Virus record (IMG/VR): IMGVR_UViG_3300050821_016647
Span: 32,001 to 96,000 of that record
Reading direction: 5' to 3' (one strand)
Origin: a virus
DNA length: 64,000 nucleotides
This document shows positions 1 to 64,000 of the stretch, piece by piece. The notes under the pieces are model-generated. The model ran no database searches. It was not told the DNA's origin and saw only the letters and a list, made by a program, of their open reading frames with translations. How positions within the stretch are numbered: position 1 is the first letter of the stretch; each line of letters begins with the position of its first letter. A program made the position numbers and the translations under genes.

Positions 1-615
1 CGTGAGAGCAGGCGAGACCGAAGCCGTCACCGTTCCGGCATCGAGCCCGAAAGTGACGCCGCCTCCGTCACTGAAAGTGACGGCCTGAAGGTTATTGCTC
101 GTCGTGCCGGCAGACAGGTTGAACACATACGAGGCAGTCAGCGTCGAAGCATTGAGACCGAAAGAAATGCGGTTACTGTCCGCGAACGTGAAAGCGCTCG
201 CGAGATTGCTCGTCGTGCCGGCGGAGAGATTGATGTCTACTCCGGATACGTTCGCCGACGCGGTCACGTTCGTCCCGTCGAAACCGAAACTAATATTATT
301 TGCGTTCGAGAAGGTGACCGCTGAAACGTTGCTCGAAGTGGTCCCGGCAGAGATGTTGATGTTGGTGAGACTCGTCGCGACCGACGCAGTGATCGTCGAA
401 TTATTCAGCCCGAACGAAACACCATTTGCATCTGAGAAGGTGAAGGCCGAAGCGAGGTTCGAAGTTGTTCCGGCGGAAATGTTGATATCGACACCGGTCA
501 CATTCACCGATGCCGTCACCGTCGACCCAGCCATACCGAACGTCACGTTGTTCGAATTCGAGAAGACGACCGTGCCGGAAGAGACGCTATTGCCCATCGC
601 CGAGATGGCGAGGGC
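1..615 (-). repeat. Intragenic tandem repeats of 37-42 aa (SAGTTS units)
   Basis: SAGTTS-coding blocks at about 94, 205, 331 and 457 (spacing 111/126/126 nt); exact 18-mer attgctcgtcgtgccggc at 94 and 205; one degenerate fifth unit. Confidence 0.8.
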
Positions 616-1023
616 CGATCCAAGACCGCTAACGTCTACGAGAATTTGCCCGTTCGTATTGTAAACTCTGAACCCATTGCCGTCCGTGCTGTACTGAAGC
701 ACGTAGCCGGGCAGCAGCGTGAATGTGAAGAGAGGAATAGCCGTAGTGCCGTCCGTCTGTTGCACGGACACCGGACACGGAGCTCCACTCGTATTCGCAA
801 CGGACAAAAACTTGACGTTGCGATCGAAGTTCGCGGGTGGAGGCGGAACAATAACGGTTGTCGTCGCCGTCGTGATAGGCGGCATATCGAGCGCGCCCGG
901 AATGACTGTCGGAGGGCTCGTACTTGAATTGATGTCAATGAACGATGCGTGAACTGCAATGGATACAACACCGGCTCCGGTGACAAGTAAAATGCTCGAG
1001 GAGGTGTTGGGTAGATTGAGCAT
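1..1023 (-). CDS. Fibre/spike-like repeat protein, partial (runs off the left edge; absent from ORF track)
   Basis: ATG at 1023 and open frame to base 1 (341 codons): MLNLPNTSSSILLVTGAG...; N-terminal ~130 aa paralogous to 1033..1422; then Ser/Thr/Asn-rich repeats (I/L)SAGTTS..(A/S)FTFS(D/N)xNxxSFGLxxSTxTAS. Confidence 0.85.
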   Translation of the reverse strand, partial: MLNLPNTSSSILLVTGAGVVSIAVHASFIDINSSTSPPTVIPGALDMPPITTATTTVIVPPPPANFDRNVKFLSVANTSGAPCPVSVQQTDGTTAIPLFTFTLLPGYVLQYSTDGNGFRVYNTNGQILVDVSGLGSALAISAMGNSVSSGTVVFSNSNNVTFGMAGSTVTASVNVTGVDINISAGTTSNLASAFTFSDANGVSFGLNNSTITASVATSLTNINISAGTTSSNVSAVTFSNANNISFGFDGTNVTASANVSGVDINLSAGTTSNLASAFTFADSNRISFGLNASTLTASYVFNLSAGTTSNNLQAVTFSDGGGVTFGLDAGTVTASVSPALT

Positions 1024-1032
1024 CTGCGTGCG

Positions 1033-1422
1033 TTACATATTCGCCAGAAGAATTCGCCCGAGTGTGTCGTAGACGCGAAAGCCGTCAGCATCCGTGTCGT
1101 ACTGAATCGTGTACCCCGACTGAAGCAGGATGGAAAAAATCGTGATGAAGTTCGTTCCATCTGTCTGCTGGACGATGATGGCGCACGGCACCGCACTCGT
1201 GTTCTGAATGGATAAGAACTTGACGTTCCGATCGAACGTCGGCGGCGGAGGCGGAACAACCACCGTCGTCGCCATCAAGGTAATGAGCGTGTTCTTCGCT
1301 CCAGGGTTGACCGTACGCGAGACGATTCCGAGATCGTCGAACGACGCGTGAACCGCGATAGACGAGACGGCGCTTCCGGTACCGACCAGAATCTTCGAGG
1401 TCGTGGTGGGGAGATTGAGCAC
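1033..1422 (-). CDS. Small beta-rich structural protein, paralogue of the N-terminal domain of the downstream fibre-like gene
   Basis: GTG start with AGGAG RBS; shares MLNLP, AVHASF, VPPPP.FDRNVKFLS, QQTDGT, GY..QY.TD..GFRVY with 1..1023. Confidence 0.85.
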   Translation of the reverse strand: MLNLPTTTSKILVGTGSAVSSIAVHASFDDLGIVSRTVNPGAKNTLITLMATTVVVPPPPPTFDRNVKFLSIQNTSAVPCAIIVQQTDGTNFITIFSILLQSGYTIQYDTDADGFRVYDTLGRILLANM

Positions 1423-1519
1423 GGCGTGCTCCTGAAGCTACTGGACAGGTCCCGCGGACCCACGCCTGCGGCTCTCGAGGAGAACGGTCTCTCTCACGAG
1501 AAGAGCCTACACCGACTCC

Positions 1520-1711
1520 TTACGTCTTTCTACCCCCGTCGCCGGACTCCTGGCCCGCAAGCTTTCGTACTGCTTCCGAGCTCTTCACGACCTCGGCATG
1601 TGCGTGCACGATGGTCAGACGCGGAGGAGCTGGCAGCGGGGGCGCATCGTTACCGAGCGCGCGACGGTGGTAAAACTGAAGAAGGTCTTTCGTGGATGCC
1701 GGAGACGTCAT
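1520..1711 (-). CDS. Hypothetical protein (63 aa)
   Basis: Fills a gap in the minus-strand operon; no motif. Confidence 0.35.
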   Translation of the reverse strand: MTSPASTKDLLQFYHRRALGNDAPPLPAPPRLTIVHAHAEVVKSSEAVRKLAGQESGDGGRKT

Positions 1712-1759
1712 TGGACCGCGTGACCTATCACGGCCGCGTCGCGTTTCAACAAATAAACG

Positions 1760-2716
1760 TCACGGGATCGGCGTGATGTGCGCCGCAATGCGGTCGAGCG
1801 CGTTTTGAATGCTCGTAGGATTCGCTCCGGACCAGTTGGCCACGGTTGTCGCCGTGTACTGCAATCCGTTGGCTCCGGAAAGAAGCAGGGGAGCTCCAGC
1901 GCCTCCAGTAAGTACGACGACAGGGGGAATAGCGCCGGCCGTTCCTCGATAGCTCGTGTTGGCACCGTCGAGCGTCAACGGAGTCAGAAGCTGAGTCCCG
2001 ACAAGAATGGCTTGGAGAAGAAAAGCACCCGTCGCGGTCATTACGTTAGGAGTGACTCCTCCGTTCGTTCCAACGCTGTCCCCATTCGAAGACCAGAACG
2101 ACTGGAAGTGTGTGGCCGTGACATTCACATTCGACTGAATGTCATTGCCCTGAGTGTAAATGACGTTTACGTCCGTGAGGCTCAACGTCCCGAGAATGTC
2201 ACAAGTGATCAAACTCAAAGTCGAACCGGTACCTGCTCCACCCAGGACGGTCAGATTGTTGTCAAACTCACAATTGAAGAAAAAGAGGAAAGGTGTCTCG
2301 ATAGCTCCCCAGTTGAAAGTCTGGGACTGCGAGAACTGAATGTTGCTGAAGGTCGCGGTTCCAAAGTTTCCGAACCCACCGCCGATTGTCATTAGGCCGG
2401 TGAAAAACGTCCCCTCAGGCTCGATAGCCGTAAACGAGACTCCGCTCTTGAGCGAGAGATTGTCGCTATATGATCCGGGGCCCACCTGGATCGACCACCC
2501 GCCGGAGTTGTCCGTGGTCGCCAGAGCTTTGGTCGGCGTCAAGAACGGCGCGTCGATCGTTCCGTTGCCGGTCGCGTCATTACCGCCCTTGTTGACGAAA
2601 ATAATCTTCGTCGCAGACACTGGCGGAGGAGGTATAGGTTGCCCACCCTCGATGGCTTGGACGCGCTGAAGAGCCTCTGCCGCGATTGCCCAAACCTTCA
2701 TCAAGAGCGTTCTCAT
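1760..2716 (-). CDS. Beta-helix (DUF1565/pectin-lyase-like) fibre or spike protein
   Basis: IIFVNKGGNDATGNGTIDAPFLT..AL motif typical of DUF1565-type beta-helix N-termini; G/T/N-rich; paralogous to 3761..5563. Confidence 0.7.
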   Translation of the reverse strand: MRTLLMKVWAIAAEALQRVQAIEGGQPIPPPPVSATKIIFVNKGGNDATGNGTIDAPFLTPTKALATTDNSGGWSIQVGPGSYSDNLSLKSGVSFTAIEPEGTFFTGLMTIGGGFGNFGTATFSNIQFSQSQTFNWGAIETPFLFFFNCEFDNNLTVLGGAGTGSTLSLITCDILGTLSLTDVNVIYTQGNDIQSNVNVTATHFQSFWSSNGDSVGTNGGVTPNVMTATGAFLLQAILVGTQLLTPLTLDGANTSYRGTAGAIPPVVVLTGGAGAPLLLSGANGLQYTATTVANWSGANPTSIQNALDRIAAHITPIP

Positions 2717-2748
2717 GCTCTGAAGACTACATCAGCTCCAGAGCGTCG

Positions 2749-2961
2749 TCACCTGTCTCGGCGACCACGGCGAGACCGGCTCTGAGCGGCTCCGCGAGCC
2801 ATCCGAATCCGTCCTAGACCCTCTTGGACCTTCTCTTCCACTCGCTCGAGGCCGTCGTCGATGGCCTCCGCAACGGAATTGGACAAGACCTCAGCGACCT
2901 GTTTGCCAAAACCTCGCAAGAGCGACTCGAGGGCCGGTGGGACCTGTACTCGCCTAGGCAA
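2749..2961 (-). CDS. Small helical hypothetical protein
   Basis: 70 aa, overlaps the upstream ORF in the operon. Confidence 0.55.
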   Translation of the reverse strand: MPRRVQVPPALESLLRGFGKQVAEVLSNSVAEAIDDGLERVEEKVQEGLGRIRMARGAAQSRSRRGRRDR

Positions 2962-3286
2962 GGTGCAACCCCGAGCGCTTCGCGCGCTGCTTGAGCTTCA
3001 ACGCCTCAGAAGAGGCGATGAGCGTCTCCCACGGCGCGTCACAGTGGAAAGCCGTGACAGAAATCCAGAGCGCACCTTCTGGGATTTCCAGAGAATCGAG
3101 CCCAAGCCACGGATAAACGAGCACATCGGTGCGCGGAGCAACTCCCCCACCCGCCGTAGGCTGGACGCTGAAAGGTAGATTGAGCTTGTGCAACGATTTG
3201 AGCGATCGACTCGCCGGACGCTTACCCAGAAACCACTCGCCGTTGGTGAGAACCGCCCACCACTCGTTCAGATCGAAGTCGTTCAT
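2954..3286 (-). CDS. Hypothetical protein
   Basis: 110 aa, in operon, globular composition. Confidence 0.6.
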   Translation of the reverse strand: MNDFDLNEWWAVLTNGEWFLGKRPASRSLKSLHKLNLPFSVQPTAGGGVAPRTDVLVYPWLGLDSLEIPEGALWISVTAFHCDAPWETLIASSEALKLKQRAKRSGLHLA

Positions 3287-3336
3287 GCCGGCAGACTACG
3301 CCGGCATGGGACTGTATGGCAAGTCGAGGATGCTGC

Positions 3337-3702
3337 TTACACGCCAGCGTTGAAGACGGCGTACCGGTACGTTCCGAGGTCACCTGTCTGCGTGACACCC
3401 GGCGTCCCGGACTCGTGGCTCGTTACCGTGAATCCGGTACCGGGAGTGATGTCGGCTTCCAGCGTTCCGAGCGCAGTGGAAGCATTGACCCCGGCGAGGG
3501 TCAACGCCACGGTCGATCGTGCCGTGATGGAAGGCAACACCACCGCCGGGCTCACGCCCGCCACGAGTGTGACCGTTCCGGTCGACAAGACCTGTCCAGC
3601 CAGCGCCGCTGCTGCGGCAGCTTGCTGAGCTCGCATCTCCGCATCCGCTGCCAATAACCCGGTCGTCTTCAGCTCGCTCTTGTCGCCCATGATCGTTCTC
3701 AT
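3337..3702 (-). CDS. Small beta-rich structural protein
   Basis: Ala-rich helix then T/G/V-rich strands ending YRYAVF; adjacent to fibre genes. Confidence 0.65.
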   Translation of the reverse strand: MRTIMGDKSELKTTGLLAADAEMRAQQAAAAAALAGQVLSTGTVTLVAGVSPAVVLPSITARSTVALTLAGVNASTALGTLEADITPGTGFTVTSHESGTPGVTQTGDLGTYRYAVFNAGV

Positions 3703-3760
3703 TTCTCTTTCCGCGCCTTAGCGCTTCATCTTACGCCATCTGGCGCAAACTTACTCTATT

Positions 3761-5563
3761 TTACAGTCCGCCTGTCGCTTTCATGAACGCCAGCGTCTGT
3801 GCGATCTCGGGCGCTGTCTGCCCAACGCAGTATGCAACCATCGATCGGTAATGCCCCTGGAACACCTGGCTCGTCGAGGCTCCACCCGCGGTGATCTGAC
3901 CTACCGTAGAGGAGAGCGCAACGATGTCGACCGGTCCGACGCCGGCCGTCGTTACGGGCGGATTGTTGTCCAGGTAGATCGAAAGGTTGCCCTCAAACAA
4001 CGTACCTAGAACGTAGTGCGCGACAGCCCCCGACACGCTTGCGCTTTCCGCGAACTTGGGCGGGTTCACGCCAGATGAGTCGTTGATGAACACGGAAAAG
4101 ATCACGTTGCCGGGAGTAGCGGAATCGAGGCCAACGGTAAGTCCGATTCCGTTTCGATTGCCTCCTCCGTTCTGCGTCGAGGCAAAGATGATCGGATTGA
4201 GCTGGGACGCCAGCCAGTCCTTCGTTCCCGTGTAGAGGACGCAAGCCGCGATCGTGAATTCATCGGGCTTGAGGAAGAACGTCCCCGCCATCATCGAGAC
4301 GTCGGCGTATTGGAACTGGCTCATCGACGGCGACTCGAGCGTGTCGAGCGTCGCCTTACCGTTGAAACCCGCCGGATTGAACGTCGCGGGCGTGGTGCCG
4401 TCAACGAAGGTCGTCCAGAGCTGACCGACGCGCGACGGGGCCTGGTCAAACCACTCCGGGACTGCACCTGCGTTGTTGAACACGCCGACGTCAGCGTTGA
4501 CGAACGTCGTCATCCCACGTGTCGACAGGTTGAACGCGAACGCACCTGGCGCAGGTGACCATGTCACTCCGTTGACGCCGTCAGCCGTCGCGACCGTTCC
4601 TGCGGCTGCGGCCACTCCGGTTGAATTTGTGGAGTTCAAACCAACGACCGGTGACGTAGGAACAGGAGCCGCAGCTCCACCGACGAGCGTGACGGTAGAT
4701 GGAATTCCTCCAGCCGTCGCGGTATAGGAAGTGTGACCACCACCACCATCAGTCAGTGTGAGTGTCGTTCCCGCTCCTGCTCCCGTACCTGTCAAATTAG
4801 CAGAAACGTTCTGTCCTGCTGACGCGTTGATCGACAACGCAATACCGTTGAGAATATCACCGAAGCTCTGCCACGATGTTGCGACCGTTGCGCTAGAAGC
4901 GAAGCTCGTAGCTCCGGCAAACAAAGTAAGGTTCGTTTCAACAGAGCACCCGACGAAAGTAGACGAACCCCCAATCGTCGAACCTGTTTGAATAATAAAA
5001 AGAGCCCCTACTGCGCCGGTAACATCACCGGTAACTGAAAGATCGCCGTCTACATTGGTCTTCGCTCCTAAGAAAAACTGACCGAAGAAACCGCCAGCGT
5101 TGACCCCCGTGAAGTTGAGAGTGACGTTCCCTCCGACCTCACACGCGTCAAGCCCTCCCAAGACAAGATTTGCTGCACCGGCTGCAACCCATAGAGGAAG
5201 GTCGAGTGTAATTGAACCGTTGAGAAAAAATCCAAGCGTACTTGCATCGAGTCCCGAGACAATGACGTTTGGGACCCAGGAAATGCTCTCAGTATACCCT
5301 CCTGGACCTACCTGAATAAGTGCAGGCTGATCAAATGTCGGCGCTATCCCTGCCGCCACCGTCATCGCCTTACCGATGGTCAAAAACGGCTTCTCATCCG
5401 TCCCGTCTCCCGTCGCGTCGTTTCCACCCTTGTTCACGATGATCGTGAACGTTGCCGCAGGCAAAGGGCCGTCACCTCCGCCACCGCCGCCGCCGAAGAA
5501 GCTCCTGTAAAGGGCTTCGTCGGCGATCTGACGTGTTGCCTTGAGGACGTTTGCGGTTCTCAT
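3761..5563 (-). CDS. Fibre/receptor-binding protein: DUF1565-like beta-helix plus C-terminal ConA/LamG-like domain
   Basis: IIVNKGGNDATGDGTDEKPFLT motif; C-terminus with EFTIAACV, HYVLGT...LSIYLDN, ITAGG...FQGHYRSMVAY resembling a LamG-type lectin. Confidence 0.7.
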   Translation of the reverse strand: MRTANVLKATRQIADEALYRSFFGGGGGGGDGPLPAATFTIIVNKGGNDATGDGTDEKPFLTIGKAMTVAAGIAPTFDQPALIQVGPGGYTESISWVPNVIVSGLDASTLGFFLNGSITLDLPLWVAAGAANLVLGGLDACEVGGNVTLNFTGVNAGGFFGQFFLGAKTNVDGDLSVTGDVTGAVGALFIIQTGSTIGGSSTFVGCSVETNLTLFAGATSFASSATVATSWQSFGDILNGIALSINASAGQNVSANLTGTGAGAGTTLTLTDGGGGHTSYTATAGGIPSTVTLVGGAAAPVPTSPVVGLNSTNSTGVAAAAGTVATADGVNGVTWSPAPGAFAFNLSTRGMTTFVNADVGVFNNAGAVPEWFDQAPSRVGQLWTTFVDGTTPATFNPAGFNGKATLDTLESPSMSQFQYADVSMMAGTFFLKPDEFTIAACVLYTGTKDWLASQLNPIIFASTQNGGGNRNGIGLTVGLDSATPGNVIFSVFINDSSGVNPPKFAESASVSGAVAHYVLGTLFEGNLSIYLDNNPPVTTAGVGPVDIVALSSTVGQITAGGASTSQVFQGHYRSMVAYCVGQTAPEIAQTLAFMKATGGL

Positions 5564-5567
5564 GGGT

Positions 5568-6116
5568 TCACTTTACGTGCACAACGAAGTGCTCAATCAG
5601 ATACGTCAGTCCTGTAACGACAGGAATGAGAATTCCCATATAGAAGAGATACTTATTTCTCGTTCTCTCTTCACGCTTCTCTTGAAGCTCTTCTCGCTGC
5701 TGAAGAGCAACCAACGCCTCTTTGGCGCCGCGCTCCTCGGCTTCCTTCTCTTTGATTTTCTCCTGAATGCGCGAGAGTTCCGCATGATCCATGACCCAGT
5801 GCGACCCGGTCGGTGATTGCGAAACGCGGACTTCGAGCTTCTCCGTCAGGGGCGGAGGTGGGACCGATCGAGTCTTGAGCGGAGGCGCCCCAACCGCACG
5901 AGCTACGTCTTCTAGACGCGCCTCGACTCGACCCGCGATCCCGTGCGCCGCCAGCGCAATGCCCTTGGTCTCGTCGATAGCGGCCTCGAGCTCAGGAATC
6001 TTCTTTTCGAGGTTGTCATTCACCTTGAACGCTAACGTGGCATATCCGCGTGCTAAGTCGATCGGTGCCATGGGGATGGCGGCCTCGTCATTTGCAGGTC
6101 GGGATGAGCTCGGCAT
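5568..6116 (-). CDS. Coiled-coil protein with C-terminal transmembrane helix
   Basis: Start moved to 6116 (TGATG overlap with upstream stop); E/K-rich coil; YLFYMGILIPVVTGLTYLI TM. Confidence 0.75.
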   Translation of the reverse strand: MPSSSRPANDEAAIPMAPIDLARGYATLAFKVNDNLEKKIPELEAAIDETKGIALAAHGIAGRVEARLEDVARAVGAPPLKTRSVPPPPLTEKLEVRVSQSPTGSHWVMDHAELSRIQEKIKEKEAEERGAKEALVALQQREELQEKREERTRNKYLFYMGILIPVVTGLTYLIEHFVVHVK

Positions 6117-7771
6117 CACGAACCCGCTACGGTACGCGCATGAGCTAGGTAGACGATGCCACCAATTCCAACTGCAACGACGGCAAGCCCAGCTACCAAA
6201 AGACCTGTGTTGGTGGAAGCCGGCGCTGCGGGAGCCACGAACGGAGCGACCGCTGGCGTCGATGTCGTCGTTGCACCGGTCCACGACGGCGTAAGCCCCT
6301 CCGGAATCGTCCCAGGCTGCGTCTGCGACGCAGGGGGAAGCGTCGTATCGCCCGTCCAGCCAGGTGTAGACGGTCCGGACGTTGGGGGTGCGTACGTAAT
6401 GTCGCCGATCGTCACCGATCCATCCGGGTTCGTCGTCGAGGCTGGCGGAAACGGAGCTTGACCGAGCCCTGCCATCGCACGCGCCGTGTCGCGTAGATCT
6501 TGAGCGTTCGCCGGGCCGAGCGGACCGACGCCCTTCAAGAGGTGAATCTGCGTGCTGCCGTTGTTGGGCTCCTGGTATACGCACCCGGGATCATCAAGCG
6601 CCGTCGAAGGATCCCACAAAAACTGATTGCAGGTACACGTGCCCCACTCCCACTCGCAGTAGGGGTGGTGCTCGTTGTCCGTCGGCTCCATCGAGGTCTG
6701 GCCGCAGCACCCGCCGAGACCGGTCGGTCCGATCGCCGTCGAAGGCTTTCCACACCCCGCGCACTGACCGACGCCCGTAGGTTCGCCAGAGAGCCCAACC
6801 GACAGCGTGTGCGCCGGCACTTCGGGATCGACTTCACCTGGATACCGATCCCAGATGTAATTCTGACCGAGCCCCGTCACGCCGTCGTCGCAACGATCGA
6901 CCTGGACGTTCCATCCGTCGCGCGCGGGGTAGAACTGGAAAATCCCTGAGACATCGCCGAAGCGATAGAAAACGACCTCACCCTGCTTCATCTTGGCGGC
7001 TTGGAGCTCTTTCCTCTTCGCCAAGACCTGCGCCGAATCACCCGTGTACGGCGACCACGAGCATGCGTCGACCTGCACCTCGGTCACGCCGTAAAAGTAC
7101 GGGTACCAGTAGCCGTCCCACCATCCACCGCCCCAACCCCAGCCTCCCCAGCCGTGGCCGTGGCCGTGACCGGGCGGAAATGGGTGATGCCCTCCTCCAC
7201 CGTGACCAGGATGTCCACCCCCTCCACCTCCGCCGCCTCCACCACCTCCTCCGCCCGGCGTCAGGTGAGGCGTCAGAAGACCGCCCGCGGGAGGAGCTGC
7301 GTGCTGAGGGGCATGCGCCGGTCGATTGCCGGCATGTCCTCCCCCGTGACCTCCACCGTGACCGCCTCCACCATGTCCGCCTCCGCCGCCTCGACCGAGA
7401 GCGCCGACGCCGGGATGGTGTTCTTCGTGCCTCTCAGCGTGCCTCGGAGTCTGCTGCCCTTGCTGCTGAGCCGTATGAAGCTTCGCAGAAGCTGCATTGT
7501 AGATCCCGACCAATCCGCCACCCGGACCACCTGCCGCATGTCCGCTGTGCCCTTTGTGAGAAGCAACATGGCCGCGACCCACACCCGTGGGCCACGACGC
7601 TGGTACGTGAAGCTGTTCTCCGACCGAGAAGTCAGAGAAGGTCTTCCCAAGCCCGGTCGGCAGCGTTGTCTTGTGCGGGTTCGCCGCCACGAGCTCCGGA
7701 AACCGTTGCCAGTTTCCGGTGAGCCTGTGCGCGATTCGTGCCGGCGTATCGCCTTGTCGGACGGTGTACAT
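6116..7771 (-). CDS. LysM-domain, Gly/His-rich modular virion protein with C-terminal membrane anchor
   Basis: YTVRQGDT...IA...ELVAANP...VGEQLHVP (LysM); 8 G[LV]G motifs; TM GLLVAGLAVVAVGIGGIVYLA. Confidence 0.8.
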   Translation of the reverse strand: MYTVRQGDTPARIAHRLTGNWQRFPELVAANPHKTTLPTGLGKTFSDFSVGEQLHVPASWPTGVGRGHVASHKGHSGHAAGGPGGGLVGIYNAASAKLHTAQQQGQQTPRHAERHEEHHPGVGALGRGGGGGHGGGGHGGGHGGGHAGNRPAHAPQHAAPPAGGLLTPHLTPGGGGGGGGGGGGGGHPGHGGGGHHPFPPGHGHGHGWGGWGWGGGWWDGYWYPYFYGVTEVQVDACSWSPYTGDSAQVLAKRKELQAAKMKQGEVVFYRFGDVSGIFQFYPARDGWNVQVDRCDDGVTGLGQNYIWDRYPGEVDPEVPAHTLSVGLSGEPTGVGQCAGCGKPSTAIGPTGLGGCCGQTSMEPTDNEHHPYCEWEWGTCTCNQFLWDPSTALDDPGCVYQEPNNGSTQIHLLKGVGPLGPANAQDLRDTARAMAGLGQAPFPPASTTNPDGSVTIGDITYAPPTSGPSTPGWTGDTTLPPASQTQPGTIPEGLTPSWTGATTTSTPAVAPFVAPAAPASTNTGLLVAGLAVVAVGIGGIVYLAHARTVAGS

Positions 7772-7803
7772 GGGCTTCCCTCAAACGTGACTTGCTGTGT
7801 GAC

Positions 7804-8235
7804 TTACCTGCGGCGCGCGTACGCGCGGTGAGAAGAACGTCGACCAAAGGACGACCTGGACTTTCCACCACCCTGAACTGTCTTGCGGTGAGCGAGGTAA
7901 GCAACCGCCGCGATTCCGCCGACAACCGCGATGGCGCCGAGGATGAGCGGCGTGTTGCCGGTCGTGAGCGACGAAAGGACCGAAGAAGCGGTACCCGTCG
8001 TCGAGGCAGCAGAGCCGACAGCTGTCCCACCGCCGCCGCCGCCGCTGCCCAAGATCGTTCCCGTGTATGTCGGGTCTGATCCGTCGGGACCAAGAAGCTG
8101 AGACGTTTCCGTCCCACCCTCGGCTCCGCCCGAAATGAGGCTGTTGCCTCCACTGTCCGTTCCGTCCGAGCCCGCTGCGGGCCCGAGCTGGCCTAGACCG
8201 CGCAGCAGTGAAGTGTGAAACGCCGGCTCATCCAT
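7804..8235 (-). CDS. Membrane-anchored virion protein with Arg-rich C-terminal tail
   Basis: Start MDEPAF with GAGAGG RBS; leader ...LLRGLGQ; G/S/T linker; TM LILGAIAVVGGIAAVAYLA; tail RRSSHRAYARRR. Confidence 0.8.
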   Translation of the reverse strand: MDEPAFHTSLLRGLGQLGPAAGSDGTDSGGNSLISGGAEGGTETSQLLGPDGSDPTYTGTILGSGGGGGGTAVGSAASTTGTASSVLSSLTTGNTPLILGAIAVVGGIAAVAYLAHRKTVQGGGKSRSSFGRRSSHRAYARRR

Positions 8236-8252
8236 GATCATCTTCCTCTCGT

Positions 8253-8972
8253 TCACCTGTTGGAAATTACGTATGCCAGTCCGAACCCGGCTGCGATGCT
8301 GATGACTCCCACGGCAAGCGGCACGCCCCATCCCGCGAGCGCATCGCCGATCGTCGAAGCGGTCGTGGTTGGCGTCGCCGTTTGACCAACTCCTCGAACC
8401 GCGACACGTCCAAACCCCACTGGAAAGCTCGTGCTCCCAGGAATGGACGGTGGAGCCGAGGGCGACGAGCACGGCGGCATCTGCACTGCGCACTTCGCTC
8501 CTTCGCAACCCTCGCATGGACCGCCTGCGGCGCAGCTGCCACAGCACGGCTTGCCCGTCGCCGACGTTCCGGGCGCCGCTCCTACACCTTCGCCCACGTG
8601 CTGCATCGCCGGTACGCCGCGACGACCCATGATCGTGAGAATGGGCTCGACGCCGTGGCCGCTGTCGTCCCCACCGCCGTCCGCTCCCGCTCGAGGACGC
8701 ACCGCATAGGCCGGCGCCGGCTGAGGATAGGCGTGACCTGCCACGCCCAACTGACGTGACGGAGCTCGAGACTCCCATGCTGGCGGCACTGTGAGGCGCT
8801 CGCCGACGTGGAGTTCTCGAAACGTAGGAATCTGACCGAGTCCGACGCGCGCGGTGACAGAGGACTTGTGTGCGTTCGCACGCACGAGCTCGCTCATTCG
8901 TGCAGGATTGCCCGTCAGTTTCTGAGCAATCACCATCGGCGTGTCGCCAGGTTGGACGATGTAGAAACTCAT
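8253..8972 (-). CDS. Second LysM-domain membrane-anchored protein
   Basis: Start MSFYIVQPGDT at 8972 (ATGA overlap, GGAGG RBS); paralogous LysM; Cys cluster KPCCGSCAAGGPCEGC; C-terminal TM. Confidence 0.8.
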   Translation of the reverse strand: MSFYIVQPGDTPMVIAQKLTGNPARMSELVRANAHKSSVTARVGLGQIPTFRELHVGERLTVPPAWESRAPSRQLGVAGHAYPQPAPAYAVRPRAGADGGGDDSGHGVEPILTIMGRRGVPAMQHVGEGVGAAPGTSATGKPCCGSCAAGGPCEGCEGAKCAVQMPPCSSPSAPPSIPGSTSFPVGFGRVAVRGVGQTATPTTTASTIGDALAGWGVPLAVGVISIAAGFGLAYVISNR

Positions 8973-10165
8973 CCGGGACCTCCGTTGCCTTGCCGCCATC
9001 GCGCAAGCCGGCGAAGAATGGCGTCCGTCGTAGGATTCTGCGGCGCTCTTCCGAGACCGGTCATGTTCGGGCGATGCACTACCGTCTTCGGCTCTCCACG
9101 GCCCGTACGCCACTGTTTAGCGATTCGTTGAATGATGCCGTCCGCCTTCGTGACTACGGCTGCGGGCAGTCCTGCCAGACGCGACGACGTGTTCGACGCA
9201 TTCGGATGAGGAGGCGACGCCGGACGCTTCGGCTGCGGCTCGCCGGACTGACCACCTTCGGGCAAACACGCGTCGTACGCGCTCGTATCCTCGGCGCTGC
9301 GTCGCATCGTGTTGTCGCCGACCTCGGTCGTGTCGCGCGTAAGTCGGTCACCATCGCCGGGACGTCGGTACGTCTTCGGTGATCCGGTCGGCGCCTGCTC
9401 TTCCATCTCGAAGATGAGTGATCCTGCGATGCGGCCGTAGATCGACAGGGGGTAGTTCTGGACGAACGCGTCCTCGGGCGTCGTGCCTTGCGTCGTCAAA
9501 AACTGAAGTGCTCCACCACCCGTCGTGGGCGGTGGCGCGGAGCGGGTACTCGGGTCCGTCTGCTGCACGCTCGCCATGAAAACGATGTTGCAGGGGCCCT
9601 CGAACGCCACGTCGCAGACAGAAGGCTCACTCCAACGGTCGCAACGCAAGTCGAAGAAGCGACCGAGCTCAGGAGTAAGAACGTTACCCGGAAACGATCC
9701 GCCGTACGGAGGCGTGACGACATTTCCGACGATGGTCTCGAAGATCTGAGCCGGTGTCTGACTCACCTCGAACGCCATTCCCTCGGCGTTCTGCGCGTTG
9801 GCCAGAATCTTGGCACCCGGCGGAAGCTTGCGGATGCCCCAGAGAACGTTACCGTCGACATAACTCCACGTCGGCGTCACCACCGGCCTCTCGAGCGGGT
9901 AGGTGTACGCGCCACCACCCGTACCGAGTGGAATCTGGTCGAGAAGCGTCAGGTACTGGCGAAATCCCACCACTCGCCCGCGTTGCCCGGCGTTGAAATA
10001 CTTCGCGCACAGCACAAAGAGCTGCCGCTGCGTCGGAACCTGCGGACCGCCGTTCGTCCCGATGAAGAGGCCGAGGTCATACGGACCACCGAGTGGGTCC
10101 GAGCCAACAAGCTGCCGGTTCGGATTCAGCCCGACCGTCACGATTTCTAGGCGGCTGCGACGCAT
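8969..10165 (-). CDS. Beta-rich structural protein, candidate jelly-roll minor capsid/vertex protein with disordered C-tail
   Basis: GGAGG RBS; strand-like segments RGRVVGFRQYLTL, CNIVFMASVQQ, YGRIAGSLIFEM parallel those in 11366..11971 and 12087..13328. Confidence 0.5.
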   Translation of the reverse strand: MRRSRLEIVTVGLNPNRQLVGSDPLGGPYDLGLFIGTNGGPQVPTQRQLFVLCAKYFNAGQRGRVVGFRQYLTLLDQIPLGTGGGAYTYPLERPVVTPTWSYVDGNVLWGIRKLPPGAKILANAQNAEGMAFEVSQTPAQIFETIVGNVVTPPYGGSFPGNVLTPELGRFFDLRCDRWSEPSVCDVAFEGPCNIVFMASVQQTDPSTRSAPPPTTGGGALQFLTTQGTTPEDAFVQNYPLSIYGRIAGSLIFEMEEQAPTGSPKTYRRPGDGDRLTRDTTEVGDNTMRRSAEDTSAYDACLPEGGQSGEPQPKRPASPPHPNASNTSSRLAGLPAAVVTKADGIIQRIAKQWRTGRGEPKTVVHRPNMTGLGRAPQNPTTDAILRRLARWRQGNGGPG

Positions 10166-10189
10166 TACGCTGCCTCCCGTGCTATAAAT

Positions 10190-10220
10190 GCTGCCTGCGG
10201 CGCGTCAACGCCCAGGCAGC
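10190..10220 (+). promoter_or_regulatory. Stem-loop just downstream of a TATAAAT element, upstream of the endonuclease
   Basis: gctgcctg-c-ggcg-[cgtcaa]-cgcc-caggcagc; tataaat at 10183-10189. Confidence 0.4.
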
Positions 10221-10254
10221 GTGGCTCACCTCGACCTTTGCAGGGAGGCGAACG

Positions 10255-10299
10255 ATGAAGATTGTGAATGGTTTCCGTGCGCGTGTCGAGGTCGGTTGA
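10255..10299 (+). CDS. 14-aa leader ORF coupled to the endonuclease
   Basis: GGGAGG RBS at 10243-10248, MKIVNGFRARVEVG*, TGA immediately followed by ATG 10300. Confidence 0.35.
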   Translation: MKIVNGFRARVEVG

Positions 10300-11295
10300 A
10301 TGAAAACCGACCCGGAGAGCCGTTGGTTCACCATCTACGTTCACACGTGCGACGCGGACCCGCGAAGCAGCGGCGATCGTCTTGGTAAAGGAAAGCAGTA
10401 CGTCGGGCAGGTGGTTCATTTGCTCGGTGACGCTTCGGACACGCCGGAACTGGCAATGAAAAGGCGATGGCGAGCAAAACGTTATGAACGATCGCTGATC
10501 GGTCATACTGTCCGTCAGTTCGGAACAAAGAATTTTCGTCACGAGATTCTTGATACTGTACTCGGACAGACCGCGGCCAACCTCGCTGAAGCCGAGTGGG
10601 CTGAAAAACTCGATACCTACGAACCACACGGGTACAACAGAAGAAAATGTGGAACGCAGGGTGCACTGACTTTTGAGGAACGCAGTGCGTTTGGCCGCAT
10701 CGCGCGTCGTAAAGGAATGGAAACGCTTGGTCCAGAAGGACGAAGCGCAGCCATGTACAAGGCTAAGGAAACGTTGGGACCCGAAGGACGAAAGGCAATT
10801 AGTCGTAAAGCAATGGAGACACTCGGTCCCGAAGGACGGAGCGCGGCTGCTCAAAAAGCGAAGGAAACGCTGGGACCCGAAGGACGAAAATCGGCCACTC
10901 GCAAGGCGAATGAAACGAAGGGTCCTGAAGGTCGAAGTGCTGCCGTCCGCAAGGCGCTGAAAACAATGGGTCCTAAAGGTCGGCACGCACGTGCACTCAA
11001 ATCGAATATGACATCGGGACCAGATGGTCGAAGCGCCCGTGTGCGCAGAGCCAATGCGACGAGAGGGCCTGAAGGACGAAGAGCCTCTGCTCTCAAAGGA
11101 ATCGAGACTCAAGGTCCCGAAGGACTGAAACAACGCCTCTACAAGGCTTGGGACGTGCGTTGGTTCAAAGCGCTTCGACTCGCTCTTGCACAAAAAGACT
11201 TTGTGAGAGCTATCGGCGTTCTCAAGGCGTGCCTCTACGCCACAATGCGGAGGCTGGCCGAAGATCCTCTCTTTGGCGAACAGATAGTCGAATAG
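10300..11295 (+). CDS. Free-standing GIY-YIG homing endonuclease with nine 16-aa repeats
   Basis: FTIYVH...KQYVGQ GIY-YIG-like motif, downstream R, E (EAEW) and GYN; antisense insertion in the structural operon. Confidence 0.75.
   Translation: MKTDPESRWFTIYVHTCDADPRSSGDRLGKGKQYVGQVVHLLGDASDTPELAMKRRWRAKRYERSLIGHTVRQFGTKNFRHEILDTVLGQTAANLAEAEWAEKLDTYEPHGYNRRKCGTQGALTFEERSAFGRIARRKGMETLGPEGRSAAMYKAKETLGPEGRKAISRKAMETLGPEGRSAAAQKAKETLGPEGRKSATRKANETKGPEGRSAAVRKALKTMGPKGRHARALKSNMTSGPDGRSARVRRANATRGPEGRRASALKGIETQGPEGLKQRLYKAWDVRWFKALRLALAQKDFVRAIGVLKACLYATMRRLAEDPLFGEQIVE
10711..11142 (+). repeat. 9 x 48-nt (16-aa) coding tandem repeat K(A/G)xET(L)GPEGRxAxxx
   Basis: KGMETLGPEGRSAAMY / KAKETLGPEGRKAISR / KAMETLGPEGRSAAAQ ... 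KGIETQGPEGLKQRLY. Confidence 0.9.
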
Positions 11296-11365
11296 CGGGC
11301 CTGATGTCGCCGCGTATTGACTACTGACTATTTTTCGATCTCTCCACCTGCGCACGGGTGCCTCC

Positions 11366-11971
11366 TCACGGGCACTCCACCGCCGGGGGGACCCAAAATC
11401 CGAGCTCGCGAAGTTTGCAGGCCGCAACGTCCACGCTGATTTCGTCTACTGTGTGGTCCAAAAATTGCCAGCCGTTGAACGTAAGTACACAGTTGTACGG
11501 GGGCGCATTGGGCTCGCTCGCCGGGAACACTTGCGTGAGCATGAACTCGATCTCGATGTTCTGTTGCTTGTAGAGCGGCCACCCGCTCACCCAGCGCGAC
11601 GAGATGAGGTTCACGAAGTTGTTGAGCGGCGTGAAGTTCGGCGAGACGAGGTAGCGCGGCCCCGAGTGCACCGTGCAGCGCACCGAGATGCCTGGCGCCA
11701 TTCGGAGGTTCGCGTCGTACAGCGTCTTGAAGATGTTGCCCGCGAAGACGTTCGGCTGCTGAAGATCGTACTGGAGATTGTCTATCCAAGTTCTTTGGGC
11801 AATGGTTGTATCAAGACCAGCTTCGATGGGTTGCTGCCCCAGAGCCGCAGAGGAGAATGAACCCGATGCGTTGATCGAGATTGGAATCCGAGGAATCCCG
11901 AGGACGATCCCATACGCCGCGATCGGGTCCATGACCGCTAGGTCTTGAATGTACTGCGGCTTCGGTTCCAT
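11366..11971 (-). CDS. Beta-rich structural protein, candidate small single-jelly-roll capsid protein
   Basis: 201 aa; strands TWIDNLQYDL, ISVRCTV..RYLV, WPLYKQQNIEIEFML, YNCVLTFNGWQF; directly downstream of the MCP candidate. Confidence 0.55.
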   Translation of the reverse strand: MEPKPQYIQDLAVMDPIAAYGIVLGIPRIPISINASGSFSSAALGQQPIEAGLDTTIAQRTWIDNLQYDLQQPNVFAGNIFKTLYDANLRMAPGISVRCTVHSGPRYLVSPNFTPLNNFVNLISSRWVSGWPLYKQQNIEIEFMLTQVFPASEPNAPPYNCVLTFNGWQFLDHTVDEISVDVAACKLRELGFWVPPAVECP

Positions 11972-12012
11972 GCTCGTCCTCCTTTCCTTCTCTCGTTGAA
12001 GCTAAGCGCGTG

Positions 12013-12071
12013 AAAAACAAGATGCCCCGAAGCCACCCGACTCTCCCTCCTAGGAAAGAGAGCCGGGCAGC
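12013..12071 (-). terminator. Long hairpin plus U-rich tail after the MCP candidate
   Basis: On minus: gctgcccggctctc...gagagtcgggtggc (14-bp stem with GU pairs, 12032-12071) followed by cttgttttt. Confidence 0.55.
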
Positions 12072-12086
12072 TCCAGAGCTCTACGA

Positions 12087-13328
12087 TCAGCCGCCCGCTG
12101 ACTGCGCGGTCCCGACCACGCCCGCCGGGACGAGGTGGTTCAGGATGTACTGCTTCCAGGGTCCCCAGATCTCGAAGCCCTTGATGAGAATGGCGAGCTG
12201 GAGCGCGCCACCCTTCATGAGCACGCGATCCGTCTCGACGGCCTTCTCGACCACGATCGTGGTCGGCTCTGCCGTGTCCGCGAACGACAGCTCTGCGATC
12301 GTAACCGCCGTGAGGCCGTCCGTCGCCGGGCCGATCGGCATCACGGTGTGCGTGGTGCCGAAGCCATGGTCGTTGTTGGACAGGTATTGCTTCATGAGGT
12401 TCTGGTGGTACTCGTCCTGCGCCTTGAGCACCATCCCGATCGGGATGCCGCGCTCGAGCAGAACCGGCTTGAACAGCTTCCGGAACGGCTGGAGCATGCC
12501 CGTCATCCCCTGCGTGCGGAGGCCGCCGTAGGTGACGTCGAGCAGATCGTACGCGCGGGTCGGGTGGTACACGCCCGTGCTCGTCGCGCCGCCGGTCGTG
12601 ACCGACCCGATGCGCTGCGAGTTGATCGGGAGGAACGTGCCCGTATCACCGATGGGCGCGCCCTGGTACTTCGCGTTCACGCGGTCGACGTACCGCTGGA
12701 ACGCCTGCTGCGAAGAGCCCGCCGCGACGGCCTCGGCGTACGAGCCGAAGTAGCTCACGTCCGCCGCCAGCTCGTTGATCAGCAGGTAACGCTGCTGCAT
12801 GATCCACTGGAACTGGTAGGCGTTCATGAGGTGCCAGAGCGCGTTCTGCGCGCAGACGCCCCACTCGAGCGTGGCCGGGGTCATCGTCTGACCGCCCGAG
12901 AGTCCGAGGCCGGTCAGGTCATCGGTCGCGAACGAGTCGGGCGAGTTCGGGATCGCCCCGGATGCCGGCTGGAAGTTGATGTAGTTGCCGATCTGCGAGC
13001 CCTGCTGGGGCTCGGCAAACCCGTGCACGCCGAAGCCGATGACCAGCATGTCGACTTGGAGGATGCCGTTGATGACGAACGAGCTGTCGACGTCCTGGAC
13101 CCCCGGTACGGCCTTGGGGTTTTGGAGCACGTCGATCTCGTCACCGAACGTCCCGTCGATGAAGCCGTCGGCGACGGGCAGATCGATCGTCCACGTCACG
13201 TACTCGATGACGGGCACCTGCGTAAAACCGCAAGTGAGAACGCTGTTGACGACGTTGTCGGAGGGAGCCGCACCGAGTCCCACCATGCGGCTGGGATTCT
13301 CGAGCTTGTGCATGCTTGAGCTTTTCAT
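12087..13328 (-). CDS. Candidate major capsid protein (jelly-roll type)
   Basis: 413 aa, beta-rich, AGGAG RBS, very strong C/G third-position bias, followed by a terminator-like hairpin, next to the core protein; N-terminal leader ...ENPSRMVGLG; no HK97 features seen. Confidence 0.55.
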   Translation of the reverse strand: MKSSSMHKLENPSRMVGLGAAPSDNVVNSVLTCGFTQVPVIEYVTWTIDLPVADGFIDGTFGDEIDVLQNPKAVPGVQDVDSSFVINGILQVDMLVIGFGVHGFAEPQQGSQIGNYINFQPASGAIPNSPDSFATDDLTGLGLSGGQTMTPATLEWGVCAQNALWHLMNAYQFQWIMQQRYLLINELAADVSYFGSYAEAVAAGSSQQAFQRYVDRVNAKYQGAPIGDTGTFLPINSQRIGSVTTGGATSTGVYHPTRAYDLLDVTYGGLRTQGMTGMLQPFRKLFKPVLLERGIPIGMVLKAQDEYHQNLMKQYLSNNDHGFGTTHTVMPIGPATDGLTAVTIAELSFADTAEPTTIVVEKAVETDRVLMKGGALQLAILIKGFEIWGPWKQYILNHLVPAGVVGTAQSAGG

Positions 13329-13441
13329 CTGTTTCTCCTGCGCCTGCGGGAGACCCGCATTCGCATGATGGTTTCAAGGCGTTGGACGAACTACGAACTA
13401 TCGAGGCACGCACTCACTAAACGAGCTGAGCGCGTTGAACT

Positions 13442-15139
13442 TCAGTCCTCCGGGAACGAGGCGTACATCCCGAAGCCCTTGGGGAGAGCTCCGAGACACG
13501 ACTCATCACGAATCGCTGCCATCGCAGCAGCGTGCGTAGCGGCGATGCCGCCAGAGGTGCTCGTGCACGGAGCGCACTGCGGACCCGTGCTGGGTCCACC
13601 TGGCAGAACCGTTCCGGCCGGCGGGTCCTGGACCACGTCGCCGGTATTCGTGAGAATACCGTGCGGGGTCTGGAGCGGATGCGCAGGGTAACCGACAGGA
13701 ATGGTCGGTCCACCGCCCGGTGCATAGATCGCCGGAGGCGTGCTGCCGCCGGGCAATCCAGGAGGAGCGTTCCCTGGGCCGCCAGGCGAGTACGGCGCCT
13801 GGTTCGGCTGGGACGCTGGAATCACCATGGACGTCGGTGCAATCGGCGTGTTCACGGTGAGAGGCGAGGGAGCGTTCTGTCCCACACCGCGTGCCTTGGG
13901 CCCAGGGTCCCTTAGCGCCGGACGGCGACCGACACCGCGGGGGAGACCCGCGAGCGGAGTCGACGTCGTGGGAGCTGCCGCGGTTCCGGCTGCCGGAGTG
14001 GCCGCCGTCACCGCCGCCTGCGCTTCGATCTCGGCGAGGTAGAGCTGCTGTCCGAGCGCCGTCGAACCGATCATGGAAGCCATGACCGACTTGAACAGGT
14101 TGCCGAACAGAGCCGCGCCCGCGCCGAGCATCATGCCCTGAAGGGCCGCGCGGCCCCACGGGGAATCGACGAACGCCGCCGCGATCCCTGGCACCGCAGC
14201 CACGCCGAACTGCGCGGCCATGGACTGCCAGGATGGGAATGCCTGAGTCGCGACGTCGTTCGGAACGACCTGCGTGCCGCCCGGTGGAACGCTGTTCGCT
14301 GGCTGACCTGCCGCAACGGCTGTCGTCGACATGTACCGTCCGACGAAGTCCGCGAGACCGTAGCCGAGGATGCCGGTGATTCCGACGAGCACGAGCTCAC
14401 CACCAGACAGCGGGTTCGAGAGCACATAGCCCTCAGCACCGATCGTGTCGTACGCCTCGCGCTCGCTGTAGCCGGACCGACCGTAGGCCGGCAACCGGTG
14501 CGAACGCGGAGTGCGACGTGCATGTGACCGACGACGGCTCGAGCTGCGGCGCGTCTTGCGGTGCCGACGCGGAGCCGCACGACGAGTGCGACGCGCATGC
14601 GACCGACGGACCGAACGACGACGCCGACGCGGCGCAGAGAGCCCGAGGCGACGCCGACGCCGACGAATGCCCTTCAGGGCCGCCTTGCGGTGCCGACGCG
14701 GTTGCCCGAACCACTCCTTCGCGCGCGCCCTCTTCCGGCGGCGACGCGGAGCTGCGCGACGAACCGCACGACGCCGACGCCGACGGACCGGAGCCGCGTG
14801 GTGCCGACGCGCCGCGAGGCGACGCCGACGCCGACGGATGCCCTTGCGAGCGGCACGACGGTGACGGATCGGTTGTCCCTTCCAATCGGAAGCCTTCGCC
14901 CTGCGACGCCGACGGCGCTTGGGGGCTGCTGCCGCGGGGGCTGCAACGCGACGCCGACGCCGACGACGCGGGGCGGCTGCCGGAGCGGCTGCCCGGCGAC
15001 GACGCCTGCGCGGAGCTGCGGCGGGGGCTGCGGCCCTGCGACGGCGACGGCGCGGCGCTGCGGCGGACGACTTCACGAAGTGGCCCCTCGAGTTTCTTTT
15101 GCGACCGCGGGCTGCGCGCGACTTGCGGCGTGACTTCAT
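13442..15139 (-). CDS. Protamine-like Arg-rich core protein fused to membrane segments and a Pro-rich tail (alternative start 15502)
   Basis: AGGGAG RBS before MKSRRK at 15139; repeated APRRRRRR(A)n; duplicated W(K/F)GQPxRHR(R/K)AAxKG; hydrophobic helices after LSNPLSGG; two RGVG motifs. Confidence 0.8.
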   Translation of the reverse strand: MKSRRKSRAARGRKRNSRGHFVKSSAAAPRRRRRRAAAPAAAPRRRRRRAAAPAAAPRRRRRRRVAAPAAAAPKRRRRRRAKASDWKGQPIRHRRAARKGIRRRRRRLAARRHHAAPVRRRRRRAVRRAAPRRRRKRARAKEWFGQPRRHRKAALKGIRRRRRRLGLSAPRRRRRSVRRSHARRTRRAAPRRHRKTRRSSSRRRSHARRTPRSHRLPAYGRSGYSEREAYDTIGAEGYVLSNPLSGGELVLVGITGILGYGLADFVGRYMSTTAVAAGQPANSVPPGGTQVVPNDVATQAFPSWQSMAAQFGVAAVPGIAAAFVDSPWGRAALQGMMLGAGAALFGNLFKSVMASMIGSTALGQQLYLAEIEAQAAVTAATPAAGTAAAPTTSTPLAGLPRGVGRRPALRDPGPKARGVGQNAPSPLTVNTPIAPTSMVIPASQPNQAPYSPGGPGNAPPGLPGGSTPPAIYAPGGGPTIPVGYPAHPLQTPHGILTNTGDVVQDPPAGTVLPGGPSTGPQCAPCTSTSGGIAATHAAAMAAIRDESCLGALPKGFGMYASFPED

Positions 15140-15360
15140 TGGCAGTGTCTCCCTAGTGGAAAAACCCGGCGCTTTGGCCGACTTCGAAACGGTAACGAAG
15201 TAGCCTGTAGACGTCAAACGTCTCACATGATTGGCAGTCGTCGAACGCGGTTTACGACCACGTGAATAGCGACGGATCACCGAGAATTTGGCTCTCGAAT
15301 GCTTGCGACGTCGCGGCGCACTATTCGACTTGTCGGAGCGAGTTTTCGTGGCTACTCGCT

Positions 15361-15427
15361 TTGTAATACGCTTGTGTGCAGCGCTCGTAGACCGATTTCG
15401 CGATACACGCTTAGGTTTTGTATTACG
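15361..15427. promoter_or_regulatory. Two copies of TTGTA(A/T)TACG upstream of the core/MCP genes
   Basis: TTGTAATACG-ctt-GTGTGC at 15361-15379 and TTGTATTACG at 15418-15427; same motif at 28111 and 43736. Confidence 0.5.
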
Positions 15428-15543
15428 AGCGCCGGCTTCGTCGCTTTCACTCCTGAATGCGTTCATTCGAGCCGCATAATCCCCGCCGGATGACTTCGCC
15501 ATCCACAACGAATACGCCCACGCGGGCGGAACGACAACTCGCT

Positions 15544-15981
15544 CTACGGGAACACGTACCCGCGGTCGTCTACGATGCAGCCGTCTCCCAGTGACAACTT
15601 GTAAATGCGACCAGCTTTCCACAGAGTGGGTTGCCGCGATTTGAACGGGTGATGGAAGCCACCACTGGCTCGCTTGCCCTTGCGCACGTAAAGAATCTGC
15701 GCAACTTCTCCGACTTTCTTCCAGCCATCCTTCGGAATCTTCGGCAGCGTCGCGAGCACCGCTTGGTAGTCGGCACCGAAGTAGCGCCGGTGCGATCGAT
15801 TCATCTCGACCGGACGCCGCGTCTTCTTGAAGGGTCCAAAAAAGACATCACACTTCGGCAACACGACCCCTTCCTGGTCGTGGAACGTCCCATAGGATGC
15901 CGGCAAGCGAATGGTCTTACCGTTGGCCATCTCGAAGACCACGCGGTCCGACTCGACACGAATGGACGGCGACTCGCTCAC
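15544..15981 (-). CDS. Basic hypothetical protein (145 aa)
   Basis: GTG start overlapping the upstream TGA (GTGA); K/R-rich globular sequence. Confidence 0.7.
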   Translation of the reverse strand: MSESPSIRVESDRVVFEMANGKTIRLPASYGTFHDQEGVVLPKCDVFFGPFKKTRRPVEMNRSHRRYFGADYQAVLATLPKIPKDGWKKVGEVAQILYVRKGKRASGGFHHPFKSRQPTLWKAGRIYKLSLGDGCIVDDRGYVFP

Positions 15982-16379
15982 GACGCCCCCTGCTGAAGCG
16001 AGCTCGAGTACCCGCCGGGGGCCCCGCCTGAAGCAACGTAATTGAGCATGTTGGCCGTGGCCCACGTTTGGTAACCACTAACGGAGGGTGCCGTCCCAGC
16101 CGGCAACGACGCAACGTACATCGCCGGCAGCTGTGCAATCGAAGCGGCAAGCGCCGTCGACTGCGCCGCAGTCGGCTGCATCCCTCCGATGCCTGCGTTG
16201 GTCGCAAGGATCTGATTCAAGATCCCGTTCTGCACGTCCGCGCTCGGGGGCCAGACGCTGTTCTGATACGTGGTGTAAACCATCCACCCGACGCCGCCGA
16301 CGACGACCGCGCCCAGACCCAGCAGAAGCCACTGCTGAGCCTGGGGGGAAAGCGGGTTACGTCGGGAGCGCCGTCTCAT
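15978..16379 (-). CDS. Small membrane protein: Arg-rich N-terminus, NP motif, TM
   Basis: MRRRSRRNPLSPQAQQWLLLGLGAVVVGGVGWMVY. Confidence 0.8.
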   Translation of the reverse strand: MRRRSRRNPLSPQAQQWLLLGLGAVVVGGVGWMVYTTYQNSVWPPSADVQNGILNQILATNAGIGGMQPTAAQSTALAASIAQLPAMYVASLPAGTAPSVSGYQTWATANMLNYVASGGAPGGYSSSLQQGAS

Positions 16380-16392
16380 TCGCCGACCGCGA

Positions 16393-16692
16393 TCAGATGG
16401 CCGCGAGATTCGACGCGTAGGGCTGGAAGATGGATGGCAGATTCGCAACGGCGGCCTGACCGGCCGGCGTCTGAAGCCATGCCTGCTCGTTCGCAGTCAC
16501 CGGCGTCGAACCCGCCGGTAGCGTCGCGGCATACGCGGCGTTGAGCTGGGACGCCTCGTAGATCGTGTACACGATCCCGGCCGCGGTAAGCGTCCCGAGG
16601 CCGATGAGCAGCCACTCGATTCCGGTCGGATTCTCTTTGCCGTACGCGCGAGAGCTGCTGAAACGACGGCGTCGATGATGTCTTCTTCGCAT
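16393..16692 (-). CDS. Small membrane protein, paralogue of 15978..16379
   Basis: MRRRHHRRRRF...KENPTGIEWLLIGLGTLTAAGIVYTIY. Confidence 0.8.
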   Translation of the reverse strand: MRRRHHRRRRFSSSRAYGKENPTGIEWLLIGLGTLTAAGIVYTIYEASQLNAAYAATLPAGSTPVTANEQAWLQTPAGQAAVANLPSIFQPYASNLAAI

Positions 16693-16722
16693 GGGAATCT
16701 CCTGTTGAGGTGACCGACGTTA

Positions 16723-17646
16723 TCAGATCCTTCTTGGACCTGGAACTTTGCCGACTCCACGCACCATCTGCTGCGAAAACGCGTAGTCCTTTGCCTCTTT
16801 CACCGGAGTGCCGTCTGGAAAACACGGCAATCCTCTCTCGAGCCCGACAGGCACGTAAGACGCGCTGTCAGCTTGAGGCGCGAAGGCGTGAGCCATCGGA
16901 AAGACGCCAACGCCTGTTGGTTGAGCTGCTGGCTCTGTCTGCACAGGCACTGCGCCCACTCCAATGAAGTCGCCGTGGTCCGGTTCTTTTCCCATGGTCG
17001 TCGGAGCTCCGTTAGGTGTGGAAGACATTGTCCCGCTGATGGGGTCGACCCACCATTCCTTGGTCGCCGGATAGGACTCGTCCACGCCGTATTTCTCTGA
17101 CGACGGATCGACCTTCATCCAATTACCGTTGTCGCCGAGCACGGCGCAAATGACGTGGGTTGCCTGAGAGGTCCCGTACGCCTGACCTACGATCCGTGTC
17201 TCGATGCCAATCGAGAGCATTGCCGATGCGAACGCGATGCAGCGGTCATCACAATCGGCGGCAGGCATGCAGAGCCCATGTTCGTCCAGACAAAGCGTAC
17301 GAGCAGGAGTCGCCATGAGCTCGGTGTTGACCGGGTCCTGGACGTAAACGGTCCTTTTTCGAATCTCGTTGAGGATGGCTTGCGCCTGTCCTTTGACGGT
17401 CTTCGGCTTGCCCGCGGCAATGAGAACTTTCCCGGCGAACGCGCGGAGCCGCGGGTCATTACGGCCGTCGCGAATGTACTTCGACATCTCGTTGAGCGAG
17501 TAATTCGTCCCTTCAACCCCCGGTGGATGTCGGTCCTGAATCACCGGCGTTCCAAGCGCTTTCGCCGCCTCGGTCGCAGACGGAGCGAAGCCTTTGCCGA
17601 AACCAGCAATCGGGCGGGGAAATGCGGGAACGTCGGAATCGCTCAT
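16723..17646 (-). CDS. Transglutaminase-like (papain-fold) enzyme, candidate maturation protease or cross-linker
   Basis: Start MSDSDV two nt after the upstream stop; ADCDD (Cys), THV (His), WMKVDPS (Asp) catalytic-triad pattern; upstream YVQDP motif. Confidence 0.8.
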   Translation of the reverse strand: MSDSDVPAFPRPIAGFGKGFAPSATEAAKALGTPVIQDRHPPGVEGTNYSLNEMSKYIRDGRNDPRLRAFAGKVLIAAGKPKTVKGQAQAILNEIRKRTVYVQDPVNTELMATPARTLCLDEHGLCMPAADCDDRCIAFASAMLSIGIETRIVGQAYGTSQATHVICAVLGDNGNWMKVDPSSEKYGVDESYPATKEWWVDPISGTMSSTPNGAPTTMGKEPDHGDFIGVGAVPVQTEPAAQPTGVGVFPMAHAFAPQADSASYVPVGLERGLPCFPDGTPVKEAKDYAFSQQMVRGVGKVPGPRRI

Positions 17647-17648
17647 GG

Positions 17649-18224
17649 TCACCCCGCCAGTAAAACGTTCGGTGCGACCCAGTAATTGTTGAAGACCTGC
17701 GTCCACCCGGCCCCTGGCGATCCGACCTGGTACACGGCCTTGAGGTGGTGCGGCATCGCCGTCACACCGGTAGGACACCAGATCCAATACTCACCGACCT
17801 GATGCCACTGACCTTGACCGGCTTGCGGCGCCTTCGACGGCATCGCCCCGTGCGTGTACCAGAAGCCGCGCGGATCGAACTTGGGAGGAATCTGCGCGCC
17901 AGCGGCGACGAGCGTCGGCGCAGCTTGAATGTTGGTCTTGTGGCCTTCAACGATCGAAAGAGACGTGTGCTCCGGAGGAGGCGACATCGCAACATCAGGG
18001 CGCATCAGTGCTCCAACACCTTCCGGCTCTTTCGCGGCTCCTTCCGACTCCTTCCCTACTCCCTCCGGTTCCTTCCCTACACCCTCCGGCTCCTTCACCG
18101 TACTCTTCGTCGGTGCCGAGGTATCCGGCCACTTCTTCCTCTCTCCCCCAGGAAGCAGACCCAGACCTCGAATGATCCCCTGAGGGAAGATGTAGTCCTT
18201 GTCGGGATTGCGATCGTCACTCAT
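17649..18224 (-). CDS. Virion protein with KEPEGVG heptad repeats and aromatic/Gly-rich C-terminus
   Basis: AAGGAG RBS, ATGA overlap; leader KDYIFPQGIIRGLG; 4 x 21-nt repeat at about 18011-18095. Confidence 0.75.
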   Translation of the reverse strand: MSDDRNPDKDYIFPQGIIRGLGLLPGGERKKWPDTSAPTKSTVKEPEGVGKEPEGVGKESEGAAKEPEGVGALMRPDVAMSPPPEHTSLSIVEGHKTNIQAAPTLVAAGAQIPPKFDPRGFWYTHGAMPSKAPQAGQGQWHQVGEYWIWCPTGVTAMPHHLKAVYQVGSPGAGWTQVFNNYWVAPNVLLAG

Positions 18225-18745
18225 CGAGCTCTCCTTCGTGGCTTCGCGCGTCGTACGCGTCTGAACCTTCGTTGCGTTCCGTGACCGATCGAAAGCGGGT
18301 TTGACTTCATTCCCGCCGGAGCAACCGCGGGTCGCATCGCCGACCATGCGATGAACCCGAGGAGTCCGAGAAGCGCAGTTCCACCGAGCACCCACGCCCA
18401 CGTGGGCACGCTCGAGGTCGCGGGAGCTGCGGCTACGGGAACCGGCGCTGTGTACGTCGGAAGAGGAAGAGTGCCAGGAAACGACGTGGGCACGATCGCC
18501 GTCGAGCCGACAGGATTGAGTCCGTCCGTCGAAGCTGGAGGCGTCACACCGGGTATCGGGATCTCCACGCCCGATACGAGCGGCGTCGTATCCGCAGTCA
18601 CAGCCGGAGCCGGCGGCGGCTCGGGCGGTGGCGTAAGTGGCGGGAGAGTGGTCGGAGCGTACATGACCCCGGCAGATACCTGGCCTAGACCTGTAGGAAC
18701 AGAGGCGCCGTTTTGGGGCGTAGCAGGCGTAGCTGTTGCTTCCAT
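18221..18745 (-). CDS. Pro/Thr-rich membrane protein with NP motif and Arg-rich tail
   Basis: TGLGQ near N-terminus; TM WAWVLGGTALLGLLGFIAW; KSNPL...RRFRRVRRAKPRRRAR. Confidence 0.8.
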   Translation of the reverse strand: MEATATPATPQNGASVPTGLGQVSAGVMYAPTTLPPLTPPPEPPPAPAVTADTTPLVSGVEIPIPGVTPPASTDGLNPVGSTAIVPTSFPGTLPLPTYTAPVPVAAAPATSSVPTWAWVLGGTALLGLLGFIAWSAMRPAVAPAGMKSNPLSIGHGTQRRFRRVRRAKPRRRAR

Positions 18746-18790
18746 GCGCCTACAGTATCAGGCACTCCCGAAGTCGTCGAGAATGGGCTT

Positions 18791-19573
18791 CTACGTCGAA
18801 GACGACGCAGGCGAAGAAGCCTCGGAAACGAGATAAATCACGCCACCGAGGACCGCAATTCCGAGCAGTCCAGCTATCACCATAGCCGTCGTAGACATTC
18901 CTGCCGGCGCTACGGATGGGGCGTAATACTGCGCCGGCTGAGGCTGTCCCGCTGCGGCCATCGTAGCGAGAATCGCCTGCGCCGACGCCGAGGAACGTGC
19001 CGTAGGCGTTGTCCCGGGAGCGGATGGGTACGTAGGGGAGTACGTCCCAGGAAGTCCCGATTGAAGCGTCGTGTTCACGACGAACGATGGCGCAGAAGAA
19101 GGAACGGGAATGACTGGCGATTCTCCTGGAGCCAACGGCTGAATTTTTCCGACTCCTGAGGGGAGACCCATGACGCCTCCGATAGCAGCACCTGATCCGA
19201 GCTTGCTCGTCTTGGACACGTAGTGCCCGCCGTGGCCCGTACTCTCGACGAAGAGTCCGTCAACGCAGATCAAGATCTCATTCTTACCCCCGGACGTGTA
19301 CTTACCAGTCTTAGCGTCGTATCCGGTGTAAACGAACTTGAAGAGGTATCCTCCATAAGTGAAATATGGAGAGACCCCGATCTGGGTCATGTAGTAGTTG
19401 AAGACCGGGCCGTAGTTGAGCGAGACGCCGTCGATGGTGACGTACGGACCGTGGCCTTGCGTTATCACTCGCAGCCAGCGCTTGCACTGGCGAGCGCCGG
19501 TCAGAACGATGCCTTCCGGCGGTGATGGATTTACGCCGAGACCTCGGACCAGCGCTGGGCTGAACGCGTGCAC
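18791..19573 (-). CDS. Membrane-anchored virion protein (Tyr/Gly-rich domain)
   Basis: GTG start MHAFSPALVRGLG just after the upstream stop; YFTYGG motif shared with 19582..20922; C-terminal TM. Confidence 0.7.
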   Translation of the reverse strand: MHAFSPALVRGLGVNPSPPEGIVLTGARQCKRWLRVITQGHGPYVTIDGVSLNYGPVFNYYMTQIGVSPYFTYGGYLFKFVYTGYDAKTGKYTSGGKNEILICVDGLFVESTGHGGHYVSKTSKLGSGAAIGGVMGLPSGVGKIQPLAPGESPVIPVPSSAPSFVVNTTLQSGLPGTYSPTYPSAPGTTPTARSSASAQAILATMAAAGQPQPAQYYAPSVAPAGMSTTAMVIAGLLGIAVLGGVIYLVSEASSPASSST

Positions 19574-19581
19574 GATCTGCT

Positions 19582-20922
19582 CTAATCGAGCAAATAGTAC
19601 GCGCCCACACCCGCACCACCGACGAGCAAGAGCGCCCAGAGCCACGCGTACGACGTCGTCGCAGCGGCGTACGGGATGAAGACCCAGTACGCGGGCCCGG
19701 TGTTGATCCACTGTCCCGTGATGCCGGCGGCTGCGAGTTGCGCAGGGACCTGCGTCGGCCTCGGAAGGGTCGGGCCACCGATCCCCAGAAGTTGGTTCAC
19801 GTTGCTGACCACGTAGTACGTGTTGACGATGGCAAGCGAATACGCCGGCATCGGGTACCACTGCCAGAAGTGCGGGCGAACCATGCACCACGCGCCAGGC
19901 AAAGAAACCCCGGGCGGAGGTGCCGTCGGTCGCGCAACCCCCGTGCTGTTGTACACCCACGCGAACTGCCCCAGTCCGGCAGCGGTCTGGAATACGGGGA
20001 TTCCCGGTTGAGGCGCCGTAGGCGGAAGCACCATGGCCAAGAACTGCGCGCTGAGCACCGCCTGGTGAACGGAAGGAATCCCGCTCGCGGAGTAGACGAG
20101 CGCGACAGGAGTCAGAGCACCAGCAACCACAGGCGCAGTCTGCACAACCGTGACCGCACCAACGGTGCACTGCTGGATCGGACCGTTCGTCAGCGTAGGG
20201 TTGTAGCGGAAGTGCGACCCGCCGTACGTGAAGTAGATCCAGCCATCGGATGCCGTCGATACGCCGCCGACCGCCAGTCGCGAAGACAGCGCAGGAGCCA
20301 CCTGAAGAAAGAGCGCGCTCGTCGAGGACAGACCCTTCCAGCCCGAACCGGCTGGGCAAGCAAACGGATTCGTCAGCGTCACCTGCCCGAGACCGGTCGG
20401 CTTGCGACCGACACCGACGATATCCGCTGCCCCGTCCGCAAAAGCGCCGACACCGGTCGGCAGTCCGTTGATGCCTTGGAAGTGCGAAGGCGGGTTGTAG
20501 TGCGTTCCGTGCGGGAAAAGCTCCTCTCCGCCGGCCAGCAGCTCCGCTGCCTCCCCAGACGACCCTGCGGCTGGACCGAGTCTGCCGCCCCCCTCTCCGC
20601 CCACATTTGTCGCCGACCCAGAAGATGTACCTCCTGCACCCATGTTGCCGTGAGGACCCTCACTGCCTCGCGGCTCAGGGGTCAAGTTGTACCCTCCGCG
20701 ATTGACCTCGTGCCATCCGCTTGGCTGCCCTACGCCCGCCGGCATTCCGGCGACGCCGTGAAAGTGCTCGGGGACCTTGTACACGGCACCTTTCGCGTCA
20801 GGCCGGACCAGTGTTAGGCCAAGTCCGGTAATCGGCATCGCGAACGCTCGGTCTCGAGCAGGACTCGCAGGATTCCGTCCGAGTCCAAGGTGACGAACGT
20901 CGAAGGCGCAATCCTGGGTCAT
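19582..20922 (-). CDS. Modular membrane-anchored virion protein
   Basis: 7 G[LV]G motifs; CPAGSGW and YFTYGG motifs; C-terminus TSYAWLWALLLVGGAGVGAYYLLD. Confidence 0.8.
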   Translation of the reverse strand: MTQDCAFDVRHLGLGRNPASPARDRAFAMPITGLGLTLVRPDAKGAVYKVPEHFHGVAGMPAGVGQPSGWHEVNRGGYNLTPEPRGSEGPHGNMGAGGTSSGSATNVGGEGGGRLGPAAGSSGEAAELLAGGEELFPHGTHYNPPSHFQGINGLPTGVGAFADGAADIVGVGRKPTGLGQVTLTNPFACPAGSGWKGLSSTSALFLQVAPALSSRLAVGGVSTASDGWIYFTYGGSHFRYNPTLTNGPIQQCTVGAVTVVQTAPVVAGALTPVALVYSASGIPSVHQAVLSAQFLAMVLPPTAPQPGIPVFQTAAGLGQFAWVYNSTGVARPTAPPPGVSLPGAWCMVRPHFWQWYPMPAYSLAIVNTYYVVSNVNQLLGIGGPTLPRPTQVPAQLAAAGITGQWINTGPAYWVFIPYAAATTSYAWLWALLLVGGAGVGAYYLLD

Positions 20923-20996
20923 GGTCGATCTCTCCTACCTTGTCGTCTGTCTCGACAGGGTAAACTAGCCGAGCGGGTACCGCAACTCTGCGTTTT

Positions 20997-21551
20997 TCAG
21001 TCGATCAGATAGTAGCCAGCGGCCCCAGCCGCTCCGAGCCCGAGTAGCACCCAAAGCCAGGTATACGACGTTGGCGCAGCAGTGACGGGCATCGCGCCTT
21101 GAGAGGTGAGCGTCACAAGCGCCGGATTGAACGTCATGGGCGCCCCGGCGACCACGATGGGCGCCGAGCCTCCGCTCTGATGAGCCGCGACAGAGCTCTT
21201 GCTCGCGCAGACGCTCACGCTACCGAAGCCGGGCGAGAACATGATCGGCAAGCCTGACGACAACTTGAAGTAGAAGTTGCCGTCTGCGGCAGCTCGCGAC
21301 GGATACAAGGAAGCCCAGTTTCTTATCCACTTGACGAGAGCGCCGGTGAGCTCGGGCACCTTCGGCGACGATGGGCTCGGAGGGTACGCGTTCACCCAAG
21401 AATAGCCCGCCGGACAGGAAATAGGCTTCGCCGACCAGTTCGGAGGCGTGAGTCCCAGCCCCCTCGGTCGAAGACGCGCTGAAAACGCGCGGTCGCTCGG
21501 GGCCGGCACGCGACCGAAACCTTGAATCGGAAAAGCGTAGTCCTTGGACAT
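20997..21551 (-). CDS. Short paralogue of 19582..20922
   Basis: Start MSKDYAF; double leader; CPAGYSW; C-terminus TSYTWLWVLLGLGAAGAAGYYLID. Confidence 0.8.
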   Translation of the reverse strand: MSKDYAFPIQGFGRVPAPSDRAFSARLRPRGLGLTPPNWSAKPISCPAGYSWVNAYPPSPSSPKVPELTGALVKWIRNWASLYPSRAAADGNFYFKLSSGLPIMFSPGFGSVSVCASKSSVAAHQSGGSAPIVVAGAPMTFNPALVTLTSQGAMPVTAAPTSYTWLWVLLGLGAAGAAGYYLID

Positions 21552-21553
21552 GG

Positions 21554-21838
21554 TCACTCCGTAGCAAAGTAGATGAGGGCCCCGATCACTGCAACTCCGA
21601 CGGCTCCGGCAATCACGTAAGGAACCAACGACGGTGCTGCCGCAGCCGACGCCGTTCCCGGCGCGGTCACTGCAAGACCCTGATCCAGACTCGCTTGCGC
21701 CGCGACGACTCTCGCTTGAGCCGCTTGAATAGCGGTCGTGTTTCCGCTCGCAGCAGCTTGTGCCAGCGCCGTCTGCGAATTTTGCCACTCGGTAAATTGC
21801 GCCGTCAGCTGCGCTTGAGTCTGTCCGAGGCCGCTCAT
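21554..21838 (-). CDS. Small helical membrane-anchored protein
   Basis: MSGLGQ start, Q/A-rich helix, C-terminal TM. Confidence 0.8.
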   Translation of the reverse strand: MSGLGQTQAQLTAQFTEWQNSQTALAQAAASGNTTAIQAAQARVVAAQASLDQGLAVTAPGTASAAAAPSLVPYVIAGAVGVAVIGALIYFATE

Positions 21839-23310
21839 CTTCGAAGCAACCTTCCAGCTCGAGCAAGACCAAGCTTCGTCGTTTCGACGGGGGACGTATT
21901 CGTCGCCGCCGAGTACGCCAGAATGGCAAAAGCCAAGGTGCCTGCGGCGCCTGCTGCTACCGCGCCGACCTTGCTAGCCGTCGTGAGGGTCGGGGCAGCA
22001 GCAACCGTCACAGACTGTGTTGGTGCAGTCGTCCAGTCTTCGGGACCCGTCCACACGGCTCCATTCGCCATGGCGCGAGCCATAGCGGAATAGTCCGCAA
22101 TCAGCTGATGGAGCGTGGCCTGAGCTTGCGTGGTCGACCAGCCAACACCTTGAAGAGTATGACCAGGATACCCGAGCTCGAATTTCTGCCCCCCATTCGG
22201 CTGACTCGAACCGAACGTTGTTCCGTTCTTGTTGAGGATGTACGCCTGAATCGACAGCTCGGCGACGATGGCCATAGGCGAAGCGCCGCAGCTCAACATG
22301 CCAAGCACGGTCGCGACGGCATTCATTCCGTCAGGGTTGAAGTAAATAGTCTGCCCACTCGTAGGTCCGTTCCCCGGAGCGGCTGTGCCGTAGAGCGATG
22401 TTCCGAAGTAAAGAGGGTCCGGCCGTCGCTGCTGCGCTCGCTGAACGATGAGCGCCTGGGTCAGCGTGTCACTCACCCCTTGCGTGGACTGAATCCACTT
22501 GTTTTGTAGGGCCGTTGCGCTTCCACCGGGCCCACCCGATCCGAAATAAAGATCGAGCGTGCAGTCCACCAGTCCTCCCGGACCTGTGTTCGTCGGCGTC
22601 GACCAGTTCCACCATACCGGTGTACAGAGCGGCTGCTCTTTCCCTTTTTTCCCAGTCACCGTATTCAGGACGGAATTGAGTGACGCCGATCGCGTATTCT
22701 GGCTTAGAAACGTTGGGCCGTAGCTCGGCAGTATTTGGTAAAACGGATTGGTGGCCCAAGCTCCATAGAGCAGATTCCTCCACGTTGACTCGCGCTTCGA
22801 AGTCGAAGGTGGATAAACGGACGCACACCAATCGGCCATCGCCCACCCCTGTGGGTTGTCCGACATGAGTGCTCGTTTCGAATTTGCGTAAGCAATCACA
22901 CGCTCGGTGATGACCTCGGTAGCCTGACTCACGCCGCCGACGGCAGTAACGCCCTGAAATGTCCCGAGGCTCGCAAGCCCTTCAACTAGACCCGCCACAG
23001 CGCCGACCGCAGCACCGTACGGACCTGCGATAGCTGCCCCTTGCATAGCACCGCTGAGAACGTCGGCCGCCATCGTCGCGACCTGCTGGTACTGCGCACC
23101 GCCGATACTCGTGATGAAAGAGATGCCAGCCTCGGCGAGCGTCATGAGCCCGTCGGAGGTTCCGCTTTGAATCGCGTTGACGAGATTCTGACCGTGCGTA
23201 ATTGCGTCCGACGCACTCGACGGGATATTTGCGAGCTGCGTCGCTGGATCGTTGAGGTGGGAGACTAGCGCCGAAGCGGACGAGAATTGGCCTAGCCCTC
23301 GAGCGCGCAT
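21835..23310 (-). CDS. Large virion protein with Gly-zipper segment, candidate DNA-delivery/membrane-penetration protein
   Basis: MRARGLGQ start; GAAIAGPYGAAVGAVAG; C-terminal hydrophobic helix. Confidence 0.6.
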   Translation of the reverse strand: MRARGLGQFSSASALVSHLNDPATQLANIPSSASDAITHGQNLVNAIQSGTSDGLMTLAEAGISFITSIGGAQYQQVATMAADVLSGAMQGAAIAGPYGAAVGAVAGLVEGLASLGTFQGVTAVGGVSQATEVITERVIAYANSKRALMSDNPQGWAMADWCASVYPPSTSKRESTWRNLLYGAWATNPFYQILPSYGPTFLSQNTRSASLNSVLNTVTGKKGKEQPLCTPVWWNWSTPTNTGPGGLVDCTLDLYFGSGGPGGSATALQNKWIQSTQGVSDTLTQALIVQRAQQRRPDPLYFGTSLYGTAAPGNGPTSGQTIYFNPDGMNAVATVLGMLSCGASPMAIVAELSIQAYILNKNGTTFGSSQPNGGQKFELGYPGHTLQGVGWSTTQAQATLHQLIADYSAMARAMANGAVWTGPEDWTTAPTQSVTVAAAPTLTTASKVGAVAAGAAGTLAFAILAYSAATNTSPVETTKLGLARAGRLLRR

Positions 23311-23358
23311 GCGCCCAGCCTACATCGGTCCACTCTGGAGCGCTACGAAACGCTACGT

Positions 23359-25065
23359 TCAGCCCCAGAGCGGGCCGGACGGGACCGGGATTGTCGGCTT
23401 TTTCGGAGCCGGCGGCGGAACAGGAGCGGGTCTCGGAGGCGGCGCTGCTTGCACCGGCGCTGCTTGCGGAGGAGGAGGCTGCGGAGCTTGCGGAGGCTGC
23501 GGCTGCGGAGGAAGCACCGGAACCTGAGGGTTCTGCGCGCGCGACACCGCGTTGGCAAGTTCGATTCTCTGCTTCACCGCGTTGTTGGTCAGTGCCGCCT
23601 GATGGTCGACGATCTTTCGGTACTGGTCGACGCCCTTGGTCACGAACTCGGAAATTTTCGGAAGTGCCCCCACGAGCGTCGGCGCCCATGCGACCTTTCC
23701 CGTCGCGCGATCGAGCGCCATGGAGATACCACCCACGTCCTGAGTTAGCATTGCCGGTGGCACCTGCGGCACATCCTGAGGCCCATCGTCGATCTCATCA
23801 TCGACTGTCGCTGGCTGCGGAGCGAAGCCTGCGAACATGTCCTGCACAGTCTTCATCCCGGACATGGCCTCTTGAAGCATCGAAACCGTGCCCTTGATCT
23901 GCGCTCCGAACGACGGTTGCGGAGCCGGCGGCGGAGCCTGAACGATGACCTGCGCGGGCTGCGCAGGCGCGGCCGGCGCCGCAACGGCAACAGGCACTTG
24001 CCCCACTCCGACAGGACCGACAGGATACGCAGCCATCGGCGGTGCCGGCATCATGCCTCCAGGCACACGCACGTAACCGGGTGGGACGGGATACTGCTCA
24101 GACGGAAGAGAGATGAAACCCGCCGGAGGCTGTGGCTTCTTCATCTCGGCGACCATTTCCTTGAGCGTCGCCATCGTTGCGGCGTTCTGCGCCTGCATCA
24201 TCTCGAACAGCGCACGATTCGCGTCGAACCCGCCGGAGGCGGGTGCGGGCGGGGGCGGCATGTAAATGGGCTGCGGAGCCGGTACGGGTGCAGGAGATTG
24301 CGGCGGAGCTGCCTGCTGCTGCTGCGGCTGCTGCGGAGGAGACACCACGATGACCTGCGGTGACTGCTGCTGCGGTTGAGGCTGTTGTGGCCACGGGTAC
24401 CCAGGAGAAGCGGGCCAACCCTGACCTCCTCCGCTACCTCCACCGGCACCTCCTCCAGGATACGCGTACTGAGGTTGCTGCGGTTGCTGTTGCTGTTGCT
24501 GAGGTGCCGGAGGATTGATCACTTGCACGGGAGACGGCGCGGTTTTATCCGGCATGAACAACTTTGCCGTACCGCGTTCCGCACCTGAGCTCGATCGGAA
24601 CGAGATCTTGTATGTCGCCGGACCGCTCATGCCATGTTGACTGGCAACGTAGTTGTACAGATCGATCGAGTTCCTGACGTTCGCACCGAGCACCGGTTGA
24701 AATTGCGCTCTCGGTCCAGGGTCCTCTCGAGAGACCAGAATGATCATCGATCCCCATTCCTGAGAGAACGGGATGATGAGATTGTCGATGAGCTCGAGAG
24801 CTTCCTCGGCATTCCAAGAAACGCTTTTGCCGAGTGCTTTGTCCCGGAGCTTGGCTGCGTTACGCTTGTTCTTTCGCGCGGAGTCCACAGTCAAAGCTCC
24901 TATCGCACGAGCTTGTTCCTCGGAAACTTCCCCTTCCATGGTGGGGGTCCCGTCCGGGTTCGTGGGAACCGCGGCCGGCAGCGTAACCCGGGTCACGTCG
25001 CTCATGTCGACGTCGGCGTCTTCGGGGGTCACTTCGGAACGTCGAGCTACTCGGTGACGAGCCAT
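23359..25065 (-). CDS. Pro/Gln-rich low-complexity protein (scaffold-like)
   Basis: 568 aa; poly-Q and poly-P tracts between small folded segments; GVGQ motif. Confidence 0.75.
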   Translation of the reverse strand: MARHRVARRSEVTPEDADVDMSDVTRVTLPAAVPTNPDGTPTMEGEVSEEQARAIGALTVDSARKNKRNAAKLRDKALGKSVSWNAEEALELIDNLIIPFSQEWGSMIILVSREDPGPRAQFQPVLGANVRNSIDLYNYVASQHGMSGPATYKISFRSSSGAERGTAKLFMPDKTAPSPVQVINPPAPQQQQQQPQQPQYAYPGGGAGGGSGGGQGWPASPGYPWPQQPQPQQQSPQVIVVSPPQQPQQQQAAPPQSPAPVPAPQPIYMPPPPAPASGGFDANRALFEMMQAQNAATMATLKEMVAEMKKPQPPAGFISLPSEQYPVPPGYVRVPGGMMPAPPMAAYPVGPVGVGQVPVAVAAPAAPAQPAQVIVQAPPPAPQPSFGAQIKGTVSMLQEAMSGMKTVQDMFAGFAPQPATVDDEIDDGPQDVPQVPPAMLTQDVGGISMALDRATGKVAWAPTLVGALPKISEFVTKGVDQYRKIVDHQAALTNNAVKQRIELANAVSRAQNPQVPVLPPQPQPPQAPQPPPPQAAPVQAAPPPRPAPVPPPAPKKPTIPVPSGPLWG

Positions 25066-25086
25066 GGTGTTCTCCTACTTCCTCGT

Positions 25087-25410
25087 TCAGGCGATAGCGA
25101 CCGGATCAGCGACGATCTTGCACATCAATCCGGCCGCAAGCTGGTGTGTATAAAGGTCCCTGAAAGGAGCGGCCTGATCCGTTCCCGCCGGGAAGTTCGC
25201 GATGTAGGCGGCCGTGTTGATGTCGAAGACGAGCGTCCGTGTTGCCGTGGCACCACCAAGCGAGGTCGTGTCCGAGGTCAACGTACATCCCGTGATCGTC
25301 TGGATCGGCGCTGGGTCGAGTACGACAGCCGTCATCGCTGCCTCGAGCTCGTCAGGAGTGACAGGACCCTGCGCCGTCGCGTGATAGACGAGGGTCGCGG
25401 TAAGGCTCAC
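25087..25410 (-). CDS. Hypothetical protein
   Basis: 107 aa, ATGA-coupled. Confidence 0.65.
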   Translation of the reverse strand: MSLTATLVYHATAQGPVTPDELEAAMTAVVLDPAPIQTITGCTLTSDTTSLGGATATRTLVFDINTAAYIANFPAGTDQAAPFRDLYTHQLAAGLMCKIVADPVAIA

Positions 25411-25922
25411 GACTGCCCCGCCGTCGGCGCGCCATTCGCCGCTGGAGACGTGCCAGTGTCCGGCTCGAGATCATCGTCGTCGTCGTCATCATCGTCGTCG
25501 GGCGTGTTGGCTTCTTCCAACATCGCCTGCCAAACGTTGAACTTCGCGATAGTCAGCGTCCGCTGAACGGTGTGAGGGTAGTGCGTGATGATCACCGCGG
25601 TCTGCTGGCGTTCGAACTCGCTACCTGGAACAGGGACAGCATAGACGTCGACAGACGCGTCCTCGTTCGGGATCATGTCGACGATTCGAAGCGCCTGATG
25701 CCCCGCCGTCCCCTCGATCTCCTTGCCGTACGTGGCTGGGTTGTTCGGGTCCGTTCCACGGCTCAGTGTGGTCTCCGACCCGGGTACGAATCCACCGAGC
25801 TGCCACATCTCGCCGTTGACGAGCGCAACAGTAAAGAGCTTCGGTGGCGGGCTCATCGGGTCGGGCTGAGCTCCTGCCTGAGTAGGCTGACCGTTGGGCT
25901 GCTGAACGATGGGTTGGGTCAT
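25407..25922 (-). CDS. Hypothetical protein with poly-Asp tail
   Basis: 171 aa, ATGA-coupled, DDDDDDDDD near C-terminus. Confidence 0.7.
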   Translation of the reverse strand: MTQPIVQQPNGQPTQAGAQPDPMSPPPKLFTVALVNGEMWQLGGFVPGSETTLSRGTDPNNPATYGKEIEGTAGHQALRIVDMIPNEDASVDVYAVPVPGSEFERQQTAVIITHYPHTVQRTLTIAKFNVWQAMLEEANTPDDDDDDDDDDLEPDTGTSPAANGAPTAGQS

Positions 25923-26173
25923 GAACGTGCTCCTTTGACCGGCTTGTCGCCGACGAAATCTTCGCGTTTGTACACTCGACCGCCAACGGCGGTGAAGATG
26001 TTTTGCATGAACGTCAGACCTTGCTGGCTAACAGCGAAGTCGGCCAGCGCTTCGCCGATGTTGTGCGAGAGCGTGAGAGACGCTCTCAAGTCACCCGCTG
26101 GAAGAATCTCCAGCGCCGCCGAGACGAGCTCTTTGGACTGAGCAGTACATTGCTGACGAGCTCGCTTCTTCAT
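25919..26173 (-). CDS. Small helical hypothetical protein
   Basis: AGGAG RBS before MKKRARQQ at 26173. Confidence 0.65.
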   Translation of the reverse strand: MKKRARQQCTAQSKELVSAALEILPAGDLRASLTLSHNIGEALADFAVSQQGLTFMQNIFTAVGGRVYKREDFVGDKPVKGARS

Positions 26174-26181
26174 CGACTCTC

Positions 26182-27255
26182 CTATCGTTTCTTCTGCTTG
26201 TATCCGCGCAGCTTCAACTTGCCGGCTTCTGCGAAGCTGTAGAACTTCGTCTTGGTGCAAATAATCACGTGATCCATCAGCTCCAAGTTGACAGTCTGGG
26301 ACGCGTCCCGAATCGTCTCGGTCAGGAGCTTGTCCGAGTCCGATGGTTTACACACCGTCGAGGGGTGATTGTGCACTACGATAATCGCTGAAGCGCCTTC
26401 GACGACAGCGATACGTAGAACGTCCGGCACGGGTACATCCACTTTATCGCGAGCGCCGCGAGCGATCTCACTGATCCCGCGGACCATGAGCTGCGAGTCA
26501 ATGAGAATCGCAAGGAAGACCTCCTGGTCCTGCGACATCATGTACTCGCCAACCAACTTGCAGACACTCTTCGGCCCCGTCATCGGACCGATAGCCTTCG
26601 CCGCCGCGAGACACGAGCGAAACCGCTCGGGATCTCGAGCGATACGCACCCACGGCAAGCATTGAGGAGTCCTCGACGCATACGCACCGGTGAGCTCCTT
26701 CGAAAACGGCGTCTCAATGGACTCCTTGATCGCGTACCCTCCCCCCTCACTCGCTGCGAACCGATCGAACACGACCGCGTTGGGTGTCCCCGCTCCTTCA
26801 CACGCGGGTCCGCAGCACGCGACCTGATCCCCGCCGGGCTCCGCTACGGCAAAGAGCGGCTCGCTCGCCGTGTTACCAGTCAGGAGTCGTCCGCGACCTG
26901 CAAACGCGACCTCGGTCCGTTGCGTACCCACGACCGCGACGTCGACAGCGACCTTGCCGTCACAGCCGCAGCCTGGCTTCTTCCCGCCCGAGAACGCCTG
27001 CTCGAGGTTCCCCGCCGCCTCTATAGAGGAGAGCGGCACCGGCCGACCGTACGTCTGCTCGTCGACCGCAAGGCCGCTGAGCTCGTCGGCTTGGTCCGAC
27101 GCGACCCAGCGCTTGGCCTGATCGAACGGCACGCCAACCAGGACCGCTTGGCCGCCGAGGTTCGAAAGAATCCAGGCTCGAGACGTCCCGTCTTTCAAGG
27201 TGAAGACGAGCTGGAGGCGGACAGAATATCCGGGCGTGTTTTCGGAGTGGTTCAT
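26182..27255 (-). CDS. JAB/MPN (RadC-like) metallo-enzyme with long N-terminal extension
   Basis: QEVF...HNHPS...PSDSD...LMDHVII: intact JAMM motif in the C-terminal ~130 aa. Confidence 0.85.
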   Translation of the reverse strand: MNHSENTPGYSVRLQLVFTLKDGTSRAWILSNLGGQAVLVGVPFDQAKRWVASDQADELSGLAVDEQTYGRPVPLSSIEAAGNLEQAFSGGKKPGCGCDGKVAVDVAVVGTQRTEVAFAGRGRLLTGNTASEPLFAVAEPGGDQVACCGPACEGAGTPNAVVFDRFAASEGGGYAIKESIETPFSKELTGAYASRTPQCLPWVRIARDPERFRSCLAAAKAIGPMTGPKSVCKLVGEYMMSQDQEVFLAILIDSQLMVRGISEIARGARDKVDVPVPDVLRIAVVEGASAIIVVHNHPSTVCKPSDSDKLLTETIRDASQTVNLELMDHVIICTKTKFYSFAEAGKLKLRGYKQKKR

Positions 27256-27296
27256 GTCCGCCAGCTTACCCCAGTCCGCGTTCCTGGTCCTCGCCC

Positions 27297-27743
27297 CTAG
27301 TCCGCCGCCGTCATGGCTTCGACGATCGACTTGCCGTCTGCCTCGCCGGTGACAGTCACGCCGCCTCGAGAGGTCACACCGACCGCCGAGTTGGGCGCGT
27401 CGTTCGGGACGAGGCGACCGCAGACGGCCGAACCGTTCTGCGTAACGCGCACCCAGACGCCGTATCCGGTCTCGCCGCCGCGCTCGATCGAGATGATGTC
27501 GCCTTCCTTGAAGCCGACGACGTCCGGGCCGACGCTCATGACGATGTAGCAGGCGTCTTTGGTCTTGTTACCGGGAAGCGCCAGAATCGACTTGTTCGGC
27601 TCGTACGCCGCCTTCTTGCAGAAGAGGAACCCCGGGCCCGCCTGCCACTTGTAGTTGCCCGCCGTCAGGCGGGGGTCCTTCTCCGGCTCGTACGTCCTCA
27701 CGTCGGTCACCGGTGACGTTGTTTTCAAGTCGTCCGTTCCCAT
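27297..27743 (-). CDS. GroES/Cpn10-like co-chaperonin
   Basis: AGGAG RBS; FLFCKK...SILALPGNKTK..YIVMSVGPDV.GFKEGDII parallels GroES RVIVKR..GIVL....GEVLAVG..VKVGDIV. Confidence 0.5.
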   Translation of the reverse strand: MGTDDLKTTSPVTDVRTYEPEKDPRLTAGNYKWQAGPGFLFCKKAAYEPNKSILALPGNKTKDACYIVMSVGPDVVGFKEGDIISIERGGETGYGVWVRVTQNGSAVCGRLVPNDAPNSAVGVTSRGGVTVTGEADGKSIVEAMTAAD

Positions 27744-28110
27744 CGCTCGTCTCCTCTGGCAGTTCTTCGTGTAGCAATCGGTCGTAAAGTCGCTTCGTGA
27801 TGACGTCGAGCTCGATAGCGAGCCAGGCTCGCTCCTTCTCGTCCGCCTTCCCCTTCCATGCATCTTTGAGCGCGGCGTGCCGCAACCTGACAACGTTCTG
27901 TAAGACTCGCAAGTGCTGGATCAGCGCTGGACTCATTTTTCCTCTTCAGTCGATGGCGGCGCCCACTCGGTCCACCACGGCGCCATGATGACAAGATGAA
28001 CAGTCCCTCGCCGACACTGCACGAGAGCTGAAGCCCGAGATGGACGTCGCCATCGACCGAACGAAGCGCGCCCCCGCTGGGAGGTTCAATTCCGACGGGG
28101 GCACACGCTC

Positions 28111-28129
28111 TTGTAATACGAAAGTGTGC
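28111..28129. promoter_or_regulatory. TTGTAATACG-N3-GTGTGC motif at the head of the structural block
   Basis: Exact motif in the intergenic gap; inside a gcacac/gtgtgc inverted repeat. Confidence 0.55.
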
Positions 28130-28135
28130 GGGCCG

Positions 28136-28411
28136 TCAACGGCGAGCGCGAGCGCGCTTCGGAGGCACTTCTTCCTCCTCTTCCTCGTCGTCTTCCTCTT
28201 CCTCTTCCTCGTCCTCTGGGCGCTCGTAGCCAGGCTCGAACCGTTCGAGGTACTCCTCGATCATCTCGTCGGCGAGCGCGACCGCATCATCGAGAACGAC
28301 TTCGAACTTCTTCTTGGGGTTGCCGCCGAGACCGGAGAGCGCCGCAGACGCGAACGCGAGCCACGCTTGACGTTCTTCGAGTTCACTGATGATGCCACCG
28401 AGCTTACTCAT
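28136..28411 (-). CDS. Small protein with long acidic tract
   Basis: ATGA overlap with thyX; EDEEEEEEDDEEEEEE then KRARARR. Confidence 0.75.
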   Translation of the reverse strand: MSKLGGIISELEERQAWLAFASAALSGLGGNPKKKFEVVLDDAVALADEMIEEYLERFEPGYERPEDEEEEEEDDEEEEEEVPPKRARARR

Positions 28412-29289
28412 GACTCCACCATCCACGGTTGAGGAAATAGGTTAGGTGATTGTTCGACCGCGACTTTTCGGAGCTTTCGAGCGAAACGTTGAATCTCGAG
28501 ATCCGCGGCGTTGTTCGCACGCTCCCTTACCAGCTTTGCGATGGCTGCGGGATTGGTAGTCCAAATGAAGCTCGTCTCAGCCTGGTGTGGCAGGAAGCTC
28601 GAGGCAGCTTCGTAGATGCGCTTCTTGTCGAGGCTGGTTGGCTTCTTGCCGTGTGCGATCTCGAATGCGTCGCATTCGCGTGAGACCGCGCCGAGGTAGT
28701 TGGCGTACGCCGACTGCATCGACTCTTTGAAATGCGTTTGCATACGAAGACGATGTGTCTCGTCCGCGTACTCGAACTCGAGACTGGAATACTTCGGTGG
28801 CTCGATGAAGAAACCGTAGTGATGAGTAAAGCGCGTTGACTCCTGCGACGGAGCGCCCTCCTCATCACGGTCGGCACCGACATAGTTGCGGATGATCTCG
28901 TGGCTCACGCGTCGAGAAACGCCCGCAAAGAAGAACGTCATCTTCGCGTGGTAGAGGATGCTGGCGTGCGGGATGTCGCCCTGCTGTGTGTTCTTGATGT
29001 ACTCGGCGTTCGTCTTCTTGCCGGCCTTGAGACCGAACGAGTCGTAGCACTTTCGACCAGCGAGCTCGACGAGCAGCTCGTTGTCCGATAGTCGACGCCC
29101 GTTCTCCATGAACGGATGAGGGAAGAGAGATTCCCAATTACGATTCGGCTCATCAGGCAAGCACTCGGGTCGATGCTTCTCAACCCAGTTCATCATCTCG
29201 GTAATTCCGGACGGAGTGAGCTCCATGGCCGCGATGAGCAAAACCGTCGGGTCGTCCGTGAGAATGGTGACTTTCTTTCCGGTATCCAT
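28408..29289 (-). CDS. thyX: Flavin-dependent thymidylate synthase-like protein (atypical motif)
   Basis: AGRKCYDS, HASILYH, FFFAGVSRRVSHEIIR, SQESTRF, EIQRFA; canonical RHR reads RNY plus an insertion. Confidence 0.8.
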   Translation of the reverse strand: MDTGKKVTILTDDPTVLLIAAMELTPSGITEMMNWVEKHRPECLPDEPNRNWESLFPHPFMENGRRLSDNELLVELAGRKCYDSFGLKAGKKTNAEYIKNTQQGDIPHASILYHAKMTFFFAGVSRRVSHEIIRNYVGADRDEEGAPSQESTRFTHHYGFFIEPPKYSSLEFEYADETHRLRMQTHFKESMQSAYANYLGAVSRECDAFEIAHGKKPTSLDKKRIYEAASSFLPHQAETSFIWTTNPAAIAKLVRERANNAADLEIQRFARKLRKVAVEQSPNLFPQPWMVES

Positions 29290-30410
29290 CAGAACGTGAA
29301 CCTCGACTTCGCCGCCTCTACTGGAGCGGGCGCGGGTGGGGCGAGCGGTGGCGCTGGTAGCGTCGCAGCTGCCTCGCTCGCAGCCTGCAAAAACTCCGGC
29401 TTGTCGTGCTCCGGGTGCATGGCCCACGCGCGAGCGAGGTCGATCTGCATGCTCGTCCATCCCGTGACGGTAACGAGATTCAGCGCGATACCGAGCTTGC
29501 TCAGCTCTGTGACGAGCTGCGACAGGTTCTCCCTCGCTGCGGCTGGATTCTCTTTCGAGACAGCCTTCGTCCCGTTCGAACCTTCGCGCGACGCTTTCAA
29601 CCGCGCAAGCTCATCGGTCGACGTGTCTGGAGCTCGCCCGAGCGCTTCATCGCGCTGCGCTTTGTTCTCCGGCGTCTCGGCGACGGTTCCGTTGGCCGTC
29701 CCGTTCGCTGCTGCCGCTGCCGCCGCAGCTTCCGCCTCGAGCGTCCTCTTGTTCTTCGCGCCCCTCGGTCGTCCCTTCCCTCTTTTTCCGCCTTCGGCTG
29801 ATCCGCCGATGTTGACCGACCAGCAGTTACCGCACTTCTGGCAAGCGACTTCGTGCTGTCCCGGGTTGTTGTCGGGAGGGTCCATCTTCCAGTTTTCGGG
29901 CGGGCACGTGCACGGCTTGAACTTGCCTTCGTTCGCCGCCTCACTGCAAAGCTTCCCTTCTCCCGTGTGTCGATGCGCGGTCTCTCCCGAATACTCGACA
30001 CCTGCATCGCACGCTGCGCAGCCTCCAGCTGGTCTTGGCTCGCTGGGGGCTGGCGGCGGGACTACGACAGGCGGAGCAGCCGGTGGCTCTTGGATGGCAC
30101 GACCATTCGAGACGGGCACTACCACCACGCCACCACCATGGCTCGATCCGACAGTGACGCTCGGAGCTGATGTTGGAGCGATCATGGTCGCGCCCGGGTT
30201 CGCCTTCAGGAAGGCCGCGTTGTCGGCCATGATCTTTTCTCCCTTCTCTTCGATCTCGGCAGCGAGACCTTTCAGGAGAAGAACAACGCACTTGATCGAG
30301 CACGCATCCGCACGAACGGTCTCTCCCCATCCTCCTGCGACGGTGACGCCGCCATTGAAATCGTCGACCAGGTGCTGACACACGTCACACGTCACTACGA
30401 GCTTTCTCAT
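29289..30410 (-). CDS. Multi-Cys (Zn-ribbon) protein with AT-hook-like motif
   Basis: CDVC..ACSIKC, CAAC, CTC..CQKC; KRGKGRPRGAKNK. Confidence 0.7.
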   Translation of the reverse strand: MRKLVVTCDVCQHLVDDFNGGVTVAGGWGETVRADACSIKCVVLLLKGLAAEIEEKGEKIMADNAAFLKANPGATMIAPTSAPSVTVGSSHGGGVVVVPVSNGRAIQEPPAAPPVVVPPPAPSEPRPAGGCAACDAGVEYSGETAHRHTGEGKLCSEAANEGKFKPCTCPPENWKMDPPDNNPGQHEVACQKCGNCWSVNIGGSAEGGKRGKGRPRGAKNKRTLEAEAAAAAAAANGTANGTVAETPENKAQRDEALGRAPDTSTDELARLKASREGSNGTKAVSKENPAAARENLSQLVTELSKLGIALNLVTVTGWTSMQIDLARAWAMHPEHDKPEFLQAASEAAATLPAPPLAPPAPAPVEAAKSRFTF

Positions 30411-30613
30411 CGTTCAAATCCTCCCGCTTTGAGCGCGGCCTCGGCCAGCTCTCGCGTTTTGTAGTAGTTGCTTTCGCGCGAGTAAGGCCCGCACGAGCAG
30501 TATGTCCCGATGTAGTGGCCGGCCGGCGACCGGTACACATCGAGCTTCGGCGTCACGCCGCAGTCGCCACACGTAGCCGCAAAGCCCGTCGCGATGGTCT
30601 CTCCGGGAATCAT
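30407..30613 (-). CDS. Small Cys-containing phage protein
   Basis: CGDC...YIGTYCSCGPYSRESNYY; ATGA overlap. Confidence 0.6.
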   Translation of the reverse strand: MIPGETIATGFAATCGDCGVTPKLDVYRSPAGHYIGTYCSCGPYSRESNYYKTRELAEAALKAGGFER

Positions 30614-30776
30614 CGACCGATCTTCGACTTCAGCTTCGCGCGCTCCCGGCGCAGGCGCTTCTTCGTGAGCCGCCGGTAATAGAGGTGCTCGTTGTACGGG
30701 CGGCCTCGAATCCAAACGCGAAATCCGCCTCGCCATTCGGCGCTCCCACGTGATTTGTTCGGCCTCGTTCCCGCAA

Positions 30777-31016
30777 TCATAGACACCTCCTCATCACCTT
30801 CCCGAATACCCTCATCGCCGTCGATGGACGACTCTTGAGCGAGATCACTCGACGTAGCGTCTCGATATCCTCATCGAGACGCCGCGCGAGCTCTCCTATC
30901 GACATACTTCCGCGACCGTCGCAGCACGGGCACCGAACGGCTAGGTCATAGCCCTCACGAGAGCGTAGGACCCAGCCGAGGTTGCACAGCTCGCACTGAA
31001 ACGGTCGCGCGGTCAC
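30777..31016 (-). CDS. Zn-finger plus helical (HTH-like) protein; paralogue of 36629..37036
   Basis: GTGA-coupled; CELC...CPCCDGRG..GELARRLDED.ETLRR. Confidence 0.65.
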   Translation of the reverse strand: MTARPFQCELCNLGWVLRSREGYDLAVRCPCCDGRGSMSIGELARRLDEDIETLRRVISLKSRPSTAMRVFGKVMRRCL

Positions 31017-31690
31017 GCCTCGGCGGAGGTTGCCGCCGAGGCCGCGCCGTTCGACTCGATGTGCTTGTCGAGGGCCGCGAGCGCCTTCTTCTTGCTCTTC
31101 TTCGGCGCCTTCGACTTCGCTGCACCGTTCGACTTGGCCTTCGCCTTGGCCGGCTTCGCTTTGGCCTTCGCGGGCTTTGCCTTCTTCGGCGCAGCCTTCG
31201 CCTTGGCCTTCGCCTTCGCGGGCTTCGACTTGGCCTTTGGCGCAGCCTTTTTCGCAGGCTTCGCAGCGCTCTTGACCGCGCCGACGGTGTACTCGGTCGC
31301 GCGCTTGTTGCCCTGCTTCTTGAGGCCGAGCTTGTCGAGCGCGTACTGGAGTGGCTTCATCCACTCGCGCTTGTCGATGGCGAGCGCAGCCCTGACGGCC
31401 TCGGCGCGCATGGGGACGCCTGCCTGCTTCACGTAAGCGACGATCTTGCCGGCCATCTCCACGATGTCCTCTTCGGATCGCCGCGCGAGTCGGCCTGACT
31501 TGGCCTTGGCTGGGCCCGGCGGGCGACCACGGCGGGGAGCGCCATTGGTAGCAGTCGCTGCGGTGAGCGACGTCGACTTGCCATACCGGTCGCCAATGAG
31601 GTCTTCGAGCGAACACTCGCGAATGGCGAGCATGACGCTCGCGGCGAACTCGGCTGAGGCTGCTGCGATCTTTTCACGAAGCTGTTCCAT
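31013..31690 (-). CDS. Histone-like/nucleoid DNA-binding protein with AKPAK tail
   Basis: AAGGAG RBS before MEQLREK; RRGRPPG; RRSEEDI...MRAEAVRAAL...KKQGNKRATEY; H1-like K/A/P repeats. Confidence 0.75.
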   Translation of the reverse strand: MEQLREKIAAASAEFAASVMLAIRECSLEDLIGDRYGKSTSLTAATATNGAPRRGRPPGPAKAKSGRLARRSEEDIVEMAGKIVAYVKQAGVPMRAEAVRAALAIDKREWMKPLQYALDKLGLKKQGNKRATEYTVGAVKSAAKPAKKAAPKAKSKPAKAKAKAKAAPKKAKPAKAKAKPAKAKAKSNGAAKSKAPKKSKKKALAALDKHIESNGAASAATSAEA

Positions 31691-31762
31691 GAGTCTTCTC
31701 CTTTTTTGTGGGTCGGCCCCCGTCATAATAACGTGAACCTGGTTATGCAAGAGCTGAAGTGA

Positions 31763-33476
31763 TTATTTCCAGATAACCGGGCGATTTGTTTCCCGATCGA
31801 ACCTCCAAACCTGATTACGATCTCCGTACTTCGGAAATCCGACGAATCCAGGTTGGCCGCGCCAGACCCAGACCATGTCGCGGTGTTGCAGCTCGGCAAT
31901 CACGGAGCGTCCCTGACTCTCTTCGAGATCAAAGAGCTTCGTGAGCTCATTGAGCAGATGGGCAAAGTGGATGTCCACGAGCGTGTGGTGCGGCTCTACC
32001 GGAACGTGCGGATTGATCATTTCACAAACTCCGCGAGTTTCCTCTTGAGATCTTTGTGACGAAACCCGCGAGCCAATAGAAGCGCGCAGCACGTACGGTA
32101 CGTCTGCTCCAATGTATGGTCGCCGAGCTTGTCGAGAGCTTCAATTCCAAACTTCAACTCTCGAGCTCCTTGCAGCGGCAGCTCCCGATTCGCTTTGAAC
32201 GAGTCACGCTCAAGGCAGGCTTTTGTCAGGTCTGTTCTAGCCTGCTGGAGCGCGCTCCTGAGCTCATCACACTCCCGAACGAGCAACTTGATACCTTCGT
32301 CCGTCGTATCCCAGACAAAGATCCTTGCGCGGTTCAGAACGTCTTCGCAGCGCCGAACCTCGCTTCTGAAGTAGTCCATCGAGTCTGCCTCGCCGGCAAG
32401 CTCACGCTTGGACCGAGGTCGATCCGGATACTTCTTCTTCAACCGCTCAGCACATTCAGACGAACAAGCGATCCATCGCGTGTACGCTCGCCCTTCCTTC
32501 GCTTCCGGTTCTGCAATCCATCCAGCTGGCGGATTCGGAGAATTCACTCCGCGGTGACAATCGTCGCAGACCCATCCGTTCATCGCTGCCTCTTTCCAGT
32601 AACCTTTTGCAACTTCTTCTTGAAGCGAGCGGTCTCTCCCCACGCAACCTGCTGTTCTTTCTCCGCCTTGTCGGCTCGCTCGTGCAGTTGCGCCGTGATG
32701 GTCTTGTTGCGCTCGACCTCGCGGTCGTATTCGCGCTTCAGGTAGCGAGCCTCCGACTCCGCAACCAGCGCACGGAGCTCGGCAGCGTAGCGTTTCGCCT
32801 TCTCGGTTGAGATGAACGCGCCAGGCTCCCACGGACACGGGATGTTCCAGAGGCTGTTACTGGTCCCCAAACTCGACGGCTTGTCTCCGAGCGGGCGTGC
32901 CGAAGAGATGCGCGCGTCCATGTCGTCCTGGCTCAAGATTTCCATCCCTTTCTAGGCCCCAAGAATTTCCTTCATCTTCAGCTCGCCGACGGCCTTGCGA
33001 ATCTTCGCAATGTCGCCCTCGAGCTTGCGAGTCGAAGCCCGCGACGCATCGAGGTCGGTCCTGGCGCTGTCGCGAGCACGTTGCATTCGCTCCAGCTCGT
33101 CCTTCATGATCATGTCCAACTTTTTGGCTTCCTCGAGCCCCTTCATTGCCTTGGTCATTTCGCTTACTGCGGTCACGGCCGCCTGCTTATTTGCCCGCAC
33201 GTCCACGGCAGCTTTGGCAAGGGCGCTATCCTCGTCGAGCTGCATAACGAACTTCGTCAACGTGCTCGGCTTGTAGACCGTGTACTGAATTGGACTGTAT
33301 CGGTTCTGCTCGTCCGGGGGCTTCTGTTCGTTGCACGGAAGATGCATCGTCTCCTGGTAGAAAGCGACGACAGCCCACCCCTCCTGACTCAGAAGGTCGA
33401 CTTGATTTTCACAGACAACTCGTGTCAGCCCGTCCAACGGCTTGTCGAACACTACGGATCCTTCGGGTGTTTTCAT
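31763..33476 (-). CDS. Four coupled hypothetical genes (31763..32020, 32017..32583, 32580..32945, 32952..33476)
   Basis: ATGA overlaps; 32017..32583 has CDDC..GW..ACSSEC; the others are coiled-coil rich. Confidence 0.65.
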
Positions 33477-33631
33477 CGTTTCCTCCTTAGTCGTCTACGA
33501 AACCCTCAGGCGGCGGTCCCGTTCTCCGGTCGAGAGAGAAACGGGACCGAGAGGCAGGTCACGCTCGCAGACTTGGCACGCAAGCGCCGTTCGCCTCTTA
33601 CCCAGGTGTCAAAGGGTTTCCGCCGGAATCA

Positions 33632-34030
33632 TCAGTACCGCCTGCCCCGCGTCTGCTCGCGATGAATCTCTTCGATGGCTTTGGGGACTGATTCTTTCAC
33701 GGCCCGCGCGATCTCGTTTTGAACCTCGACCAACACTTTGGCTTCGATCTCGGGCAAAACCTCCTTGACCTTAGCGACGATGCGCGCGTGCATTCCGCTC
33801 GTTTGCAGAGCCTCCACGATAGCGGGCCGCATCGCTTCAGCAATCAGGTGTGTATCCCACTGAACCGACTCGATGAGCTTGTCGGCGAGCTTCTGCCGGT
33901 ACTCCGGCGAGGCGTCCGTCCACGCCTGCCGAATGAGCTGGGCGAGACCCTGCGAGCCGGCGATCTCGCGCGTGAGCTCGACGATGCGCGAGGCGGCCTG
34001 TTGCTCTTGCGTGGGGTAGTTGTTGTTCAT
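33632..34030 (-). CDS. Helical hypothetical protein
   Basis: ATGA-coupled to 34027..34230. Confidence 0.6.
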   Translation of the reverse strand: MNNNYPTQEQQAASRIVELTREIAGSQGLAQLIRQAWTDASPEYRQKLADKLIESVQWDTHLIAEAMRPAIVEALQTSGMHARIVAKVKEVLPEIEAKVLVEVQNEIARAVKESVPKAIEEIHREQTRGRRY

Positions 34031-34230
34031 TCGGGCAGCGCCGCGCGCACGGCGGCGTCCTTTCCTTCGAGGAGCTTACGCAACGCGACCGTGCGCTCGG
34101 CGTTCCGTGGCAGCGTCTGCACGAGATGCTCAGCGAGATCTGCGAACGGCTTGGAAACCGCTCGCAGCTTATCGTCCAGGTGCGTGTACGAGAAGAACCT
34201 CATGATGGGGTCGATGTTCGGGGTGTTCAT
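34027..34230 (-). CDS. Small helical-hairpin protein, possible Acb2/Tad1-like nucleotide sponge
   Basis: FFSYTHL...LPRNAERTVALRKLLEGKDAAVRA; family link is from recall only. Confidence 0.35.
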   Translation of the reverse strand: MNTPNIDPIMRFFSYTHLDDKLRAVSKPFADLAEHLVQTLPRNAERTVALRKLLEGKDAAVRAALPE

Positions 34231-36818
34231 TTTCCCTCCAATTGCTGTTGTCGCAGCCGCGCGTTGTGAATCTGTCGCTCGAACTCGATAATCTTCTCAG
34301 CGAGCTCCTGAAGCTCTTCATGCAGGTGTTGAGGGCATCTGTTGGCTCTAAGCGCAAATGCGCCACACGTCACGTGCTCACCGTTTTCCGAATCCGATTG
34401 GAATCTCGCCGTACAGCTCGTAGTCAGTCGACCAGCGCGTTCCTCGCGCTTGTACTGCGCGCAGTCCTTAGAACACGCGACGCCATCGGGACCGTCACCG
34501 GTTTGGTCTCCAACCCAGATGAACGACCATCCCTTTGGGGGATTCACGGACGCCGACTCGGCCTTCTTGCCACACGCGTCGCAGGTAAAGACGGCGCTCA
34601 TCATGCCTCTTCCTTCTTTTTCACGTCCGCTGGCAGGTACTTCATCGTGTGGCTCGCCGCCGCGCGCCAGTCGCCAGGGGCCACCTCGGTAAGCCGCGTG
34701 ACCCAGAGCTCTTTCTCGAAGATCTCCGAGATGCGCAGTGGCACGCCGTCCCAGAACTTGGAAGTGAGAACGTCACCCTTCTTGAAGCCGAGCCGGACAC
34801 AGGCTTGCACAGCGGTCTCGAGGGGGACGGAGGAGGTTTTCATGTCTCGTCTCCGAGGTCCACCGTGTTGAGTTTGTCGCGCAACAATTCGCCAAGCCGC
34901 TCGACCGCCTCGGTGGGCGTACATTCATCCGAAACAAACATGGGCACCGAAAGCGTGTGCGGCGTTTTGTTGATCTGGTCTTCAGAGACTGAGACCGGGA
35001 TGGAGACGTAGAGAAACTTCACTTGAGCCTCTCTACAGAAACTCGATACCAACCCCATTCGCCGGGCGAACCGATCTTCGCGCTGTACTCCCAGATGTCG
35101 CCGGCTGCATCAAGCGCCCATCTCGTGCCTTCTGGGTCGATAGCGATCTGAACGAACTTCGCCACGCCCGGCGGGCCCGCGTGCTCGTATGCCGTCTTGC
35201 GCTCTGCGTGCGTCGGAACGGTTGTTTCACGAGTGCCAGGAACCTCCTGGCGTGCGTTGCAGCACGCCCATCCTGGCGCCTGTCCGCAATAGGGACACCC
35301 AACAGAGACGTACGGAGGCACGGTTACAGTCGTCATGTCGGCAGCACCCAGCGTCGCTTCTCGACGCTCCAGATAGCTTCTTGTCCGAGTCGATTGAGGT
35401 CAGGTCCAGCGTCTGGATCGTTCTTGTCGCAACTCCGGTAGCCGACCTTGGCACGTTTCGAGTACCAGCCGAACTCGACGCACTCCGCGACGCCCGGCCA
35501 GATGCCAGTCCACGGCAGAGGGCCGCCGACTTCGGCGAATGCCTCTTCGAGCTTCTTGTACATCGCTTCCGTGGGGCCGCCCTTGTAGATATCCGGGTGC
35601 TCCTGCTTGAGCCGCTCGCGCGACATCTCGTTCACTTCATACACGCACCCGCACGACATCGCCTGATGACCACAGAGCGGGCAACGCTCGACGTCGCAGT
35701 TGCCCTTATGCATCTCGCCTGGCTTCGCTTTGCAGTCATGGCAATTGCGCTTGGTGAGATAGTCGTGTTTCACGATCCACCTCCAATCGCGAACCCTTCG
35801 GGCTCGGTGATGATGCGCGGTTCCTTGGCGTTCAACTCGAGCCGAAACACCTGAGCTCGAGGAGTTCCAATCGACCCGTCGTTCTCGATAATAAGCTCGA
35901 TCGCCTGCCCCTTGGACTCGGCAAGCGCAAACGCTTGCCCCGGAGCAAAGTCTTCGAGCACGTCGACGTCGTCCCAGTAGAATAGCTTGAGTCTCATTCC
36001 GGCACCTTCGTTCGGTCGGCTAGCGCATCTCTGATGGCGCCGTCCGTAATCGACAAGCACAGCAAGCAAACCGGCGGCTCAACATCCTTACCGTCGATCC
36101 CGGCTGCAACACCGTGAACAAAAGCTAGCGTTACCGCTGAGCGGGCCTTGATATCGGGAGCAAGTCCGTTGTCGAGCAACAGCTGTTCTACGATGTCACA
36201 TAGAACGCAGGCGCTCATCGCTCGAACGGCTTTCGTCCAAGATTCGATAGCCTCTGTACGATCTCGAGCATCTCGACCGCTCGCGATAGCGAGGCCGGAT
36301 CGCCGGTGACAGTCGTGGTCGTCTCGGTCGTGACCTTACCGTTCGCGTCCGTCGTCGTCACCGTCTTGACCGTTGTCGTTACGGACACGATCTGCACGCG
36401 CGGCTCTTCTTTCGGCGTTTCTTTCGACATGACACCCTCTCCTCGCACGCCCTCGACGGCGTTTCTGCGAGCGATCTATCTGTACACGCGCGTATTACGG
36501 CGGGTCAAGTTATTTTACTAGGTCCGGCTCGCTGGCTTCCATTTCCCAGGGCCTAGGCTCGAAACCGCTAATGCTTACCACGTCACCGTTCTCGTTTACC
36601 CATCTCACCGTCTTACGTACGGGCGGGTTCAGCTCGTCTCTAAGCTCTTTTTCGGCTTCGACTCTGAGCCAGACCTTTCTGAGCCGCCGCGCCGCATCTT
36701 CGAGGTCGGCCGGGATGGGGTCGGCTCCAAGGACCAGGATGAGGCCGGGAGGCCATGTCCCGAACCTGGCGTAGTATCGGGCGGCGATCTTCTTTGTGAA
36801 AGGTCCAGGCTGAGGCAT
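34227..36818 (-). CDS. Cluster of small hypothetical genes (34227..34604, 34601..34843, 34840..35022, 35019..35336, 35333..35773, 35770..35997, 35994..36218, 36215..36430, 36510..36818)
   Basis: Chain of ATGA/GTGA overlaps; several CxxC motifs (e.g. CHDC.AKPGEMH..CDVERCPLCG). Confidence 0.65.
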
Positions 36819-37036
36819 CGAGTCACCACCTTGTAGAGGATTCGCTGCGCCGTGCTTCGGCGGTTCCTGAAGAGCATCGTTCGTCGCAGCGTTTCAGGGT
36901 CCTCCTCGAGCAGCCGCGCCAGCTCACCGAACGTCATCCGGCCAGCTCCGTTGCAGCACGGGCATTTCTCTGGCCACTCTTTACTGCCGGGGACCCAGCC
37001 GTTGCCGTTACAGAGCTCGCAGAGGAAGAAGATCAC
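36629..37036 (-). CDS. Zn-finger protein paralogous to 30777..31016 (C-terminus overlaps the next gene)
   Basis: CELCNGNG...CPCCNGAG..GELARLLEED.ETLRR...RCL. Confidence 0.55.
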   Translation of the reverse strand: MIFFLCELCNGNGWVPGSKEWPEKCPCCNGAGRMTFGELARLLEEDPETLRRTMLFRNRRSTAQRILYKVVTRCLSLDLSQRRSPPDTTPGSGHGLPASSWSLEPTPSRPTSKMRRGGSERSGSESKPKKSLETS

Positions 37037-38589
37037 GAGTTTCTCCTCGCCCAGTTCGCGAAGTCCTCGTCCGTATCGAAAGTGGTGTGCAGCTCACTCT
37101 CGACAGACTGCTTCCAACGAGCTCGGTCTGCCTCTTTGTTAGTAATGCGACGTTTCCACTGCTCATCGTTGGCGAGCGCTTCCTTGGCGGCCTGTCCCCA
37201 ACTCCATGGGGGCCACTCCTCGAATTCCTCTTTGTATTTCATACTCGCGTACGTCGGCTTGAAGCCCTTCATCCGCGCTTCCTCGACCTTGCGATCGAAG
37301 AATGCCTTGCGCGGATCCGTAAACACGCGCTCCTCGAGCTGTGCGTTCTCGTCTTGTACGATCTTGCGCGGCTCCGGCACTGGCGGTGCGAATCCGCACG
37401 CCTCGCACGGGTAGTGCTTGATGTACGCTAGACACTTGATGCACTGGGTCGGCTTGCGCTCGTTCACGCGCTCGGCTCGGCCTTCCAGTGACCATCGACG
37501 GTCCTCATGCGGGAAGCCGTGGCGGTCGAGGTTCCCTCCCTGGTCGATGATGATAGGGACGACGCTCGGTCCGTCCTCCGGACGCCAGGAGCGCGTGGCC
37601 GGCGTGTTCTCGTTCCAAGGGCGCAGCCCTCGCCCGGCTTGCTGCATGAACACCACGAGCGACTTCGTCGGCCGCGCAATGATCAGGCACTTCACGCTCG
37701 GTTGGTCCCAACCCTCGGTGAAGATCTGGCAGTTGGTCACAACTTCGAGCTCACCCGAGTCGAGTCTGGCCGAGATGGCGAGCCGATCGTCTTCGGGCGT
37801 GTCCGCATCGACGTGAGCCGCCCTCACGCCGGCCGCCAGGAACTTCTCGAGCAGAGCCTTGGAGTGCGCGACGTTCACGGCGAAGACAACCGTGCGTCGG
37901 CCTTGCGCGTGCTTTTTGTACTCGGCCACCGTATCGCCGAGCACGTCGATCTCCATCATCGCGTCCGCCAGCTCGTCGATGACGAAGTCGCCATGCTGGA
38001 CCTTGATGCCGTCGAGTTTGGGTTGGACCGGGGTACCGAAGCACCGCGGCTCGACGATGAACTTGTCCTCGATGAGATCCTTGTACGTCGCGGCGACCTC
38101 AATGGCTTGGAAGACGTCGCCGAGCGCTTTACCGTCGAGGCGACACGGCGTGGCGGTGAGTCCGATGATCCTCGCGTTTGGGTAGAGCTCGAGGAGCTTG
38201 CGGTAGCTGTTAGCGACCGCCCGATGACACTCGTCGACGAAGATGATGTCGGCCGGTGGCTTGTCTCGGCGACCCAGGCTTTGAATGGTCGCCACCTGCA
38301 CGGGCATCAGGGCGTTCGTTCGTTTGTCATCGGCCCGAATGACGCCGACCTCGGTCACGCCCCACTTCGCTAGCTGTCGCACCGCCTGATCGATGAGCTC
38401 GATTCGGTGCGCGACGAACAAAATCTTCGCATCGAAGTTCGCTCGGGCGAGCTGAATGATGTAGCTCGCCAGAACCGTCTTCCCGCCTCCGGTCGGGCAG
38501 CAGAGAATGACGCGAATGCGCTCCGCGAGAATATGCCCGCGGAGCGCGTCGACGCCTGCTGCCTGATAGAGACGGAGCTCGGGAAGCAT
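37033..38589 (-). CDS. SF2 (DExH) helicase with C-terminal Zn finger
   Basis: CPTGGGKT, DECH, TAT, FTEGWDQP, QQAGRGLR, CIKC..CEAC. Confidence 0.92.
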   Translation of the reverse strand: MLPELRLYQAAGVDALRGHILAERIRVILCCPTGGGKTVLASYIIQLARANFDAKILFVAHRIELIDQAVRQLAKWGVTEVGVIRADDKRTNALMPVQVATIQSLGRRDKPPADIIFVDECHRAVANSYRKLLELYPNARIIGLTATPCRLDGKALGDVFQAIEVAATYKDLIEDKFIVEPRCFGTPVQPKLDGIKVQHGDFVIDELADAMMEIDVLGDTVAEYKKHAQGRRTVVFAVNVAHSKALLEKFLAAGVRAAHVDADTPEDDRLAISARLDSGELEVVTNCQIFTEGWDQPSVKCLIIARPTKSLVVFMQQAGRGLRPWNENTPATRSWRPEDGPSVVPIIIDQGGNLDRHGFPHEDRRWSLEGRAERVNERKPTQCIKCLAYIKHYPCEACGFAPPVPEPRKIVQDENAQLEERVFTDPRKAFFDRKVEEARMKGFKPTYASMKYKEEFEEWPPWSWGQAAKEALANDEQWKRRITNKEADRARWKQSVESELHTTFDTDEDFANWARRNS

Positions 38590-38604
38590 GTTCGACCCGA
38601 GGGC

Positions 38605-39183
38605 CTAGAACATCGCCTTCTTGTTGGGCTCCGTCGCTGCGGTTGGCGCTGCCGGAGGCTGCGCGTTCGCGCCGAAGTCGAAGTTGTTCGCTGCCGGCTT
38701 CGAACCGTTCTCCTTCGCGGCCTTTGCGCGGGCCTCTGCGACGAGCTTGGTCTGATCGAGAATGAGTCCTCGCAACCCCGCGAACGCCTCCTGCTTCTCG
38801 GCGGGGTCCAGTGGCGTAAACGATGTTCGGCTGCGCGACGGATCGTTGACCCATCGGACCTTGGGGGTCAGGTATTTCTTCTCTGTCGGAAGACCAGGGT
38901 CTTTGATGTACTCCTCGGTCTCGATGACGATTTGGACGATGTCCTTGCTGATCGTTTTCGGATCCGTACCGTCGTAGCCGCAGAACACGAGACTCTCCGC
39001 GGTGCGCTCGCGCGTATTTTCCCCCAACCATCCAGTCCAATCGATAAGCGCTCCCTTGTAGGGTCCCTCATCGACAATCGAGAACGTGACCGTAACTCCC
39101 TTGTTCCCGGTGTTATCGGACTTGACTCCCTCCATGTTGATGCCTCGAGCCATATACGAACCGTCTACGATTTTCGCCGCCAT
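38605..39183 (-). CDS. Putative phage ssDNA-binding protein
   Basis: Beta-rich OB-like core, flexible tail ending NFDF...KKAMF; lies in the recombination module. Confidence 0.5.
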   Translation of the reverse strand: MAAKIVDGSYMARGINMEGVKSDNTGNKGVTVTFSIVDEGPYKGALIDWTGWLGENTRERTAESLVFCGYDGTDPKTISKDIVQIVIETEEYIKDPGLPTEKKYLTPKVRWVNDPSRSRTSFTPLDPAEKQEAFAGLRGLILDQTKLVAEARAKAAKENGSKPAANNFDFGANAQPPAAPTAATEPNKKAMF

Positions 39184-39194
39184 GATCGTCTCTC

Positions 39195-39482
39195 CTATTT
39201 TCCAAATTCGAACTTCGCCCAGATTTCCGCGATGGCAGTGGCCTTCGCGACCTTCTTGGCGTCAGCGTGCTCGCTGAGCCAGTTTTGCATCGCATCGGCG
39301 CATCCGCGCGCCTCCTCGATCTTCCCCGCCGTGTCCTCGCCGAGTTTGTCTCGAATGAGAGCCCAGAGCCCGACGAGGAGGTGTGCGCTCGGGTCGCGCG
39401 CCAAAAGAACGAACATCGGCTCGTCAGGGTCGGCCGCTGTGTAGCAGTCGAATTCTCCTGGCTTGTTCTTGGTTCCCATCAC
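39195..39482 (-). CDS. Conserved phage hypothetical protein
   Basis: MGTKNKPGEFDCY..DEPMFVLLARDP. Confidence 0.65.
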   Translation of the reverse strand: MMGTKNKPGEFDCYTAADPDEPMFVLLARDPSAHLLVGLWALIRDKLGEDTAGKIEEARGCADAMQNWLSEHADAKKVAKATAIAEIWAKFEFGK

Positions 39483-40681
39483 GCGCCCGCTTGCGCCTGC
39501 GCGCCGTTCTTGACCTCGGCGAGCTTCGCCGTGAGCGCCTCCTCGACCTGGAGAAGGAGCTTGAGGTCTTTGCCAGCGTTGGTGACATTCTCCTTGGCGC
39601 GCTCCTCGTAAGGCGTCCCTTTAGCGAGCTGGAAGATGCGGAGCTCGATCGCCTCTGGACTCTGACGAGGTGGTTCGGTCGCAGGAGGCATCTGTGCCGG
39701 AGCTGTCGCTGCTGGCGCGGTCGTGGCTGTTGGCACCGTTTCCGGATAGCCAGGAGGGAAGTTGCCGGTCTGTGTCGCCGGCACGACCTGTGGAGGTGAC
39801 GGAGCGTTGATGGCCGCGGTGAGGTTGGTCTCGAGCTCCAACAGCGCGCTGAGGTCGTCTCCGGCCGCTTCGAGGTAGCCCTTCGCCTTGCTCTCGAATG
39901 ACGTACCAGCAGCGAGCTTTAGGATCTTGGCCTTCACCGCATCGCTGGACTGGCGGTGCTTTGCGATACCTTCGGCGACAGCGGGCCAGGAGAGAGGAAG
40001 TTTCGGGTCGAGCGAGAAGCGGTTCTTGGCCTCGAATCCGCTACCACGAGTCGTGAACAGGAACCTGTCCCCGGTTACGATAACTCGCTGTTCGTCTTTC
40101 TTGTTGACGAGCGCGCTATCGAACGCCGCGAAGAGGACCGTATCGGCCCATCGCTGCGTGAGGGCCCAGCTCTTCTTCCCGAGCTGGGAAGTGAACTGGT
40201 CGTAGGCGCCGAGCTGCGGGTCCTGCGCCTGACGGATGATGGCGTGCCCGAGCAGGCATACGAGCATCCCGTTCTTTCGCGCTACGTCGAGCTCTGCGAG
40301 CAGAAGCTTCCATTCCTGCGCGACCGCATTGTAGCCCGCGCCGAAATCGAAGTCGGCGAGGCTCTTCTTGCCGGTCTGGTGGAGAATGTGCTCGATCGCC
40401 TGCTCCTCGAGCGGATCGACCGTGTCCAATACCAAGCTCTTGTAGCCCATTGGGTCAGCCGCGACCGCGCGAATGAGCGCCATCGACTCCGCCCACGTCT
40501 TGGGTCCCGGAATCCGGTCCACGTTTACGTCGTCGACACCGTGATCGTAGTCGATGAACACCGGCTTCGGAAGCTTACTCCCGAACGTGCTCTTGCCGAC
40601 ACCTGCACCCGCATAGACCATAACGCGCGGCTGCATGATTTTCTGTTCACCGCCTTTGACGACCTGCTGATTCCAACTCAT
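39479..40681 (-). CDS. AAA_24 (Sak4-like) ATPase with duplicated C-terminal helical domain
   Basis: YAGAGVGKST Walker A, LVLDTVD Walker B, AKNRF; two ~43-aa copies at the C-terminus. Confidence 0.85.
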   Translation of the reverse strand: MSWNQQVVKGGEQKIMQPRVMVYAGAGVGKSTFGSKLPKPVFIDYDHGVDDVNVDRIPGPKTWAESMALIRAVAADPMGYKSLVLDTVDPLEEQAIEHILHQTGKKSLADFDFGAGYNAVAQEWKLLLAELDVARKNGMLVCLLGHAIIRQAQDPQLGAYDQFTSQLGKKSWALTQRWADTVLFAAFDSALVNKKDEQRVIVTGDRFLFTTRGSGFEAKNRFSLDPKLPLSWPAVAEGIAKHRQSSDAVKAKILKLAAGTSFESKAKGYLEAAGDDLSALLELETNLTAAINAPSPPQVVPATQTGNFPPGYPETVPTATTAPAATAPAQMPPATEPPRQSPEAIELRIFQLAKGTPYEERAKENVTNAGKDLKLLLQVEEALTAKLAEVKNGAQAQAGA

Positions 40682-40694
40682 GTCACTCTCCTTG

Positions 40695-41750
40695 TTAGAA
40701 TGTAAATCTCGACACCGGCTTTTCCGGTTCCTGCTTCAACTCCGGCTGTTCTGCTTTGTCCCGTTGCCTCGACGACGTCTTGGGCTGATAGAAAATGTCG
40801 TCCATCACGTCGACGCCGCTCGAGCAGACTGGGTAGAAGTCGCATGCCCGTCCATACTTGAAGCACGAATCCGTATTTCGTGGCGCGTTCTCACCCATCC
40901 CTCGAACGACCTGGAGCAAGTGTACGGTGCCCTTGACGTCCCGAATGTGAGCTTCGTGGTCAGCTTCGAGCCGGACCACGGTTCCGCGCTGGTAGTAGTG
41001 CTCCGGCCGCTTGCAGATGTCTTCAAGCACCCGCAGCTCAAGCTCGTCGTCGGTCTCGTCGAACTCACGCTGGTTCGCGTAAAGCTTGGACGGCTCGGTT
41101 GCAGTCGGCTTCGTGTACTTTCTCTTGTTAGCCGGCGTCGCGTAAAAGCGATCCGTCTTCGGCTTCAAGAGTACGTCGTATAAGACCTCGACCTCGCCCC
41201 AGCCCATCATTCGACTCGCTAGCAAGTAGCTCGTGACCTGGCTGTCAATGAGAACTACTTTGTTCCAGTATGGACTCCCGAGCGAAATGTCTTCACTGGA
41301 CGACTTGTGCTCGACAATTGTCTTCTTTCCGTTCCTGTCTTTTCGTACACCCTTCCCGTCAAATTCTCCGACAACCATAATCGTCGGATCGATCATAATA
41401 GAGAATGGTACGTCGGTCTTTTCCATCTCGACCTGTCGATCGGGGTCACCCCAGTAGGCTCGATAGCCCTTCACGAGCGCACGGTCCTGAGGAGTGAACC
41501 CCGAGAGGTCAGGCTTCTCTCCTCGGTGGTAGGCGCCAATTACCTTGTGAATCTCCGTGCCCTTTCGCAGCGCGATTGCCTTTGGCTTGCGCGGCTCGCG
41601 ACGCAGAACATACCTGAATCGCCACTCCGCCGGACAGCGACGGAAACACTGAAGCTCGGAGTGGCTAACGATCTCGACGCCGGCCTTGAGCGCCATGACG
41701 ATAAAACCCAGCCACCAGATAAAGACGTGAAAGTGATAGTGGACGATCAC
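40695..41750 (-). CDS. PD-(D/E)XK exonuclease (Cas4/RecB-like phage recombination nuclease)
   Basis: SHSELQCFRRC, GTEIH, GEFDG...IVEHKS, QVTSY, terminal C-x6-C-x5-C; may start at 41696. Confidence 0.8.
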   Translation of the reverse strand: MIVHYHFHVFIWWLGFIVMALKAGVEIVSHSELQCFRRCPAEWRFRYVLRREPRKPKAIALRKGTEIHKVIGAYHRGEKPDLSGFTPQDRALVKGYRAYWGDPDRQVEMEKTDVPFSIMIDPTIMVVGEFDGKGVRKDRNGKKTIVEHKSSSEDISLGSPYWNKVVLIDSQVTSYLLASRMMGWGEVEVLYDVLLKPKTDRFYATPANKRKYTKPTATEPSKLYANQREFDETDDELELRVLEDICKRPEHYYQRGTVVRLEADHEAHIRDVKGTVHLLQVVRGMGENAPRNTDSCFKYGRACDFYPVCSSGVDVMDDIFYQPKTSSRQRDKAEQPELKQEPEKPVSRFTF

Positions 41751-42652
41751 GGCTCACACCCGTTCTCCCACTCGTGATCCGACAAGTCGCCTTCGGCTTC
41801 GATGAGACCGACGCCTACCGGCGCTCGCGCCACCTCCCTCGCCTCAGCTGCCGTTCGGTTTGCGACGATGCGCGCCGTGTTGGCTGCCATGCGCTTCATG
41901 TCCTCGGCGCGGAGCGCGGCTGCTGCTTTGTAGCGCGCGTACCGGTCTTCGTCGTCGTATACCGCGGCGCCGCTCGCGCGAAGTTTCGCCTTCGTAGCCC
42001 ACTCCGCGTCGAGCTCGCTTCCGACGCACCTTCTGCCGAGTAGCGCGCAAGCGAGTGCGGTCGTGCCGCTCCCTAGAAGGGGGTCGCAGACCAGCTCGCC
42101 GGGGTTCGAGAAGAACTCGACGAGGTCCAAGATCTGATCGAGCGGCTTCTGTGTCTTGTGTTTGAGCTTGCCGCGCATGCAGGTGTGCGCGAGGTGCGTC
42201 AGGTTGCCTGGCCCGTTCCAGCTCTTCTTGCCGCCCTGCGCGCCCCAAGCGATGACGATCATCTCGTGTCCCTGCGGTGGCCGGTCGCCGGACAGCTGCG
42301 GCATCGACCACCGTACCCAAGGCACGGCACGGATGTACGTTGCGCCCGAATACTCGAGCCGCTCCTTCCAGTCACCGACGCTTTCGGTGTCCGTGTAGAT
42401 GACGGACCACCGCTTCGTCTTCGCGGCCATGACGCAGACCCACTGGCTCAACTCTTCGCTGAGCGGATCGAAGCCGAGGTCGCGATGCGCGGCGCCCTTC
42501 ATCGCAACCGAGGCCCGCGCGCCAGGAGTCCCGCATGACGTCGCGGCGTCGTGGACGTGAGCGCTGTATGGAGGATCTACGATCATCACGTCGGGCACGA
42601 CGTCTGTGAGCACGGTGCGCGCGTCGCCTTGACGGATGTCGATCGCGCTCAT
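41747..42652 (-). CDS. N4-C/N6-A DNA methyltransferase (beta-class order)
   Basis: DPPY near N-terminus, HKTQKP, DPLLGSGTT near C-terminus. Confidence 0.88.
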   Translation of the reverse strand: MSAIDIRQGDARTVLTDVVPDVMIVDPPYSAHVHDAATSCGTPGARASVAMKGAAHRDLGFDPLSEELSQWVCVMAAKTKRWSVIYTDTESVGDWKERLEYSGATYIRAVPWVRWSMPQLSGDRPPQGHEMIVIAWGAQGGKKSWNGPGNLTHLAHTCMRGKLKHKTQKPLDQILDLVEFFSNPGELVCDPLLGSGTTALACALLGRRCVGSELDAEWATKAKLRASGAAVYDDEDRYARYKAAAALRAEDMKRMAANTARIVANRTAAEAREVARAPVGVGLIEAEGDLSDHEWENGCEP

Positions 42653-43149
42653 GGGTGAGGCTCGCCCTGGCCGAAGTCCTTCGGAAACGCAGAAGCTGGT
42701 GGCGCCCCAGCTTCCACCATTCGACGATAAATGAGTTCTGCTTCAGGCACGTCCGTCGGTAGCTCGACGCTGAACTTCTTGTACTTGGCTGCGTCCGTCG
42801 ACCCAGCGTCATAGAACCACAGCGGATGGAACTCGCTCGGGTCCTTCATGTTGTCGCCCCACGTCTTCGTGTCCTCGCACTGACATGAACCCGTGCTGCG
42901 GTTCCACTCCTTGACGAGCCGAGGCAGGCAGGTGGCCTCACATCGTGGCGGCAGGTTGAAGTCCGTCTTGTCGCACCGACAAATCCCCATGCCGATCGAG
43001 AACTCCTCGACGAGCCGCGGGGAACACATCTTCACGCAAGCGACTCGCTTCTCGTCTTCTGTGGTCTTGTCGTGGGCCAAAAACGCGATGACCGTGATGG
43101 TCACGAACGTCACGACAAGACCAGCGATGAGCCACAGCTCTTTCCTCAC
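42649..43149 (-). CDS. Membrane protein with duplicated Cys-rich ectodomain
   Basis: GTGA-coupled; N-terminal TM; C..MCSPRLVEEF..G.CRC / C..TCLPRLVKEW..G.CQC. Confidence 0.65.
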   Translation of the reverse strand: MRKELWLIAGLVVTFVTITVIAFLAHDKTTEDEKRVACVKMCSPRLVEEFSIGMGICRCDKTDFNLPPRCEATCLPRLVKEWNRSTGSCQCEDTKTWGDNMKDPSEFHPLWFYDAGSTDAAKYKKFSVELPTDVPEAELIYRRMVEAGAPPASAFPKDFGQGEPHP

Positions 43150-43643
43150 CTGTCCACCTCCCATCCTGGACCGCGAATGGACGCGATGAAATCGCGCCAC
43201 GGCGAGAACTTCCCTGTCACGCGATTCCAGAAACCCCACGAGCGACCGTGCTTCGGTCCGGCGATGAACAGCGACCAGCAGTCGTCCTCGATCAGGTCAA
43301 CGCGGTGGAAGTCGTCACCGTCAATCTTGTTCCACGTCCACGGATGTACGACACGGCGGCGAACCTGGTCGTGCTCTTTGCGCTCCTCGATGTAGCCACC
43401 GACGAGGATGAGCGACCGGGACCACACCCACGGGTGGTTGTGCAGGGCCAAGTCCTCATCGCTTCGGTGGAAGTGGTGCAGGTAGACGTGCACGCCGACC
43501 GGGAAGACAGCGTCGCGCCTCGGTTCTCCCGAGGCGTCCATGGGTTCGCTGCCATCAGGCATCCATGGTCGGCCCGTCACATAGTACCTCGAGAGGTACG
43601 GGGACGAGCCGGAGCGGTCGAAGATGACTCGTGGCGGCGCCAT
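43146..43643 (-). CDS. Cupin-like (His-rich) phage protein
   Basis: LHHFHRSD..LHNHPW..GGYIEE..FHRV. Confidence 0.7.
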   Translation of the reverse strand: MAPPRVIFDRSGSSPYLSRYYVTGRPWMPDGSEPMDASGEPRRDAVFPVGVHVYLHHFHRSDEDLALHNHPWVWSRSLILVGGYIEERKEHDQVRRRVVHPWTWNKIDGDDFHRVDLIEDDCWSLFIAGPKHGRSWGFWNRVTGKFSPWRDFIASIRGPGWEVDR

Positions 43644-43735
43644 CTTGGACGCACACCACTCTACGAGAGTGCGTGTGATCGACACGTGAACCTCACTGAC
43701 GGACAGACGAGACGGAACAGACGGAGGAAGACGTC

Positions 43736-43752
43736 TTGTAATACGCGTGTGC
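43736..43752. promoter_or_regulatory. TTGTAATACG-N1-GTGTGC motif in the divergence region
   Basis: Third exact copy of the 10-mer; about 90 nt upstream of the leftward operon. Confidence 0.55.
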
Positions 43753-44067
43753 TCAGTGGGCAAGAAAATTTTCGGACGAAAATTTCTTCCGAGCGATTCG
43801 CGAACGGTTCCGCCGCGGACCATGTGGCGAACAAAATCGCGGCTGCAAAAAACTTGACCAGTCCGCTTGAGTTAGGGCATCTGTCGTCGTCTTCGCCGTC
43901 CTGTTCAGATCGTGGGTGCGCTGGCCCCACCTGCGGTCCACGGTCTGAACACGGGGGCGAAGGGAAAGCGGTGGGGCCGCCCATGCGTCTGTCTATTTCT
44001 CCGACGGGAAGCCGTCGGAAATGAACTCGTTGTCGCTTCCGATCGTCCCGTTCCAGGGACATCGTCC

Positions 44068-46332
44068 GTGACAGTCTCCAGGCAACAGCGATACACCAAA
44101 GCACGACGGTGCCCCATTTGCGGCGGCGCCGAACAAGACCCGCGAGAGCAGGGTCGGCGGTGCATTGGTTATTTGAGCGACGACGACGAGTGGGCTCGTT
44201 GTTCGCGCGAAGAGTGTGCCGGCAGTCTAGATCTCGAAGAGGGTAGCGGCTGCTACGTACACAAGCTCTACGGGCTCTGCAAGTGCGGCGAGACCCACAA
44301 CGAAGCGAAGACCTCGACGCAGAACGTCATCGAGGCGACCTACGACTACTACGACGAGGGGGGCGTACTGCTCTACCAGGTCGTCCGCAAGGCCGGAAAG
44401 AAGTTCCAGCAGCGCCGACCTGACGGAGCGGGCGGGTGGGTCTGGAAGGTCGGCAAGGAGGTCCGACGCGTCCTCTATCGGCTGCCCGAGCTGCTCGCGG
44501 CCCCCCTCGACGAAACGATCGTCATCGTAGAGGGCGAAAAAGATGTCGCGACCCTTGTTTCTAGGGGGATCGTCGCCACGACGAACGCTCAAGGCGCAGG
44601 CAAATGGAACGGTGTTGCAGACCTCGCACGCAAGGTCTTCGCTGGGCGCAAGGTCGTCGTCATCGCCGATGCGGATGAGCCGGGACGAAAACACGCAAAA
44701 GAGATTCTTCTGAGCCTTACGGGGATCGCAGAGTCCATCGAGGCCCTCGAGCCTACCAAGGGAAAAGACGTCACCGATCACATTGCGGCCGGAGGAACGT
44801 ACGACGAGCTCATTCCCCTCGATACTGGGGAGAAGAAGCCTGATCCTGAGCTCCCGCAGGGAGGTCCGGCTTCAATTCCTCCACCCGATCTGCTGACCAA
44901 CGGCGCCATTCCTATGGCTCCGTACAAGTTCAAAGTCGGAGACCATGCGGAACTAGCCGATCGGCTTCTTTTACTACTTCGTAATGATAATCGAATTGCC
45001 ATTACCGGTGATGAGCAATCTGTATTTGGGTATGACCCCGATAGAGGATTGTTCACAAGGATTCAGGAAGAGGAACAGTCGAGAATTATTCAGAGCATGT
45101 CCGGGTCTCCAGTGAAGGGGAAGTCTCGTCCGCTCGGCATTCGGTCGGTCGACGTCAACGGAACGCAGAAGCTGTCCTACGATAAATCCGCTGTTCCTGG
45201 CTTCTTTTCAGACGCTCCTGCTGGTCTCGCCTTCCTCAACGGGTTCGTTGGTTTCTCCGAGGCCGGAGCTGTTCTCGTTCCCCACTCTCCCGACAACAGG
45301 GCTCGATTTGGTTACTCGTTTCCGTACGCGCCGGAAGCGCCGTGCCCCATGTGGCTCAACTTCCTCAGCGAGATTTTCCGCGACGATGACGACCGGGATC
45401 AGAAAATCGCCGTGCTTCAGGAGCACATTGGAGCTTCACTTGCGGGGCTCGCGACGACGTTCCAGCGCTGCATTGTCTGCATCGGTGAGGGTGACGAGGG
45501 GAAGAGTACGTTCGCCAAGATCGTCGCGTCAGCCTTCCCGCCAGGCAGTATCGAGGCCATTCCGCCGCAAGAGTGGGGACAGGAGTACCGTCGAGCTCTC
45601 CTCGCAGGCAAGCTCCTGAACACGGTCGCCGAGCTCCCAGAGAGCGACATCATCTCGAGCGAGTCGTTCAAGGCCGTCGTCTCCGGAGACTCCATCACCG
45701 GTCGTCCAATCCGACAGGCACCGTTCACGTTCAAGCCTCGTGCTGGGCATCTCTTCCTCGCGAATCGCCTCCCGGGGACCCCTGACCAGACTCGAGGGTT
45801 CTGGCGTCGGTTCATCGTCATCCGGTTCAACCGGTCCTTCACGGGGGACGCTGCGCGCGATCCGCTCATCGCCGAGAAGATCGTCGCCGCCGAACAGGGT
45901 AGCCTCGTGTCCTGGGCGCTCCAGGGGGCGGTACGTCTCATCGCCCAGAAGTCGCACACCCTCCCGGCGAGCCATGAGCGCGAGCTGGCCACGTGGCGCA
46001 AGAGCGCCGACCAGGTCGCGGCGTTCATCGAGGACAAGGTCACCTTCGTTCCGACCCGCGGCACCGCCGGGATGGAGGCGTACGCGGCCTACCGTGACTG
46101 GGCCGACGCGAACGGGCATCGAGCCATTTCGAGCTCGAAGTTCTCTGGACGGCTTCGTGAACTCGGAATTCAGGCAAAAAAGACAGAAATTGCCAACGTT
46201 TACCCAATTTGTGTGAGCGGTTGTGCTCGGGTTCCTTGCGACCTGGCGGTCGAGGCTCTTGGGGTCCGGCTGGAGGCAAACGGGATTCGGTTTCCAGCTG
46301 TAACGTCAACTATTTCGAGAACTTACAACTGA
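44068..46332 (+). CDS. Primase-helicase (Zn finger, TOPRIM, D5-like SF3 helicase)
   Basis: GTG start with AGGGA RBS; CPIC; IVEGEKD and DAD (TOPRIM); GEGDEGKS Walker A, VAEL, LANRLP; C-terminal wHTH-like region. Confidence 0.9.
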   Translation: MTVSRQQRYTKARRCPICGGAEQDPREQGRRCIGYLSDDDEWARCSREECAGSLDLEEGSGCYVHKLYGLCKCGETHNEAKTSTQNVIEATYDYYDEGGVLLYQVVRKAGKKFQQRRPDGAGGWVWKVGKEVRRVLYRLPELLAAPLDETIVIVEGEKDVATLVSRGIVATTNAQGAGKWNGVADLARKVFAGRKVVVIADADEPGRKHAKEILLSLTGIAESIEALEPTKGKDVTDHIAAGGTYDELIPLDTGEKKPDPELPQGGPASIPPPDLLTNGAIPMAPYKFKVGDHAELADRLLLLLRNDNRIAITGDEQSVFGYDPDRGLFTRIQEEEQSRIIQSMSGSPVKGKSRPLGIRSVDVNGTQKLSYDKSAVPGFFSDAPAGLAFLNGFVGFSEAGAVLVPHSPDNRARFGYSFPYAPEAPCPMWLNFLSEIFRDDDDRDQKIAVLQEHIGASLAGLATTFQRCIVCIGEGDEGKSTFAKIVASAFPPGSIEAIPPQEWGQEYRRALLAGKLLNTVAELPESDIISSESFKAVVSGDSITGRPIRQAPFTFKPRAGHLFLANRLPGTPDQTRGFWRRFIVIRFNRSFTGDAARDPLIAEKIVAAEQGSLVSWALQGAVRLIAQKSHTLPASHERELATWRKSADQVAAFIEDKVTFVPTRGTAGMEAYAAYRDWADANGHRAISSSKFSGRLRELGIQAKKTEIANVYPICVSGCARVPCDLAVEALGVRLEANGIRFPAVTSTISRTYN

Positions 46333-46508
46333 CTGGAGGCAATGGAGGCATTTCCGGCGAAACTCCTATATGCGCGTGTGCGCGCGCACGTGAAATATGG
46401 AACTCTTGTACGGATTTGCCTCCAGCGCCTCCATTTTGCCGCAACTACTCGTTAGAATTATAAGATCATCCTGGAAGCAAGATCTTCGTGGCCTCCAGCC
46501 GCCTCCAG
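46270..46508. repeat. Candidate replication origin: converging (C)TGGAGGC/GCCTCCA(G) repeats around a palindrome
   Basis: Forward copies at 46270, 46333, 46343; reverse copies at 46418, 46427, 46491, 46501; 12-bp palindrome gtgcgcgcgcac at 46378-46389; AT-rich patch about 46440-46470. Confidence 0.55.
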
Positions 46509-46600
46509 GAACGCACCTAGATCGTACCGCCCAGACGTAAAACGGTTGCCTTGTAGCAACATCGAAGATACAACGTAGACCTATTTTAGAGGACCACAAC

Positions 46601-46780
46601 GTGGACACATCGATCCGACTTAGGCTCACCCAGGAAGAGAAGAATTTATTCACCGAGGCCGCAAAAAGCTCGGGACGGACCTTGAGTAACTGGATCCGTT
46701 GGGTAGCCTCCCAGGCAGCGAACAGAACACAACCGCCCCCCGCGGCGACGCCTGGCGCTGAGCTGCGCGAGAAGTTCTGA
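46601..46780 (+). CDS. Ribbon-helix-helix-like regulator (59 aa, below ORF-track cutoff)
   Basis: AGAGGA RBS, GTG; SIRLRLTQEEKNLFTEAAKSSGRTLSNWIR; TGATG-coupled to the next gene. Confidence 0.7.
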   Translation: MDTSIRLRLTQEEKNLFTEAAKSSGRTLSNWIRWVASQAANRTQPPPAATPGAELREKF

Positions 46781-47232
46781 TGGAGCGAGAGCTCGAGTGG
46801 CCCGAGGAACCGGGCGTCTATTTTGTGCAGGCGGGAGACGAGCTTCGGGTCAAGATCGGGAAGGCGAACAACGTTCGTGCTCGATTGACGCAATTGCAGG
46901 ACGAGGCGAACCGTCTCGGGGTCGGTTTTAGACTCCAGCTCCTGCATGTCGTTTCAGGTGGATTACGCGAAGAAAAGTCACTTCATAAGAGGTTTGCAGC
47001 GCTTCGAGTAAATCCTCGAAACGAGTGGTTTTGGCTTCGCGATGAGCTGCTCTCGTTCTTGAATCGGATGATCATGGCGCGCGGGACTTTCGATCTGGTC
47101 GTTCACGTCGAGTCAATAAACGTTGCTCTGTCTGGTCACTACGAAGCTGCTTACATCAATATGGCTAGATTGGGTATCTGGACCAGAGCCTATGTCTGGT
47201 TCGCCGAACTAGGACACGAAAATTTCTCATGA
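46780..47232 (+). CDS. T5orf172/MUG113-like GIY-YIG family protein
   Basis: VYFVQ...VKIGKA..VRARL..LQ...EKSLHKRF...EWF. Confidence 0.8.
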   Translation: MERELEWPEEPGVYFVQAGDELRVKIGKANNVRARLTQLQDEANRLGVGFRLQLLHVVSGGLREEKSLHKRFAALRVNPRNEWFWLRDELLSFLNRMIMARGTFDLVVHVESINVALSGHYEAAYINMARLGIWTRAYVWFAELGHENFS

Positions 47233-48157
47233 CCTACTCCATCATCCCCATCTTCGGCTTCGACTGGCCCCGGTTCCAGATCAGGACCGACGTCGGCCGC
47301 ACATTCGGCAAGTTCCTCGACCGCGCCGAGGCCGACACCTACGTCGCCAAGCTCGAAACCCAGCCGCGCGCTGTGCCGGGGCGAGCTCCAGACCTGGAGA
47401 TCCGCCTCATGGCGGATGAGGCCGCCGAGATGTTGCGACGGAGGAGCTTCGACTGGAAGAGGAAGAAGAACCCGGCGCCAGACCCTCCTAGGCCACCGCC
47501 ATCGAGCTTCAACGACAACGAGGAGATCCCCTTCTGATGAACGCAGCGTCTGTCACAGCAAGCCTCGGTCTCGGAGTTCTCGTCTTCGGTGCCTACGCGC
47601 TCGGTTACCTCGCTCGTGCCCGTCATGTGACGACCGCAGCCGAGGCTCGAGTGCGCCGACAGAACGCGCGCGGCGAGAAGACGTTCAAGAGGTGGTGTAA
47701 GCGTCACGCAGCGCTCGTAGACGCGCTTGTAGCGAACGAAGATGGGTGTCCGGACCTTCCGATTCTATTCGGCGGCGTTCTGCACCAAGCCACCGATCGG
47801 GAGATCCTCAAGCAGCAGTCGAAGAACGCGAAGGGTTGGCGCGAGCTCTGGGCTGACGAAGCTACGTACGCACCAAAGAAAGGTGTGACGTGCGGAGTGA
47901 GTCCGCGACACCGGATCGGAAAGTACCTTCGTCCGAACCAACCGGCGCCATACGGCTCTTCGAAGCGCGGGAAGCAGGAGCGTCCGTGGGCAAACGGATT
48001 CAACGCTTCGTTGCTCGGACTTTTTACCAGTCCACCGCGAGAGTCGGAGTTACCGAAGCTGGCTAGTCTCGAACCGGAGCCGATCGATCCGGTAGCAGCT
48101 TACACGGCACTCAAGAGTAGCGACATTGTGCCGCTAGTGCCTGAGGAGAAAAAGTGA
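47229..48157 (+). CDS. Two hypothetical genes (47229..47537; 47537..48157 with N-terminal TM)
   Basis: Coupled overlaps; the first ends NEEIPF. Confidence 0.6.
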
Positions 48158-48672
48158 CTACTGAATACGCCGCGCTCGCCCTCAAGGCCAGAGAGTTCGC
48201 CAAGAGCATGCACGCGAATCAAAAGTACGGGACCGAGCCCTACGTGGTTCATCTTGAGCTCGTTCGCACCATCTTGTTGGAGTCGCACTACGAGCGTATC
48301 TACGAGGTCGCCGCGTGGCTCCACGACATGCTCGAAGACACGCACGTGACCGTCGAGCTCATGAATGCGCTGTTCGGAGCGCAGGTCACCACGCTCGTCT
48401 GGGCTGTGACCGGGACAGGGGGTAACCGCAAGGAGCGAAACGAGAGCATCTACGAGAAGCTCGCGATCGTGCCGGCGGCCATCCCGCTCAAGCTCGCCGA
48501 CCGCATCGCGAACGTCACCTGCGCAAGAGAGGACGCGAAGACGTCCCTCTTTACGATGTACCGTGATGAGCACGCGGAGTTCGTGAAGCGCCTTGCTCCG
48601 TACTCGCTCGGTTGCACGATGTGGGAGCGGCTCCAATCGGAGATCACCGCTCACGGAAGGATTTCTCTCTGA
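48154..48672 (+). CDS. HD-domain hydrolase of the SpoT/Mesh1 small-alarmone-hydrolase type
   Basis: H.NQKY..EPY..H, WLHDMLEDT, LKLADRIAN. Confidence 0.75.
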   Translation: MTTEYAALALKAREFAKSMHANQKYGTEPYVVHLELVRTILLESHYERIYEVAAWLHDMLEDTHVTVELMNALFGAQVTTLVWAVTGTGGNRKERNESIYEKLAIVPAAIPLKLADRIANVTCAREDAKTSLFTMYRDEHAEFVKRLAPYSLGCTMWERLQSEITAHGRISL

Positions 48673-48918
48673 TGCCCAGCGGACCACGACGATGAAGACG
48701 GTCCATGCCGGCTCCGGCTTCTACGTTCCCGACGGGACGATGTGCCCGCTTGGGTGTGATATGCCGTTTCACATCGGGACGCGCTATTACAATCTCGAGG
48801 GCGGCGGCAAGTCGAGTATTGGGTGCACGGGGTTCGCTAAGTACCAAGCCGTGACCTACTTGCAGACGGAGCGGCTCATCGCGGCGTTGAACTCGTTCAG
48901 AAAACGTGTGGAGAGAAA

Positions 48919-49593
48919 ATGACCCGATCCTCGTGGGACACCTACTTCCTCGACATCGCCAAGACCGTCGCCACGCGAGCGACCTGCGACCGCAAGCACG
49001 TGGGCGCGGTCATCGTGCGGGATAAGATGATTCTCGCGACCGGCTACAACGGCAGCATCCGCGGGATGCCGCACTGTGACGAGGTCGGGCACATGATGGA
49101 GGACGGCCATTGCGTTAGAACGATGCACGCCGAGGCGAACGCGATCGTGCAGGCGGCTCGAGCGGGCGTTGGAATCGCGAGCGGGTCCTCTCTCCTCTCG
49201 AACACGAAGACGACCATGTACGTCACGGCTTCGCCGTGTTGGCCGTGCTTCAAGCTCATCGCGAACGCGGGAATCACGCGCGTCGTTTTCGGCGAGTTCT
49301 ACCGGGACGAGCGGATTTTCAAGGTCGCCGAGAAGCTCGGCATCGAGCTCGTCGACGCGAACGCACCGGAGACCAGCTTCTGTTTGACGTGCATGACGCC
49401 CATCCAGAAGGGGACTCGGTACTGCGAGCCACACCTGGCGCTGTCGTTTGCTCAGCATCGAGGACACGACCAGCCGACCGACGACGACCGAGCCGACGCG
49501 CACCGGATCTTCGAGAGTCAGGTGCCGTCCGGCGCCTTGAAAGTCGCAAAGGGCGACGGGACCCTCGAGTGGGTGAAGCCGGAGAAGCTGTGA
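48919..49593 (+). CDS. dCMP deaminase (ComEB-like) with C-terminal Zn-finger-like extension
   Basis: RATC..KHVGA, TGYNG, HAE, PCWPC. Confidence 0.9.
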   Translation: MTRSSWDTYFLDIAKTVATRATCDRKHVGAVIVRDKMILATGYNGSIRGMPHCDEVGHMMEDGHCVRTMHAEANAIVQAARAGVGIASGSSLLSNTKTTMYVTASPCWPCFKLIANAGITRVVFGEFYRDERIFKVAEKLGIELVDANAPETSFCLTCMTPIQKGTRYCEPHLALSFAQHRGHDQPTDDDRADAHRIFESQVPSGALKVAKGDGTLEWVKPEKL

Positions 49594-51761
49594 GATACAC
49601 TTGGGACCCCGCCTGGCGCGCGAAACTTTCCGCGCACGATGTCGCAAAGGTCGCTACTAAGACGCGCGGGCACATCGAGACGGACGGGCAGATGCCGTGG
49701 GCATCGAAGCAGGAGGCCCTCCGGGACGTCGAGGCGTTCGAGCGCGGGGACCCGTGTCCGGAATTCACCGGAGGGCACGTGCACGGCAAGCCGGTACTGA
49801 GTCGCTTACACATTTACGAGGAGAAGAAATGAGTTGGTTCACTAGGTTCTTCGAGAAGGCGACGCCGAAGCGTAAGTTTTCTGAGCCGAGATTCGTCACG
49901 TACCGGTGCCATCGGATTACATGCCCAGCTTGCGGAAACCGTTCGAGGACGGAGAGACATTGGTTTGCATTGAGGCCATCGGAGAAGGATGGTCTCAATT
50001 GACACACCTGCGCTGTCAACAGGCACCTGAAGGACAGAAGCCGGCTGGAGACGTCGATGCTTACGAGTTGCCGGAGTGGGCTCTCAGCAGGCTAGCAAGA
50101 AGATGACCCCCGGCTCCGCTCAGCTCGAGAATCCGGATGAGGTCTTGCTCGACGTGGTGGGGCTCTGCGCGAAGGTCTGCAAGGACAACGAGCTGACCGG
50201 TCGCGTCTACACAAGCGACCTCACGGAGCTGCGGGACCTCATCAACGACATTCGACGGCACGTGTCGTCGGGCGGCGGGTACAAGTCACTACCGCGGCTC
50301 ATCAAACCAGGAGAAGACGAATGATCTGGCGCTACCTCAGCTACTGGCTCGCGATGGGCGCGGCGGGAATCGCGCTCAACATCATCTTTGCACTGTTCGG
50401 CATCGGAGAGTTGCATCGAGTGCTGAAGACCGCCAGCGTGAAGGTGACCGGCGGAAGCGAGCTGACCCGGCTCTCGATCATCGTCAGCGCGATCGTTGGA
50501 GTCGTCATTGGCGCGGCGTTCTCAATGTCGCTTGGACCACTGACGCTGGTCAGGGCCTTTCTCGGGCTCCGGAAGCCGAAAGAGGGCTCGTGAAGGAGAC
50601 CTGCGACTACTGCGGCAGCAAACTCGTTTACCCGTGCGTCGGACTCGGCTGCCCGTTCATTGAAGACTCGGAGTGCAACATCTTCTGCAACGACGAATGC
50701 CGAGAGGCGTGGGTTGCTCGGGAGGCGGCGATGAATCCATACCGCGAACAGATCGAGCAGCTCGCTCGCGACGCGGCCATCGTGAAGCGGGAGTACGACG
50801 CGTCGCAGGTCGCGCACGAGGCGATGAAGAGCGCCGAGCGGAGCGTGCTCATGGCGGTATATGCTCTAGTCGGTCCTGAGTACGTACCGACGTCGATACC
50901 TCTCGGCAGCACGTTGCGAAAGGAACTAGAGGACGTGGTCGTATGTCTCCGCGCGAAAGGGATCAGTAAGCACGCAGAGATGGTCGCGGCCGTCGTGGTG
51001 CTGTTGCCATGACCCCCTACCGACAGACCATTACTCTTGATGCGATTCCTCGTCGGCCCACGCGTGAAGAGACGATGAAGAAGTTCAACCGCGGGATGAT
51101 CAATGGTCCGCCGTGGCGAAGATGGGACGCGTTGGCAGCAGCCAATCAAGGGCTGCTGGTCGTGCTCCTATGTCTCATGGGGCCGCATCCATACGGTGGA
51201 TGGATCGACATCCCTTGCGGTATCCTCGGTCTCGTGTTCTCGATCTTTGCTGCATTCCGATACTGGCGTGAGGCGCCATACCGGCGACTCGTAGAAGAGG
51301 CTGAGGCGGAGCTCAAGATGTTGACTGAGAACGAACATGGGTGAGGCGAAGCGGAAACGAGAGCTGGCCAAACGCGCGGAAACGGAGCGAGCTGCGGAGG
51401 AGCTACGTGTAGCCATCGAGCCTCCGGCGAAACCGCTCAACCGCAAGCGTGACCGAGAGATGGCCGCCGCCGGGGTCTTCGACAAGTACAACTGCGACCT
51501 CATGCCGAAGGGGACCGTGATGAAGTCCAACGACATCGTGCACGTCGACGGTGGCGTGCATTTCTATACGGACAAGAAATGAGCTGCTGCATTGCGTGCA
51601 GTGTTGCGCTCGAAAGACCGAACAACGAGATCGCCGCCGTTGCGGTACTTGCTTATGGGTGGCGTTCCAAGAAAACCGTCGAAGAGATTTGTCGTGACCT
51701 GTGCGAGCGGCACGAGGCGATGTTCAAGCGCGGGTATGTCGCGGCGGAGAAGGTAAAATGA
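49590..51761 (+). CDS. Cluster of small hypothetical genes (49590..49832, ~50103..50324, 50321..50593 TM, 50590..51012, 51009..51344 TM, 51337..51582, 51579..51761)
   Basis: Chain of coupled overlaps. Confidence 0.6.
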
Positions 51762-52093
51762 AAACCATACACTTCATCGTCAACGGGGAGGATATCAAGG
51801 TCCGTGTCGAGGATGAGCTGCCGCTCGAGTGGGCGACGCGGCGCGCACTGCGACTCAGCTACAACACGAGTCGGCCGCCTCAGGATTGGGAGCTACGTCA
51901 CGAATCCGGGCAGCTCGTCGACGACGGGATTTGTTGCGAGCGGATACCTGAGCACGGTCATTTGTTTTTGACGCTGCGGGTCAGTGCTGGAGGTAACCGG
52001 CGATACATCTTTTCGTCACTGCGTGCAGACTGGTCGCTAGGTAACCGGCGATACATCTTTCCGTCGCTGCGTGCAGACTGGTCGCTGCGGTGA
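51758..52093 (+). CDS. Ubiquitin-like (DUF2604-like beta-grasp) protein with a 32-aa extension after Gly-Gly
   Basis: IHFIVNGE...LPL..A...AL..S.NT.RPP.DWELR.ESG...LFLTLRVSAGG (79 aa to GG); ATGA-coupled. Confidence 0.7.
   Translation: MKTIHFIVNGEDIKVRVEDELPLEWATRRALRLSYNTSRPPQDWELRHESGQLVDDGICCERIPEHGHLFLTLRVSAGGNRRYIFSSLRADWSLGNRRYIFPSLRADWSLR
51992..52087 (+). repeat. 2 x 48-nt tandem duplication starting at the last Gly codon of the Ubl GG
   Basis: ggtaaccggcgatacatct...ggtcgct(a/g) twice with 3 mismatches; encodes GNRRYIF(S/P)SLRADWSL. Confidence 0.9.
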
Positions 52094-52268
52094 AACGCGC
52101 CGACCCCATGCTGCTGATGTGCAAGCTCCAAGGCAACGGCGGGCGGCCCATGAAGCGCCGGACGATGAAGAAGCGTCTGAGCCGCGTCCTCGCAGAGGTG
52201 AGGCGGCGGTTCTTGCGGAGAAGGGCCTGATGTTCCCCATCGAGCCGTTTCCCTGGTAGGCTTCAAGG

Positions 52269-52709
52269 GTGGCAGACCCCACCCGTCGTGTGCAGCAGCT
52301 CCTGGCCCTTGCGACGGACCCAGCGGCGTCAGAGGAGGAAGCCCGCACCGCGGCGCTTCAAGCTGCCCGCAGCATCCGAGCGCACGGTCTCCACGTGACA
52401 TCGGCCGAGGAGGAGTGGGAGGCCCAGCAGCAGGTGTCCTGCTACCCTTCCCGGGCGCCATCGCACCCCTACGGTACCGCTGTGACGCCCCAGAGCCGTC
52501 AGATGGGCGCCGGGGCGCCGCGCATGCATCCTAGGCCCACGCCGCAGTCACGCGCCATGTCGGTGCCCAGAGACGAGACCGGCTACGGTATCGAGCCGAT
52601 GCGCGGCGGTGCGCATGTGGTGGACTGGGACTTCAAGGACGACGTGTCCGTGGAGAAGCCAGAGCAAGCGTTCTCGCCTGCGCTCCTGTCGCTCTTGAGG
52701 CGTCGATAG
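52269..52709 (+). CDS. DUF2786-like protein
   Basis: RVQQLLALA...SEEEARTAA..A...I..HGL. Confidence 0.6.
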   Translation: MADPTRRVQQLLALATDPAASEEEARTAALQAARSIRAHGLHVTSAEEEWEAQQQVSCYPSRAPSHPYGTAVTPQSRQMGAGAPRMHPRPTPQSRAMSVPRDETGYGIEPMRGGAHVVDWDFKDDVSVEKPEQAFSPALLSLLRRR

Positions 52710-52710
52710 G

Positions 52711-52902
52711 ATGCTCACGCCGAAGGCGCCGAAAACGACAGACGGTCTTCTGCGCGCGGTGAGCGCCTGGTTCTTCGAGACGGAGCTCGAGCTCAAGAAG
52801 AAGACGCTCGACTTCAAAGACCTGAGCGAAGCTGAGGTCCACCTCTATCGCGAGGCGAAGAAGTGGAGCGAGATGATGCGGGTCTGGTCGGGACGAGGCT
52901 GA
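52711..52902 (+). CDS. Small hypothetical protein
   Basis: 63 aa, AGG RBS. Confidence 0.55.
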   Translation: MLTPKAPKTTDGLLRAVSAWFFETELELKKKTLDFKDLSEAEVHLYREAKKWSEMMRVWSGRG

Positions 52903-52907
52903 CGCGA

Positions 52908-52935
52908 TTGACGTACTGCGCGCGCGGCGTATCCT
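52908..52935 (+). promoter_or_regulatory. Sigma70-like promoter predicting a leaderless transcript
   Basis: TTGACG-N16-TATCCT, ATG 7 nt downstream, no RBS. Confidence 0.5.
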
Positions 52936-52942
52936 CGCCGCC

Positions 52943-53644
52943 ATGCTCCGCCAGACACTCGCGTTCCTCGTCGTTCTGTTCCTCGTCGCCTGTCCTTCGC
53001 CAACGTGCCCTCCTGCGCCCGATGCGGCGCCAGTTCCCGCCCCAGAAGCGGCAGCCGAGGTCGCCCCCGCGGTTTCGAGCGGCACGAGCGTCATCGTCAA
53101 GAACCCGGGCCCCGACGCCGTGAGCGTCGCGGTCGCCTTCGGGAGCGACTCGCAGGTGACGGGCTTCTTCTTCTGCAACCCGACCGGAGCGCTCACGTGC
53201 TCGTTCAAGTTGGACGGTAAGGCGTCGCGCGAGCTCCCCCTCGCGGGCGGCTACCTCAACGCCACGTTCGTGTTCAACACGTCGGTCGGGTGCGGCTCGA
53301 CGAAGGCCGAGATCAACGTGAACAACCCGCAGTGGTACAACACGGTCGACATCAGCCTCGTCGACGGGTTCTCCACGCCGCTGACTCTCGTCTACAAGGA
53401 TCCCTCGGGCAGTCACACGTTCTCGGTGTCCGGCAAGCTCGGTAACGAGCGAGCTCCGGCGGTCTTTCCCCTCGGCTGTGACACGTGCGTCGCGAGGACC
53501 AAGTCCGCGTGCGGGATGTCGCCGGGCAAGGACGGATGCAAGGCAGGGACGCAGTTCGCGCCGGTGCCACCCTGCCAGTTCCAGGGGAGCACGATGAGTG
53601 GTCGCGCGACGACCGTCGAGATCGTCCTCGGTGCGCCGGCCTGA
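52943..53644 (+). CDS. Thaumatin-like lipoprotein
   Basis: Lipobox signal MLRQTLAFLVVLFLVA-C; Pro/Ala linker; TKAEIN...WYNTVDISLVDGFSTPL matches the thaumatin T.AEFT..FYDVSLVDG(F/Y)N.P core; multiple Cys. Confidence 0.65.
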   Translation: MLRQTLAFLVVLFLVACPSPTCPPAPDAAPVPAPEAAAEVAPAVSSGTSVIVKNPGPDAVSVAVAFGSDSQVTGFFFCNPTGALTCSFKLDGKASRELPLAGGYLNATFVFNTSVGCGSTKAEINVNNPQWYNTVDISLVDGFSTPLTLVYKDPSGSHTFSVSGKLGNERAPAVFPLGCDTCVARTKSACGMSPGKDGCKAGTQFAPVPPCQFQGSTMSGRATTVEIVLGAPA

Positions 53645-54204
53645 TACTACGCGCGAGGCGGCTTCCCAGGACCGCGTCCCTCTCCCGAGCTCTCCGCACG
53701 TGGCGTTCCATGTACGCGGGCTTTTACGCCCCACAGATTGCGTTCGTGGCCGCTCGGGTTGATCAGCTTAGCCTGGAGTCGGCGAAGCTTCCCGAGTGGA
53801 GGATCTGAGCTTACTCGCGCGGGTTGAGACTACGACTCAGGTAGGTGGTCCGGCAAGATGAAAAACGGCGGCCCGCTCGCGAGCATCGTCTCCCGAAGCC
53901 GGTCGTTGATGCGGTTGATCATTTTCGCCGTCGTGAACCATTCGACGAGCCGACGCTTCGCGCGCCGCCCTTTGCGACCGCGGTAGAGCGCGCGGCGACG
54001 GAGAGTGGGGAGGGAGGCGGTCATCCAATGTAGAGGTCGACACCGCCGCATGTCGGCGTGGATTTCGACCATCTCAGTTTCGCGAGCGTCTTCGAGGATG
54101 AGGCGAGCACTGGTCTTCGGGATTTGGACCGTCGTCTCGATGGTAGGGCACCCAGGCGTAGACGGTTTTCGCCTGCCGGATGCACGACGCGAACTTCCCG
54201 ATGT

Positions 54205-54738
54205 TCACGCGTCGGCCTCTTCTTCCTCCTCTTCCTCCTCCTCTTCTTCTTCTTCCTCTTCTTCCTCGTCTCCACCGCCGAGGTCGACGTCGTAGCGGTC
54301 TTCGACCGATTTCTTGTCGAGCACGAGTGGGTACTGGTCGAATTCGCCCCAGCCGTAGTTGCTGGCGTAGACCTCGTAGGCCCACGCGCGCTCCATGGGG
54401 TCGTCGCTCATGAACGCGGCCTTGACCTCGCTGGGCTTCTGGCCCGACGTCTGGGCGGCGGATTTCAAGCTCCCCCAGGTCGGGACGCCTCGGTCGAGAG
54501 GGACGCGGTAGATGGTCCAGCGTGCCTCCTTGTCGTCGAAGTCGACGTCGTCCGGTGGCACCTCGACGTACTCGAGCTCGTAACCGTCGCTGCGGCCCGT
54601 GCTGGCTTCCTGCGGTGACTTGAGCACCTGGCCGCCGTCGTACTCGGGGAAGTTGACGTCGCCGACGGTACCGATGATTTCGTCGCCGAACTTGTTCTTC
54701 TTGGGCTCGCGGGTGCGGCGGGTGTGTGCTCTGGGCAT
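54205..54738 (-). CDS. Hypothetical protein with poly-Glu tail
   Basis: Basic N-terminus; 17 consecutive Glu at the C-terminus. Confidence 0.75.
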   Translation of the reverse strand: MPRAHTRRTREPKKNKFGDEIIGTVGDVNFPEYDGGQVLKSPQEASTGRSDGYELEYVEVPPDDVDFDDKEARWTIYRVPLDRGVPTWGSLKSAAQTSGQKPSEVKAAFMSDDPMERAWAYEVYASNYGWGEFDQYPLVLDKKSVEDRYDVDLGGGDEEEEEEEEEEEEEEEEEADA

Positions 54739-54748
54739 GACGGGCAGA

Positions 54749-55529
54749 TTACCTCACCTCGTCGGGACGCACCAGGTACGCTGGGGTTCGCGGCCCGACC
54801 CACGAGCCCTCGACGTTGAACGAGAAGTATTCCTCGGCGACCTCGCGACGACGCCAGATCGAAGGGTCGCGACGCGTCAGGATCTCGATGCACTTCTCCC
54901 GGTCGTAGACCACGATGGTGGGCTGGCCGCAGCGTGTCACCACGCCCAGGATGGCGTCGTCGAACCCGTCAGCGAAGAGGAGGTCGGGGTCCTCGGTGAG
55001 CTCGACTAGATCGGCGCGGGTCACGCGGCAACCAGCTCTTCCTCGCGCCACGTCTCGACGCGCGCCTCGGTGTCTCGTGTAGCTTCCGCCGCAATGCGCG
55101 CGCCTTCTTCGTCGCACCAGGATGATGCATCTTCGCGTTTGGTCGTCCAAGTAACCTTCTCCGGGTTGGGTCCGCAGTACGGTCCAGACCCGATCACCGG
55201 ATACTCGACGCTAACGAGATAGTCCTTGTACGTGTGGACCTGTCCGTGACTCTGCCAGTTGAATTCACGCTTCACGTAGTGGATATTCATTTCCCTTCGT
55301 AGCCTCCTGAGGCGAGCTTCCGTCGTTGCGTTGGGCTCATCTTCAGGATGAGCGGGCCGATCTCTCGACATTCGGGGTGCTGGGCGTCGCGAGTGCACGA
55401 CTGGACGAACGAGTCCTCGATGTTCTTGTCGTCGAGCACGATGTGCCAGCAGCACCCGGCCAGCGAGCGAAAGTAGATGTCGATCCGGAGCTTCTCCGCG
55501 GCGCGGCATTCTTCGAGGGTGGCACTCAT
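54749..55529 (-). CDS. Three small hypothetical genes (54749..55024, 55021..55290, 55287..55529)
   Basis: GTGA/ATGA overlaps; the first has the phage-type DGFDDAILG...VYDREKC...EYFSFN motif. Confidence 0.65.
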
Positions 55530-55873
55530 TTGCCCGTCTCTCTTTTCTGAATCGAATTTGATCCGCTTGATCGCATAGCAGAGCCAAGCTTTATTTTCTT
55601 CTGCGGCCACCACGGGTCCGGCGCGTACATGCCGAGCTCGTAGAGACCCGCGTTCTTCGGAGTCTTCGGCACCTCATCCCACTTGTTGCCCTTCTCCTTA
55701 TTGCATGTCGGACACGCGATTCGAAAGTTGCGTGGCTTGTTGTTACCGCCTTTGCTCTTCGGTTTTACGTGGTCGACCGTGGCTTGACTGCGCGTGAGCA
55801 GTTTGCCGCAGTAGTGACAAGGAAGTTGGTGTTTGCCTCGGAACTTTTCGGCTTTCCAGTCTCGAGGCCGCAA
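55526..55873 (-). CDS. HNH endonuclease
   Basis: CHYC..TVDHVKPKSKGG..N...ACPTCN..K. Confidence 0.88.
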   Translation of the reverse strand: MRPRDWKAEKFRGKHQLPCHYCGKLLTRSQATVDHVKPKSKGGNNKPRNFRIACPTCNKEKGNKWDEVPKTPKNAGLYELGMYAPDPWWPQKKIKLGSAMRSSGSNSIQKRETGK

Positions 55874-55880
55874 GCGACAC

Positions 55881-56210
55881 CTATGTACCTCCAGAGATCG
55901 CGCCCAGAGTGAGAAGCACGATATCCGGGATTGTGTTTGTTAGGTAAGGTCTCACATTCTTGAGTGCGTTCGCACTCTCGACGAGACGTTCAACTTTCTC
56001 AACTTCTATGTCGTACGCATGTTCTGGTGTCGGGTGTTCTTGGTCATACAAAACTTCGATCCCAACTCCAACCTTGCCGCTAGATCGAATATGGACCGGC
56101 AAGTATCGGCATGCGATAGCGTTGATTATTTTTTCTTTACCTTCGTGTTCGATACGAACGGTGAGCATGTGCTCTGGATCGACGCGAAAGCTTCCATTCA
56201 TGGCTTCCAC
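55881..56210 (-). CDS. Lower-GC hypothetical protein
   Basis: 109 aa; visibly AT-richer than the flanks. Confidence 0.55.
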   Translation of the reverse strand: MEAMNGSFRVDPEHMLTVRIEHEGKEKIINAIACRYLPVHIRSSGKVGVGIEVLYDQEHPTPEHAYDIEVEKVERLVESANALKNVRPYLTNTIPDIVLLTLGAISGGT

Positions 56211-56788
56211 CCTTGCTTTCGTAGCTCTCCGGTGATGTCTGGTGGCGTCCAGCCCACGGGCTTGAGACGCTTGCGTGCACCGCCGGGGCTCGCAGGTTCG
56301 GACCAGACCGGCTCGCCGATGAACTTGGCCATGTTCGTGCGATGGATTTCGGCGGCGATGGGTTCTCCGTCGATGCCGAATTCAAGCCTGGTACCCTCGA
56401 CGACGTAGTCGAGGTCGCCCATGCCGTCGGCGAGCTCAGGCATGTCGACTTGAACCCATCCGTCTTTGATGATGCCCAGCATCTTCGAGTGAAGGTCTTC
56501 GATGTTGTTCCTCTCGGCGCGGGAGAACATCGCCTCCATGACCTCGAAGAACTCCTCGGCGATGAGCTTCGCCCGGAGCCTGACGCGATCGTCGGACGGA
56601 ATGGTCGGCGTCGCCGGATCCTTCATGTCCATCGCGGCGTGGAACTCGGCGACTTGCTCGCGGAGGGTCTGCTTCGGTGGATGGAAGTCGATCCAATCAT
56701 GGGCGCCTGAAACTGTTTTGAAGCACCTATCACCTTTGACCGCGATATCGACTTGTCCACATTCGCGACACACCAGGGATCTAATCAC
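56198..56788 (-). CDS. MazG-like / all-alpha NTP pyrophosphohydrolase
   Basis: VAEFH...LIAEEFFE...ELADGMGDLDYV...EIHRTNMAK. Confidence 0.85.
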   Translation of the reverse strand: MIRSLVCRECGQVDIAVKGDRCFKTVSGAHDWIDFHPPKQTLREQVAEFHAAMDMKDPATPTIPSDDRVRLRAKLIAEEFFEVMEAMFSRAERNNIEDLHSKMLGIIKDGWVQVDMPELADGMGDLDYVVEGTRLEFGIDGEPIAAEIHRTNMAKFIGEPVWSEPASPGGARKRLKPVGWTPPDITGELRKQGWKP

Positions 56789-57314
56789 GTCGTCACCGCC
56801 TCGTTGAGATCCATCGGTACCTTCATCTGCTCCAGCTTCAACGCCGCGCGCCCCTTGTCCGTGAGGCGGTGCCCGTCACCGGCGATGGCGAAACCGCTCT
56901 CGAGCCAGCCCGCTTGCAGGATGGTCTCACGCTCGGCGTCCCATTCGGCTTGGGTCGCGCGCACGCGGCCGTCTTGGTGGTAGTGACGAACGAGGTTTAG
57001 GTCGGAGAAATCTTCCAGGATGCGGCGTTGGGCGTCGTTCATGCGATGAGCTCCCGTAGAGAGTGACAGGCTTTGACCCGGAGGCCGCGCGAGCACTGGA
57101 TAAGTAGTTGTTTCATGCCGGTGTTGTTTCGAATGTAGAGACGCCGTCCATCCCAGATCAGCATGCGACCGAAGCGAAGACATGTATGCGATTCTGGTAG
57201 ACCCTTGTCGAACATCGCGTCTTCGAGGTCGCGCAGTCGAGCGTTGAGGTCTTCCGTGGCCGCGCGCAGGTCTCTGGCGACTTGTAGGAGTCGTTTGCCG
57301 GTGCCTGGGGTCAT
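56785..57314 (-). CDS. Two small hypothetical genes (56785..57042, 57039..57314)
   Basis: ATGA overlaps. Confidence 0.55.
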
Positions 57315-57655
57315 CGCGACTCGAAAGCGGAGCACGAGAAGCTGGGCAGCGTGTACAGGCTCGCTTGGTATCCCGAGCCGTCGAGTAGCAGCATCGGCTT
57401 GGCCTCCATTTCTGCTCGTGGGAGGTTTCTTCTGTTCGCATGAAGAGCGAGCAGGCACCGACGGTGCGAAGGTGGTGGCTGCCACACGTACGCGGCCACT
57501 GGGGTCTCATCCTCCCAGACAGCGAAGGCGTAGGTCGCGTTGTTCCCGACCGAACCATACCCGTGGTAGCGCTCGCAGAGGTCACGCACAACGGCCAGCT
57601 CGCAGCCGTCGAGATTGTAGGACGGGTCTCGGGAGGTCATCTTGGGCGCGCGCAT
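57311..57655 (-). pseudogene. Possible truncated Mom-like (GNAT) DNA-modification gene
   Basis: ERYHGY...TYAFAVWED..PVAAYVWQPP resembles the N-terminal half of Mom-like enzymes; the rest does not. Confidence 0.3.
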
Positions 57656-57954
57656 AGATGGGAGTGTCTACTTGTCGAGGTAAACGTCTGCGAATCGCCG
57701 GAGCGCGTCCGCCTGATCTCGACGACCGATCCCCTCATTCGCCTTCGCAGCTTCGTGGAGCAGACGACCGATCCGCTCCTGTTCGTCGGTGCGAGTGAGC
57801 AGAAGTAGCTCGACGAGGGCCTTCTCCGCTTTCGTCCCACCACTGAGGGCGGCCTCCGTGTTTTGGAGCATCCACTCGTGAGCAGCCTTCTCGTCATTCT
57901 CTTTGTTCGTCATCGAAATATCCTCGTTCGGTTACCTACGCTCCGTCGTTTTCA

Positions 57955-58578
57955 TTACGCGCGGTACCCCATCTGGGCAACGCGTCGAGGCAGGATCGGG
58001 CCAGTTGGCTTCACTCCCAACGGATTCGGCGTGTACCCCTCGAACCACGGTGAGTCGCTCGGCATCGAGAGTCGGGCGAAGCTCCGAAGCGTCTCAACTC
58101 GCATCGGGACGGACTCATGAATCGTGAAAGGGCCGCATTGGTAGACACATCCACCTTGAAGAGGCACCTCGGTTAGTCCGTTGAGCGACGCTCGGGCACC
58201 CTCACATCCCCCGTCATCGTCGAACTCGACATCTAGCTCACCGCGCCAGGCGTGAGCGCCACGAACGCTGGCCCAAAGAAGCATTCCACTCGATGCCCAC
58301 GGCGACGGACCGCCCCACCCGCCCAGACCATCTACGTGTAGACCGGGCCTCCGATGGCACTCACCGGCCTTCACGATGGCCTCGTCGATGGTGATGTACG
58401 CGACCCCGCGGCGGACGGGCGCATGGTTCGCGAGCATCGCGAACGTGCTCCGCCAAAATCGATTGGGGAGGGAGTCTGCATCTTCGAGCAGGACCGGCAT
58501 CATCATGACTCGTGTACCGCTGTACTGCGGGATGTCGTGCCAGATGCCCAGCTTCTCGACCCGGCTTCGGATTCTCAT
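57955..58578 (-). CDS. 2OG-Fe(II) dioxygenase-like (DSBH) protein
   Basis: RRPGLHVDG (HxD), TIHES (distal His), RSFARL (Arg). Confidence 0.6.
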   Translation of the reverse strand: MRIRSRVEKLGIWHDIPQYSGTRVMMMPVLLEDADSLPNRFWRSTFAMLANHAPVRRGVAYITIDEAIVKAGECHRRPGLHVDGLGGWGGPSPWASSGMLLWASVRGAHAWRGELDVEFDDDGGCEGARASLNGLTEVPLQGGCVYQCGPFTIHESVPMRVETLRSFARLSMPSDSPWFEGYTPNPLGVKPTGPILPRRVAQMGYRA

Positions 58579-58657
58579 CGAAATCTTCTCGCGCGCTCGG
58601 ACGGGAGTCTACTTCCCGACCCTTTGTGGAGATCCTCTCTGCCGTTTCGCTTTTTCA

Positions 58658-61600
58658 TTACGGTCCGAACTTCCTAGGCCGGTAGCCATTGACGACCAGC
58701 TTCAGTGCGTACTCTTCTGAGTAGAATACGGTCGGCTGATCGTTGACGAATTCAGGTTCCATAATCCAAACCGAATTCGTTGAAGCTTGTGCTCTGTCTG
58801 CCCTACGTGCGCGTTGTCGGCAGAAGACGTCGCAGATGGGCCCGTCGTTGAGAAGACAGTCTCGGCCGCACTCGATGCATTTGGGGTGTTTCTTAGTCGT
58901 CGTACTTTCCTGATTCATGGTCTTTCCTTGATTCGCAAATCCAGCACGGTTCGAAGGCGTATGATCTCATCCGCCAGATCGGCCGCGATGCTGCCGGCCG
59001 CGAGTGCCTCGGCTTGGACGTCCAGCACGTACCTCTTCTCGCGTAGGAGATTGCCGAGAAGCCGCACCGCTTCGCGCCGTACGAACTCCCCTTGTTCCTG
59101 GGTTTCGGTCTCGACCGCGATTAGGATTAGCGTTTTCATGACCGACCCTGAATCGCCATGACAATGAGCTCCCATGCGTCGAGTAGATGCGCCTCGATCT
59201 TCGCGTCATCCCATGCCTTGGCCAGCATCGACTCGTAGATGGGAGTCGTCATGGCCTCGCGCTTCGTCGCCAGCAGTCTACGGGCAGCGAGTGCCCCGGC
59301 AGCGACGTGTATGACGTCGAGCGCTCGCATGAGCTCGTTGTGAAGAAGCGCGTTGCGGGCGATGGACGGATACTGATCGACATCAACTGGTTTGGGCGAT
59401 ACGACGGCCTCGAGTGCGGAGATGCGGTCGTCCAGTCGATGAAATCGACCGTTATGTAGACGCGCGCCTTCGCTCGTCTCGCCGCAGACTTCGCAGGTTT
59501 TCAAGGCTTTGATTTCAAACATGTTCGCCTTTCAATGCGGCACGACCCTGCTCGCGCATGTCGGAGGAGATGGTGTTGCCCGGCATCTCGACGAACACGC
59601 GCAACGCCTCACGAAGCCTAGCCTCTTCAATGGTAGCTTCGCGCGCCGAGCTAGGGTCGGGATGTCGAGGACACGGATCGTCGCCGGGTTCGTCGCAGTA
59701 GCACGGCGGCTTCGCGGGGGTGGGCTCGGCAAGCATCGGTTCGCCTTCAGAGCTAATGCGTCTCGGAGCATGGTCCCCCGAGTGGCCTTTAGGATGTTTG
59801 CACGGCACCCAACAGCGGTAGGTCGTGTGCCAGTACACGCAATCCGATGTCTTCGGCTTCGGACGAGCAAACGCTTCGCTTATCTCGTCTGCCAGCCCGC
59901 GCCGTATCGCGTACGTGCACCAGCTGCTGGGCGGACCCTCGAGTAGGTATTGTCGAATCTCGTACTCGCGGCGGTCGGCGCCGCGCGCGTATTCCTCGCA
60001 CTGATTGCACTCCGAGCGCAGACGCGCGCCGTGAACGCAGCGTCCAGGGTCACCCTCTTGCTTGGCGTCGGGCGCGTATTTGTCGACGACCGCTTGGGCT
60101 TCTATTCGTGCCCCATACGAGTTGGAGTCGAGCACGCGCCTGAGTGCTCCCAGGAGCTCGTCCCGCCCCGCTCTGAAGTAATCAGCGTTGGCGAGCTCCT
60201 GCGCCGCCGAAGCGCACCAGTTCATGGCGACGAAGCGGAAGTCGGTTTCTTTGCCCAGCGCACCGATGATCTGTTGGGCGGCCTCCATACGGGAGGCGTC
60301 GATCTGGGATTGGGAGAGAGGCTCGGTTCGGCCTTGAGGAGCTCCGTGAAGTAGCGTTCGGAAGAACCGGTCTTCGAGATCTCGGAGAGACTTACGAAGG
60401 CGCGATGCCTCGGCCTCGGCGTTGTCGAACCGGATCTTTTCGAGGCCGTGAGCTTCGCGTTCTTCGACCAGTTCCTTGCGTAGGTCCCTGATGCGTGCAT
60501 CGCGCAGACCGTCGGCCTCGATCTTTGTCATTAGGCCACCTTCGCGCCCGCGGTCGAGGAGGCAAGTTGAATAATCACGGCACTCGGGATGTTTGCAGGG
60601 ACTCATTTTTTCTCCAGGATGCGCTGAGCGCGCGTCGGAATCCCGAGACCTCGACGAAGGCTGAGCAGCACTTCGGGCGCCTTGGCTCCGCGACCGATGG
60701 CCTCCTCGGCTGCGTCGAGGAGCTCGGCCTGGAGCCGTCTAGTGGTTTGTTCCAATCGCCTCTTGAGGAAGAAAGCACCGACGTTGACGAAGACGGACGT
60801 TGCCGACGCGATGAGAACGGTGATTTCGGTGTTCATTTCTTCTCCAGGTACTTTCCGAGTCGTTCTCGTACGGCGCGCACGGCAGGGAGCTTGTTGTCGG
60901 CAGTGAGCTGGATGGGCGGCTTGAGTGTGTCGTAGACCCATTCGAGCAGATCTCTCGCAGCGGCGGATTCCTCGTCGGACGAACCGAGCGTTTGTTCTTT
61001 ACCGGCGAGTTGAGCTTCGAGTTCCTCGATACGCTTGTTCTTCTCTTCGATGAGTTCGTCCCATTTCACTTCGTGTCCCCCTGCGCCCCGCGGCGAATCC
61101 TTTCGAGTGCCGCCTCTTTGCTCTCGTCGGGAACGATACCCATTTGATCAGCAAGTGTAGGGGAGATCAGGCAGTCCTTGCTCGCACCGTTGGTCAGCAT
61201 GCTCACGACCTCTGCGACGGCGGCTAGGGTGACTCCCGTTGCAGCGGGTGCCGTAGGCTCGACGTGTGCCTGCCGCGTCTCGCGCGCCGGGTTCTTGTCG
61301 ACGAGGACGCGACCGTCGTTCAAGTCGTAGGGTCCAAGCTCGTAGACTCCCGCCGCGATGTCTTCGACGGTAGGAGGTGTGATGAGGCGGAAAACTTCGC
61401 CGATCTCCTTGGCGAAGAGCTCGACGGCCCCCTCTCTCGTCTCTTGGTGCACGATGAATTGACGACCCTCGTGCTTCAATCCCCAGCGCTTACTCATGGT
61501 CTGCCTTTCTCAATGTAGGTGCTCCAACGATCTGCCTTCTTTGAGTCGCGGCGACGGGAAGTCGATGGTCGGACAGGACTCGCGGAGACGTTCGAGCAGT

Positions 61601-63041
61601 GCTTCGAGGTTCGCCACGCGACACGCCGGGCAGCCATTCATGAGCGTGGTCGTGTCCGTCGTGCCTTTCTCATTGTCGAAGGCAACGACTATGAGCATCG
61701 TGGAGACTTCGCACTCGTCGGCAACCTCGGTAAGTCGAGACATAAAGCGTTTCTGATTTGCGCTCCCTCTATCTCCGGTCAGTTGCTGAATCGATCGTTT
61801 ACGCATCACGGCCTCCGCTCGGTCGTAATCTCGCCGTCGAGCCGTAGCGTCGCCCACGGTTGGCCGACGCGGCACGTCGGAAGGCACGGCGGCATCGGCT
61901 TGTTCTCCTTCGCCGCACCAACGCGAATCGCTTGGCAGTCGTCGTCGTGGGGCCGGGTCGTGTGCCAGAAGTTGGGACTCGGGTCGTCTTTCATGATGCC
62001 TTTCTCGATTCGTTTATAGCTGTGAAGAAAATTGCTCCGCAGGTTGAGCAGGTTGCATGAAGGTGTGACTCCGATCGAGCCTCACATTTCTTCGGATCCG
62101 GACAAGCCTTCGGAATGTCTTTTACACCGTGAATGCGTTCCGTTTTAGGCTTTCCTACGGGATATGGAACTGTGCCGCAGAACGGACAGGCATCACCAGC
62201 AGCTGGATGCATGTACGGGAAGATTCGAAACTTGGGAGGGGGCGGAGGATCGAGCACGCGGTCCGCGAATCCCAGCGATGCGATGATGACCGCTGCCGTA
62301 GCGATGATGGCGGTTTCGATGATCACGGCTCGGTCCAGGGAGGCATCGTCTCCCAATCGACGAGCTCGCCGAGGTTCTCTAGCTCTGCGCGAGCGTCGGC
62401 AAGCCGGCGTCTATGATGTGAGATGTTGCGTTCGAGCTCTTCTCGTCTTGCCTCTGTGGGTGTCTTCGCGTGATCAGGGTAGTGCCGACGGCGCCAGCCG
62501 CGGATGGTGAAACGCTTGCCTGTCGTCTGGGACTCCAAGCCTTCGATATCACCTCTCGGTTCGGAGTAGAGCGCGACGCACGCGAGGCCCTTCATGCGTT
62601 CCGGGTCGGCGCAGTCGAACGTCGCGCAGATTTCCGAGAGCAGCTGCTTCGCCTCGGTCTTGTTCTTCATGCAGAAGGGACCAAAGCCTTGTCCCCAGCC
62701 TGGTCCTTCGATTTGAACGTGGACCGTCTCGATGAGATGGTCTCCGTCGTAGTCCTGGCGCGCGGCCGTGATCGTCGCCGGCACTCGTAGGTCTTTCGGC
62801 TCGTACTTCATTTGACCCTTCTCAGCTTTGGCGGCGACTTGGGCGTGACGATGCGGCGCCGTGGTTTCCCCTCGACCGTCCTCGCGTGAAGCATCAGGAG
62901 CTTCGCCGCCGCGTCGATGCCTTTGACGACTTCCTCGAGCCTCGTCTGCTCGTCGACCGAGACATCGTTCCAGTAGTCTTCGTGCTGGATCGACCGGGCG
63001 ATGCGGAGGAGCGCGACGGCTTTTTCGCTGAGGGAGGTCAT
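58658..63041 (-). CDS. Cluster of hypothetical genes (58658..58918, 58915..~59139, 59136..59522, 59515..60606, 60603..60836, 60833..61069, 61066..61497, 61510..61887, 61991..62356, 62323..62811, 62808..63041)
   Basis: Coupled overlaps; 61991..62356 has an N-terminal TM and CxxC pairs. Confidence 0.6.
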
Positions 63042-63562
63042 TCCGCGTCATCCGCGCGGCCCACGAGTATGTCGAATTTTTCGAGCAGGTCGGGAGCGAC
63101 TTCTTCTAGGTACTTACGAACCATTTTGTCATCGAGTCCCTTCTTCAGGAGTTGAACGACGTCTTCCTGGTCTTTTCGACGCCACGCTTTCAGCTTCAAA
63201 TAGACGAGGGCACCGGGATCGACGATGGGGATACCCTCGGACTCGTAAGGCTCTTCCACTTGCTCTTCGACGACCTCGTCTGCCATGACATCGACGACGA
63301 CGCCGTTGACGAGGATGGGCATGCCGGGCTTGAAGGTTACAATTCCCCCACCGTGTCGTTCGAACCCCTCTTCACCAACAAGAAAGTCAGCATCCTTGGT
63401 GGCGCGGGGATAGCCGTAGGCACCGACCGCTAACGCTCCGATGAGGGCATGACGTATTCCTAACCTATCGAGCTCTTTTGATGCTCGGGCGGTCGCGTCG
63501 AGAATGCGGTCGGAGACAACGCCGTTGAGAAGTTTGAAGTCCGGCAGATGAACGCGTTTCAT
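63038..63562 (-). CDS. Nucleotidyltransferase (Pol-beta superfamily, minimal type)
   Basis: GGGAG RBS; LIGALAV.AYGYPRATKDADFLV, VDVM, LK..AWRRKDQED. Confidence 0.75.
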   Translation of the reverse strand: MKRVHLPDFKLLNGVVSDRILDATARASKELDRLGIRHALIGALAVGAYGYPRATKDADFLVGEEGFERHGGGIVTFKPGMPILVNGVVVDVMADEVVEEQVEEPYESEGIPIVDPGALVYLKLKAWRRKDQEDVVQLLKKGLDDKMVRKYLEEVAPDLLEKFDILVGRADDAE

Positions 63563-63582
63563 GTTTTTCTCCCGTGAACCCG

Positions 63583-63756
63583 TCAGTAGCGACCCTCTGC
63601 CTCCTGTCGAATCCATTTGCGCAGCATTCCGCTTGCGGTCAGGCCGTTGGCCTTAGCGGCCTTGAGGAGCCATTCCTTCTCGGTCTTCGAGAGCGTGAGG
63701 TGGATGTGTTCCGGTCTGTACGTGAGGTCCACGACATCCGGGCGCTGTTTCTTCAT
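63583..63756 (-). CDS. RHH-like regulator (57 aa, not in ORF track)
   Basis: HIHLTLSKTEKEWLLKAAKANGLTASGMLRKWI. Confidence 0.65.
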   Translation of the reverse strand: MKKQRPDVVDLTYRPEHIHLTLSKTEKEWLLKAAKANGLTASGMLRKWIRQEAEGRY

Positions 63757-63859
63757 GACCCACTTTCTGAACTAAAAATGAACATCGGTCAAGATGGATT
63801 CAACAGGCCCGTGTCGATTTGCCATACAGGCCCGGACCGGTGTAGTCTCGTTTCTCGAG

Positions 63860-64000
63860 ATGCCGACCAAGCAAAAGTCCGTTTCCGAACGCAGTCTTAC
63901 ACCTCTCTGCCTCAGGTTCCGGGCTCAAGACCTGGAAGCAGTGCGTGCCGTAGCGGCGAAAAGTGCCGAAGCGTGCACGGTGTTTTTGCGCGAAGTCATC
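63860..64000 (+). CDS. Divergent RHH-like regulator, partial
   Basis: LCLRFRAQDLEAVRAVAAKS..TVFLREVI; preceded by TTGCCA-N18-TAGTCT. Confidence 0.5.
   Translation, partial: MPTKQKSVSERSLTPLCLRFRAQDLEAVRAVAAKSAEACTVFLREVI

Follow-up and report, generated by a model that had tools for sequence, protein, structure and literature searches.

A Gly-[LVF]-Gly motif shared by putative virion genes of a large soil virus: candidate site of a putative transglutaminase-fold maturation protease

Why does a short glycine motif, G-[LVF]-G, recur in nearly every gene of one block of a viral genome? The window analysed here, 64,000 nucleotides of record IMGVR_UViG_3300050821_016647, belongs to the 127.5-kb circle of a large, uncultured and apparently tailless soil virus, and the block (6116..25065) holds 19 curated minus-strand genes with 5,712 residues, whose products are presumably virion proteins. 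The original prediction reported more than 35 copies over about 15 genes; we count 52 in 17 of the 19, against 14.2 ± 3.8 expected from composition-preserving shuffles (maximum 28 copies in 1,000 shuffles). The excess is 3.7-fold, and 16-fold when Q, K or R follows (27 copies of G[LVF]G[QKR], 1.7 expected), so that the proposed enrichment holds after correction for composition. Gene by gene the earlier counts are also reproduced (8 in 6116..7771, 4 in each of 16723..17646 and 17649..18224, and in 19582..20922 the 7 reported plus one within a transmembrane (TM) helix), as is the sporadic occurrence outside the block, where 170 other called genes carry 42 copies with 38.6 expected, which is background. 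Masking the TM helices keeps the excess (47 copies, 15.3 expected), and with the shuffles this rules out an artefact of composition or membrane segments. Other G-x-G triplets of the block show no enrichment (GAG, 5 copies with 10.3 expected), GGG and GHG excepted because of a Gly/His-rich tract. A DNA-level repeat is likewise ruled out: the 52 sites comprise 44 distinct 9-mers with background Gly codon use, and this codon diversity places the signal at the protein level.

The full consensus reads P-[T/R]-G-[LVF]-G-[Q/A/R/K]-x-P, with an [AI]F-x(2-8) extension upstream (10 cases, 1.6 expected). Leaders before the tag can be as short as 2-4 residues, tandem copies stand few residues apart, and the next residue is Gln in 14 and Lys in 6 of the 52 sites, both enriched in the source genome. 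The anticipated placement at N-termini and at a module boundary is found, but six copies are ordinary TM glycines and some lie inside folded cores, for example at residue 98 of the major capsid protein (MCP) candidate. Conservation in homologues is similarly divided: the copies of the MCP leader and of the enzyme are kept, while many single copies have no positional conservation, and no general conservation excess is seen downstream of the sites (7 vs 5). Over the block as a whole, roughly one related locus in two shows little or no enrichment, and G-hydrophobic-Ser/Ala variants occur in these.

Features of the block and its surroundings (all on the minus strand; copies are of G[LVF]G)
Feature	Coordinates	Strand	Remarks
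LysM-like modular protein, 8 copies, C-terminal TM anchor	6116..7771	-	LysM from sequence resemblance and relatives' Pfam matches
GLG at gene-fusion junction	6866..6874	-	Related loci L001, L017
Membrane protein, C-terminal anchor, 1 copy	7804..8241	-	
Membrane protein, C-terminal anchor, 5 copies	8253..8972	-	
Soluble protein, ~260-aa core, one copy in C-terminal extension	8969..10165	-	44 loci
201-aa protein, conserved, no motif	11366..11971	-	After MCP gene; 44 loci
MCP candidate, 413 aa	12087..13328	-	Predicted single jelly-roll with large insertion; 405 homologues
MCP leader motif GLG, residues 17-19	13272..13280	-	R-x-[IVF]-G-L-G-x-x-P after variable, disordered leader
Arg-rich core protein	13442..15502	-	Basic N-terminal half, Asn-Pro, hydrophobic helices, 3 copies in C-terminal region
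Asn-Pro just before first TM helix of Arg-rich core protein	14411..14416	-	
~145-aa protein, no motif, start codon uncertain	15544..15981	-	Invariant W, Y, R, H, G, P
Two small basic-Asn-Pro-TM proteins	15978..16692	-	G-L/V-G copies within TM helix
Cys-His-Asp enzyme, 4 copies	16723..17646	-	C132, H164, D180; PF01841 E 2e-7
Enzyme C-terminal boundary motif GVG, residues 229-231	16954..16962	-	In GDFIGVG; G229 invariant; V230, G231 at least 90%
Enzyme N-terminal boundary motif GFG, residues 15-17	17596..17604	-	Close clade only
Six genes, five with C-terminal TM anchor	17649..18224, 18221..18745, 18791..19573, 19582..20922, 20997..21551, 21554..21838	-	
491-aa C-terminally anchored protein	21835..23310	-	Tag at residues 5-7
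Pro/Gln-rich protein, one copy	23359..25065	-	Position not conserved
RadC-like JAB domain protein	26182..27255	-	Head of block; PF04002 E 2e-29; no tag

The leader of the protein to which we tentatively assign the MCP role keeps the motif in 119/119 relatives. Counted residue by residue, G17 is kept in 118 of them, P22 in 117, G19 in 115 and R14 in 104; the tag recurs in 66 of 89 distant full-length homologues and persists down to ~42% identity, while four distant MCPs lack it, one of their loci retaining the enzyme. The residue that follows is Q or K in only 49 of the 119, Ala replacing Gln in about one third of the leaders, that of the source virus included. In the AF2 model (pLDDT 86.7; residues 1-13 below 50) there is one jelly-roll plus the insertion, so that a double-jelly-roll MCP is unsupported. 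The jelly-roll matches of this model are weak, with Z up to 5.6 (VIA): SPV1 VP4 scores 5.3 (rmsd 3.6, 118 residues aligned), tied with non-viral folds, and chains of SPV1, HCIV-1 and P23-77 appear at Z 4-5, where non-viral jelly-rolls score as well. Foldseek returns low-probability papillomavirus L1 matches only, and neither PHROGs nor GenBank phages gave a match to the protein; the weak fold matches do not show that the fold is new, nor do they exclude the protein from any family. In the ESM Atlas, clusters of tailed-phage MCPs came up at 0.93, with low counts of shared features, an unconfirmed lead that conflicts with the model. A quickly computed MCP tree has long branches that are unreliable. 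The 201-aa neighbour could possibly be a second capsid protein; HHalign detects no paralogy among the MCP candidate, this protein and the 260-aa protein.

Judging from its sequence and model, the Cys-His-Asp protein is an intact and conserved transglutaminase-fold catalyst and a candidate maturation protease. Its triad is invariant in 30 homologues, and the model matches 3kd4 (Z 13.6), Factor XIII (11.7) and LapG (10.1); the LapG (DUF920) family model is not matched, PF01841 being the only match at E up to 0.1. The gene is present in 30 of 31 related viral records, the one exception, a linear record, stopping 1 kb short of the MCP gene, and in seven relatives an intein is inserted at the catalytic Cys, which, from intein biology, suggests that the active site is essential. 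Two of its tags frame the folded core: conservation rises from 0.12 to 0.64 across the N-terminal boundary motif, with low pLDDT at residues 12-16, and falls from 0.63 to 0.24 across the C-terminal one. In a distant locus (L059) the boundary copy persists though the MCP there has lost its tag; the tail variant (VG vs MS/MA) shows no clear covariation with the genome-wide motif variant, and a complex prediction of enzyme core and MCP leader (score 0.03) gives no answer either way. A profile search, where tblastn failed, found a homologue in the phage SSIP-1, gp34 (E 5e-12). The triad is present in it, as are a boundary GMG and a TM segment at the C-terminus, and the SSIP-1 record annotates it as a structural protein, with no functional annotation. 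G[LVF]G is in mild excess in SSIP-1 (18 vs 10.2 expected), and no match was found there to the MCP, 201-aa or 260-aa profiles.

Elsewhere in the block, the module that follows the fusion junction of the LysM-like protein is a separate gene in L001 and L017, beginning with a leader and GLG. Orthologues of the next two membrane proteins (7804..8241 and 8253..8972) retain the tag in L001, L002 and L017, and in each of the six genes of 17649..21838 the first copy lies at most 20 residues from the start. The N-terminal copy of the 491-aa protein was not seen in the called orthologues of these three loci, and the TM-embedded copies of the two small basic proteins are probably not sites.

With a probability of about 0.55, we propose from sequence and models that this transglutaminase-fold protein is a cysteine protease which recognises G-[LVF]-G and cuts there. 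Particle proteins would carry a short leader when first made, or would consist of modules that the tag links into one chain; the enzyme, presumably the reader of the tag, would hydrolyse rather than transfer, most likely after the second Gly and during or after assembly, thereby trimming the capsid leader, separating modules and detaching its own core from the flanking segments or the membrane anchor. This reading is supported by the restriction of the enrichment to the block, by an invariant motif inside a variable, disordered leader, by an enzyme core conserved inside its two tags and variable outside, by a module that stands at the N-terminus in relatives but inside a longer protein here, where the tag marks the junction, and by the free variation of the next residue. 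No C5, C57, C48 or S78 peptidase that could serve instead was found in five complete genomes (the models searched, PF00770, PF03290, PF02902 and PF04586, each gave 0/5). The pro-protein or polyprotein processing of the original prediction is thus the best supported part of it, its proposed enzyme being intact and conserved and cleavage the conjectural step. On the other side, the fold alone does not separate proteases from acyl-transferases, as the Factor XIII match illustrates, and cutting at every copy would free the LysM-like modules from their anchors; the uneven conservation and enrichment described above, the distant MCPs that lack the tag and the conserved JAB-domain protein also count against it.

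The main rival, which we find plausible but doubtful, is an uncleaved docking or sorting tag: the motif and its [AI]F extension would bind a pocket of the capsid protein or of an assembly factor and recruit proteins to one membrane face, the enzyme being tagged only for packaging and acting on some other substrate. Tandem copies and very short leaders would suit such a label, as would the Arg and Pro that flank the MCP copy and are conserved, and the position of the tag and of a second, Asn-Pro motif on opposite sides of TM helices; T4 capsid targeting sequences are indeed address-label leaders, yet they are also cut (PMC7411985). Docking leaves unexplained why nearly all relatives keep an intact enzyme with tags at both edges of its folded core. 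If the acyl-enzyme were instead resolved by an amine (Lys or a new N-terminus), as in sortases, modules such as LysM would be stitched covalently to the shell; this would account for receptor-binding-like modules upstream of sites, and the fold includes acyl-transferases. We consider such transpeptidation improbable, since the conserved Trp that animal transglutaminases carry beside the catalytic Cys is absent, the active site reads DCD[DEG] like that of bacterial cysteine proteases, and transferring a short MCP leader has no obvious use.

A different reader of the tag, the RadC-like JAB metalloprotein or a host protease, is rather less probable still. The JAB gene, at the head of the block, is found in 12/12 circular genomes and is as conserved as the enzyme, and JAB proteases cleave ubiquitin-like proteins behind their C-terminal Gly; against this, JABs of the RadC type occur widely in mobile elements and presumably have nucleic acid as their target, the JAB protein has no tag of its own, and SSIP-1 possesses the cysteine enzyme together with a boundary tag. 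Classical cross-linking, in which the Gln that follows the tag would be the donor and the Lys the acceptor, was the alternative in the original prediction and appears very unlikely: both residues are enriched after the tag and the fold matches Factor XIII, but the next residue varies freely, Q/K occurring in 0/30 enzyme tails and in 49/119 MCP leaders, and the invariant part is the Gly pair. Hardly credible, finally, is a motif without function that reflects Gly-rich composition, TM GxxxG, paralogy or recombination repeats. Some proteins do share paralogous modules, and a small number of copies are glycines of TM helices or folded cores, so that this may hold for single copies; for the MCP and enzyme copies it is refuted by an excess that survives TM masking, by codon diversity and by invariance among MCPs.

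The cleavage reading may belong to a wider and more tentative picture. The Asn-Pro motif occurs together with the ~145-aa His protein in 14 loci and is missing where that protein is missing; the protein has no Pfam, PHROG, PDB or Atlas match. Circular records of the lineage span 60-130 kb, and the host-virus lineage is abundant in metagenomes while PHROGs and GenBank phages hold no match to it. In 12 genomes neither the packaging ATPase models PF04665 and PF01580 nor PF03237, the terminase model used here, gave a match, and the Walker A matches among called genes are other ATPases. The genome encodes a GH25 muramidase and its relatives have LysM/PG-binding domains, which indicates a bacterial host; matches to metagenome-assembled genomes of Acidimicrobiales, Binatia and Polyangiaceae are on short contigs and do not establish a host. 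Speculatively, these could be large bacterial viruses of a lineage not yet described, tailless, ATPase-less and with a single-jelly-roll capsid, that mature their particles with one peptide code on each side of the membrane. A transglutaminase-fold enzyme would read Gly-hydrophobic-Gly and cut, perhaps also ligate, the capsid-side proteins; the His protein would read basic-Asn-Pro and process the Arg-rich core, which faces the DNA, to fragments resembling protamines. Both enzymes would bear their own code at a domain edge.

Adenoviruses, poxviruses, ASFV and tailed phages characteristically mature by proteolysis that a sequence motif directs. In the searchable literature we found no report of such maturation in tailless membrane-containing prokaryotic viruses, nor a description of a Gly code with a transglutaminase-fold enzyme in a tailless phage. 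If correct, the present reading would make such a protease an independent solution to the same problem, with a bearing on the origin of Gly-directed maturation in eukaryotic jelly-roll viruses.

Poxvirus I7 cuts at AG↓X and ASFV S273R at GG↓X, unlike the G-hydrophobic-G site seen here, and no C57 or C48 protease was matched. The adenovirus protease AVP (adenain, MEROPS C5) cuts (M/I/L)XGG↓X and (M/I/L)XGX↓G (PMC4246237), and the parallel is one viral Cys protease, here a candidate, acting on many capsid and core precursors with a short Gly motif, an Arg-rich core protein included. Formally 16 of the 52 sites fit (M/I/L)XGX↓G (background 12%) and P4 of the MCP is M, L or I in 51 of 119, but at the majority of sites P4 is not the residue that AVP requires, Pro being the most frequent there, the enzyme has the transglutaminase fold without PF00770, and here the host is bacterial, the substrates membrane-anchored and the capsid candidate a single jelly-roll. 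That no equivalent exists in a bacterial virus was an overstatement of the original prediction: multi-substrate motif cleavage is already known in tailed phages, where T4 gp21 and SPN3US gp245 recognise a short motif in many of the head proteins and cleave there, gp245 removing its own C-terminal propeptide (PMC7411985). Bacterial viruses, a multi-substrate motif, short targeting leaders and, as far as sequence can tell, a site before a C-terminal propeptide on the candidate protease itself are common to both; those enzymes are serine proteases that cut after Glu in tailed heads, unlike the Gly-based site here, where S78 (PF04586) and terminase (PF03237) matches are absent. LapG, a tested protease of the same fold that cuts a small-residue motif near the N-terminus of its substrate (PMC3032545), shares the Cys-His-Asp triad, but it is cellular, has one adhesin substrate and is under LapD control, while the enzyme here is a PF01841 protein in a virion gene block. 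Single-jelly-roll capsid proteins are known from SPV1 (Portogloboviridae), which lacks a packaging ATPase, none being detected here either, and from the two-MCP helvetiaviruses (PMC8812541); a 413-aa candidate with a large insertion, a 127.5-kb genome and the indicated bacterial host (SPV1 is archaeal) set the present virus apart, and helvetiaviruses and SSIP-1-like viruses also differ from it in that here no FtsK/A32-type packaging ATPase is matched. As to a pair of single-jelly-roll MCPs, one protein with a jelly-roll model (Z up to 5.6) is seen here, and its 201-aa neighbour shows no profile similarity to it. SSIP-1 has a 44-kb genome with an annotated structural ATPase, unlike our virus, but it is a cultured tailless membrane-containing phage, and with a small enzyme, its own predicted site and a homologue in gp34, the proposal can be tested now.

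The Gly tag, a Gly-hydrophobic-Gly motif (G[LVF]G), is a real feature of the structural block. It occurs in 52 copies distributed over 17 of the 19 block genes where composition-matched shuffles predict 14.2 +/- 3.8, and 27 copies continue with Gln, Lys or Arg (1.7 expected). The remaining genome stays at background (42 copies versus 38.6 expected), which bears out the original observation that the motif is repeated across the structural block and sporadic elsewhere, also once composition is accounted for. When TM helices are masked, 47 copies are left versus 15.3 expected; the six copies inside such helices, and a few inside folded cores, are probably incidental. Because tag codons are diverse and Gly codon usage matches background, selection acts at the protein level. 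The flanks are also non-random across the 52 sites: Pro stands at -2 in 18 and Thr or Arg at -1 in 21, Gln is the next residue in 14 and Pro follows three residues on in 17, while an upstream [AI]F-x(2-8) element is found 10 times (1.6 expected). In ten proteins the first copy lies at most 20 residues from the start. An Asp-Tyr-Ala/Ile-Phe leader element recurs at the starts of two window ORFs and also opens a small tag-less gene far outside the block.

Conservation in homologues is strongest in the capsid candidate (MCP), a 413-aa protein with 405 homologues. All 119 aligned homologues carry the tag within their first 60 residues (G17 in 118, G19 in 115), although the twelve residues preceding it are poorly conserved (mean 0.31) and disordered in the model; distant full-length homologues keep it in 66 of 89 cases, often in two or three copies. 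Across relatives, block-wide enrichment is uneven (z above 4 in some loci, absent in many) and individual sites turn over rapidly. In one large clade, tandem repeats of the core protein switch between G-hydrophobic-G and G-hydrophobic-S/A/H at the same position, so the third tag residue is relaxed there. AF2 predicts the MCP (pLDDT 86.7) as one jelly-roll that carries a large insertion (~160 aa). Structure comparison yields weak matches at best (Z no higher than 5.6), with the capsid proteins of SPV1, HCIV-1 and P23-77 amid cellular jelly-rolls, so that a capsid role stays putative. The family comprises 255 representatives at 50% identity, with no match in PHROG, PDB or GenBank phages.

The record is 127,529 bp long with direct terminal repeats, indicating a complete circular genome, and comes from soil metagenomes; the window spans its bases 32001-96000. 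It encodes an integrase, a primase-helicase, Thy1 and a GH25 muramidase; together with LysM and peptidoglycan-binding domains in relatives, these point to a bacterial host. Searches of the group's 12 circular genomes gave no match to the Terminase_6N, Pox_A32 or FtsK families, the Walker A motifs of called genes are parts of other ATPases, and no packaging ATPase was detectable in the group's genomes. The block consists of consecutive genes, many of whose products bear a single C-terminal TM helix, along with one Arg-rich protein (the core protein) and three conserved soluble proteins; this gene anatomy and the conserved gene order suggest that they are virion proteins.

Coordinates of features in the window, the whole genome and related viral loci
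Feature	Location	Strand	Remark
Structural block	window 6116..25065	-	
Gene with internal module	window 6116..7771	-	module directly after GLG at residue 300
Opposite-strand ORF	window 10300..11295	+	331 aa, inserted between structural genes; ~15-aa units repeated in tandem; resembles a mobile endonuclease gene
MCP (capsid candidate)	window 12087..13328	-	
Core protein	window 13442..15502	-	
Asn-Pro site of core protein	window 14411..14416	-	
His protein	window 15544..15981	-	
Enzyme	window 16723..17646	-	PF01841
ORFs starting with the leader element	window 17649; window 20997		
RadC-like JAB gene	window 26182..27255	-	one copy in 12/12 circular genomes; block head in loci that show it
Small DUF2604 protein	window 51758..52093	+	PF10790, E 2e-9
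Asn-Pro sites, small membrane proteins	genome about 18400-23200 and 97000-102600		
Tag-less gene with leader element	genome about 122843..123067		
Inteins at enzyme catalytic Cys	L002, L020, L026, L028, L032, L035, L050		Hint + LAGLIDADG matches
SSIP-1 gp34	L062 21296..22210		
~68-aa core-protein domain	L004:8143-8350; L054:1019-1294		sister clade

The block also holds a candidate enzyme, as originally proposed. Its transglutaminase-like core (residues 20-210) has a C132, H164, D180 triad that is invariant in 30 homologues; it is the genome's sole gene of this fold. Of 31 related records, near-duplicates among them, 30 have the gene, and the one that does not breaks off shortly before the MCP gene is reached. 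Seven relatives carry an intein whose +1 residue is the catalytic Cys, a position that would typically signal a conserved and required active site. Tags flank the core: at the N-terminal copy conservation climbs from 0.12 before the tag to 0.64 after it, at the C-terminal copy it drops from 0.63 to 0.24, and a boundary tag is retained even in a distant locus with a tag-less MCP. Several relatives have extra modules and a TM anchor after the enzyme, so it lies on the same side of the membrane as the tags. The cultured phage SSIP-1 has a counterpart, gp34, annotated as a structural protein: it matches the enzyme profile (E 5e-12), bears a boundary GMG and a TM anchor, and is a transglutaminase-fold enzyme whose function is unannotated.

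A second code may operate beside the first. About 20 small membrane proteins genome-wide, plus the core protein, carry a basic stretch and Asn-Pro beside a TM helix, mostly on the helix's more basic side, the Gly tag of C-terminally anchored proteins being on the opposite side. The ~145-aa His protein, with invariant Trp, Tyr, Arg and His and no family match, is encoded in 14 loci, and in every one Asn-Pro precedes the first core helix; in two fusions the His-protein domain is immediately preceded by its own Asn-Pro. A large sister clade has neither the gene (genome-wide search) nor Asn-Pro before the core helix, both are absent near the core gene of the distant locus L056, and L021 retains both despite its placement in the sister clade by a quick tree. 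Since independent events are few, the pairing is only a lead. It nonetheless helps to assign the Gly tag to the cysteine enzyme, because tag and enzyme alike remain where the Asn-Pro pair has disappeared. The sister-clade core protein opens with a conserved ~68-aa domain that is not in this genome, and has Glu-Ala/Ser-basic repeats in place of Asn-Pro.

We favour the tag as the site of a maturation protease, at a probability of roughly 0.55. Three observations argue for cutting: the tagged enzyme edges, a tag at a fusion junction and the free residue after the tag. The enzyme could trim itself at these edges, much like SPN3US gp245, whose own cleavage site precedes a self-removed propeptide (PMC7411985). 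The module inside the first block gene is a stand-alone gene opening with leader and GLG in two relatives (L001, L017), so that the tag marks a fusion junction. In MCP leaders the tag is followed by Q in 44 cases, by A in 38 and otherwise by any of eleven further residues, and Q or K never follows the enzyme tail tag; this undercuts the isopeptide alternative, and Gln-Lys cross-linking now seems very improbable. The cut would more likely fall after the second Gly than in the AVP-like G-X/G register, which fits 16 of 52 sites. Processing of pro-proteins or polyproteins at the tag, as first proposed, is likely, albeit unproven.

Against a protease site, cuts at every copy would free LysM-like modules, and the tiny leaders and tandem copies suit an uncleaved docking tag equally well, a reading that we hold to be distinctly less probable, though worth keeping in mind. 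The fold also includes transferases, which counts against proteolysis and would allow transpeptidation at the tag, which we consider unlikely; yet LapG is a motif-specific protease with a transglutaminase-like fold (PMC3032545). Cleavage by another protease is slightly more doubtful still. The JAB protein heading the block, which is as conserved as the enzyme, would be a candidate for it; the alternative peptidases C5, C57, C48 and S78 were not found in the five genomes searched. That the tag has no function is scarcely credible.

In the searchable literature, with subscription papers mostly outside it, no account of a comparable system was found for any tailless virus of prokaryotes. In its working, maturation at the tag would resemble that of adenovirus by AVP (PMC4246237) and prohead processing in T4 and SPN3US (PMC7411985). 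In contrast, neither the AVP enzyme family nor the prohead protease family was found here, and the Gly-tag system therefore belongs to neither: by fold and triad, its candidate enzyme is a member of the transglutaminase-like superfamily.

Follow-up and report, generated by a model that had tools for sequence, protein, structure and literature searches.

The head of phage T4 has the HK97 fold and is matured by a serine protease: an N-terminal capsid targeting sequence common to unrelated internal proteins brings them into the head as it assembles and is then removed by the gp21 prohead protease, which acts at an L/I-x-E site. RiPP and bacteriocin leaders end in GG, GA or GS and are cut by a papain-like C39 peptidase, which in most cases is a domain of an ABC exporter. 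The ASFV protease pS273R cuts at GG-X and the poxvirus protease I7L at AG-X. Both enzymes process core proteins (for I7L, see PMC1198262). The adenovirus protease adenain (AVP) has the consensus sites (M/I/L)XGX-G and (M/I/L)XGG-X (PMC7998265, PMC4246237), and the adenovirus protein pVI is cut at IVGL|G (PMC4246237). LapG cuts LapA at a di-alanine, removing an N-terminal module (PMC10990149).

The window analysed here, a stretch of 64,000 nucleotides, comes from the complete genome (127 kb) of an uncultivated bacterial virus; the host appears to be bacterial, judging from the Shine-Dalgarno (SD) sites, integrases, GH25 and SLT genes. Literature searches turned up no description of this virus group, and none of a virion protease with a transglutaminase fold. 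A sequence-only reading had noticed the signature [AI]F-x(3-7)-G[LVF]G nine times, and a six-frame regex scan recovered all nine, on the minus strand of the window (8191-8223, 16750-16782, 17596-17625, 18159-18191, 19535-19567, 20818-20847, 20878-20907, 21453-21488 and 21513-21536). The description of these motifs as mostly N-terminal fits eight of the nine, which lie within residues 1-36 of genes whose starts have SD-like sites; the remaining one lies at the C-terminus of an enzyme and is no leader. The same scan found a tenth match at 28325-28357, which is not in the structural block.

The structural block comprises 19 genes on the minus strand (6116..25065; 5564 aa) and is syntenic with L001 and L002. 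When residues were permuted inside each protein, preserving composition, the extended motif was expected 0.27 times in the block (maximum 3 in 5000 shuffles) against the nine observed; with the G[LVF]G sites held fixed, the expectation was 1.0 (maximum 6 in 5000). The G[LVF]G core was found 51 times in the 19 genes, compared with 14.2 ± 3.7 expected (maximum 29, z = 9.5), a 3.6-fold enrichment, and there was no such enrichment in the genome beyond 6116-25065. The control tripeptides A[LVF]G, G[LVF]A, G[AST]G, P[LVF]G and G[IM]G were at or below expectation in the block. The block is Gly-rich, and GGG is enriched as well. Around the core, the context consensus is [P/ILVM]-[T/R]-G-[VLF]-G-[Q/R/K]-x-P: the position two before the first Gly is I, L, V or M in 19 of 47 sites and Pro in 18, and the residue following the block sites is enriched in Gln (5.8-fold) and Lys (4.9-fold), with Arg, Ala and Leu common too. 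The resemblance of P-T-G-[LV]-G to an LPXTG sortase signal was rejected by eye, because the residue that LPXTG has between P and T is lacking. Fifteen of the 51 sites fall within residues 1-40, stretches that make up 13.7% of all residues; N-terminal sites also occur in 21835-23310 and 21554-21838, and near-C-terminal ones in 13442-15133 and 8969-10165. The extended motif is a subclass of this wider G[LVF]G code. The unit under selection is the G[LVF]G site itself, with [AI]F marking a subclass present only in the clade near this genome.

Besides the enzyme, five genes of the minus strand bear the extended leader: a virion-block gene of 191 aa (17649..18224), with the leader at 18159-18191 and three P-E-G-V-G repeats; a membrane-anchored gene of 260 aa (18791..19573), whose leader (19535-19567) begins at residue 3; a tail-anchored gene of 446 aa (19582..20922), with two leader modules in tandem (20878-20907, 20818-20847) plus five further G[LV]G sites; a tail-anchored gene of 184 aa (20997..21551), also with tandem modules (21513-21536 and 21453-21488); and a small tail-anchored gene (7804..8241, alternative start 8235), with the leader at 8191-8223. 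Two of these genes therefore carry tandem copies of the motif. The leaders are translated: SD-like sites lie 5-12 nt 5' of the starts, namely GAAGGAG for 18224 (8 nt before the ATG), ACGGAG for 21551, GGTAGGAG for 20922 and GAGAGGAAG for 8241/8235, and AGGAG precedes the start of the putative capsid gene at 13328. The only start without such a site is the GTG at 19573, which abuts the upstream stop; its orthologue in L004 starts at the same position with a leader of the M-Q-V-F type. The proteins had been called otherwise unrelated, which holds apart from the motif itself and some shared anchors, the only similarity between leader-bearing proteins detected by BLASTP. In each of two gene pairs, the partners share C-terminal anchors.

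The enzyme adjoining the leader-bearing genes (16723..17646, minus strand, 307 aa) is a transglutaminase-fold cysteine enzyme and a candidate maturation protease. It matches Transglut_core (PF01841) over residues 80-181 with 31.6 bits, above the cut-off of 23 (E 2.2e-7), and the catalytic triad Cys132-His164-Asp180 (307-aa numbering) is invariant across 22 homologues with identities down to 32%. The gene is syntenic in all relatives examined. Pfam was run on 40 proteins and PHROGs on 10: the enzyme was the only Pfam-recognisable protein within the block, so that no other block protein matched a protease family in Pfam, and PHROGs gave no match for the block proteins scanned. Transglut_core was also the sole Pfam match of the enzyme, with none to a model of the bacterial transglutaminase-like cysteine proteinases (BTLCP). 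In the AF2 model the core (residues 45-220) has a pLDDT above 90 and both flanks are disordered; the four G[LVF]G sites of the enzyme (residues 15-17, 229-231, 245-247 and 297-299) all lie in flanking stretches with pLDDT below 50, and the whole-enzyme model placed neither arm in the active site. VIA matched the model to 3kd4 (Z 13.8, 146 aligned, rmsd 3.3), factor XIII (Z 11.6), PNGase (Z 11.1) and LapG (Z 10.3), with TG2/TG3 in the range Z 10-12, and Foldseek gave probability 1.00 to 3isr, 4xz7 and 3kd4. The VIA matches thus include hydrolases as well as cross-linkers, and the fold does not fix the chemistry, because transglutaminase-fold enzymes also cross-link, deamidate or cut isopeptides.

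Both ends of the enzyme carry the extended motif. The N-terminal leader (17596..17625) reads AF...GFG, followed by K-GFAPSA; among homologues it is variable or absent (alignment A2). Distant leaderless homologues start M-[SA]-GFAPSA, exactly past the N-terminal site, and the Lys after this site is kept in all leader-bearing homologues. The C-terminal motif (16750..16782) reads D-Y-A-F...R-G-V-G and is followed by an 8-residue tail; it is conserved in P0122-P0124, P0130 and P0135, and constitutes the sole similarity that BLASTP finds to the next gene's leader.

The putative major capsid protein (12087..13328, minus strand, 413 aa; GC3 0.91) has an N-terminal arm that contains R-M-V-G-L-G-A-A-P at about 13263-13289. 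It has more than 405 homologues, on contigs of 55-198 kb; the gene was found on only four MAG contigs, all short (Acidimicrobiales, Binatia, Polyangiaceae). Among the matches listed, the N-terminal-arm site is present in 120 of 120 homologues, with the pattern R-x-[IFV]-G-[LMFV]-G-[QA]-x-P and [MQL] before [IFV]-G-L-G. In these 120, the stretch ahead of the site ranges from 2 to 49 residues, being merely 2-6 residues in some; two sites occur in 22 homologues, and the residue after the site is most often Q (43) or A (36), less often R, M, K or D (Ala here). The AF2 model is beta-rich (pLDDT 81); as regards the double jelly-roll lineage (PRD1-adenovirus type), it has a weak best VIA match to PRD1 P3 (Z 5.5, 162 aligned, rmsd 5.8) and weaker ones (Z 4-5) to the capsid proteins of SPV1, HHIV-2, HCIV-1, PBCV-1 and STIV. 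Foldseek found nothing significant in PDB and BFVD (papillomavirus L1 and other jelly rolls, E > 1e-3). In the Atlas, clusters labelled 'phage major capsid' came up at 0.93, although few features were shared. In the complete genome, searches gave no match to Phage_capsid or Terminase_6N family models, which could miss divergent members, none to an FtsK_SpoIIIE-type ATPase, and none to Peptidase_C5 (adenain) at E <= 1.

The code extends to independent relatives. G[LVF]G was found 41 times in L004 (13.4 expected), 22 times in L005 (9.6 expected) and 12 times in L003 (4.6 expected); syntenic relatives have [AVI]F-type leaders, and the motif is kept across genomes whose capsid proteins share 40-90% identity. 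The orthologues of 7804..8241 in L003 and L004 retain an [A]F...G[VF]G leader. Both leader modules of 19582-20922 are nearly invariant in P0164-P0166 at an overall identity of 44-59%, and the region downstream of the tandem leader varies (alignment A3); since the leader is better kept than the sequence that follows, it would itself have a sequence-specific role. In the distant relatives L010-L012 the enzyme lacks a leader and G[LVF]G is only weakly in excess, indicating that the dense code is clade-specific. The sequence-only reading had proposed a shared recognition or docking leader. Such a leader is real, translated and conserved, and lies beside an enzyme that bears the sites itself, so that it is best read as serving recognition or docking in connection with a protease; what has to be amended is the selected unit, which is G[LVF]G, in 51 copies over 19 genes, and not the longer signature.

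On balance we favour, with moderate confidence, the view that the G[LVF]G sites are maturation cleavage sites accompanied by a docking leader, and that the protease is the Cys-His-Asp enzyme at 16723-17646. We infer that the sites are cut, that this enzyme is the cutter, what the [AI]F element binds and any routing of the proteins to the shell. The virion proteins, among them the putative capsid protein, the membrane-anchored proteins and an Arg-rich core protein, would be made as precursors, as would the enzyme, a core of roughly 210 residues between disordered arms carrying four sites. While the particle assembles, the enzyme would trim short leaders off their N-termini and short tails off their C-termini, and would remove disordered linkers. 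The D-x-[AI]-F element upstream of eight N-terminal sites and of the site at the enzyme C-terminus may be a second, sequence-specific docking element, which would either raise the affinity for the enzyme as an exosite or keep the precursor inside the particle during assembly, up to the moment of cleavage. Maturation is favoured because the G[LVF]G excess is specific and local (structural block only, flat controls, relatives alike); because the sites sit where proteases cut, in N-terminal stretches and in the disordered flanks of the enzyme; because the putative capsid protein fits, its site being kept throughout the listed homologues; because leaderless enzyme homologues begin exactly past the N-terminal site; because the enzyme is the block's sole Pfam-recognisable protein, syntenic and with an invariant triad; because its fold family holds true proteases that cut at small residues (LapG); and because a cut before the last Gly would give [ILVMP]-x-G-x|G, matching the adenovirus consensus and IVGL|G of pVI. 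Against it speak several observations: the 2-6 residues ahead of the site in some capsid homologues leave little to remove, the fold is also that of cross-linking, deamidating and isopeptide-cutting enzymes, the code thins out in L010-L012, where the enzyme is leaderless, two other protease-like genes are present, and AF2 placed neither arm in the active site.

The short arm of those capsid homologues would be better accommodated if the motif were an uncut short linear docking motif, binding shell, scaffold or inner membrane, with the adjacent enzyme doing another job. The downstream x-x-P is conserved equally to the upstream residues, the leader sequence is under selection, and tandem copies would allow multivalent binding. 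However, a single partner would have to serve the capsid protein, the enzyme and many unrelated proteins; moreover, disordered linkers hold clusters of the sites, which also lie on either side of the enzyme core, homologues without a leader begin right at the site, and cutting and docking can coexist. We therefore consider docking alone unlikely. Somewhat less probable still is that the sites are cut by another protease. JAB enzymes cut after Gly-Gly, and a RadC-like JAB gene (26182-27255) lies just upstream of the block, here as in the distantly related L010; outside the window, G000 104082-105422 codes for an S8 subtilase, and a host enzyme might also act. Nevertheless, RadC-like JAB genes are common in phages not known to have such a code, and neither the JAB nor the S8 gene is inside the block or has flanking sites, whereas the transglutaminase-fold gene belongs to the block, carries such sites on its flanks and keeps its syntenic place in every relative examined.

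The fold matches to factor XIII and to TG2/TG3, the Gln and Lys enrichment after the site and the conserved Lys after the N-terminal site of the enzyme would suit a true transglutaminase or transpeptidase, covalently linking virion proteins through these residues or, by an acyl-enzyme, onto an amine; we give this little credence. The residue after the site varies, both among capsid homologues, where the copy in this genome has Ala, and among the block sites; cross-linking there was rejected as a general mechanism because this residue is not conserved. Most microbial members of the fold with a known role are, besides, hydrolases (LapG, PeiW/PeiP). In a more elaborate and similarly improbable form, the enzyme would also trim, but an acyl-enzyme formed at G[LVF]G would be resolved onto amines, either Lys/Gln after other sites or a new N-terminal Gly; the corresponding sortase- or transglutaminase-like ligation, stitching shell, core and membrane proteins into a covalent network whose participants are selected by the D-x-[AI]-F leader, is just as doubtful. 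It is hardly credible that the code arises from a Gly-rich composition, from wrongly called starts or from paralogues with leaders that were duplicated recently: the Gly-richness of the block, the GGG enrichment and the anchors shared by two gene pairs would be expected from it, but composition-preserving shuffles never attained the observed counts, related tripeptides were not enriched, SD-like sites precede the starts, BLASTP found no paralogy past motif and anchors, and the motif is kept across divergent genomes. Composition, start calling and paralogy were rejected on these grounds.

Under the maturation reading, the locus most resembles adenovirus, in which a viral cysteine protease cuts capsid, core and membrane-lytic precursors near their ends, as predicted here. 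The site is of the Gly-x-Gly type with, in many copies, an aliphatic residue four positions up, and would fit X-G-X|G if cut before the last Gly; an Arg-rich core protein is among the candidate substrates, and the short C-terminal peptide behind the site in 13442-15133 and in the enzyme recalls pVIc behind IVGL|G. It differs in that the enzyme is transglutaminase-like and not adenain/Ulp1, Pro equals aliphatic residues in frequency at the fourth position, x-x-P follows the site, the D-x-[AI]-F leader element is extra and the host appears bacterial. The (M/I/L)XGX-G consensus would be a closer parallel than the RiPP double-Gly leader suggested by the sequence-only reading, which is alike in logic only: hydrophobic residues are spaced along a leader whose end is a Gly-containing site, with a papain-like cysteine peptidase as the enzyme that would recognise it, but the site is G-x-G, with no GG/GA end, the substrates are structural proteins of 140-450 residues and not small peptides, and no C39 peptidase or ABC match was found among 20 block and neighbouring proteins. 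LapG and the BTLCP family share the fold, the Cys-His-Asp triad and a cut at a small-residue pair that removes an N-terminal module (predicted here); unlike LapG, with one periplasmic adhesin as substrate and a di-Ala site, the enzyme would act on virion proteins whose G[LVF]G sites number in the dozens. The T4 head is alike in the short N-terminal leader on unrelated proteins and, as predicted here, a protease acting at a short consensus, but no T4-type or other caudovirus prohead protease (S77/S78), and no such capsid family, was found in the block Pfam scans or the genome search with Phage_capsid. ASFV and poxviruses, large DNA viruses with an inner membrane, likewise have structural precursors cut at small-residue sites by a viral cysteine protease (predicted here), and differ in their Ulp1-like clan enzymes, eukaryotic hosts and other site patterns.

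Adenoviruses, virophages, polintons and giant viruses are characterised by maturation at Gly-rich sites through a dedicated viral cysteine protease, and such proteolytic maturation lies outside the module that those viruses share with bacterial tectiviruses (PMC4405056). The same logic appears to operate, through an unrelated enzyme of transglutaminase fold and an additional leader element, in a widespread family of large viruses of bacterial type. If true, virion maturation would have evolved convergently, proteases would gain a new specificity, G-[LVF]-G-x-x-P, together with a recognition leader that is portable, and for an uncultivated group of viruses the mature virion proteome could be predicted directly from sequence alone.

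The window covers bases 32001-96000 of a single record of 127,529 bp (61.6% GC, genes mostly on the minus strand), which the collection classes among complete virus genomes, with direct terminal repeats. A bacterial host is indicated by Shine-Dalgarno-like sites and by the presence of two tyrosine integrases, a GH25 lysozyme, an SLT-like protein, Sak4, a helicase and a primase. The 19 co-oriented structural genes analysed here form one minus-strand block (6116-25065), and Pfam and PHROGs recognised next to nothing among their products. No packaging ATPase of terminase or FtsK type was recognised in the genome; the only ATPases seen were a classical AAA ATPase (record positions 10168-12015) and a Mg-chelatase-like ATPase (record positions 87-1691).

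The nine copies of [AI]F-x(3-7)-G[LVF]G described in the sequence-only reading were recovered at the same places by a regex scan, all on the minus strand. They lie in six genes: eight inside the first 36 residues, with two tandem modules each in 19582-20922 and 20997-21551, and the ninth 10 residues from the C-terminus of a transglutaminase-fold protein (16723-17646, 307 aa). Within-protein residue shuffles of the block gave 0.27 copies (maximum 3 in 5000), and 1.0 (maximum 6) when the G[LVF]G sites were held fixed. Mis-called starts do not account for the leaders: five of the six starts have Shine-Dalgarno-like sites 5-12 nt ahead, and the sixth (GTG, 19573) adjoins an upstream stop codon and coincides with the start of its orthologue in the related contig L004. 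The leaders are also kept in related contigs, in the form [AVI]-F-x(2-14)-G-[LFV]-G. Recent duplication does not account for them, since BLASTP among the block proteins found only the motif itself and some C-terminal anchors shared by the leader-bearing proteins. A tenth match (28325-28357, minus strand; A-F...S-G-L-G-G) falls outside the block, at residue 24 of a protein of 96 residues; its context is hydrophobic, and it is probably due to chance.

The extended motif is part of a larger G[LVF]G code. The block holds 51 such sites in 5564 residues versus 14.2 ± 3.7 expected (z 9.5), the control tripeptides (A[LVF]G, G[LVF]A, G[AST]G, G[IM]G, P[LVF]G) are at or under expectation there, and the rest of the genome has no G[LVF]G excess apart from glycine-zipper membrane helices. 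The 47 non-membrane copies, aligned on the site, gave the consensus [P or I/L/V/M]-[T/R]-G-[V/L/F]-G-[Q/R/K]-x-P. The first 40 residues hold fifteen of the 51 sites, roughly double what is expected, and several sites are close to a C-terminus, at a distance of 10-30 residues. A subset of the sites is marked by the [AI]F element, usually with an Asp two residues ahead. Outside the window, an SLT-like protein (record positions 118435-119193, minus strand) has R-R-L-R-G-L-G-Q at residue 40, ahead of its lytic transglycosylase domain, and may be a further processed virion protein.

The transglutaminase-fold protein has a Pfam Transglut_core match over the cut-off, and its Cys132, His164 and Asp180 are invariant in 22 homologues. 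Its AF2 model comprises a confident core (residues 45-220, pLDDT above 90) and disordered arms (1-23 and 222-307) holding all four of its own sites. In structure the core matched transglutaminase-fold proteins, among them 3kd4, a putative protease (Z 13.8), factor XIII (11.6), LapG (10.3) and PeiW/PeiP (8.6-8.9). Where homologues have an N-terminal extension, its last residues are G-[LVF]-G-K and a conserved GFAPSA follows immediately; distant homologues lacking the extension start M-[SA]-GFAPSA. Immediately after the core, G-D-F-[IV]-G-V-G is nearly invariant, and at the C-terminus the full extended motif is followed by 8 residues. In the related contig L002, the transglutaminase-like gene (4838-7483) is an 881-residue ORF with 11 G-x-G sites; the part around its catalytic Cys/His gives two matches separated by about 250 residues, which could reflect an insertion or duplication inside the gene.

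Conservation of the sites extends to the putative capsid protein (12087-13328, minus strand), whose gene has the top GC3 of the genome and a strong Shine-Dalgarno site. Its AF2 model is beta-rich (pLDDT 81) and jelly-roll-like; the matches to PRD1 P3 and to other capsid proteins of the vertical jelly-roll type are weak (Z of 5.5 or less), making the protein a possible member of the double jelly-roll lineage. Metagenomic contigs of up to 198 kb hold more than 405 homologues of it, all unnamed. In all of the 120 homologues listed, the N-terminal arm includes R-x-[IFV]-G-[LMFV]-G-[QA]-x-P, with 2 to 49 residues ahead of the site; 22 have a second site. Four related contigs (L001-L004) share block synteny, and the G[LVF]G excess recurs in L004 (41 vs 13.4), L003 (12 vs 4.6) and the more distant L005 (22 vs 9.6). 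The leader of 19582-20922 is under its own selection, because both tandem modules stay almost unchanged in orthologues that share 44-59% identity overall, whereas the stretch that follows is variable, with indels. In the most distant relatives (L010-L012) just a few core sites are left, located in the capsid arm, at the boundary behind the enzyme core and in the core protein.

Proteolytic maturation of the structural proteins at G[LVF]G sites by this enzyme is the most economical reading, and we consider it somewhat probable. The enzyme would be made as a precursor, free its own core and trim leaders, tails and linkers of the other proteins. LapG, a well-studied protease of the same fold, removes an N-terminal module and cuts at a pair of small residues (PMC10990149). 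If cleavage fell ahead of the final Gly, the sites would take the form [ILVMP]-x-G-x|G, in agreement with the adenovirus protease consensus (M/I/L)XGX-G (PMC7998265); in adenovirus pVI, a cut at IVGL|G frees an 11-residue C-terminal peptide (PMC4246237). The N-terminal half of an Arg-rich protein (13442-15133, minus strand) is long and protamine-like, with A-A-A-P-R6 repeats. The protein also has hydrophobic helices and two R-G-V-G sites, and at its C-terminal end a conserved G-F-G precedes a tail of some 8 residues with the ending F-P-E-D; this tail is kept in L003, L004, L005 and L011 and, by analogy with pVIc, could be a released peptide. D-x-[AI]-F is best read as a putative element for docking, either to the enzyme or to the assembling particle. 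The leader common to six genes had been proposed as a recognition or docking signal to a protease or the shell; the observation is confirmed and extended, and the interpretation finds partial support, with docking as the favoured part and cleavage at the sites putative.

A docking motif that is never cut would suit the conserved x-x-P downstream of the site and the capsid homologues with almost no leader, and we regard it as unlikely. Cross-linking or transpeptidation is less likely still. It agrees with the fold of the enzyme and with the Gln or Lys that often follows the site, but this position varies: it is Ala in the capsid protein of this genome and Q (43), A (36) or others in the family. 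Cutting by another protease is just as doubtful: the genome encodes a RadC-like JAB domain protein (26182-27255, minus strand, Pfam E 2.3e-29), just upstream of the block, and a second protease-like gene, of the S8 subtilase family (record positions 104082-105422, minus strand, outside the window, Pfam E 2.5e-8), but neither is within the block or has sites of its own. In the distant relative L010, a RadC gene (1489-2136) is comparably placed. An artefact is very improbable, being excluded by the shuffle, control-tripeptide, start-site and BLASTP controls.

Two further features of the block were observed. An opposite-strand gene (10300-11295, plus strand) lies between two genes of the capsid module, in a stretch of lower GC (57%). 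It encodes a protein that has, by eye, a GIY...YVG-like N-terminal sequence and contains the unit E-T-L-G-P-E-G-R repeated 8-9 times in tandem, with no significant Pfam match. It looks like an inserted mobile (homing-endonuclease-like) gene, since the orthologues of its neighbours are adjacent in L001, L003 and L004. A LysM-like domain at the N-terminus is common to the products of 6116-7771 and 8253-8978 (both minus strand; 50% over 64 residues in BLASTP, under threshold in Pfam); the former also contains eight G[LV]G sites along with long H-G-G-G-G repeats.

The proposed G[LVF]G system would work like adenovirus maturation, yet it is not a member: no adenain was found in the genome and the enzyme fold differs. 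The same holds for T4 capsid-targeting leaders, as neither an HK97-type capsid nor Terminase_6N was found. The suggested likeness to RiPP double-Gly leaders holds as a loose analogy and nothing beyond. In eukaryotic double jelly-roll viruses, a dedicated maturation protease has been described as belonging to the morphogenetic module, outside the part common with tectiviruses (PMC4405056). Our literature search turned up no publication that deals with this virus family or with a virion protease of transglutaminase fold. Maturation proteolysis with targeting leaders is already known in viruses; what would be new here, if the maturation reading is true, is the enzyme family and the site code, in a putative system carried by an uncharacterised, widespread group of large bacterial viruses.

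Follow-up and report, generated by a model that had tools for sequence, protein, structure and literature searches.

The window analysed here is a 64,000-nucleotide stretch of a complete 127.5-kb soil virus genome (record IMGVR_UViG_3300050821_016647, positions 32,001 to 96,000). At 10300..11295, on the plus strand, lies an open reading frame (ORF) of 331 amino acids, flanked by the minus-strand particle-cluster genes p201 and p398 (Table 1). In the codon-score gene set it is the sole confident plus-strand gene within positions 1..43239, all other confident genes there being on the minus strand, as the initial annotation had noted; three further small plus-strand ORFs have weak scores, namely 13740..14042 and 18351..18836, both of which overlap longer ORFs of the minus strand, and 31853..32059. 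The deviant codon usage remarked on earlier is also borne out: GC3 is 0.50, where the genome averages 0.74 (sd 0.07), a value below 0.55 being found in just 2 of 173 ORFs, and the codon score per codon is 0.039 against 0.2-0.57 in the neighbours. The feature had originally been given the span 10183..11295, of which the end stands and the start does not, as 10183 marks a TATAAAT box and the ORF begins at 10300.

Table 1. Features of the endonuclease locus, in window coordinates
Feature	Position	Strand	Basis or remark
p398, downstream flanking particle-cluster gene	8969..10165	-	homologues directly after p201 in L003-L005; no family found
1,200-bp block, p398 start to p201 stop	10166..11365		carries endonuclease; missing in relatives
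TATAAAT box, extended -10-like (TG one base upstream)	10180..10189	+	candidate promoter of endonuclease, at edge of inserted block
Leader hairpin with stems of 7 bp (outer) and 4 bp (inner)	10190..10218 (about)	+	minimum-energy and centroid folds of 10166-10320
uORF, 14 codons plus TGA	10255..10299	+	in frame with main ORF; stop abuts main ATG
Sigma-70-like promoter match	10261..10289	-	inside block, ~95 nt upstream of p398
8-bp hairpin, main ATG in 7-nt loop	10290..10312	+	leader fold
Endonuclease gene	10300..11295	+	ORF; 66 homologues
GIY-YIG catalytic domain (aa 9-116)	10324..10647	+	predicted fold and conserved residues
Pre-array unit, Thr-x-Glu-Glu-Arg-Ser type (aa 124-140)	10669..10719	+	orthologue alignment
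Nine GPEGR-type units, 16 aa each (aa 141-284)	10720..11151	+	net charge +20, pI 11.1
C-terminal helical hairpin (aa 285-331)	11152..11292	+	without extra HTH tail of longer orthologues
Terminator-like hairpin (weak), then five-U run, after stop codon	11281..11337	+	fold z = -1.4
p201, upstream flanking particle-cluster gene	11366..11971	-	64-79% identical homologues, three viral contigs
p413, likely major particle protein, two genes upstream	12087..13328	-	codon score, GC3, atlas features

The endonuclease gene is intergenic and antisense and lies outside any intron or intein, a search of Rfam over 9000-12500 at E≤1 having returned no intron or other family. In all three related viral contigs (L003, L004 and L005) the homologues of p201 and p398 are ~10-75 nt apart, and none of these contigs, two of which are complete records, contains a relative of the endonuclease at any position. 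The initial annotation had allowed that the nuclease might be inactive and fixed in all relatives; instead it is absent from three of three, and its catalytic positions are intact. Junction DNA in the relatives is only 55-78% identical, and the homing site is therefore unreadable from them. A pattern scan for p398 gave no loci, its homologues then being found next to p201. As for the "capsid-like" neighbours proposed earlier, the data stop at a lead: p413, which ranks first in the window for codon score and for GC3 (0.91), has an atlas feature score of 0.93 to major capsid clusters with just 116-123 shared features, and p398 has no lead of this kind.

The N-terminal part of the protein is predicted to adopt the fold of the I-TevI nuclease. 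AlphaFold models residues 1-120 with pLDDT mostly 89-96 (one 10-residue block is at 70); VIA-align matches 1ln0_A at Z 11.0 and rmsd 2.3, with 88 of 92 residues aligned, as the only chain with Z≥8; and Foldseek finds 1ln0/1mk0 with probability 1.00 and TM 0.72-0.75 by target, listing UvrC 1yd5 for the N-terminal fold as well. Across 15 sequences including I-TevI and three T4 Seg-type proteins, Y13, Y34, G36 and N113 do not vary and E97 hardly does (E97 is paired with E75 of I-TevI through their common Glu-x-x-Trp spacing, the MAFFT offset being two columns), and R56 is nearly invariant among 11 orthologues; soon after this arginine, I-TevI and several orthologues have a histidine and the present protein a lysine. 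Pfam GIY-YIG (PF01541) and SegE (PF19835) give no match at E≤1 in the protein or the genome, and comparing its full sequence with PDB chains returned chance rows alone (E>1). Orthologues score 14.8-22 bits against SegE_GIY-YIG, under its cut-off of 25 (best in P0008, with 2e-4 and 22 bits; P0002 and P0011 are weaker). Because the Pfam models miss the domain, it was assigned to GIY-YIG by its fold, its motifs and profile matches of lesser strength; PHROG searches gave phrog_314 at 1.7e-6 and phrog_7168 at 4.5e-5, and tblastn of residues 31-113 matched a gene of Staphylococcus phage PH15 annotated as a SegB homing endonuclease (E 8e-6). Judged by predicted fold and motif, the original call of a GIY-YIG homing endonuclease holds although Pfam does not see it; the gene is free-standing, apparently intact and antisense in a particle-gene cluster.

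Behind the nuclease, the nine-fold repeat described earlier is confirmed as nine in-phase units of exactly 48 nt each, with Gly-Pro-x-Gly in 9 of 9. Tandem Repeats Finder catches the array incompletely (4.7 copies of period 48 at 10711-10936 and 1.9 copies of period 96 at 10706-10889) because the units are 42-73% alike as DNA; conserved residues use differing codons from unit to unit. In the preceding pre-array unit, E127 and S129 are nearly invariant among orthologues. AlphaFold predicts the array to be helical (pLDDT 91-97), within a single uninterrupted basic helix of ~170 residues (pLDDT 95) that shows no repeat fold; a TALE-like globular repeat fold is accordingly rejected as modelled. 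Foldseek with the whole model matched the array part to long-helix proteins only (for example NONO/SFPQ, probability <0.1), VIA-align of the whole model gave no row spanning the array, and a fold search with the array alone gave one row at E 5.2, so that nothing solved matches. For residues 271-331 a structure search returned generic helical hairpins only (Z 6-7); HTH families are matched in the orthologue P0023, and both the present protein and P0003 are without an HTH tail. We infer that the array is an arm that holds DNA; the continuous-helix model fits a DNA-hugging arm or a tether at least as well as it fits a base reader.

We collected 66 homologues, the full-length ones 39-51% identical, with 355 distinct units, which are spaced by 16 residues in 264 of at least 297 cases; at fixed positions glycine is conserved at 94% and lysine at 84%, and proline, glutamate and glycine at 65-81%. 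Copy number ranges from 3 to 14, the longest run having 14 consecutive units. Variation in repeat number, suggested earlier as a check, is seen among 10 orthologues with the same N- and C-terminal domains, which have 3 to 9 units; in their alignment the last units are best conserved, and proximal units come and go. Among 1.84 billion proteins the family amounts to 180 cluster representatives. The 145 array proteins scanned with Pfam include 24 with GIY-YIG, 8 with SegE_GIY-YIG and 4 with LEM-3 GIY-YIG domains (one protein may count under more than one of these GIY-YIG-type domains), as well as 2 with HNH, 1 with HNH_3 and 3 with HTH_23; the repeat is thus also found behind HNH domains, and it occurs without a recognised nuclease domain. 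Weak Pfam matches of array proteins are to LEA_5, HSP9/12 and HC2. Viral contigs searched with the protein and with the homologue alignment contained no homologue DNA, and metagenome contigs yielded just L019 and L020, both weak and partial (39% over residues 74-116), which were left out of the analysis. The string LGPEGR was absent from the literature searched. The GPEGR repeat is a small family absent from the catalogues, most often following a GIY-YIG domain and occasionally an HNH domain.

That the repeat might be uncharacterised had been raised at the outset, and HMM searches match it to no catalogued NUMOD. Pfam NUMOD3 (PF07460) matches neither the protein at E≤1 nor the genome at E≤10, the same search giving 13 matches in T4, and it is present at E≤0.01 in 1 of the 145 array proteins. 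Comparison of 357 two-unit windows with 11 T4 NUMOD3 units by hhalign yielded a probability of 0.1% and E 0.45, which does not exceed the reversed control (0.5%), a comparison of low power because the profiles are short. Possible signs of kinship are found around the arrays: of 1236 flanking windows, 144 hold in-register Ser/Thr-x-Glu-x-Lys/Arg units, whereas none of the other 14 phases exceeds 10 of ~1240; by our reading of the alignment the same pattern is present in 7 of 11 T4 NUMOD3 units; and in P0052 and P0054 canonical NUMOD3 comes after the GPEGR units. The I-TevI linker (residues 93-169) scored 10.1 bits against the two-unit profile, equalled by 1 of 5000 shuffles in this post hoc comparison, and was the best of 32 T4 frames against the unit model (E 0.011), whereas the array used as a single-sequence query against T4 returned nothing at E≤10, the I-TevI linker included. 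The match consists of 8 residues (124-131) resembling one unit, about as far behind the catalytic asparagine as the array is; its conservation was checked in one 83%-identical homologue, the search having returned 5 near-identical proteins. On this sequence likeness, the I-TevI linker may contain one copy of the unit. Domain boundaries (DI/DT) of I-TevI were taken from PMC12774661 and PMC2853131. NUMOD3 is described as a minor-groove alpha-helix, with three predicted copies in I-BmoI (PMC2853131, PMC3664794), and the I-TevI linker as wrapping the minor groove and positioning the nuclease (PMC4065259).

Upstream of the gene, the TATAAAT box, hairpin and 14-codon uORF reported earlier are all present. 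The heptamer itself (10183-10189) occurs genome-wide (127.5 kb) twice on the plus strand and not on the minus strand, against 1.1 expected per strand, and a sigma-70 scan did not call it; its role as the endonuclease promoter is a candidate one, proposed from its sequence. The 155-nt leader (10166-10320) folds with z = -4.9, equalled by 0 of 200 shuffles. The uORF has a strong Shine-Dalgarno of its own, six purine-rich bases at 10243-10248, 6 nt upstream, and the hairpin that encloses the main ATG also pairs part of the weak Shine-Dalgarno of the main ORF. We infer that translation of the uORF is coupled to that of the main ORF. Under such an arrangement the endonuclease would have its own promoter-like box, its start codon would be shut in the hairpin, and the coupled 14-codon uORF would open it; control of expression by uORF and hairpin is plausible from the predicted RNA fold. 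At the 3' end, the hairpin and U-run have a non-significant fold (z -1.4) and were not called as a terminator by the scan, and the minus-strand fold of the same region (11281..11337) has z 0. The sigma-70-like site on the minus strand, with 9 of 12 consensus matches (1 site found against 0.3 expected), could by this consensus match restore expression of p398.

Contigs 100% identical to the present sequence and bridging both junctions were found in runs from further studies. In the soil run X6, the endonuclease gene differs at 6 positions in about 900 nt (~99% identical), whereas over 525 nt p201 shows 44 differences and 2 gaps, divergence setting in just 90 nt inside that gene, and p398 has 12 differences in 147 nt. 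The X6 contigs look like a mosaic of a ~99% identical gene and flanks diverged by 8-10%; they are short, with depth <5 and linkage unproven. An endonuclease-free joint across the block was found in none of the runs X4-X7, and the sequencing runs listed included no RNA runs.

Taken together, these data favour, with a probability of roughly 0.65, a GIY-YIG homing endonuclease gene inserted antisense at the p201/p398 junction, whose basic array forms an arm that holds DNA. On this account the gene would have entered a short junction between two co-transcribed particle genes and would encode a protein of three parts, an I-TevI-like nuclease (aa 9-116), a basic arm (aa 124-284) and a helical end (aa 285-331). 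The arm would consist of short basic helices chained at Gly-Pro-x-Gly joints, a picture from which the single helix given by AlphaFold differs. Close to the p201/p398 junction of a genome lacking the endonuclease, it would follow the DNA for tens of base pairs, placed as the I-TevI linker and NUMOD3 helices are in the minor groove, and would present the tethered nuclease to a distant cut site; in a mixed infection, repair from the endonuclease-carrying genome would then copy the gene together with some flank.

What the array does along DNA can be read in more than one way. The most ambitious version, which we consider doubtful, makes the GPEGR unit a new modular DNA-tracking repeat, each 16-residue unit taking up a fixed step of DNA, with the variable helix positions 9-13, 15 and 16 setting local preference, copy number setting footprint length and cut distance, and the I-TevI linker holding a single ancestral copy. 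We give a modest chance to the view that the array serves chiefly as a tether or ruler that sets length, an amplified I-TevI-type linker unit that reads little sequence, with specificity coming from the C-terminal helices (HTH in longer orthologues) and the cut-site preference of the nuclease, and copy number tuning the distance from anchor to cut. Such a ruler agrees with the 3 to 9 units among 10 orthologues that share both terminal domains, with well-conserved last and variable proximal units, with the rod-like continuous helix from AlphaFold, and with the unit-like stretch in the I-TevI linker, similarly distant from the catalytic asparagine, in a segment that PMC4065259 and PMC2853131 describe as a distance determinant. 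It sits less well with the missing HTH tail in the present protein and P0003, which leaves little besides the array for DNA binding; a passive spacer would need less than its net charge of +20; and the repeat occurs behind HNH and without a recognised nuclease domain, as a binding module would.

The remaining alternatives concern the gene as a whole or deny the array a targeting role. That a former homing endonuclease is kept for another viral use, such as to exclude or degrade relatives that co-infect, without self-copying, or to act in antisense on expression of the flanking particle genes, is distinctly unlikely: its antisense position in a tightly packed operon, the promoter-like site toward p398 inside the block and the identical copies in runs of several studies would suit it, yet the catalytic positions are intact, the gene is missing in three of three relatives, the X6 mosaic resembles transfer together with flanks, and foreign codon usage suggests recent arrival. 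Very improbable, in our judgement, is an array that is a disordered histone-like or LEA-like basic segment coating nucleic acid or another polyanion without targeting, its regularity stemming from tandem duplication only. This would accord with the weak LEA_5, HSP9/12 and HC2 matches, with the scarcity of large hydrophobic residues (hence no core in the array) and with the lack of a solved structure like the array model; it is at odds with the strict 16-residue register (264 of at least 297 spacings), with unit positions held at 94% (Gly), 84% (Lys) and 65-81% (Pro, Glu, Gly) through diverged codons, with the mostly site-specific nuclease domains of those array proteins that have a recognisable domain, and with the in-register pattern common to NUMOD3-type units. 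Long antisense ORFs are numerous in GC-rich genomes and the endonuclease codon score is low, but we reject as next to impossible the idea that the ORF is a chance antisense frame and no gene, given its 66 homologues with full-length identities of 39-51%, its confident predicted fold, the absence of a minus-strand competitor gene with homologues over the same DNA, and the absence of the entire block from relatives.

The small monomeric I-TevI nuclease built into fused genome editors comes from the GIY-YIG homing endonucleases, whose linkers and arms choose and measure DNA in ways that are understood only in part. What is new at this locus is that the entire nuclease arm is a regular, copy-number-variable array, present in no family library, and such nucleases could thereby grip DNA in a manner not described before. 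Since a regular array is joined to two or more kinds of nuclease domain, binding length, spacing and preference can be tested one unit at a time, and the array may explain the uncrystallised part of the I-TevI linker. If the DNA-tracking reading were true, arrays could be rebuilt to aim a small monomeric GIY-YIG nuclease; if the array is only a charged tether, the protein would be an ordinary homing endonuclease with an unusual linker. For virus biology, the locus would represent a selfish nuclease gene moving in the particle-gene cluster of little-known soil viruses.

Among known systems, I-TevI from the T4 td intron (1LN0/1MK0) is the best structural match of residues 9-116, likewise with Tyr, Tyr, Arg, Glu and Asn, and it shares the plan of an N-terminal nuclease followed by an elongated basic segment, whose contact with DNA is presumed here. 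Identity to I-TevI is ~20%, the motif tyrosines are 21 residues apart rather than 11, and the present gene is free-standing and antisense, unlike the intron-encoded I-TevI; in place of an I-TevI-style zinc finger, canonical NUMOD3 and HTH domain, all missing here, it has nine tandem units. As an optional intergenic gene between conserved phage genes it resembles the T-even Seg endonucleases (SegB and others) and, like them, would be expected to cut the endonuclease-free genome, with co-conversion of flanks (PMC2330249). It differs from Seg genes in being transcribed against the surrounding operon, and its carrier is a 127-kb soil virus, with particle genes of no assigned family, rather than a T-even phage. 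In the C-terminal part, the GPEGR array stands where T4 endonuclease ORFs have NUMOD3 units, and like NUMOD3 it is a short repeated unit behind GIY-YIG or HNH, basic and predicted to be helical; it is distinguished by a strict 16-residue period, by Gly-Pro-Glu-Gly-Arg replacing the Ser/Thr cap box, and by up to 14 units in tandem, against the two or three that PMC3664794 gives for I-HmuI and I-BmoI.

The gene content and repeat structure that the initial annotation had read from the sequence are borne out in detail. The endonuclease gene, described there as a lone plus-strand gene of deviant codon usage, is the sole confident plus gene in 1..43239 of a codon-score set of 173 ORFs, in which three further short plus ORFs of that interval all have weak scores; its GC3 of 0.50 compares with a genome-wide mean of 0.74 (sd 0.07), and no more than 2 of the 173 ORFs lie below 0.55. 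Its 48-nt repeats form nine units of exactly 16 aa, each with G-P-x-G. At the DNA level the units share only 42-73% of their bases, and because they have diverged in this way Tandem Repeats Finder detects no more than the first 4.7 copies; the codons of conserved residues differ from unit to unit, which speaks for selection at the peptide level and against recent duplication.

No significant family was found for the 331-aa protein in Pfam or NCBIfam, and the GIY-YIG and SegE models gave no match in a genome-wide search. PHROG homing-endonuclease families match it at 1.7e-6 and 4.5e-5, and residues 31-113 match a gene annotated as SegB homing endonuclease in Staphylococcus phage PH15 (E 8e-6). 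In an AlphaFold model (46 sequences in the alignment, mean pLDDT 88.2), the only strong solved match of the N-terminal domain is the catalytic domain of I-TevI (Foldseek probability 1.00; VIA-align Z 11.0, rmsd 2.3, 88/92 residues, the sole Z>=8 among 48,161 chains). Across an alignment that adds I-TevI and three T4 proteins of the Seg type, Y13, Y34, G36 and N113 are invariant and E97, paired with I-TevI Glu75 through their common Glu-x-x-Trp spacing, is nearly so; R56 is nearly invariant across orthologues (homologues that share both end domains, N- and C-terminal), and a His shortly after the conserved Arg in I-TevI and several orthologues is Lys here. The proposed GIY-YIG identity is thus supported by database matches, fold and motif positions. 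Since the I-TevI fold and the catalytic positions are kept, the nuclease looks intact, and on sequence and model the protein adds a new, divergent member to the GIY-YIG homing endonucleases.

That the gene is free-standing, optional and not fixed in relatives likewise agrees with the comparative data. Three related viral contigs, recovered through the flanking protein p201 (64-79% identity), all carry homologues of p413, p201 and p398 in one common order, with about 10-75 nt from p201 stop to p398 start as against 1,200 bp in the window, and nothing endonuclease-like lies between them. No member of the endonuclease family was found anywhere in the three records, of which two are complete genomes of 60-63 kb; the identical query recovers the gene in the window's own genome. 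No intron or other Rfam family was found within 9000-12500. The closest viral relatives sharing the p413-p201-p398 module, contigs L003 and L004, carry terminal repeats and, at 60-63 kb, are half as large as the 127.5-kb genome of the window.

The stretch, whole or in part, occurs in twelve soil-metagenome runs from nine studies, and four of these (X4-X7) were compared in detail. Contigs of 100% identity span the p398/leader junction (X4, X5) and the 3' junction (X5, X7), and no endonuclease-free joint was seen in X4-X7. In X6, endonuclease contigs at 10117-10456, 10499-10825 and 10806-11038 carry 1, 2 and 3 differences from the window; over 525 nt the p201 contig shows 44 differences plus 2 gaps, none of them listed for the first 80 nt beside the block, and over 147 nt the p398 contig shows 12 differences. 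The gene and some 50-90 nt of its flank, all near-identical, thus stand in otherwise 8-10% diverged surroundings, on short contigs of depth under 5 that we infer to be linked; so linked, the mosaic is what homing with co-conversion would be expected to leave.

The window covers bases 32001-96000 of a virus record, complete at 127,529 bp and bounded by direct terminal repeats, which encodes ThyX, RadC, a helicase, an AAA_24 ATPase, a PD-(D/E)XK nuclease, a DNA methylase and a D5-type primase. The particle genes of the window have no family match in Pfam or PHROG; p413, whose codon bias is extreme, has a feature-based lead to capsid clusters (score 0.93, few shared features), and nothing was found for p398. 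A 726-aa ORF with very long Arg-rich repeats adjoins the likely particle protein gene, and the codon-score set omits it in favor of a weak plus ORF inside it. The sole HNH endonuclease match of the genome may mark a second homing-type or packaging-associated nuclease. Within the block, a sigma-70-like promoter match could make up for the break in the p201-p398 operon.

Features of the endonuclease block and its surroundings, in window positions
Feature	Position	Strand	Remark
Block between p398 start and p201 stop	10166..11365		
TATAAAT box	10183-10189	+	TG one base before box
Leader hairpin	~10190-10218	+	predicted fold
uORF	10255-10299	+	14 codons, strong Shine-Dalgarno
Sigma-70-like promoter match	10261-10289	-	directed at p398
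Endonuclease ORF	10300..11295	+	331 aa
Repeat array	10720..11151	+	nine 16-aa units, aa 141-284
Arg-rich repeat ORF	13442-15622	-	726 aa
HNH match (PF01844)	55682-55819	-	E 1.8e-14, above cut-off, in 137-aa open frame

All four upstream elements of the initial annotation (TATAAAT, hairpin, uORF and coupled stop/start) are present. The TGA of the uORF directly abuts the main ATG in the same frame, and the 155-nt leader folds with z = -4.9, equalled by 0 of 200 shuffles; the main ATG lies in the loop of a predicted 8-bp hairpin, which also pairs part of the weak main Shine-Dalgarno. Expression would start at the promoter-like box on the block edge, and for the main ORF to be translated, ribosomes would have to complete the uORF within the start-codon hairpin. 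Regulated, hairpin-gated translation is found in T4 I-TevI and Aeromonas phage mobE.

A unit model built on the nine units, iterated once and run over 66 homologues, found 355 distinct units; of at least 297 adjacent pairs, 264 have a spacing of exactly 16 aa. Conserved positions are Thr2 (76% of units), Gly4 (94%), Pro5 (65%), Glu6 (79%), Gly7 (81%), Arg8 (63%) and Lys14 (84%); positions 9-13, 15 and 16 vary. An array-only HMMER pass over 1.84 billion representatives returned 180 proteins at E<=0.001 and 57 at E<=1e-10. Among 145 of the best 150 (five above 1,100 aa being left out), where one protein may match several families, Pfam matches were GIY-YIG 24, SegE_GIY-YIG 8, LEM-3 GIY-YIG 4, HNH 2, HNH_3 1, HTH_23 3, NUMOD3 1 and LEA_5 9, the last weak. 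Named carriers of homologues include Dictyobacter, Methylocystis, a Vibrio phage and a chytrid fungus. GPEGR arrays without a recognised nuclease domain occur in P0017, P0030, P0043, P0064 (Dictyobacter), P0012, P0019 and P0066 (chytrid fungus), among them bacterial chromosomal records and one fungal record; use of the module extends beyond homing endonucleases. The window's array itself has weak Pfam matches to LEA_5 and HSP9/12, with histone-like HC2 in relatives; these families are disordered alone and helical on a partner.

AlphaFold renders aa 125-297 of the whole protein as almost one helix and the array alone as a single helix of 173 residues (pLDDT 95.5); no solved structure resembling it was found. 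A free 26-nm helix is doubtful because Gly-Pro-x-Gly recurs every 16 residues and the array's net charge is +20 (pI 11.1), and we take the array to be helical when ordered, without a globular repeat fold, the model not proving a rigid rod. In the best-supported reading, we infer that the array and its cap unit form a DNA-holding arm that would become ordered when bound to DNA, as a series of short basic helices, with a possible further anchor in the small C-terminal hairpin; the tethered GIY-YIG domain would nick both strands at a distance, and repair would copy the gene. The main rival makes the array chiefly a copy-number-tunable ruler, as its variation from 3 to 9 units among ten orthologues, the better conservation of distal units and the rod-like model would suit; against this, the 331-aa protein lacks any other binding domain, and the module is used in other proteins. 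An extra tail after the C-terminal hairpin in the homologues P0002, P0006 and P0007, absent from the 331-aa protein, looks helix-turn-helix-like, although Pfam shows no such domain there.

In published accounts, NUMOD3 in I-TevI and I-HmuI is an alpha-helix along the minor groove, and I-BmoI has three predicted NUMOD3 copies (PMC2853131, PMC3664794) and shows partial disorder when DNA is absent (PMC3664794); in I-TevI the linker is wrapped around the minor groove, accepts changes of sequence and places the nuclease (PMC4065259). The repeat had been suggested to be uncharacterised, and neither family model nor profile comparison makes it NUMOD3: PF07460 matched neither the protein (E<=1) nor the whole genome (E<=10), with 13 matches in T4 by the same search, and a profile of 357 two-unit windows scored a probability of 0.1% against 11 T4 NUMOD3 units, no better than a reversed control. 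The string LGPEGR is absent from the 8.4 million papers and preprints searched, and among the publications listed for NUMOD, homing endonucleases and tandem repeats there was no description of a GPEGR-like array.

Likenesses to NUMOD3 exist nonetheless. GPEGR arrays are likewise placed behind GIY-YIG or HNH nuclease domains, and one or two periods from detected units Ser/Thr-x-Glu-x-Lys/Arg falls on unit positions 4-8 in 144/1236 windows, compared with 0-10 of about 1240 at each of 14 other phases; by eye, 7 of 11 T4 NUMOD3 units start this way. The window's array opens with such a Ser/Thr-x-Glu-type unit (aa 124-140), its Glu and Ser nearly invariant in orthologues, and P0052 and P0054 have sub-threshold NUMOD3 matches directly after GPEGR units. 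P0063 (Vibrio phage 150E35-1, locus L001, 2797-3441), annotated hypothetical, resembles a GIY-YIG domain's C-terminal half; next come Ser/Thr-capped units mixed with GPEGR-type ones, then a Cys-Pro-His-Cys zinc-finger-like end, so that both unit types occur within one arm. The I-TevI linker (aa 93-169) reaches 10.1 bits against the two-unit profile, a short, post hoc match reached by 1/5000 shuffles and not seen in single-sequence search; residues 124-131 are the unit model's best match among 32 T4 frames, MAFFT puts them on the family's unit column, and they fall outside the crystallised linker part (residues 148-206; PMC4065259). Judged from sequence, the arm realizes the idea of a nuclease-associated modular repeat in a new form, distinct from NUMOD3 as that family is defined.

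What the first reader, a model, noticed from the sequence alone, without database searches (positions are those of the whole stretch)
51758..52093. Virus-encoded ubiquitin-like protein with a capped Gly-Gly
Seen: a 79-aa domain ending LFLTLRVSAGG, followed by two copies of a 16-aa unit. The 48-nt duplication starts exactly at the last Gly codon. No E1 or E2 is present in the window. Known: DUF2604-like Ubls serve in bacterial Bil-type antiphage ubiquitination, where they are conjugated to virion proteins and processed by JAB peptidases. Inference: a decoy or dominant-negative inhibitor of host E1/E2/DUB, or a pro-Ubl awaiting cleavage. A decayed stop is also possible (GGA GGT AAC is one base from GGA GGT TAA).
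Basis: partly seen in the sequence, partly recalled or inferred. Interest (0 to 1): 0.8.

Follow-up and report, generated by a model that had tools for sequence, protein, structure and literature searches.

The report
Orphan phage BilA-like ubiquitin precursor
A 127.5-kb soil virus carries a lone copy of BilA, the ubiquitin-like tag of a bacterial anti-phage system, with its reactive Gly-Gly end covered by a duplicated 32-residue tail and none of the attaching enzymes, so it probably interferes with or exploits the host's tagging machinery, which is untested.

Summary
ORF 51758-52093(+) encodes 111 aa: a 79-aa beta-grasp core ending LTLRVSAGG, then two 16-aa units from a 48-nt tandem duplication that starts at the last Gly codon. 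Contigs from three other soil studies span the duplication without a difference, so it is not an assembly artefact.

The core belongs to Pfam DUF2604, the Ubl of Type II BilABCD operons. Its profile matches Ensifer aridi BilA (E 7.5e-10), and the predicted fold matches those chains best (TM 0.81). The complete virus genome has no E1, BilB-type E2 or Prok-JAB; it has only a RadC-type JAB protein 25 kb away. Three other virus records that carry the domain also lack these enzymes. Both bacterial genome hits sit in Type II Bil operons.

A cap on the Gly-Gly is normal for this family: 113 of 153 representatives have residues after GG, and the first is usually small. What is unusual is the length of this tail, its duplication, and its wholesale replacement in a close relative with a 99%-identical core.

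Best reading (0.45): a precursor Ubl handled by host Bil-type enzymes and used as a competitor. No function was tested. This scan has found orphan phage BilA-like genes on other DNA. No held paper describes them.

The parts
51758..52093 (+). Whole gene: 111-aa BilA-like (DUF2604) ubiquitin-like precursor plus stop
   Evidence: ORF list and translation. Pfam PF10790 at E 2.4e-09, 37.9 bits, cut-off 25. Whole-genome scan finds this single copy.
51758..51994 (+). Beta-grasp core, residues 1-79, ending in the family-conserved Gly78-Gly79
   Evidence: AF2 gives strands 2-8, 11-17, 44-47 and 68-73 and a helix at 23-33, with pLDDT 81-92. Foldseek top hits are 8tyx_A and 8tyz_B (BilA), TM 0.81/0.78, rmsd 1.4-1.6 A. 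The profile aligns G79 with Gly97 of E. aridi BilA. dN/dS against L023 is 0.017.
51995..52090 (+). 32-aa C-terminal extension (NRRYIFSSLRADWSLG NRRYIFPSLRADWSLR), net charge +5, predicted disordered
   Evidence: pLDDT about 30 for residues 77-111. No similar sequence elsewhere in the genome or the fetched loci. Replaced by an unrelated 20-aa tail in L023 although the flanks are conserved.
51992..52039 (+). Copy 1 of the 48-nt tandem duplication, starting with the Gly79 codon
   Evidence: TRF. Sequence read directly. Copies compared.
52040..52087 (+). Copy 2 of the 48-nt tandem duplication: 3 differences from copy 1, of which 2 are synonymous and 1 changes Ser to Pro
   Evidence: Spanned by independent contigs.
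51746..51753 (+). Shine-Dalgarno-like GGAGAAGG, 4 nt before the ATG
   Evidence: Read from the sequence. Inference only.
51579..51761 (+). Upstream 60-aa ORF whose TGA overlaps the Ubl ATG (ATGA), which suggests translational coupling within a run of small + strand genes
   Evidence: Only a weak HTH_48 hit.
52108..52230 (+). Downstream 40-aa very basic ORF, conserved in the close relative L023; it marks the right-hand boundary of the variable tail segment
   Evidence: DNA alignment. Gene called at the same place in L023. No Pfam hit.

Best explanation
The gene encodes a virus-borne, stand-alone member of the Type II BilA (DUF2604) ubiquitin-like family, made as a precursor. It has a 79-residue beta-grasp core ending in the family's reactive Gly-Gly, followed by a 32-residue disordered propeptide that arose by an in-frame 48-nt tandem duplication.

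Shown: family membership, fold, the conserved Gly-Gly, strong purifying selection on the core, the reality of the duplication, and the absence of any E1, E2 or BilC-type peptidase in the complete virus genome.

Inferred: because the virus cannot activate or trim the protein itself, host enzymes of a Bil-type pathway act on it. A JAB peptidase such as BilC would cut after Gly79. The exposed Gly-Gly would then enter the E1 (BilD) adenylation site. The abundant viral Ubl would compete with the host's own BilA for the peptidase, the E1 and the E2. It would either soak up their capacity or be attached in place of the host tag, and so blunt the defence.

On this reading the tail is a removable cap. 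Its sequence is free to vary or is under diversifying pressure, and its duplication need not matter for function.
For: Identity:
- Pfam DUF2604 above cut-off.
- The profile of the six closest sequences hits E. aridi Ubl(BilA) 8tyx/8tyz at E 7.5e-10, aligned end to end up to the reactive Gly.
- The AF2 core is confident and matches those chains best, ahead of ubiquitin and NEDD8.

Selection:
- Against L023 the core has 16 synonymous and 1 non-synonymous difference, dN/dS 0.017.
- GG is kept in 141 of 153 family representatives.

Orphan status:
- No ThiF, Metal_CEHH or Prok-E2_C in G000, and no Prok-JAB match above the family cut-off (its one weak match is the RadC-type protein).
- G001-G003 have none of the four.
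- The same searches found all four next to the Ubl in bacterial genome G005.
- All ten sampled metagenome contexts of relatives are phage-like runs of small genes without these enzymes. Some hold anti-defence-type Pfam families: Tad5, and a weak AcrVA2-like hit.

Precursor reading:
- Chambers et al. show that BilC trims residues after the conserved Gly and that an uncleaved residue blocks adenylation.
- In the family, the residue after GG is A/S/N/D/G in 77 of 113 cases against a 32% background (p 2e-15). The window's Asn80 fits this.
- Some members carry whole domains after GG: a phage zinc finger, an integrase, DUF4326.
Against: - No functional data of any kind. The host is unknown, so it is unknown whether it has a Bil system.
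- DUF2604 is rare in bacteria: 1 of 401 genomes in the phylum sampled. That makes a dedicated anti-Bil gene less obviously useful.
- A 32-aa tail is far longer than the 0-9 residues reported for operon-borne BilA, and nothing shows that BilC-type peptidases accept it.
- A substrate that is cleaved and turned over is a poor inhibitor unless it is made in large excess.
- The anti-phage role and the targets of Type II Bil are themselves unsettled.
Confidence: 0.45

Rival explanations
1. Pro-viral hijack. The virus supplies its own Ubl so that host E1 and E2 enzymes attach it to viral or host proteins for the virus's benefit, for example to protect target lysines or to mark proteins. This would resemble the ubiquitin genes of some eukaryotic viruses.
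For: It rests on the same facts as the main reading: a conserved reactive GG under selection with no viral E1 or E2. Two close relatives end exactly at GG and would be ready for activation without trimming.
Against: No candidate target and no viral E3-like or adaptor gene was recognised near the gene. Suitable host enzymes are rare. Nothing here separates this reading from the competitor reading.
Confidence: 0.15
2. Cleavable leader. The Ubl is a folding or cleavage module like ubiquitin in ubiquitin-ribosomal protein fusions, and the functional product is whatever follows GG. Here that would be a basic, aromatic 16-aa peptide in two copies, released by a host or viral peptidase.
For: Family members carry unrelated domains directly after an intact GG: Phage_zn_bind_8, Phage_integrase, DUF4326. 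Tail type B is conserved between L023 and L024, with tail dN/dS 0.21 against 0.15 for their cores. The tail is swapped as a unit between conserved flanks. The duplication doubles the peptide dose.
Against: Forty of 153 representatives, including two close relatives, have no tail at all, so the core must work alone. The tail has no recognisable motif or homologue and is predicted disordered. Some of the fusions may be gene-calling read-throughs.
Confidence: 0.12
3. Non-covalent beta-grasp adaptor. The domain works purely by binding a host or viral partner. The GG is inherited baggage or structural, and the tail is an extra binding peptide.
For: Two related virus records (L019, L020) carry a DUF2604 domain that has lost GG and continues into about 115 further residues. 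The domain therefore persists in viruses without a reactive end.
Against: GG is kept in 92% of representatives and in all six close relatives. The position after GG is also constrained. This is hard to explain without a peptidase or an E1 acting there.
Confidence: 0.13
4. The tail is an accident. A lost stop codon, for example a 1-nt deletion in GGN TAA, lets translation run into former spacer DNA that happens to hold a neutral 48-nt duplication. The tail would have no role and might mildly impair the protein.
For: - Relative L005 has GGA GGA TAG at the same place, and its Ubl ends at GG.
- The tail's GC pattern by codon position (0.53/0.56/0.66) is weaker than the core's (0.66/0.42/0.70).
- 32 stop-free codons are not improbable at this GC content.
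- No second, diverged example of this tail type was found to test selection on it.
Against: The core is under very strong purifying selection, so the gene is not decaying. Another tail type in the same clade evolves like coding sequence. The two copies differ by 2 synonymous and 1 non-synonymous change and keep the frame, though these numbers are too small to weigh. The same sequence is present unchanged in four studies.
Confidence: 0.15

Closest known systems
Type II BilA, the Ubl of CEHH/6C (Type II BilABCD) operons, e.g. Ensifer aridi BilA, PDB 8TYX/8TYZ (Chambers et al., bioRxiv 10.1101/2023.09.26.559546)
   Same: - Same Pfam family (DUF2604).
- Single beta-grasp domain of the same size, about 30% identity, TM 0.81.
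- Conserved reactive Gly at the same aligned position.
- Made with extra residues after that Gly, which in E. aridi are removed by the JAB peptidase BilC.
   Different: - Encoded by a virus, alone, with no BilB, BilC or BilD anywhere in the genome.
- The tail is 32 aa and internally duplicated, against 0-9 aa reported for operon copies.
- It sits among small phage genes, not in a defence operon with CapH/CapP-type regulators.
Type I BilA (Collimonas sp. OK412; Hor, Wolf and Sorek, bioRxiv 10.1101/2023.09.04.556158)
   Same: Ubiquitin-like tag with a C-terminal Gly that is essential for defence. This is the system for which conjugation to a phage tail fibre was shown.
   Different: Type I BilA has two fused Ubl domains and usually ends at the Gly. 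The window's protein has a single domain and hits no PADLOC model.
Virus-encoded ubiquitins and ubiquitin fusions of eukaryotic viruses (baculovirus v-ubi; ubiquitin inserts in pestivirus polyproteins); from general knowledge, not tested here
   Same: A virus carries the host pathway's tag without the enzymes and relies on host E1/E2 enzymes or deubiquitinases. Cleavage after Gly-Gly can release a downstream part.
   Different: Different domain of life and no close sequence relationship (about 22% identity to ubiquitin in the structural alignment). Here the host pathway is an anti-viral defence rather than general proteostasis.
Orphan phage BilA-like genes noted earlier in this scan on other DNA (e1-5790962, e1-5321706, e1-5324778, e1-5823351)
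   Same: Lone DUF2604/BilA-type Ubl in large uncultured phages without conjugation enzymes. Forms that end at GG, capped forms and forms without GG have all been seen.
   Different: This copy has the longest simple tail among them and an internal duplication. It also shows the tail being replaced as a unit between near-identical phages.

Membership tests
DUF2604 / Type II BilA ubiquitin-like proteins | Significant match to the family profile | tested here: met
   PF10790 at 37.9-39.2 bits against a cut-off of 25. 38.4 bits in the genome scan. Profile match to PDB BilA chains at E 7.5e-10.
DUF2604 / Type II BilA ubiquitin-like proteins | Beta-grasp (ubiquitin) fold | tested here: met
   AF2 core pLDDT 81-92 with beta-beta-alpha-beta-beta order. 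Best PDB matches are 8tyx_A and 8tyz_B, then ubiquitin and NEDD8. This is a predicted structure, not a solved one.
DUF2604 / Type II BilA ubiquitin-like proteins | Conserved reactive C-terminal glycine after the last strand | tested here: met
   G78-G79 are invariant in the six close relatives. They align with Gly97 of E. aridi BilA. GG is present in 141 of 153 representatives.
Type II BilABCD defence system (as a system) | Ubl gene in an operon with E2 BilB (Metal_CEHH), JAB peptidase BilC and E1 BilD (Prok-E2_C + ThiF) | tested here: not met
   No ThiF, Metal_CEHH or Prok-E2_C in the complete virus genome. The only JAB-fold protein is of RadC type, 25 kb away. Positive control: all of these were found beside the Ubl in G005.
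Type II BilABCD defence system (as a system) | Short (0-9 aa) non-conserved extension after the Gly, removed by BilC | tested here: inconclusive
   An extension is present and non-conserved, and its first residue (Asn) fits the family bias. It is 32 aa long, outside the range reported for operon copies. Cleavage cannot be tested with these tools.
Type II BilABCD defence system (as a system) | E1/E2-dependent conjugation of the Ubl to lysines | not testable with these tools
   Needs biochemistry or proteomics.
Type I BilA (ISG15-like, two Ubl domains) | Two fused Ubl domains and a match to ISG15-like system models | tested here: not met
   One beta-grasp domain only. No PADLOC model hit at E<=1.
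ThiS/MoaD sulfur-carrier beta-grasp proteins | Match to ThiS/MoaD profiles; partner ThiF/MoeB | tested here: not met
   DUF2604 is the only Pfam hit at E<=1. No ThiF-family gene in the genome.

The most novel reading that the evidence does not exclude
The segment after Gly-Gly is an exchangeable cassette under arms-race pressure. Phages with 99%-identical Ubl cores carry unrelated tails, and one tail type is conserved across more distant phages. The tail would then decide how the viral Ubl meets the host peptidase. It could act as a trap or slow substrate for BilC-type enzymes, or as a peptide set free only in cells that have such an enzyme. That would make this the first described phage countermeasure against bacterial ubiquitin-like defence, with a tunable warhead.
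Probability: 0.15. Interest if true: 0.8.

Novelty: new variant of a known kind. Interest (0 to 1): 0.55.

Why it matters
Bacterial ubiquitin-like conjugation (Bil, Bub, Type II CBASS) is a recently described branch of anti-phage immunity. The papers held here, including a November 2026 review of phage countermeasures (PMC13728456), describe no phage answer to it.

A recurrent, strongly conserved, enzyme-less copy of the tag in large soil phages is a concrete candidate for such an answer. It is easy to test, because the cognate enzymes of a Type II system have been purified and crystallised. It would also parallel the ubiquitin genes of eukaryotic viruses.

This copy adds two usable facts. The Gly-Gly cap can be long, duplicated and swapped as a unit. 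The position right after Gly-Gly is constrained across the family, which points to a peptidase acting there.

Tried and rejected
- Complex prediction of BilD from bacterial locus L022 with Ubl residues 1-79 gave no verdict (score 0.02, controls not run). This is not evidence either way.
- The look-up of sequencing runs listed no RNA holder, so nothing can be said on expression.
- The tail unit resembles the Ubl's own last strand (HLFLTLR against YIFSSLR) only weakly: shuffle p 0.03 for the chosen segment, 0.18 against the whole core, 0.24 at DNA level. Rejected.
- The idea that tail type A is a frame-shifted derivative of tail type B, or of other tails or spacers, was rejected: local DNA alignments are no better than shuffles, p 0.3-0.9.
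- The repeat as an RNA element: fold z-score -1.4, no Rfam match in the region, and no promoter-like or terminator-like site in the tail. Rejected.
- No nucleotide or protein match in the 50,697 phage records.
- Pattern scans with the close-clade alignment found nothing in IMG/VR or GTDB genomes. The 75-sequence alignment was too diverse to scan with.
- PADLOC and PHROGs gave no family for the protein.
- The RadC-type JAB protein as a cognate peptidase: the JAMM motif is intact, but RadC is absent from the three other Ubl-bearing virus records. It was left as a lead only.
- 'Relatives' cannot be drawn for a virus record.
- Literature searches for DUF2604, phage-encoded ubiquitin, Bil decoys or Bil inhibitors found nothing relevant. 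The library lacks most subscription papers.

Full report
**What is there**

The window is bases 32001-96000 of a single 127,529-bp IMG/VR virus record. The record has direct terminal repeats, is rated 100% complete, has 61.5% G+C and is found in soil metagenomes. It has phage replication genes: primase/helicase, a DNA helicase and a Sak4-like annealing protein. It also has ThyX, a dCMP deaminase and an integrase.

The ORF at 51758-52093(+) encodes 111 aa. A GGAGAAGG motif precedes it, and its ATG overlaps the stop of a 60-aa upstream ORF (ATGA). It therefore sits in a co-directional run of small genes.

Residues 1-79 end in LFLTLRVSAGG. Residues 80-111 are two copies of a 16-aa unit. At DNA level, a 48-nt unit (51992-52039) that starts with the Gly79 codon is repeated at 52040-52087 with three differences.

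**Is the duplication real?**

Logan contigs from three other soil studies each cross the whole repeat with no difference and no gap. The two copies also differ from each other. An assembly artefact is therefore excluded. These are contigs, not reads, so minor length variants could not be seen.

**What the protein is**

- Pfam places it in DUF2604 at 38-39 bits against a cut-off of 25.
- A profile of it and its five closest relatives matches the solved Ubl(BilA) chains of Ensifer aridi (8tyx, 8tyz) at E 7.5e-10. The match runs over residues 4-79 and ends at the reactive Gly97.
- AlphaFold2 gives a confident beta-grasp core (pLDDT 81-92) and a disordered tail (about 30).
- Foldseek ranks the BilA chains first (TM 0.81, rmsd 1.4 A, 29% identity), then ubiquitin and NEDD8.
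- PADLOC, which holds the Type I ISG15-like models, gives nothing.

**What DUF2604 is**

The two GTDB genomes recovered with a family alignment are a Gemmatimonadaceae MAG and a 'delta proteobacterium' MAG. In both, the DUF2604 gene is followed by a Metal_CEHH protein and a Prok-E2_C+ThiF protein.

Chambers et al. state that CEHH/6C operons are Type II BilABCD. In their account the CEHH protein is the E2 BilB, and the Pfam14459+E1 protein is BilD.

Conjugation to a phage tail fibre was shown for Type I. PMC11601603 says the Type II targets are still unknown.

**Orphan status**

The complete virus genome has no ThiF, Metal_CEHH or Prok-E2_C match. Its only JAB-fold hit is a RadC-type protein at 26182-27255(-). 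That protein has an intact HxHx7Sx2D motif.

Three other IMG/VR records of 132-202 kb that carry the domain also lack all four enzyme families, and they lack RadC. The same searches found every enzyme beside the Ubl in the bacterial control genome.

Ten sampled metagenome contexts of relatives are all phage-like arrays of small genes. They hold nucleotide-metabolism genes, integrases, HNH genes and sometimes Tad5 or a weak AcrVA2-like hit. None has an E1, E2 or JAB gene nearby.

In bacteria the domain is rare: 1 of 401 genomes in the phylum sampled.

**The cap in context**

An exhaustive HMMER search found 394 clusters at E<=0.001. Among the 153 sequences in hand:

- 141 keep GG at the aligned end.
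- 40 stop there.
- 60 have 1-9 further residues.
- 53 have 10 or more.

A cap is therefore the rule, as published for operon BilA, where it is 0-9 residues and trimmed by BilC.

The first residue after GG is A, S, N, D or G in 77 of 113 cases, against 32% at later tail positions (p 2e-15). That is what a scissile bond would show, and the window's Asn80 conforms.

Some members carry whole domains after GG: a phage zinc finger, an integrase, DUF4326. One viral form has lost GG and is fused to about 115 residues.

**What is particular here**

Among the six close relatives, two end at GG, two share a 20-aa tail, one has a 38-aa tail (38-40 depending on alignment), and the window has its 32-aa duplicated tail.

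The window and L023 have cores that differ by one residue, with 16 synonymous and 1 non-synonymous change (dN/dS 0.017). Their downstream sequence, including a 40-aa basic ORF, is nearly identical. Yet the stretch from just after the GG codon to the stop is unrelated.

The 20-aa tail is shared by L023 and the more distant L024. It evolves like coding sequence there (dN/dS 0.21, against 0.15 for their cores), although only 20 codons are involved. So tails are translated, can be conserved, and can be replaced as units.

For the window's own tail type no second, diverged example exists. Selection on it cannot be judged, and a lost-stop origin is not excluded. The two repeat copies differ by two synonymous changes and one Ser/Pro change.

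**How it most likely works**

Three things are shown. The core is under strong constraint, a reactive Gly-Gly is kept, and the site after it is constrained.

The next step is inferred. A peptidase and an E1 act on this protein, and both must come from the host, because the virus has neither.

The simplest role for an enzyme-less copy of a defence system's tag in a phage is competition: occupying BilC, BilD and BilB, or being attached in place of the host tag. I put this at 0.45.

The rivals are:
- use of the host enzymes for the virus's own tagging (0.15);
- a cleavable leader that delivers the tail (0.12);
- a purely non-covalent adaptor (0.13);
- for the tail only, an accidental read-through (0.15).

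A co-folding test with a stand-in E1 gave no verdict.

**Novelty**

The protein is a clear member of a known family. The system-level setting is not described in the papers I could search: it is virus-borne and enzyme-less, with long and exchangeable caps. That library omits most subscription journals.

Earlier agents of this scan reached the same reading for other phages, so this is a further instance of a recurring, still untested pattern. What this instance adds is the tail duplication and the cassette-like exchange.

Noticed in passing
window 26182-27255 (-): 357-aa protein with a C-terminal RadC-like JAB domain (Pfam E 2e-29) and an intact HNHPSTVCKPSDSD metal-binding motif. It is the only JAB-fold protein in the virus. 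RadC is absent from three other Ubl-bearing virus records, so no link to the Ubl is supported.
   Followed up: partly
window 52108-52230 (+): 40-aa, very basic ORF (Arg/Lys-rich) directly after the Ubl gene. It is conserved almost unchanged in relative L023, where a gene is called at the same place. No family hit.
   Followed up: partly
G000:27486-33023 (L011:7486-13023) and the whole genome: The block of large genes just upstream of the window gave no terminase, portal or capsid hit in Pfam or PHROGs. The virion type of this 127.5-kb virus stays open, as other first readers of this genome noted. The genome also has an integrase (G000:110030-111094), a Cdc48/FtsH-type AAA ATPase (G000:10168-12015), a Mg-chelatase-like ATPase and a subtilase.
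   Followed up: partly
family level (proteins P0001-P0153): Nine of 107 post-GG tails end in Ala-Ala (expected 1.3, p 5e-6), an SsrA-like ending that earlier agents of this scan also noted. The window's tail ends in SLR and does not share it.
   Followed up: partly
L019:5992-6567 and L020 (IMG/VR records of 178 and 132 kb): Viral DUF2604 domain in which the LTLRVGAGG end is replaced (MFLALRMASICH...) and continues into about 115 further residues. This version cannot be conjugated.
   Followed up: no
L022:3706-8361 (delta proteobacterium MAG): Type II Bil-like operon whose BilA carries an N-terminal AbiEii-like nucleotidyltransferase domain. An AbiEi/MarR-like regulator lies directly upstream and a Prok-JAB gene about 2 kb upstream, rather than between BilB and BilD.
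   Followed up: no
proteins P0034, P0038, P0042, P0138: DUF2604 domains with an intact GG followed in the same ORF by a Phage_zn_bind_8 zinc finger, a tyrosine integrase or DUF4326. These are either ubiquitin-fusion-like precursors or gene-calling read-throughs.
   Followed up: partly
window 54205-54738 (-): 177-aa protein ending in a run of about 17 Glu, encoded by a TCT/CCT repeat at 54216-54271. No family hit.
   Followed up: no
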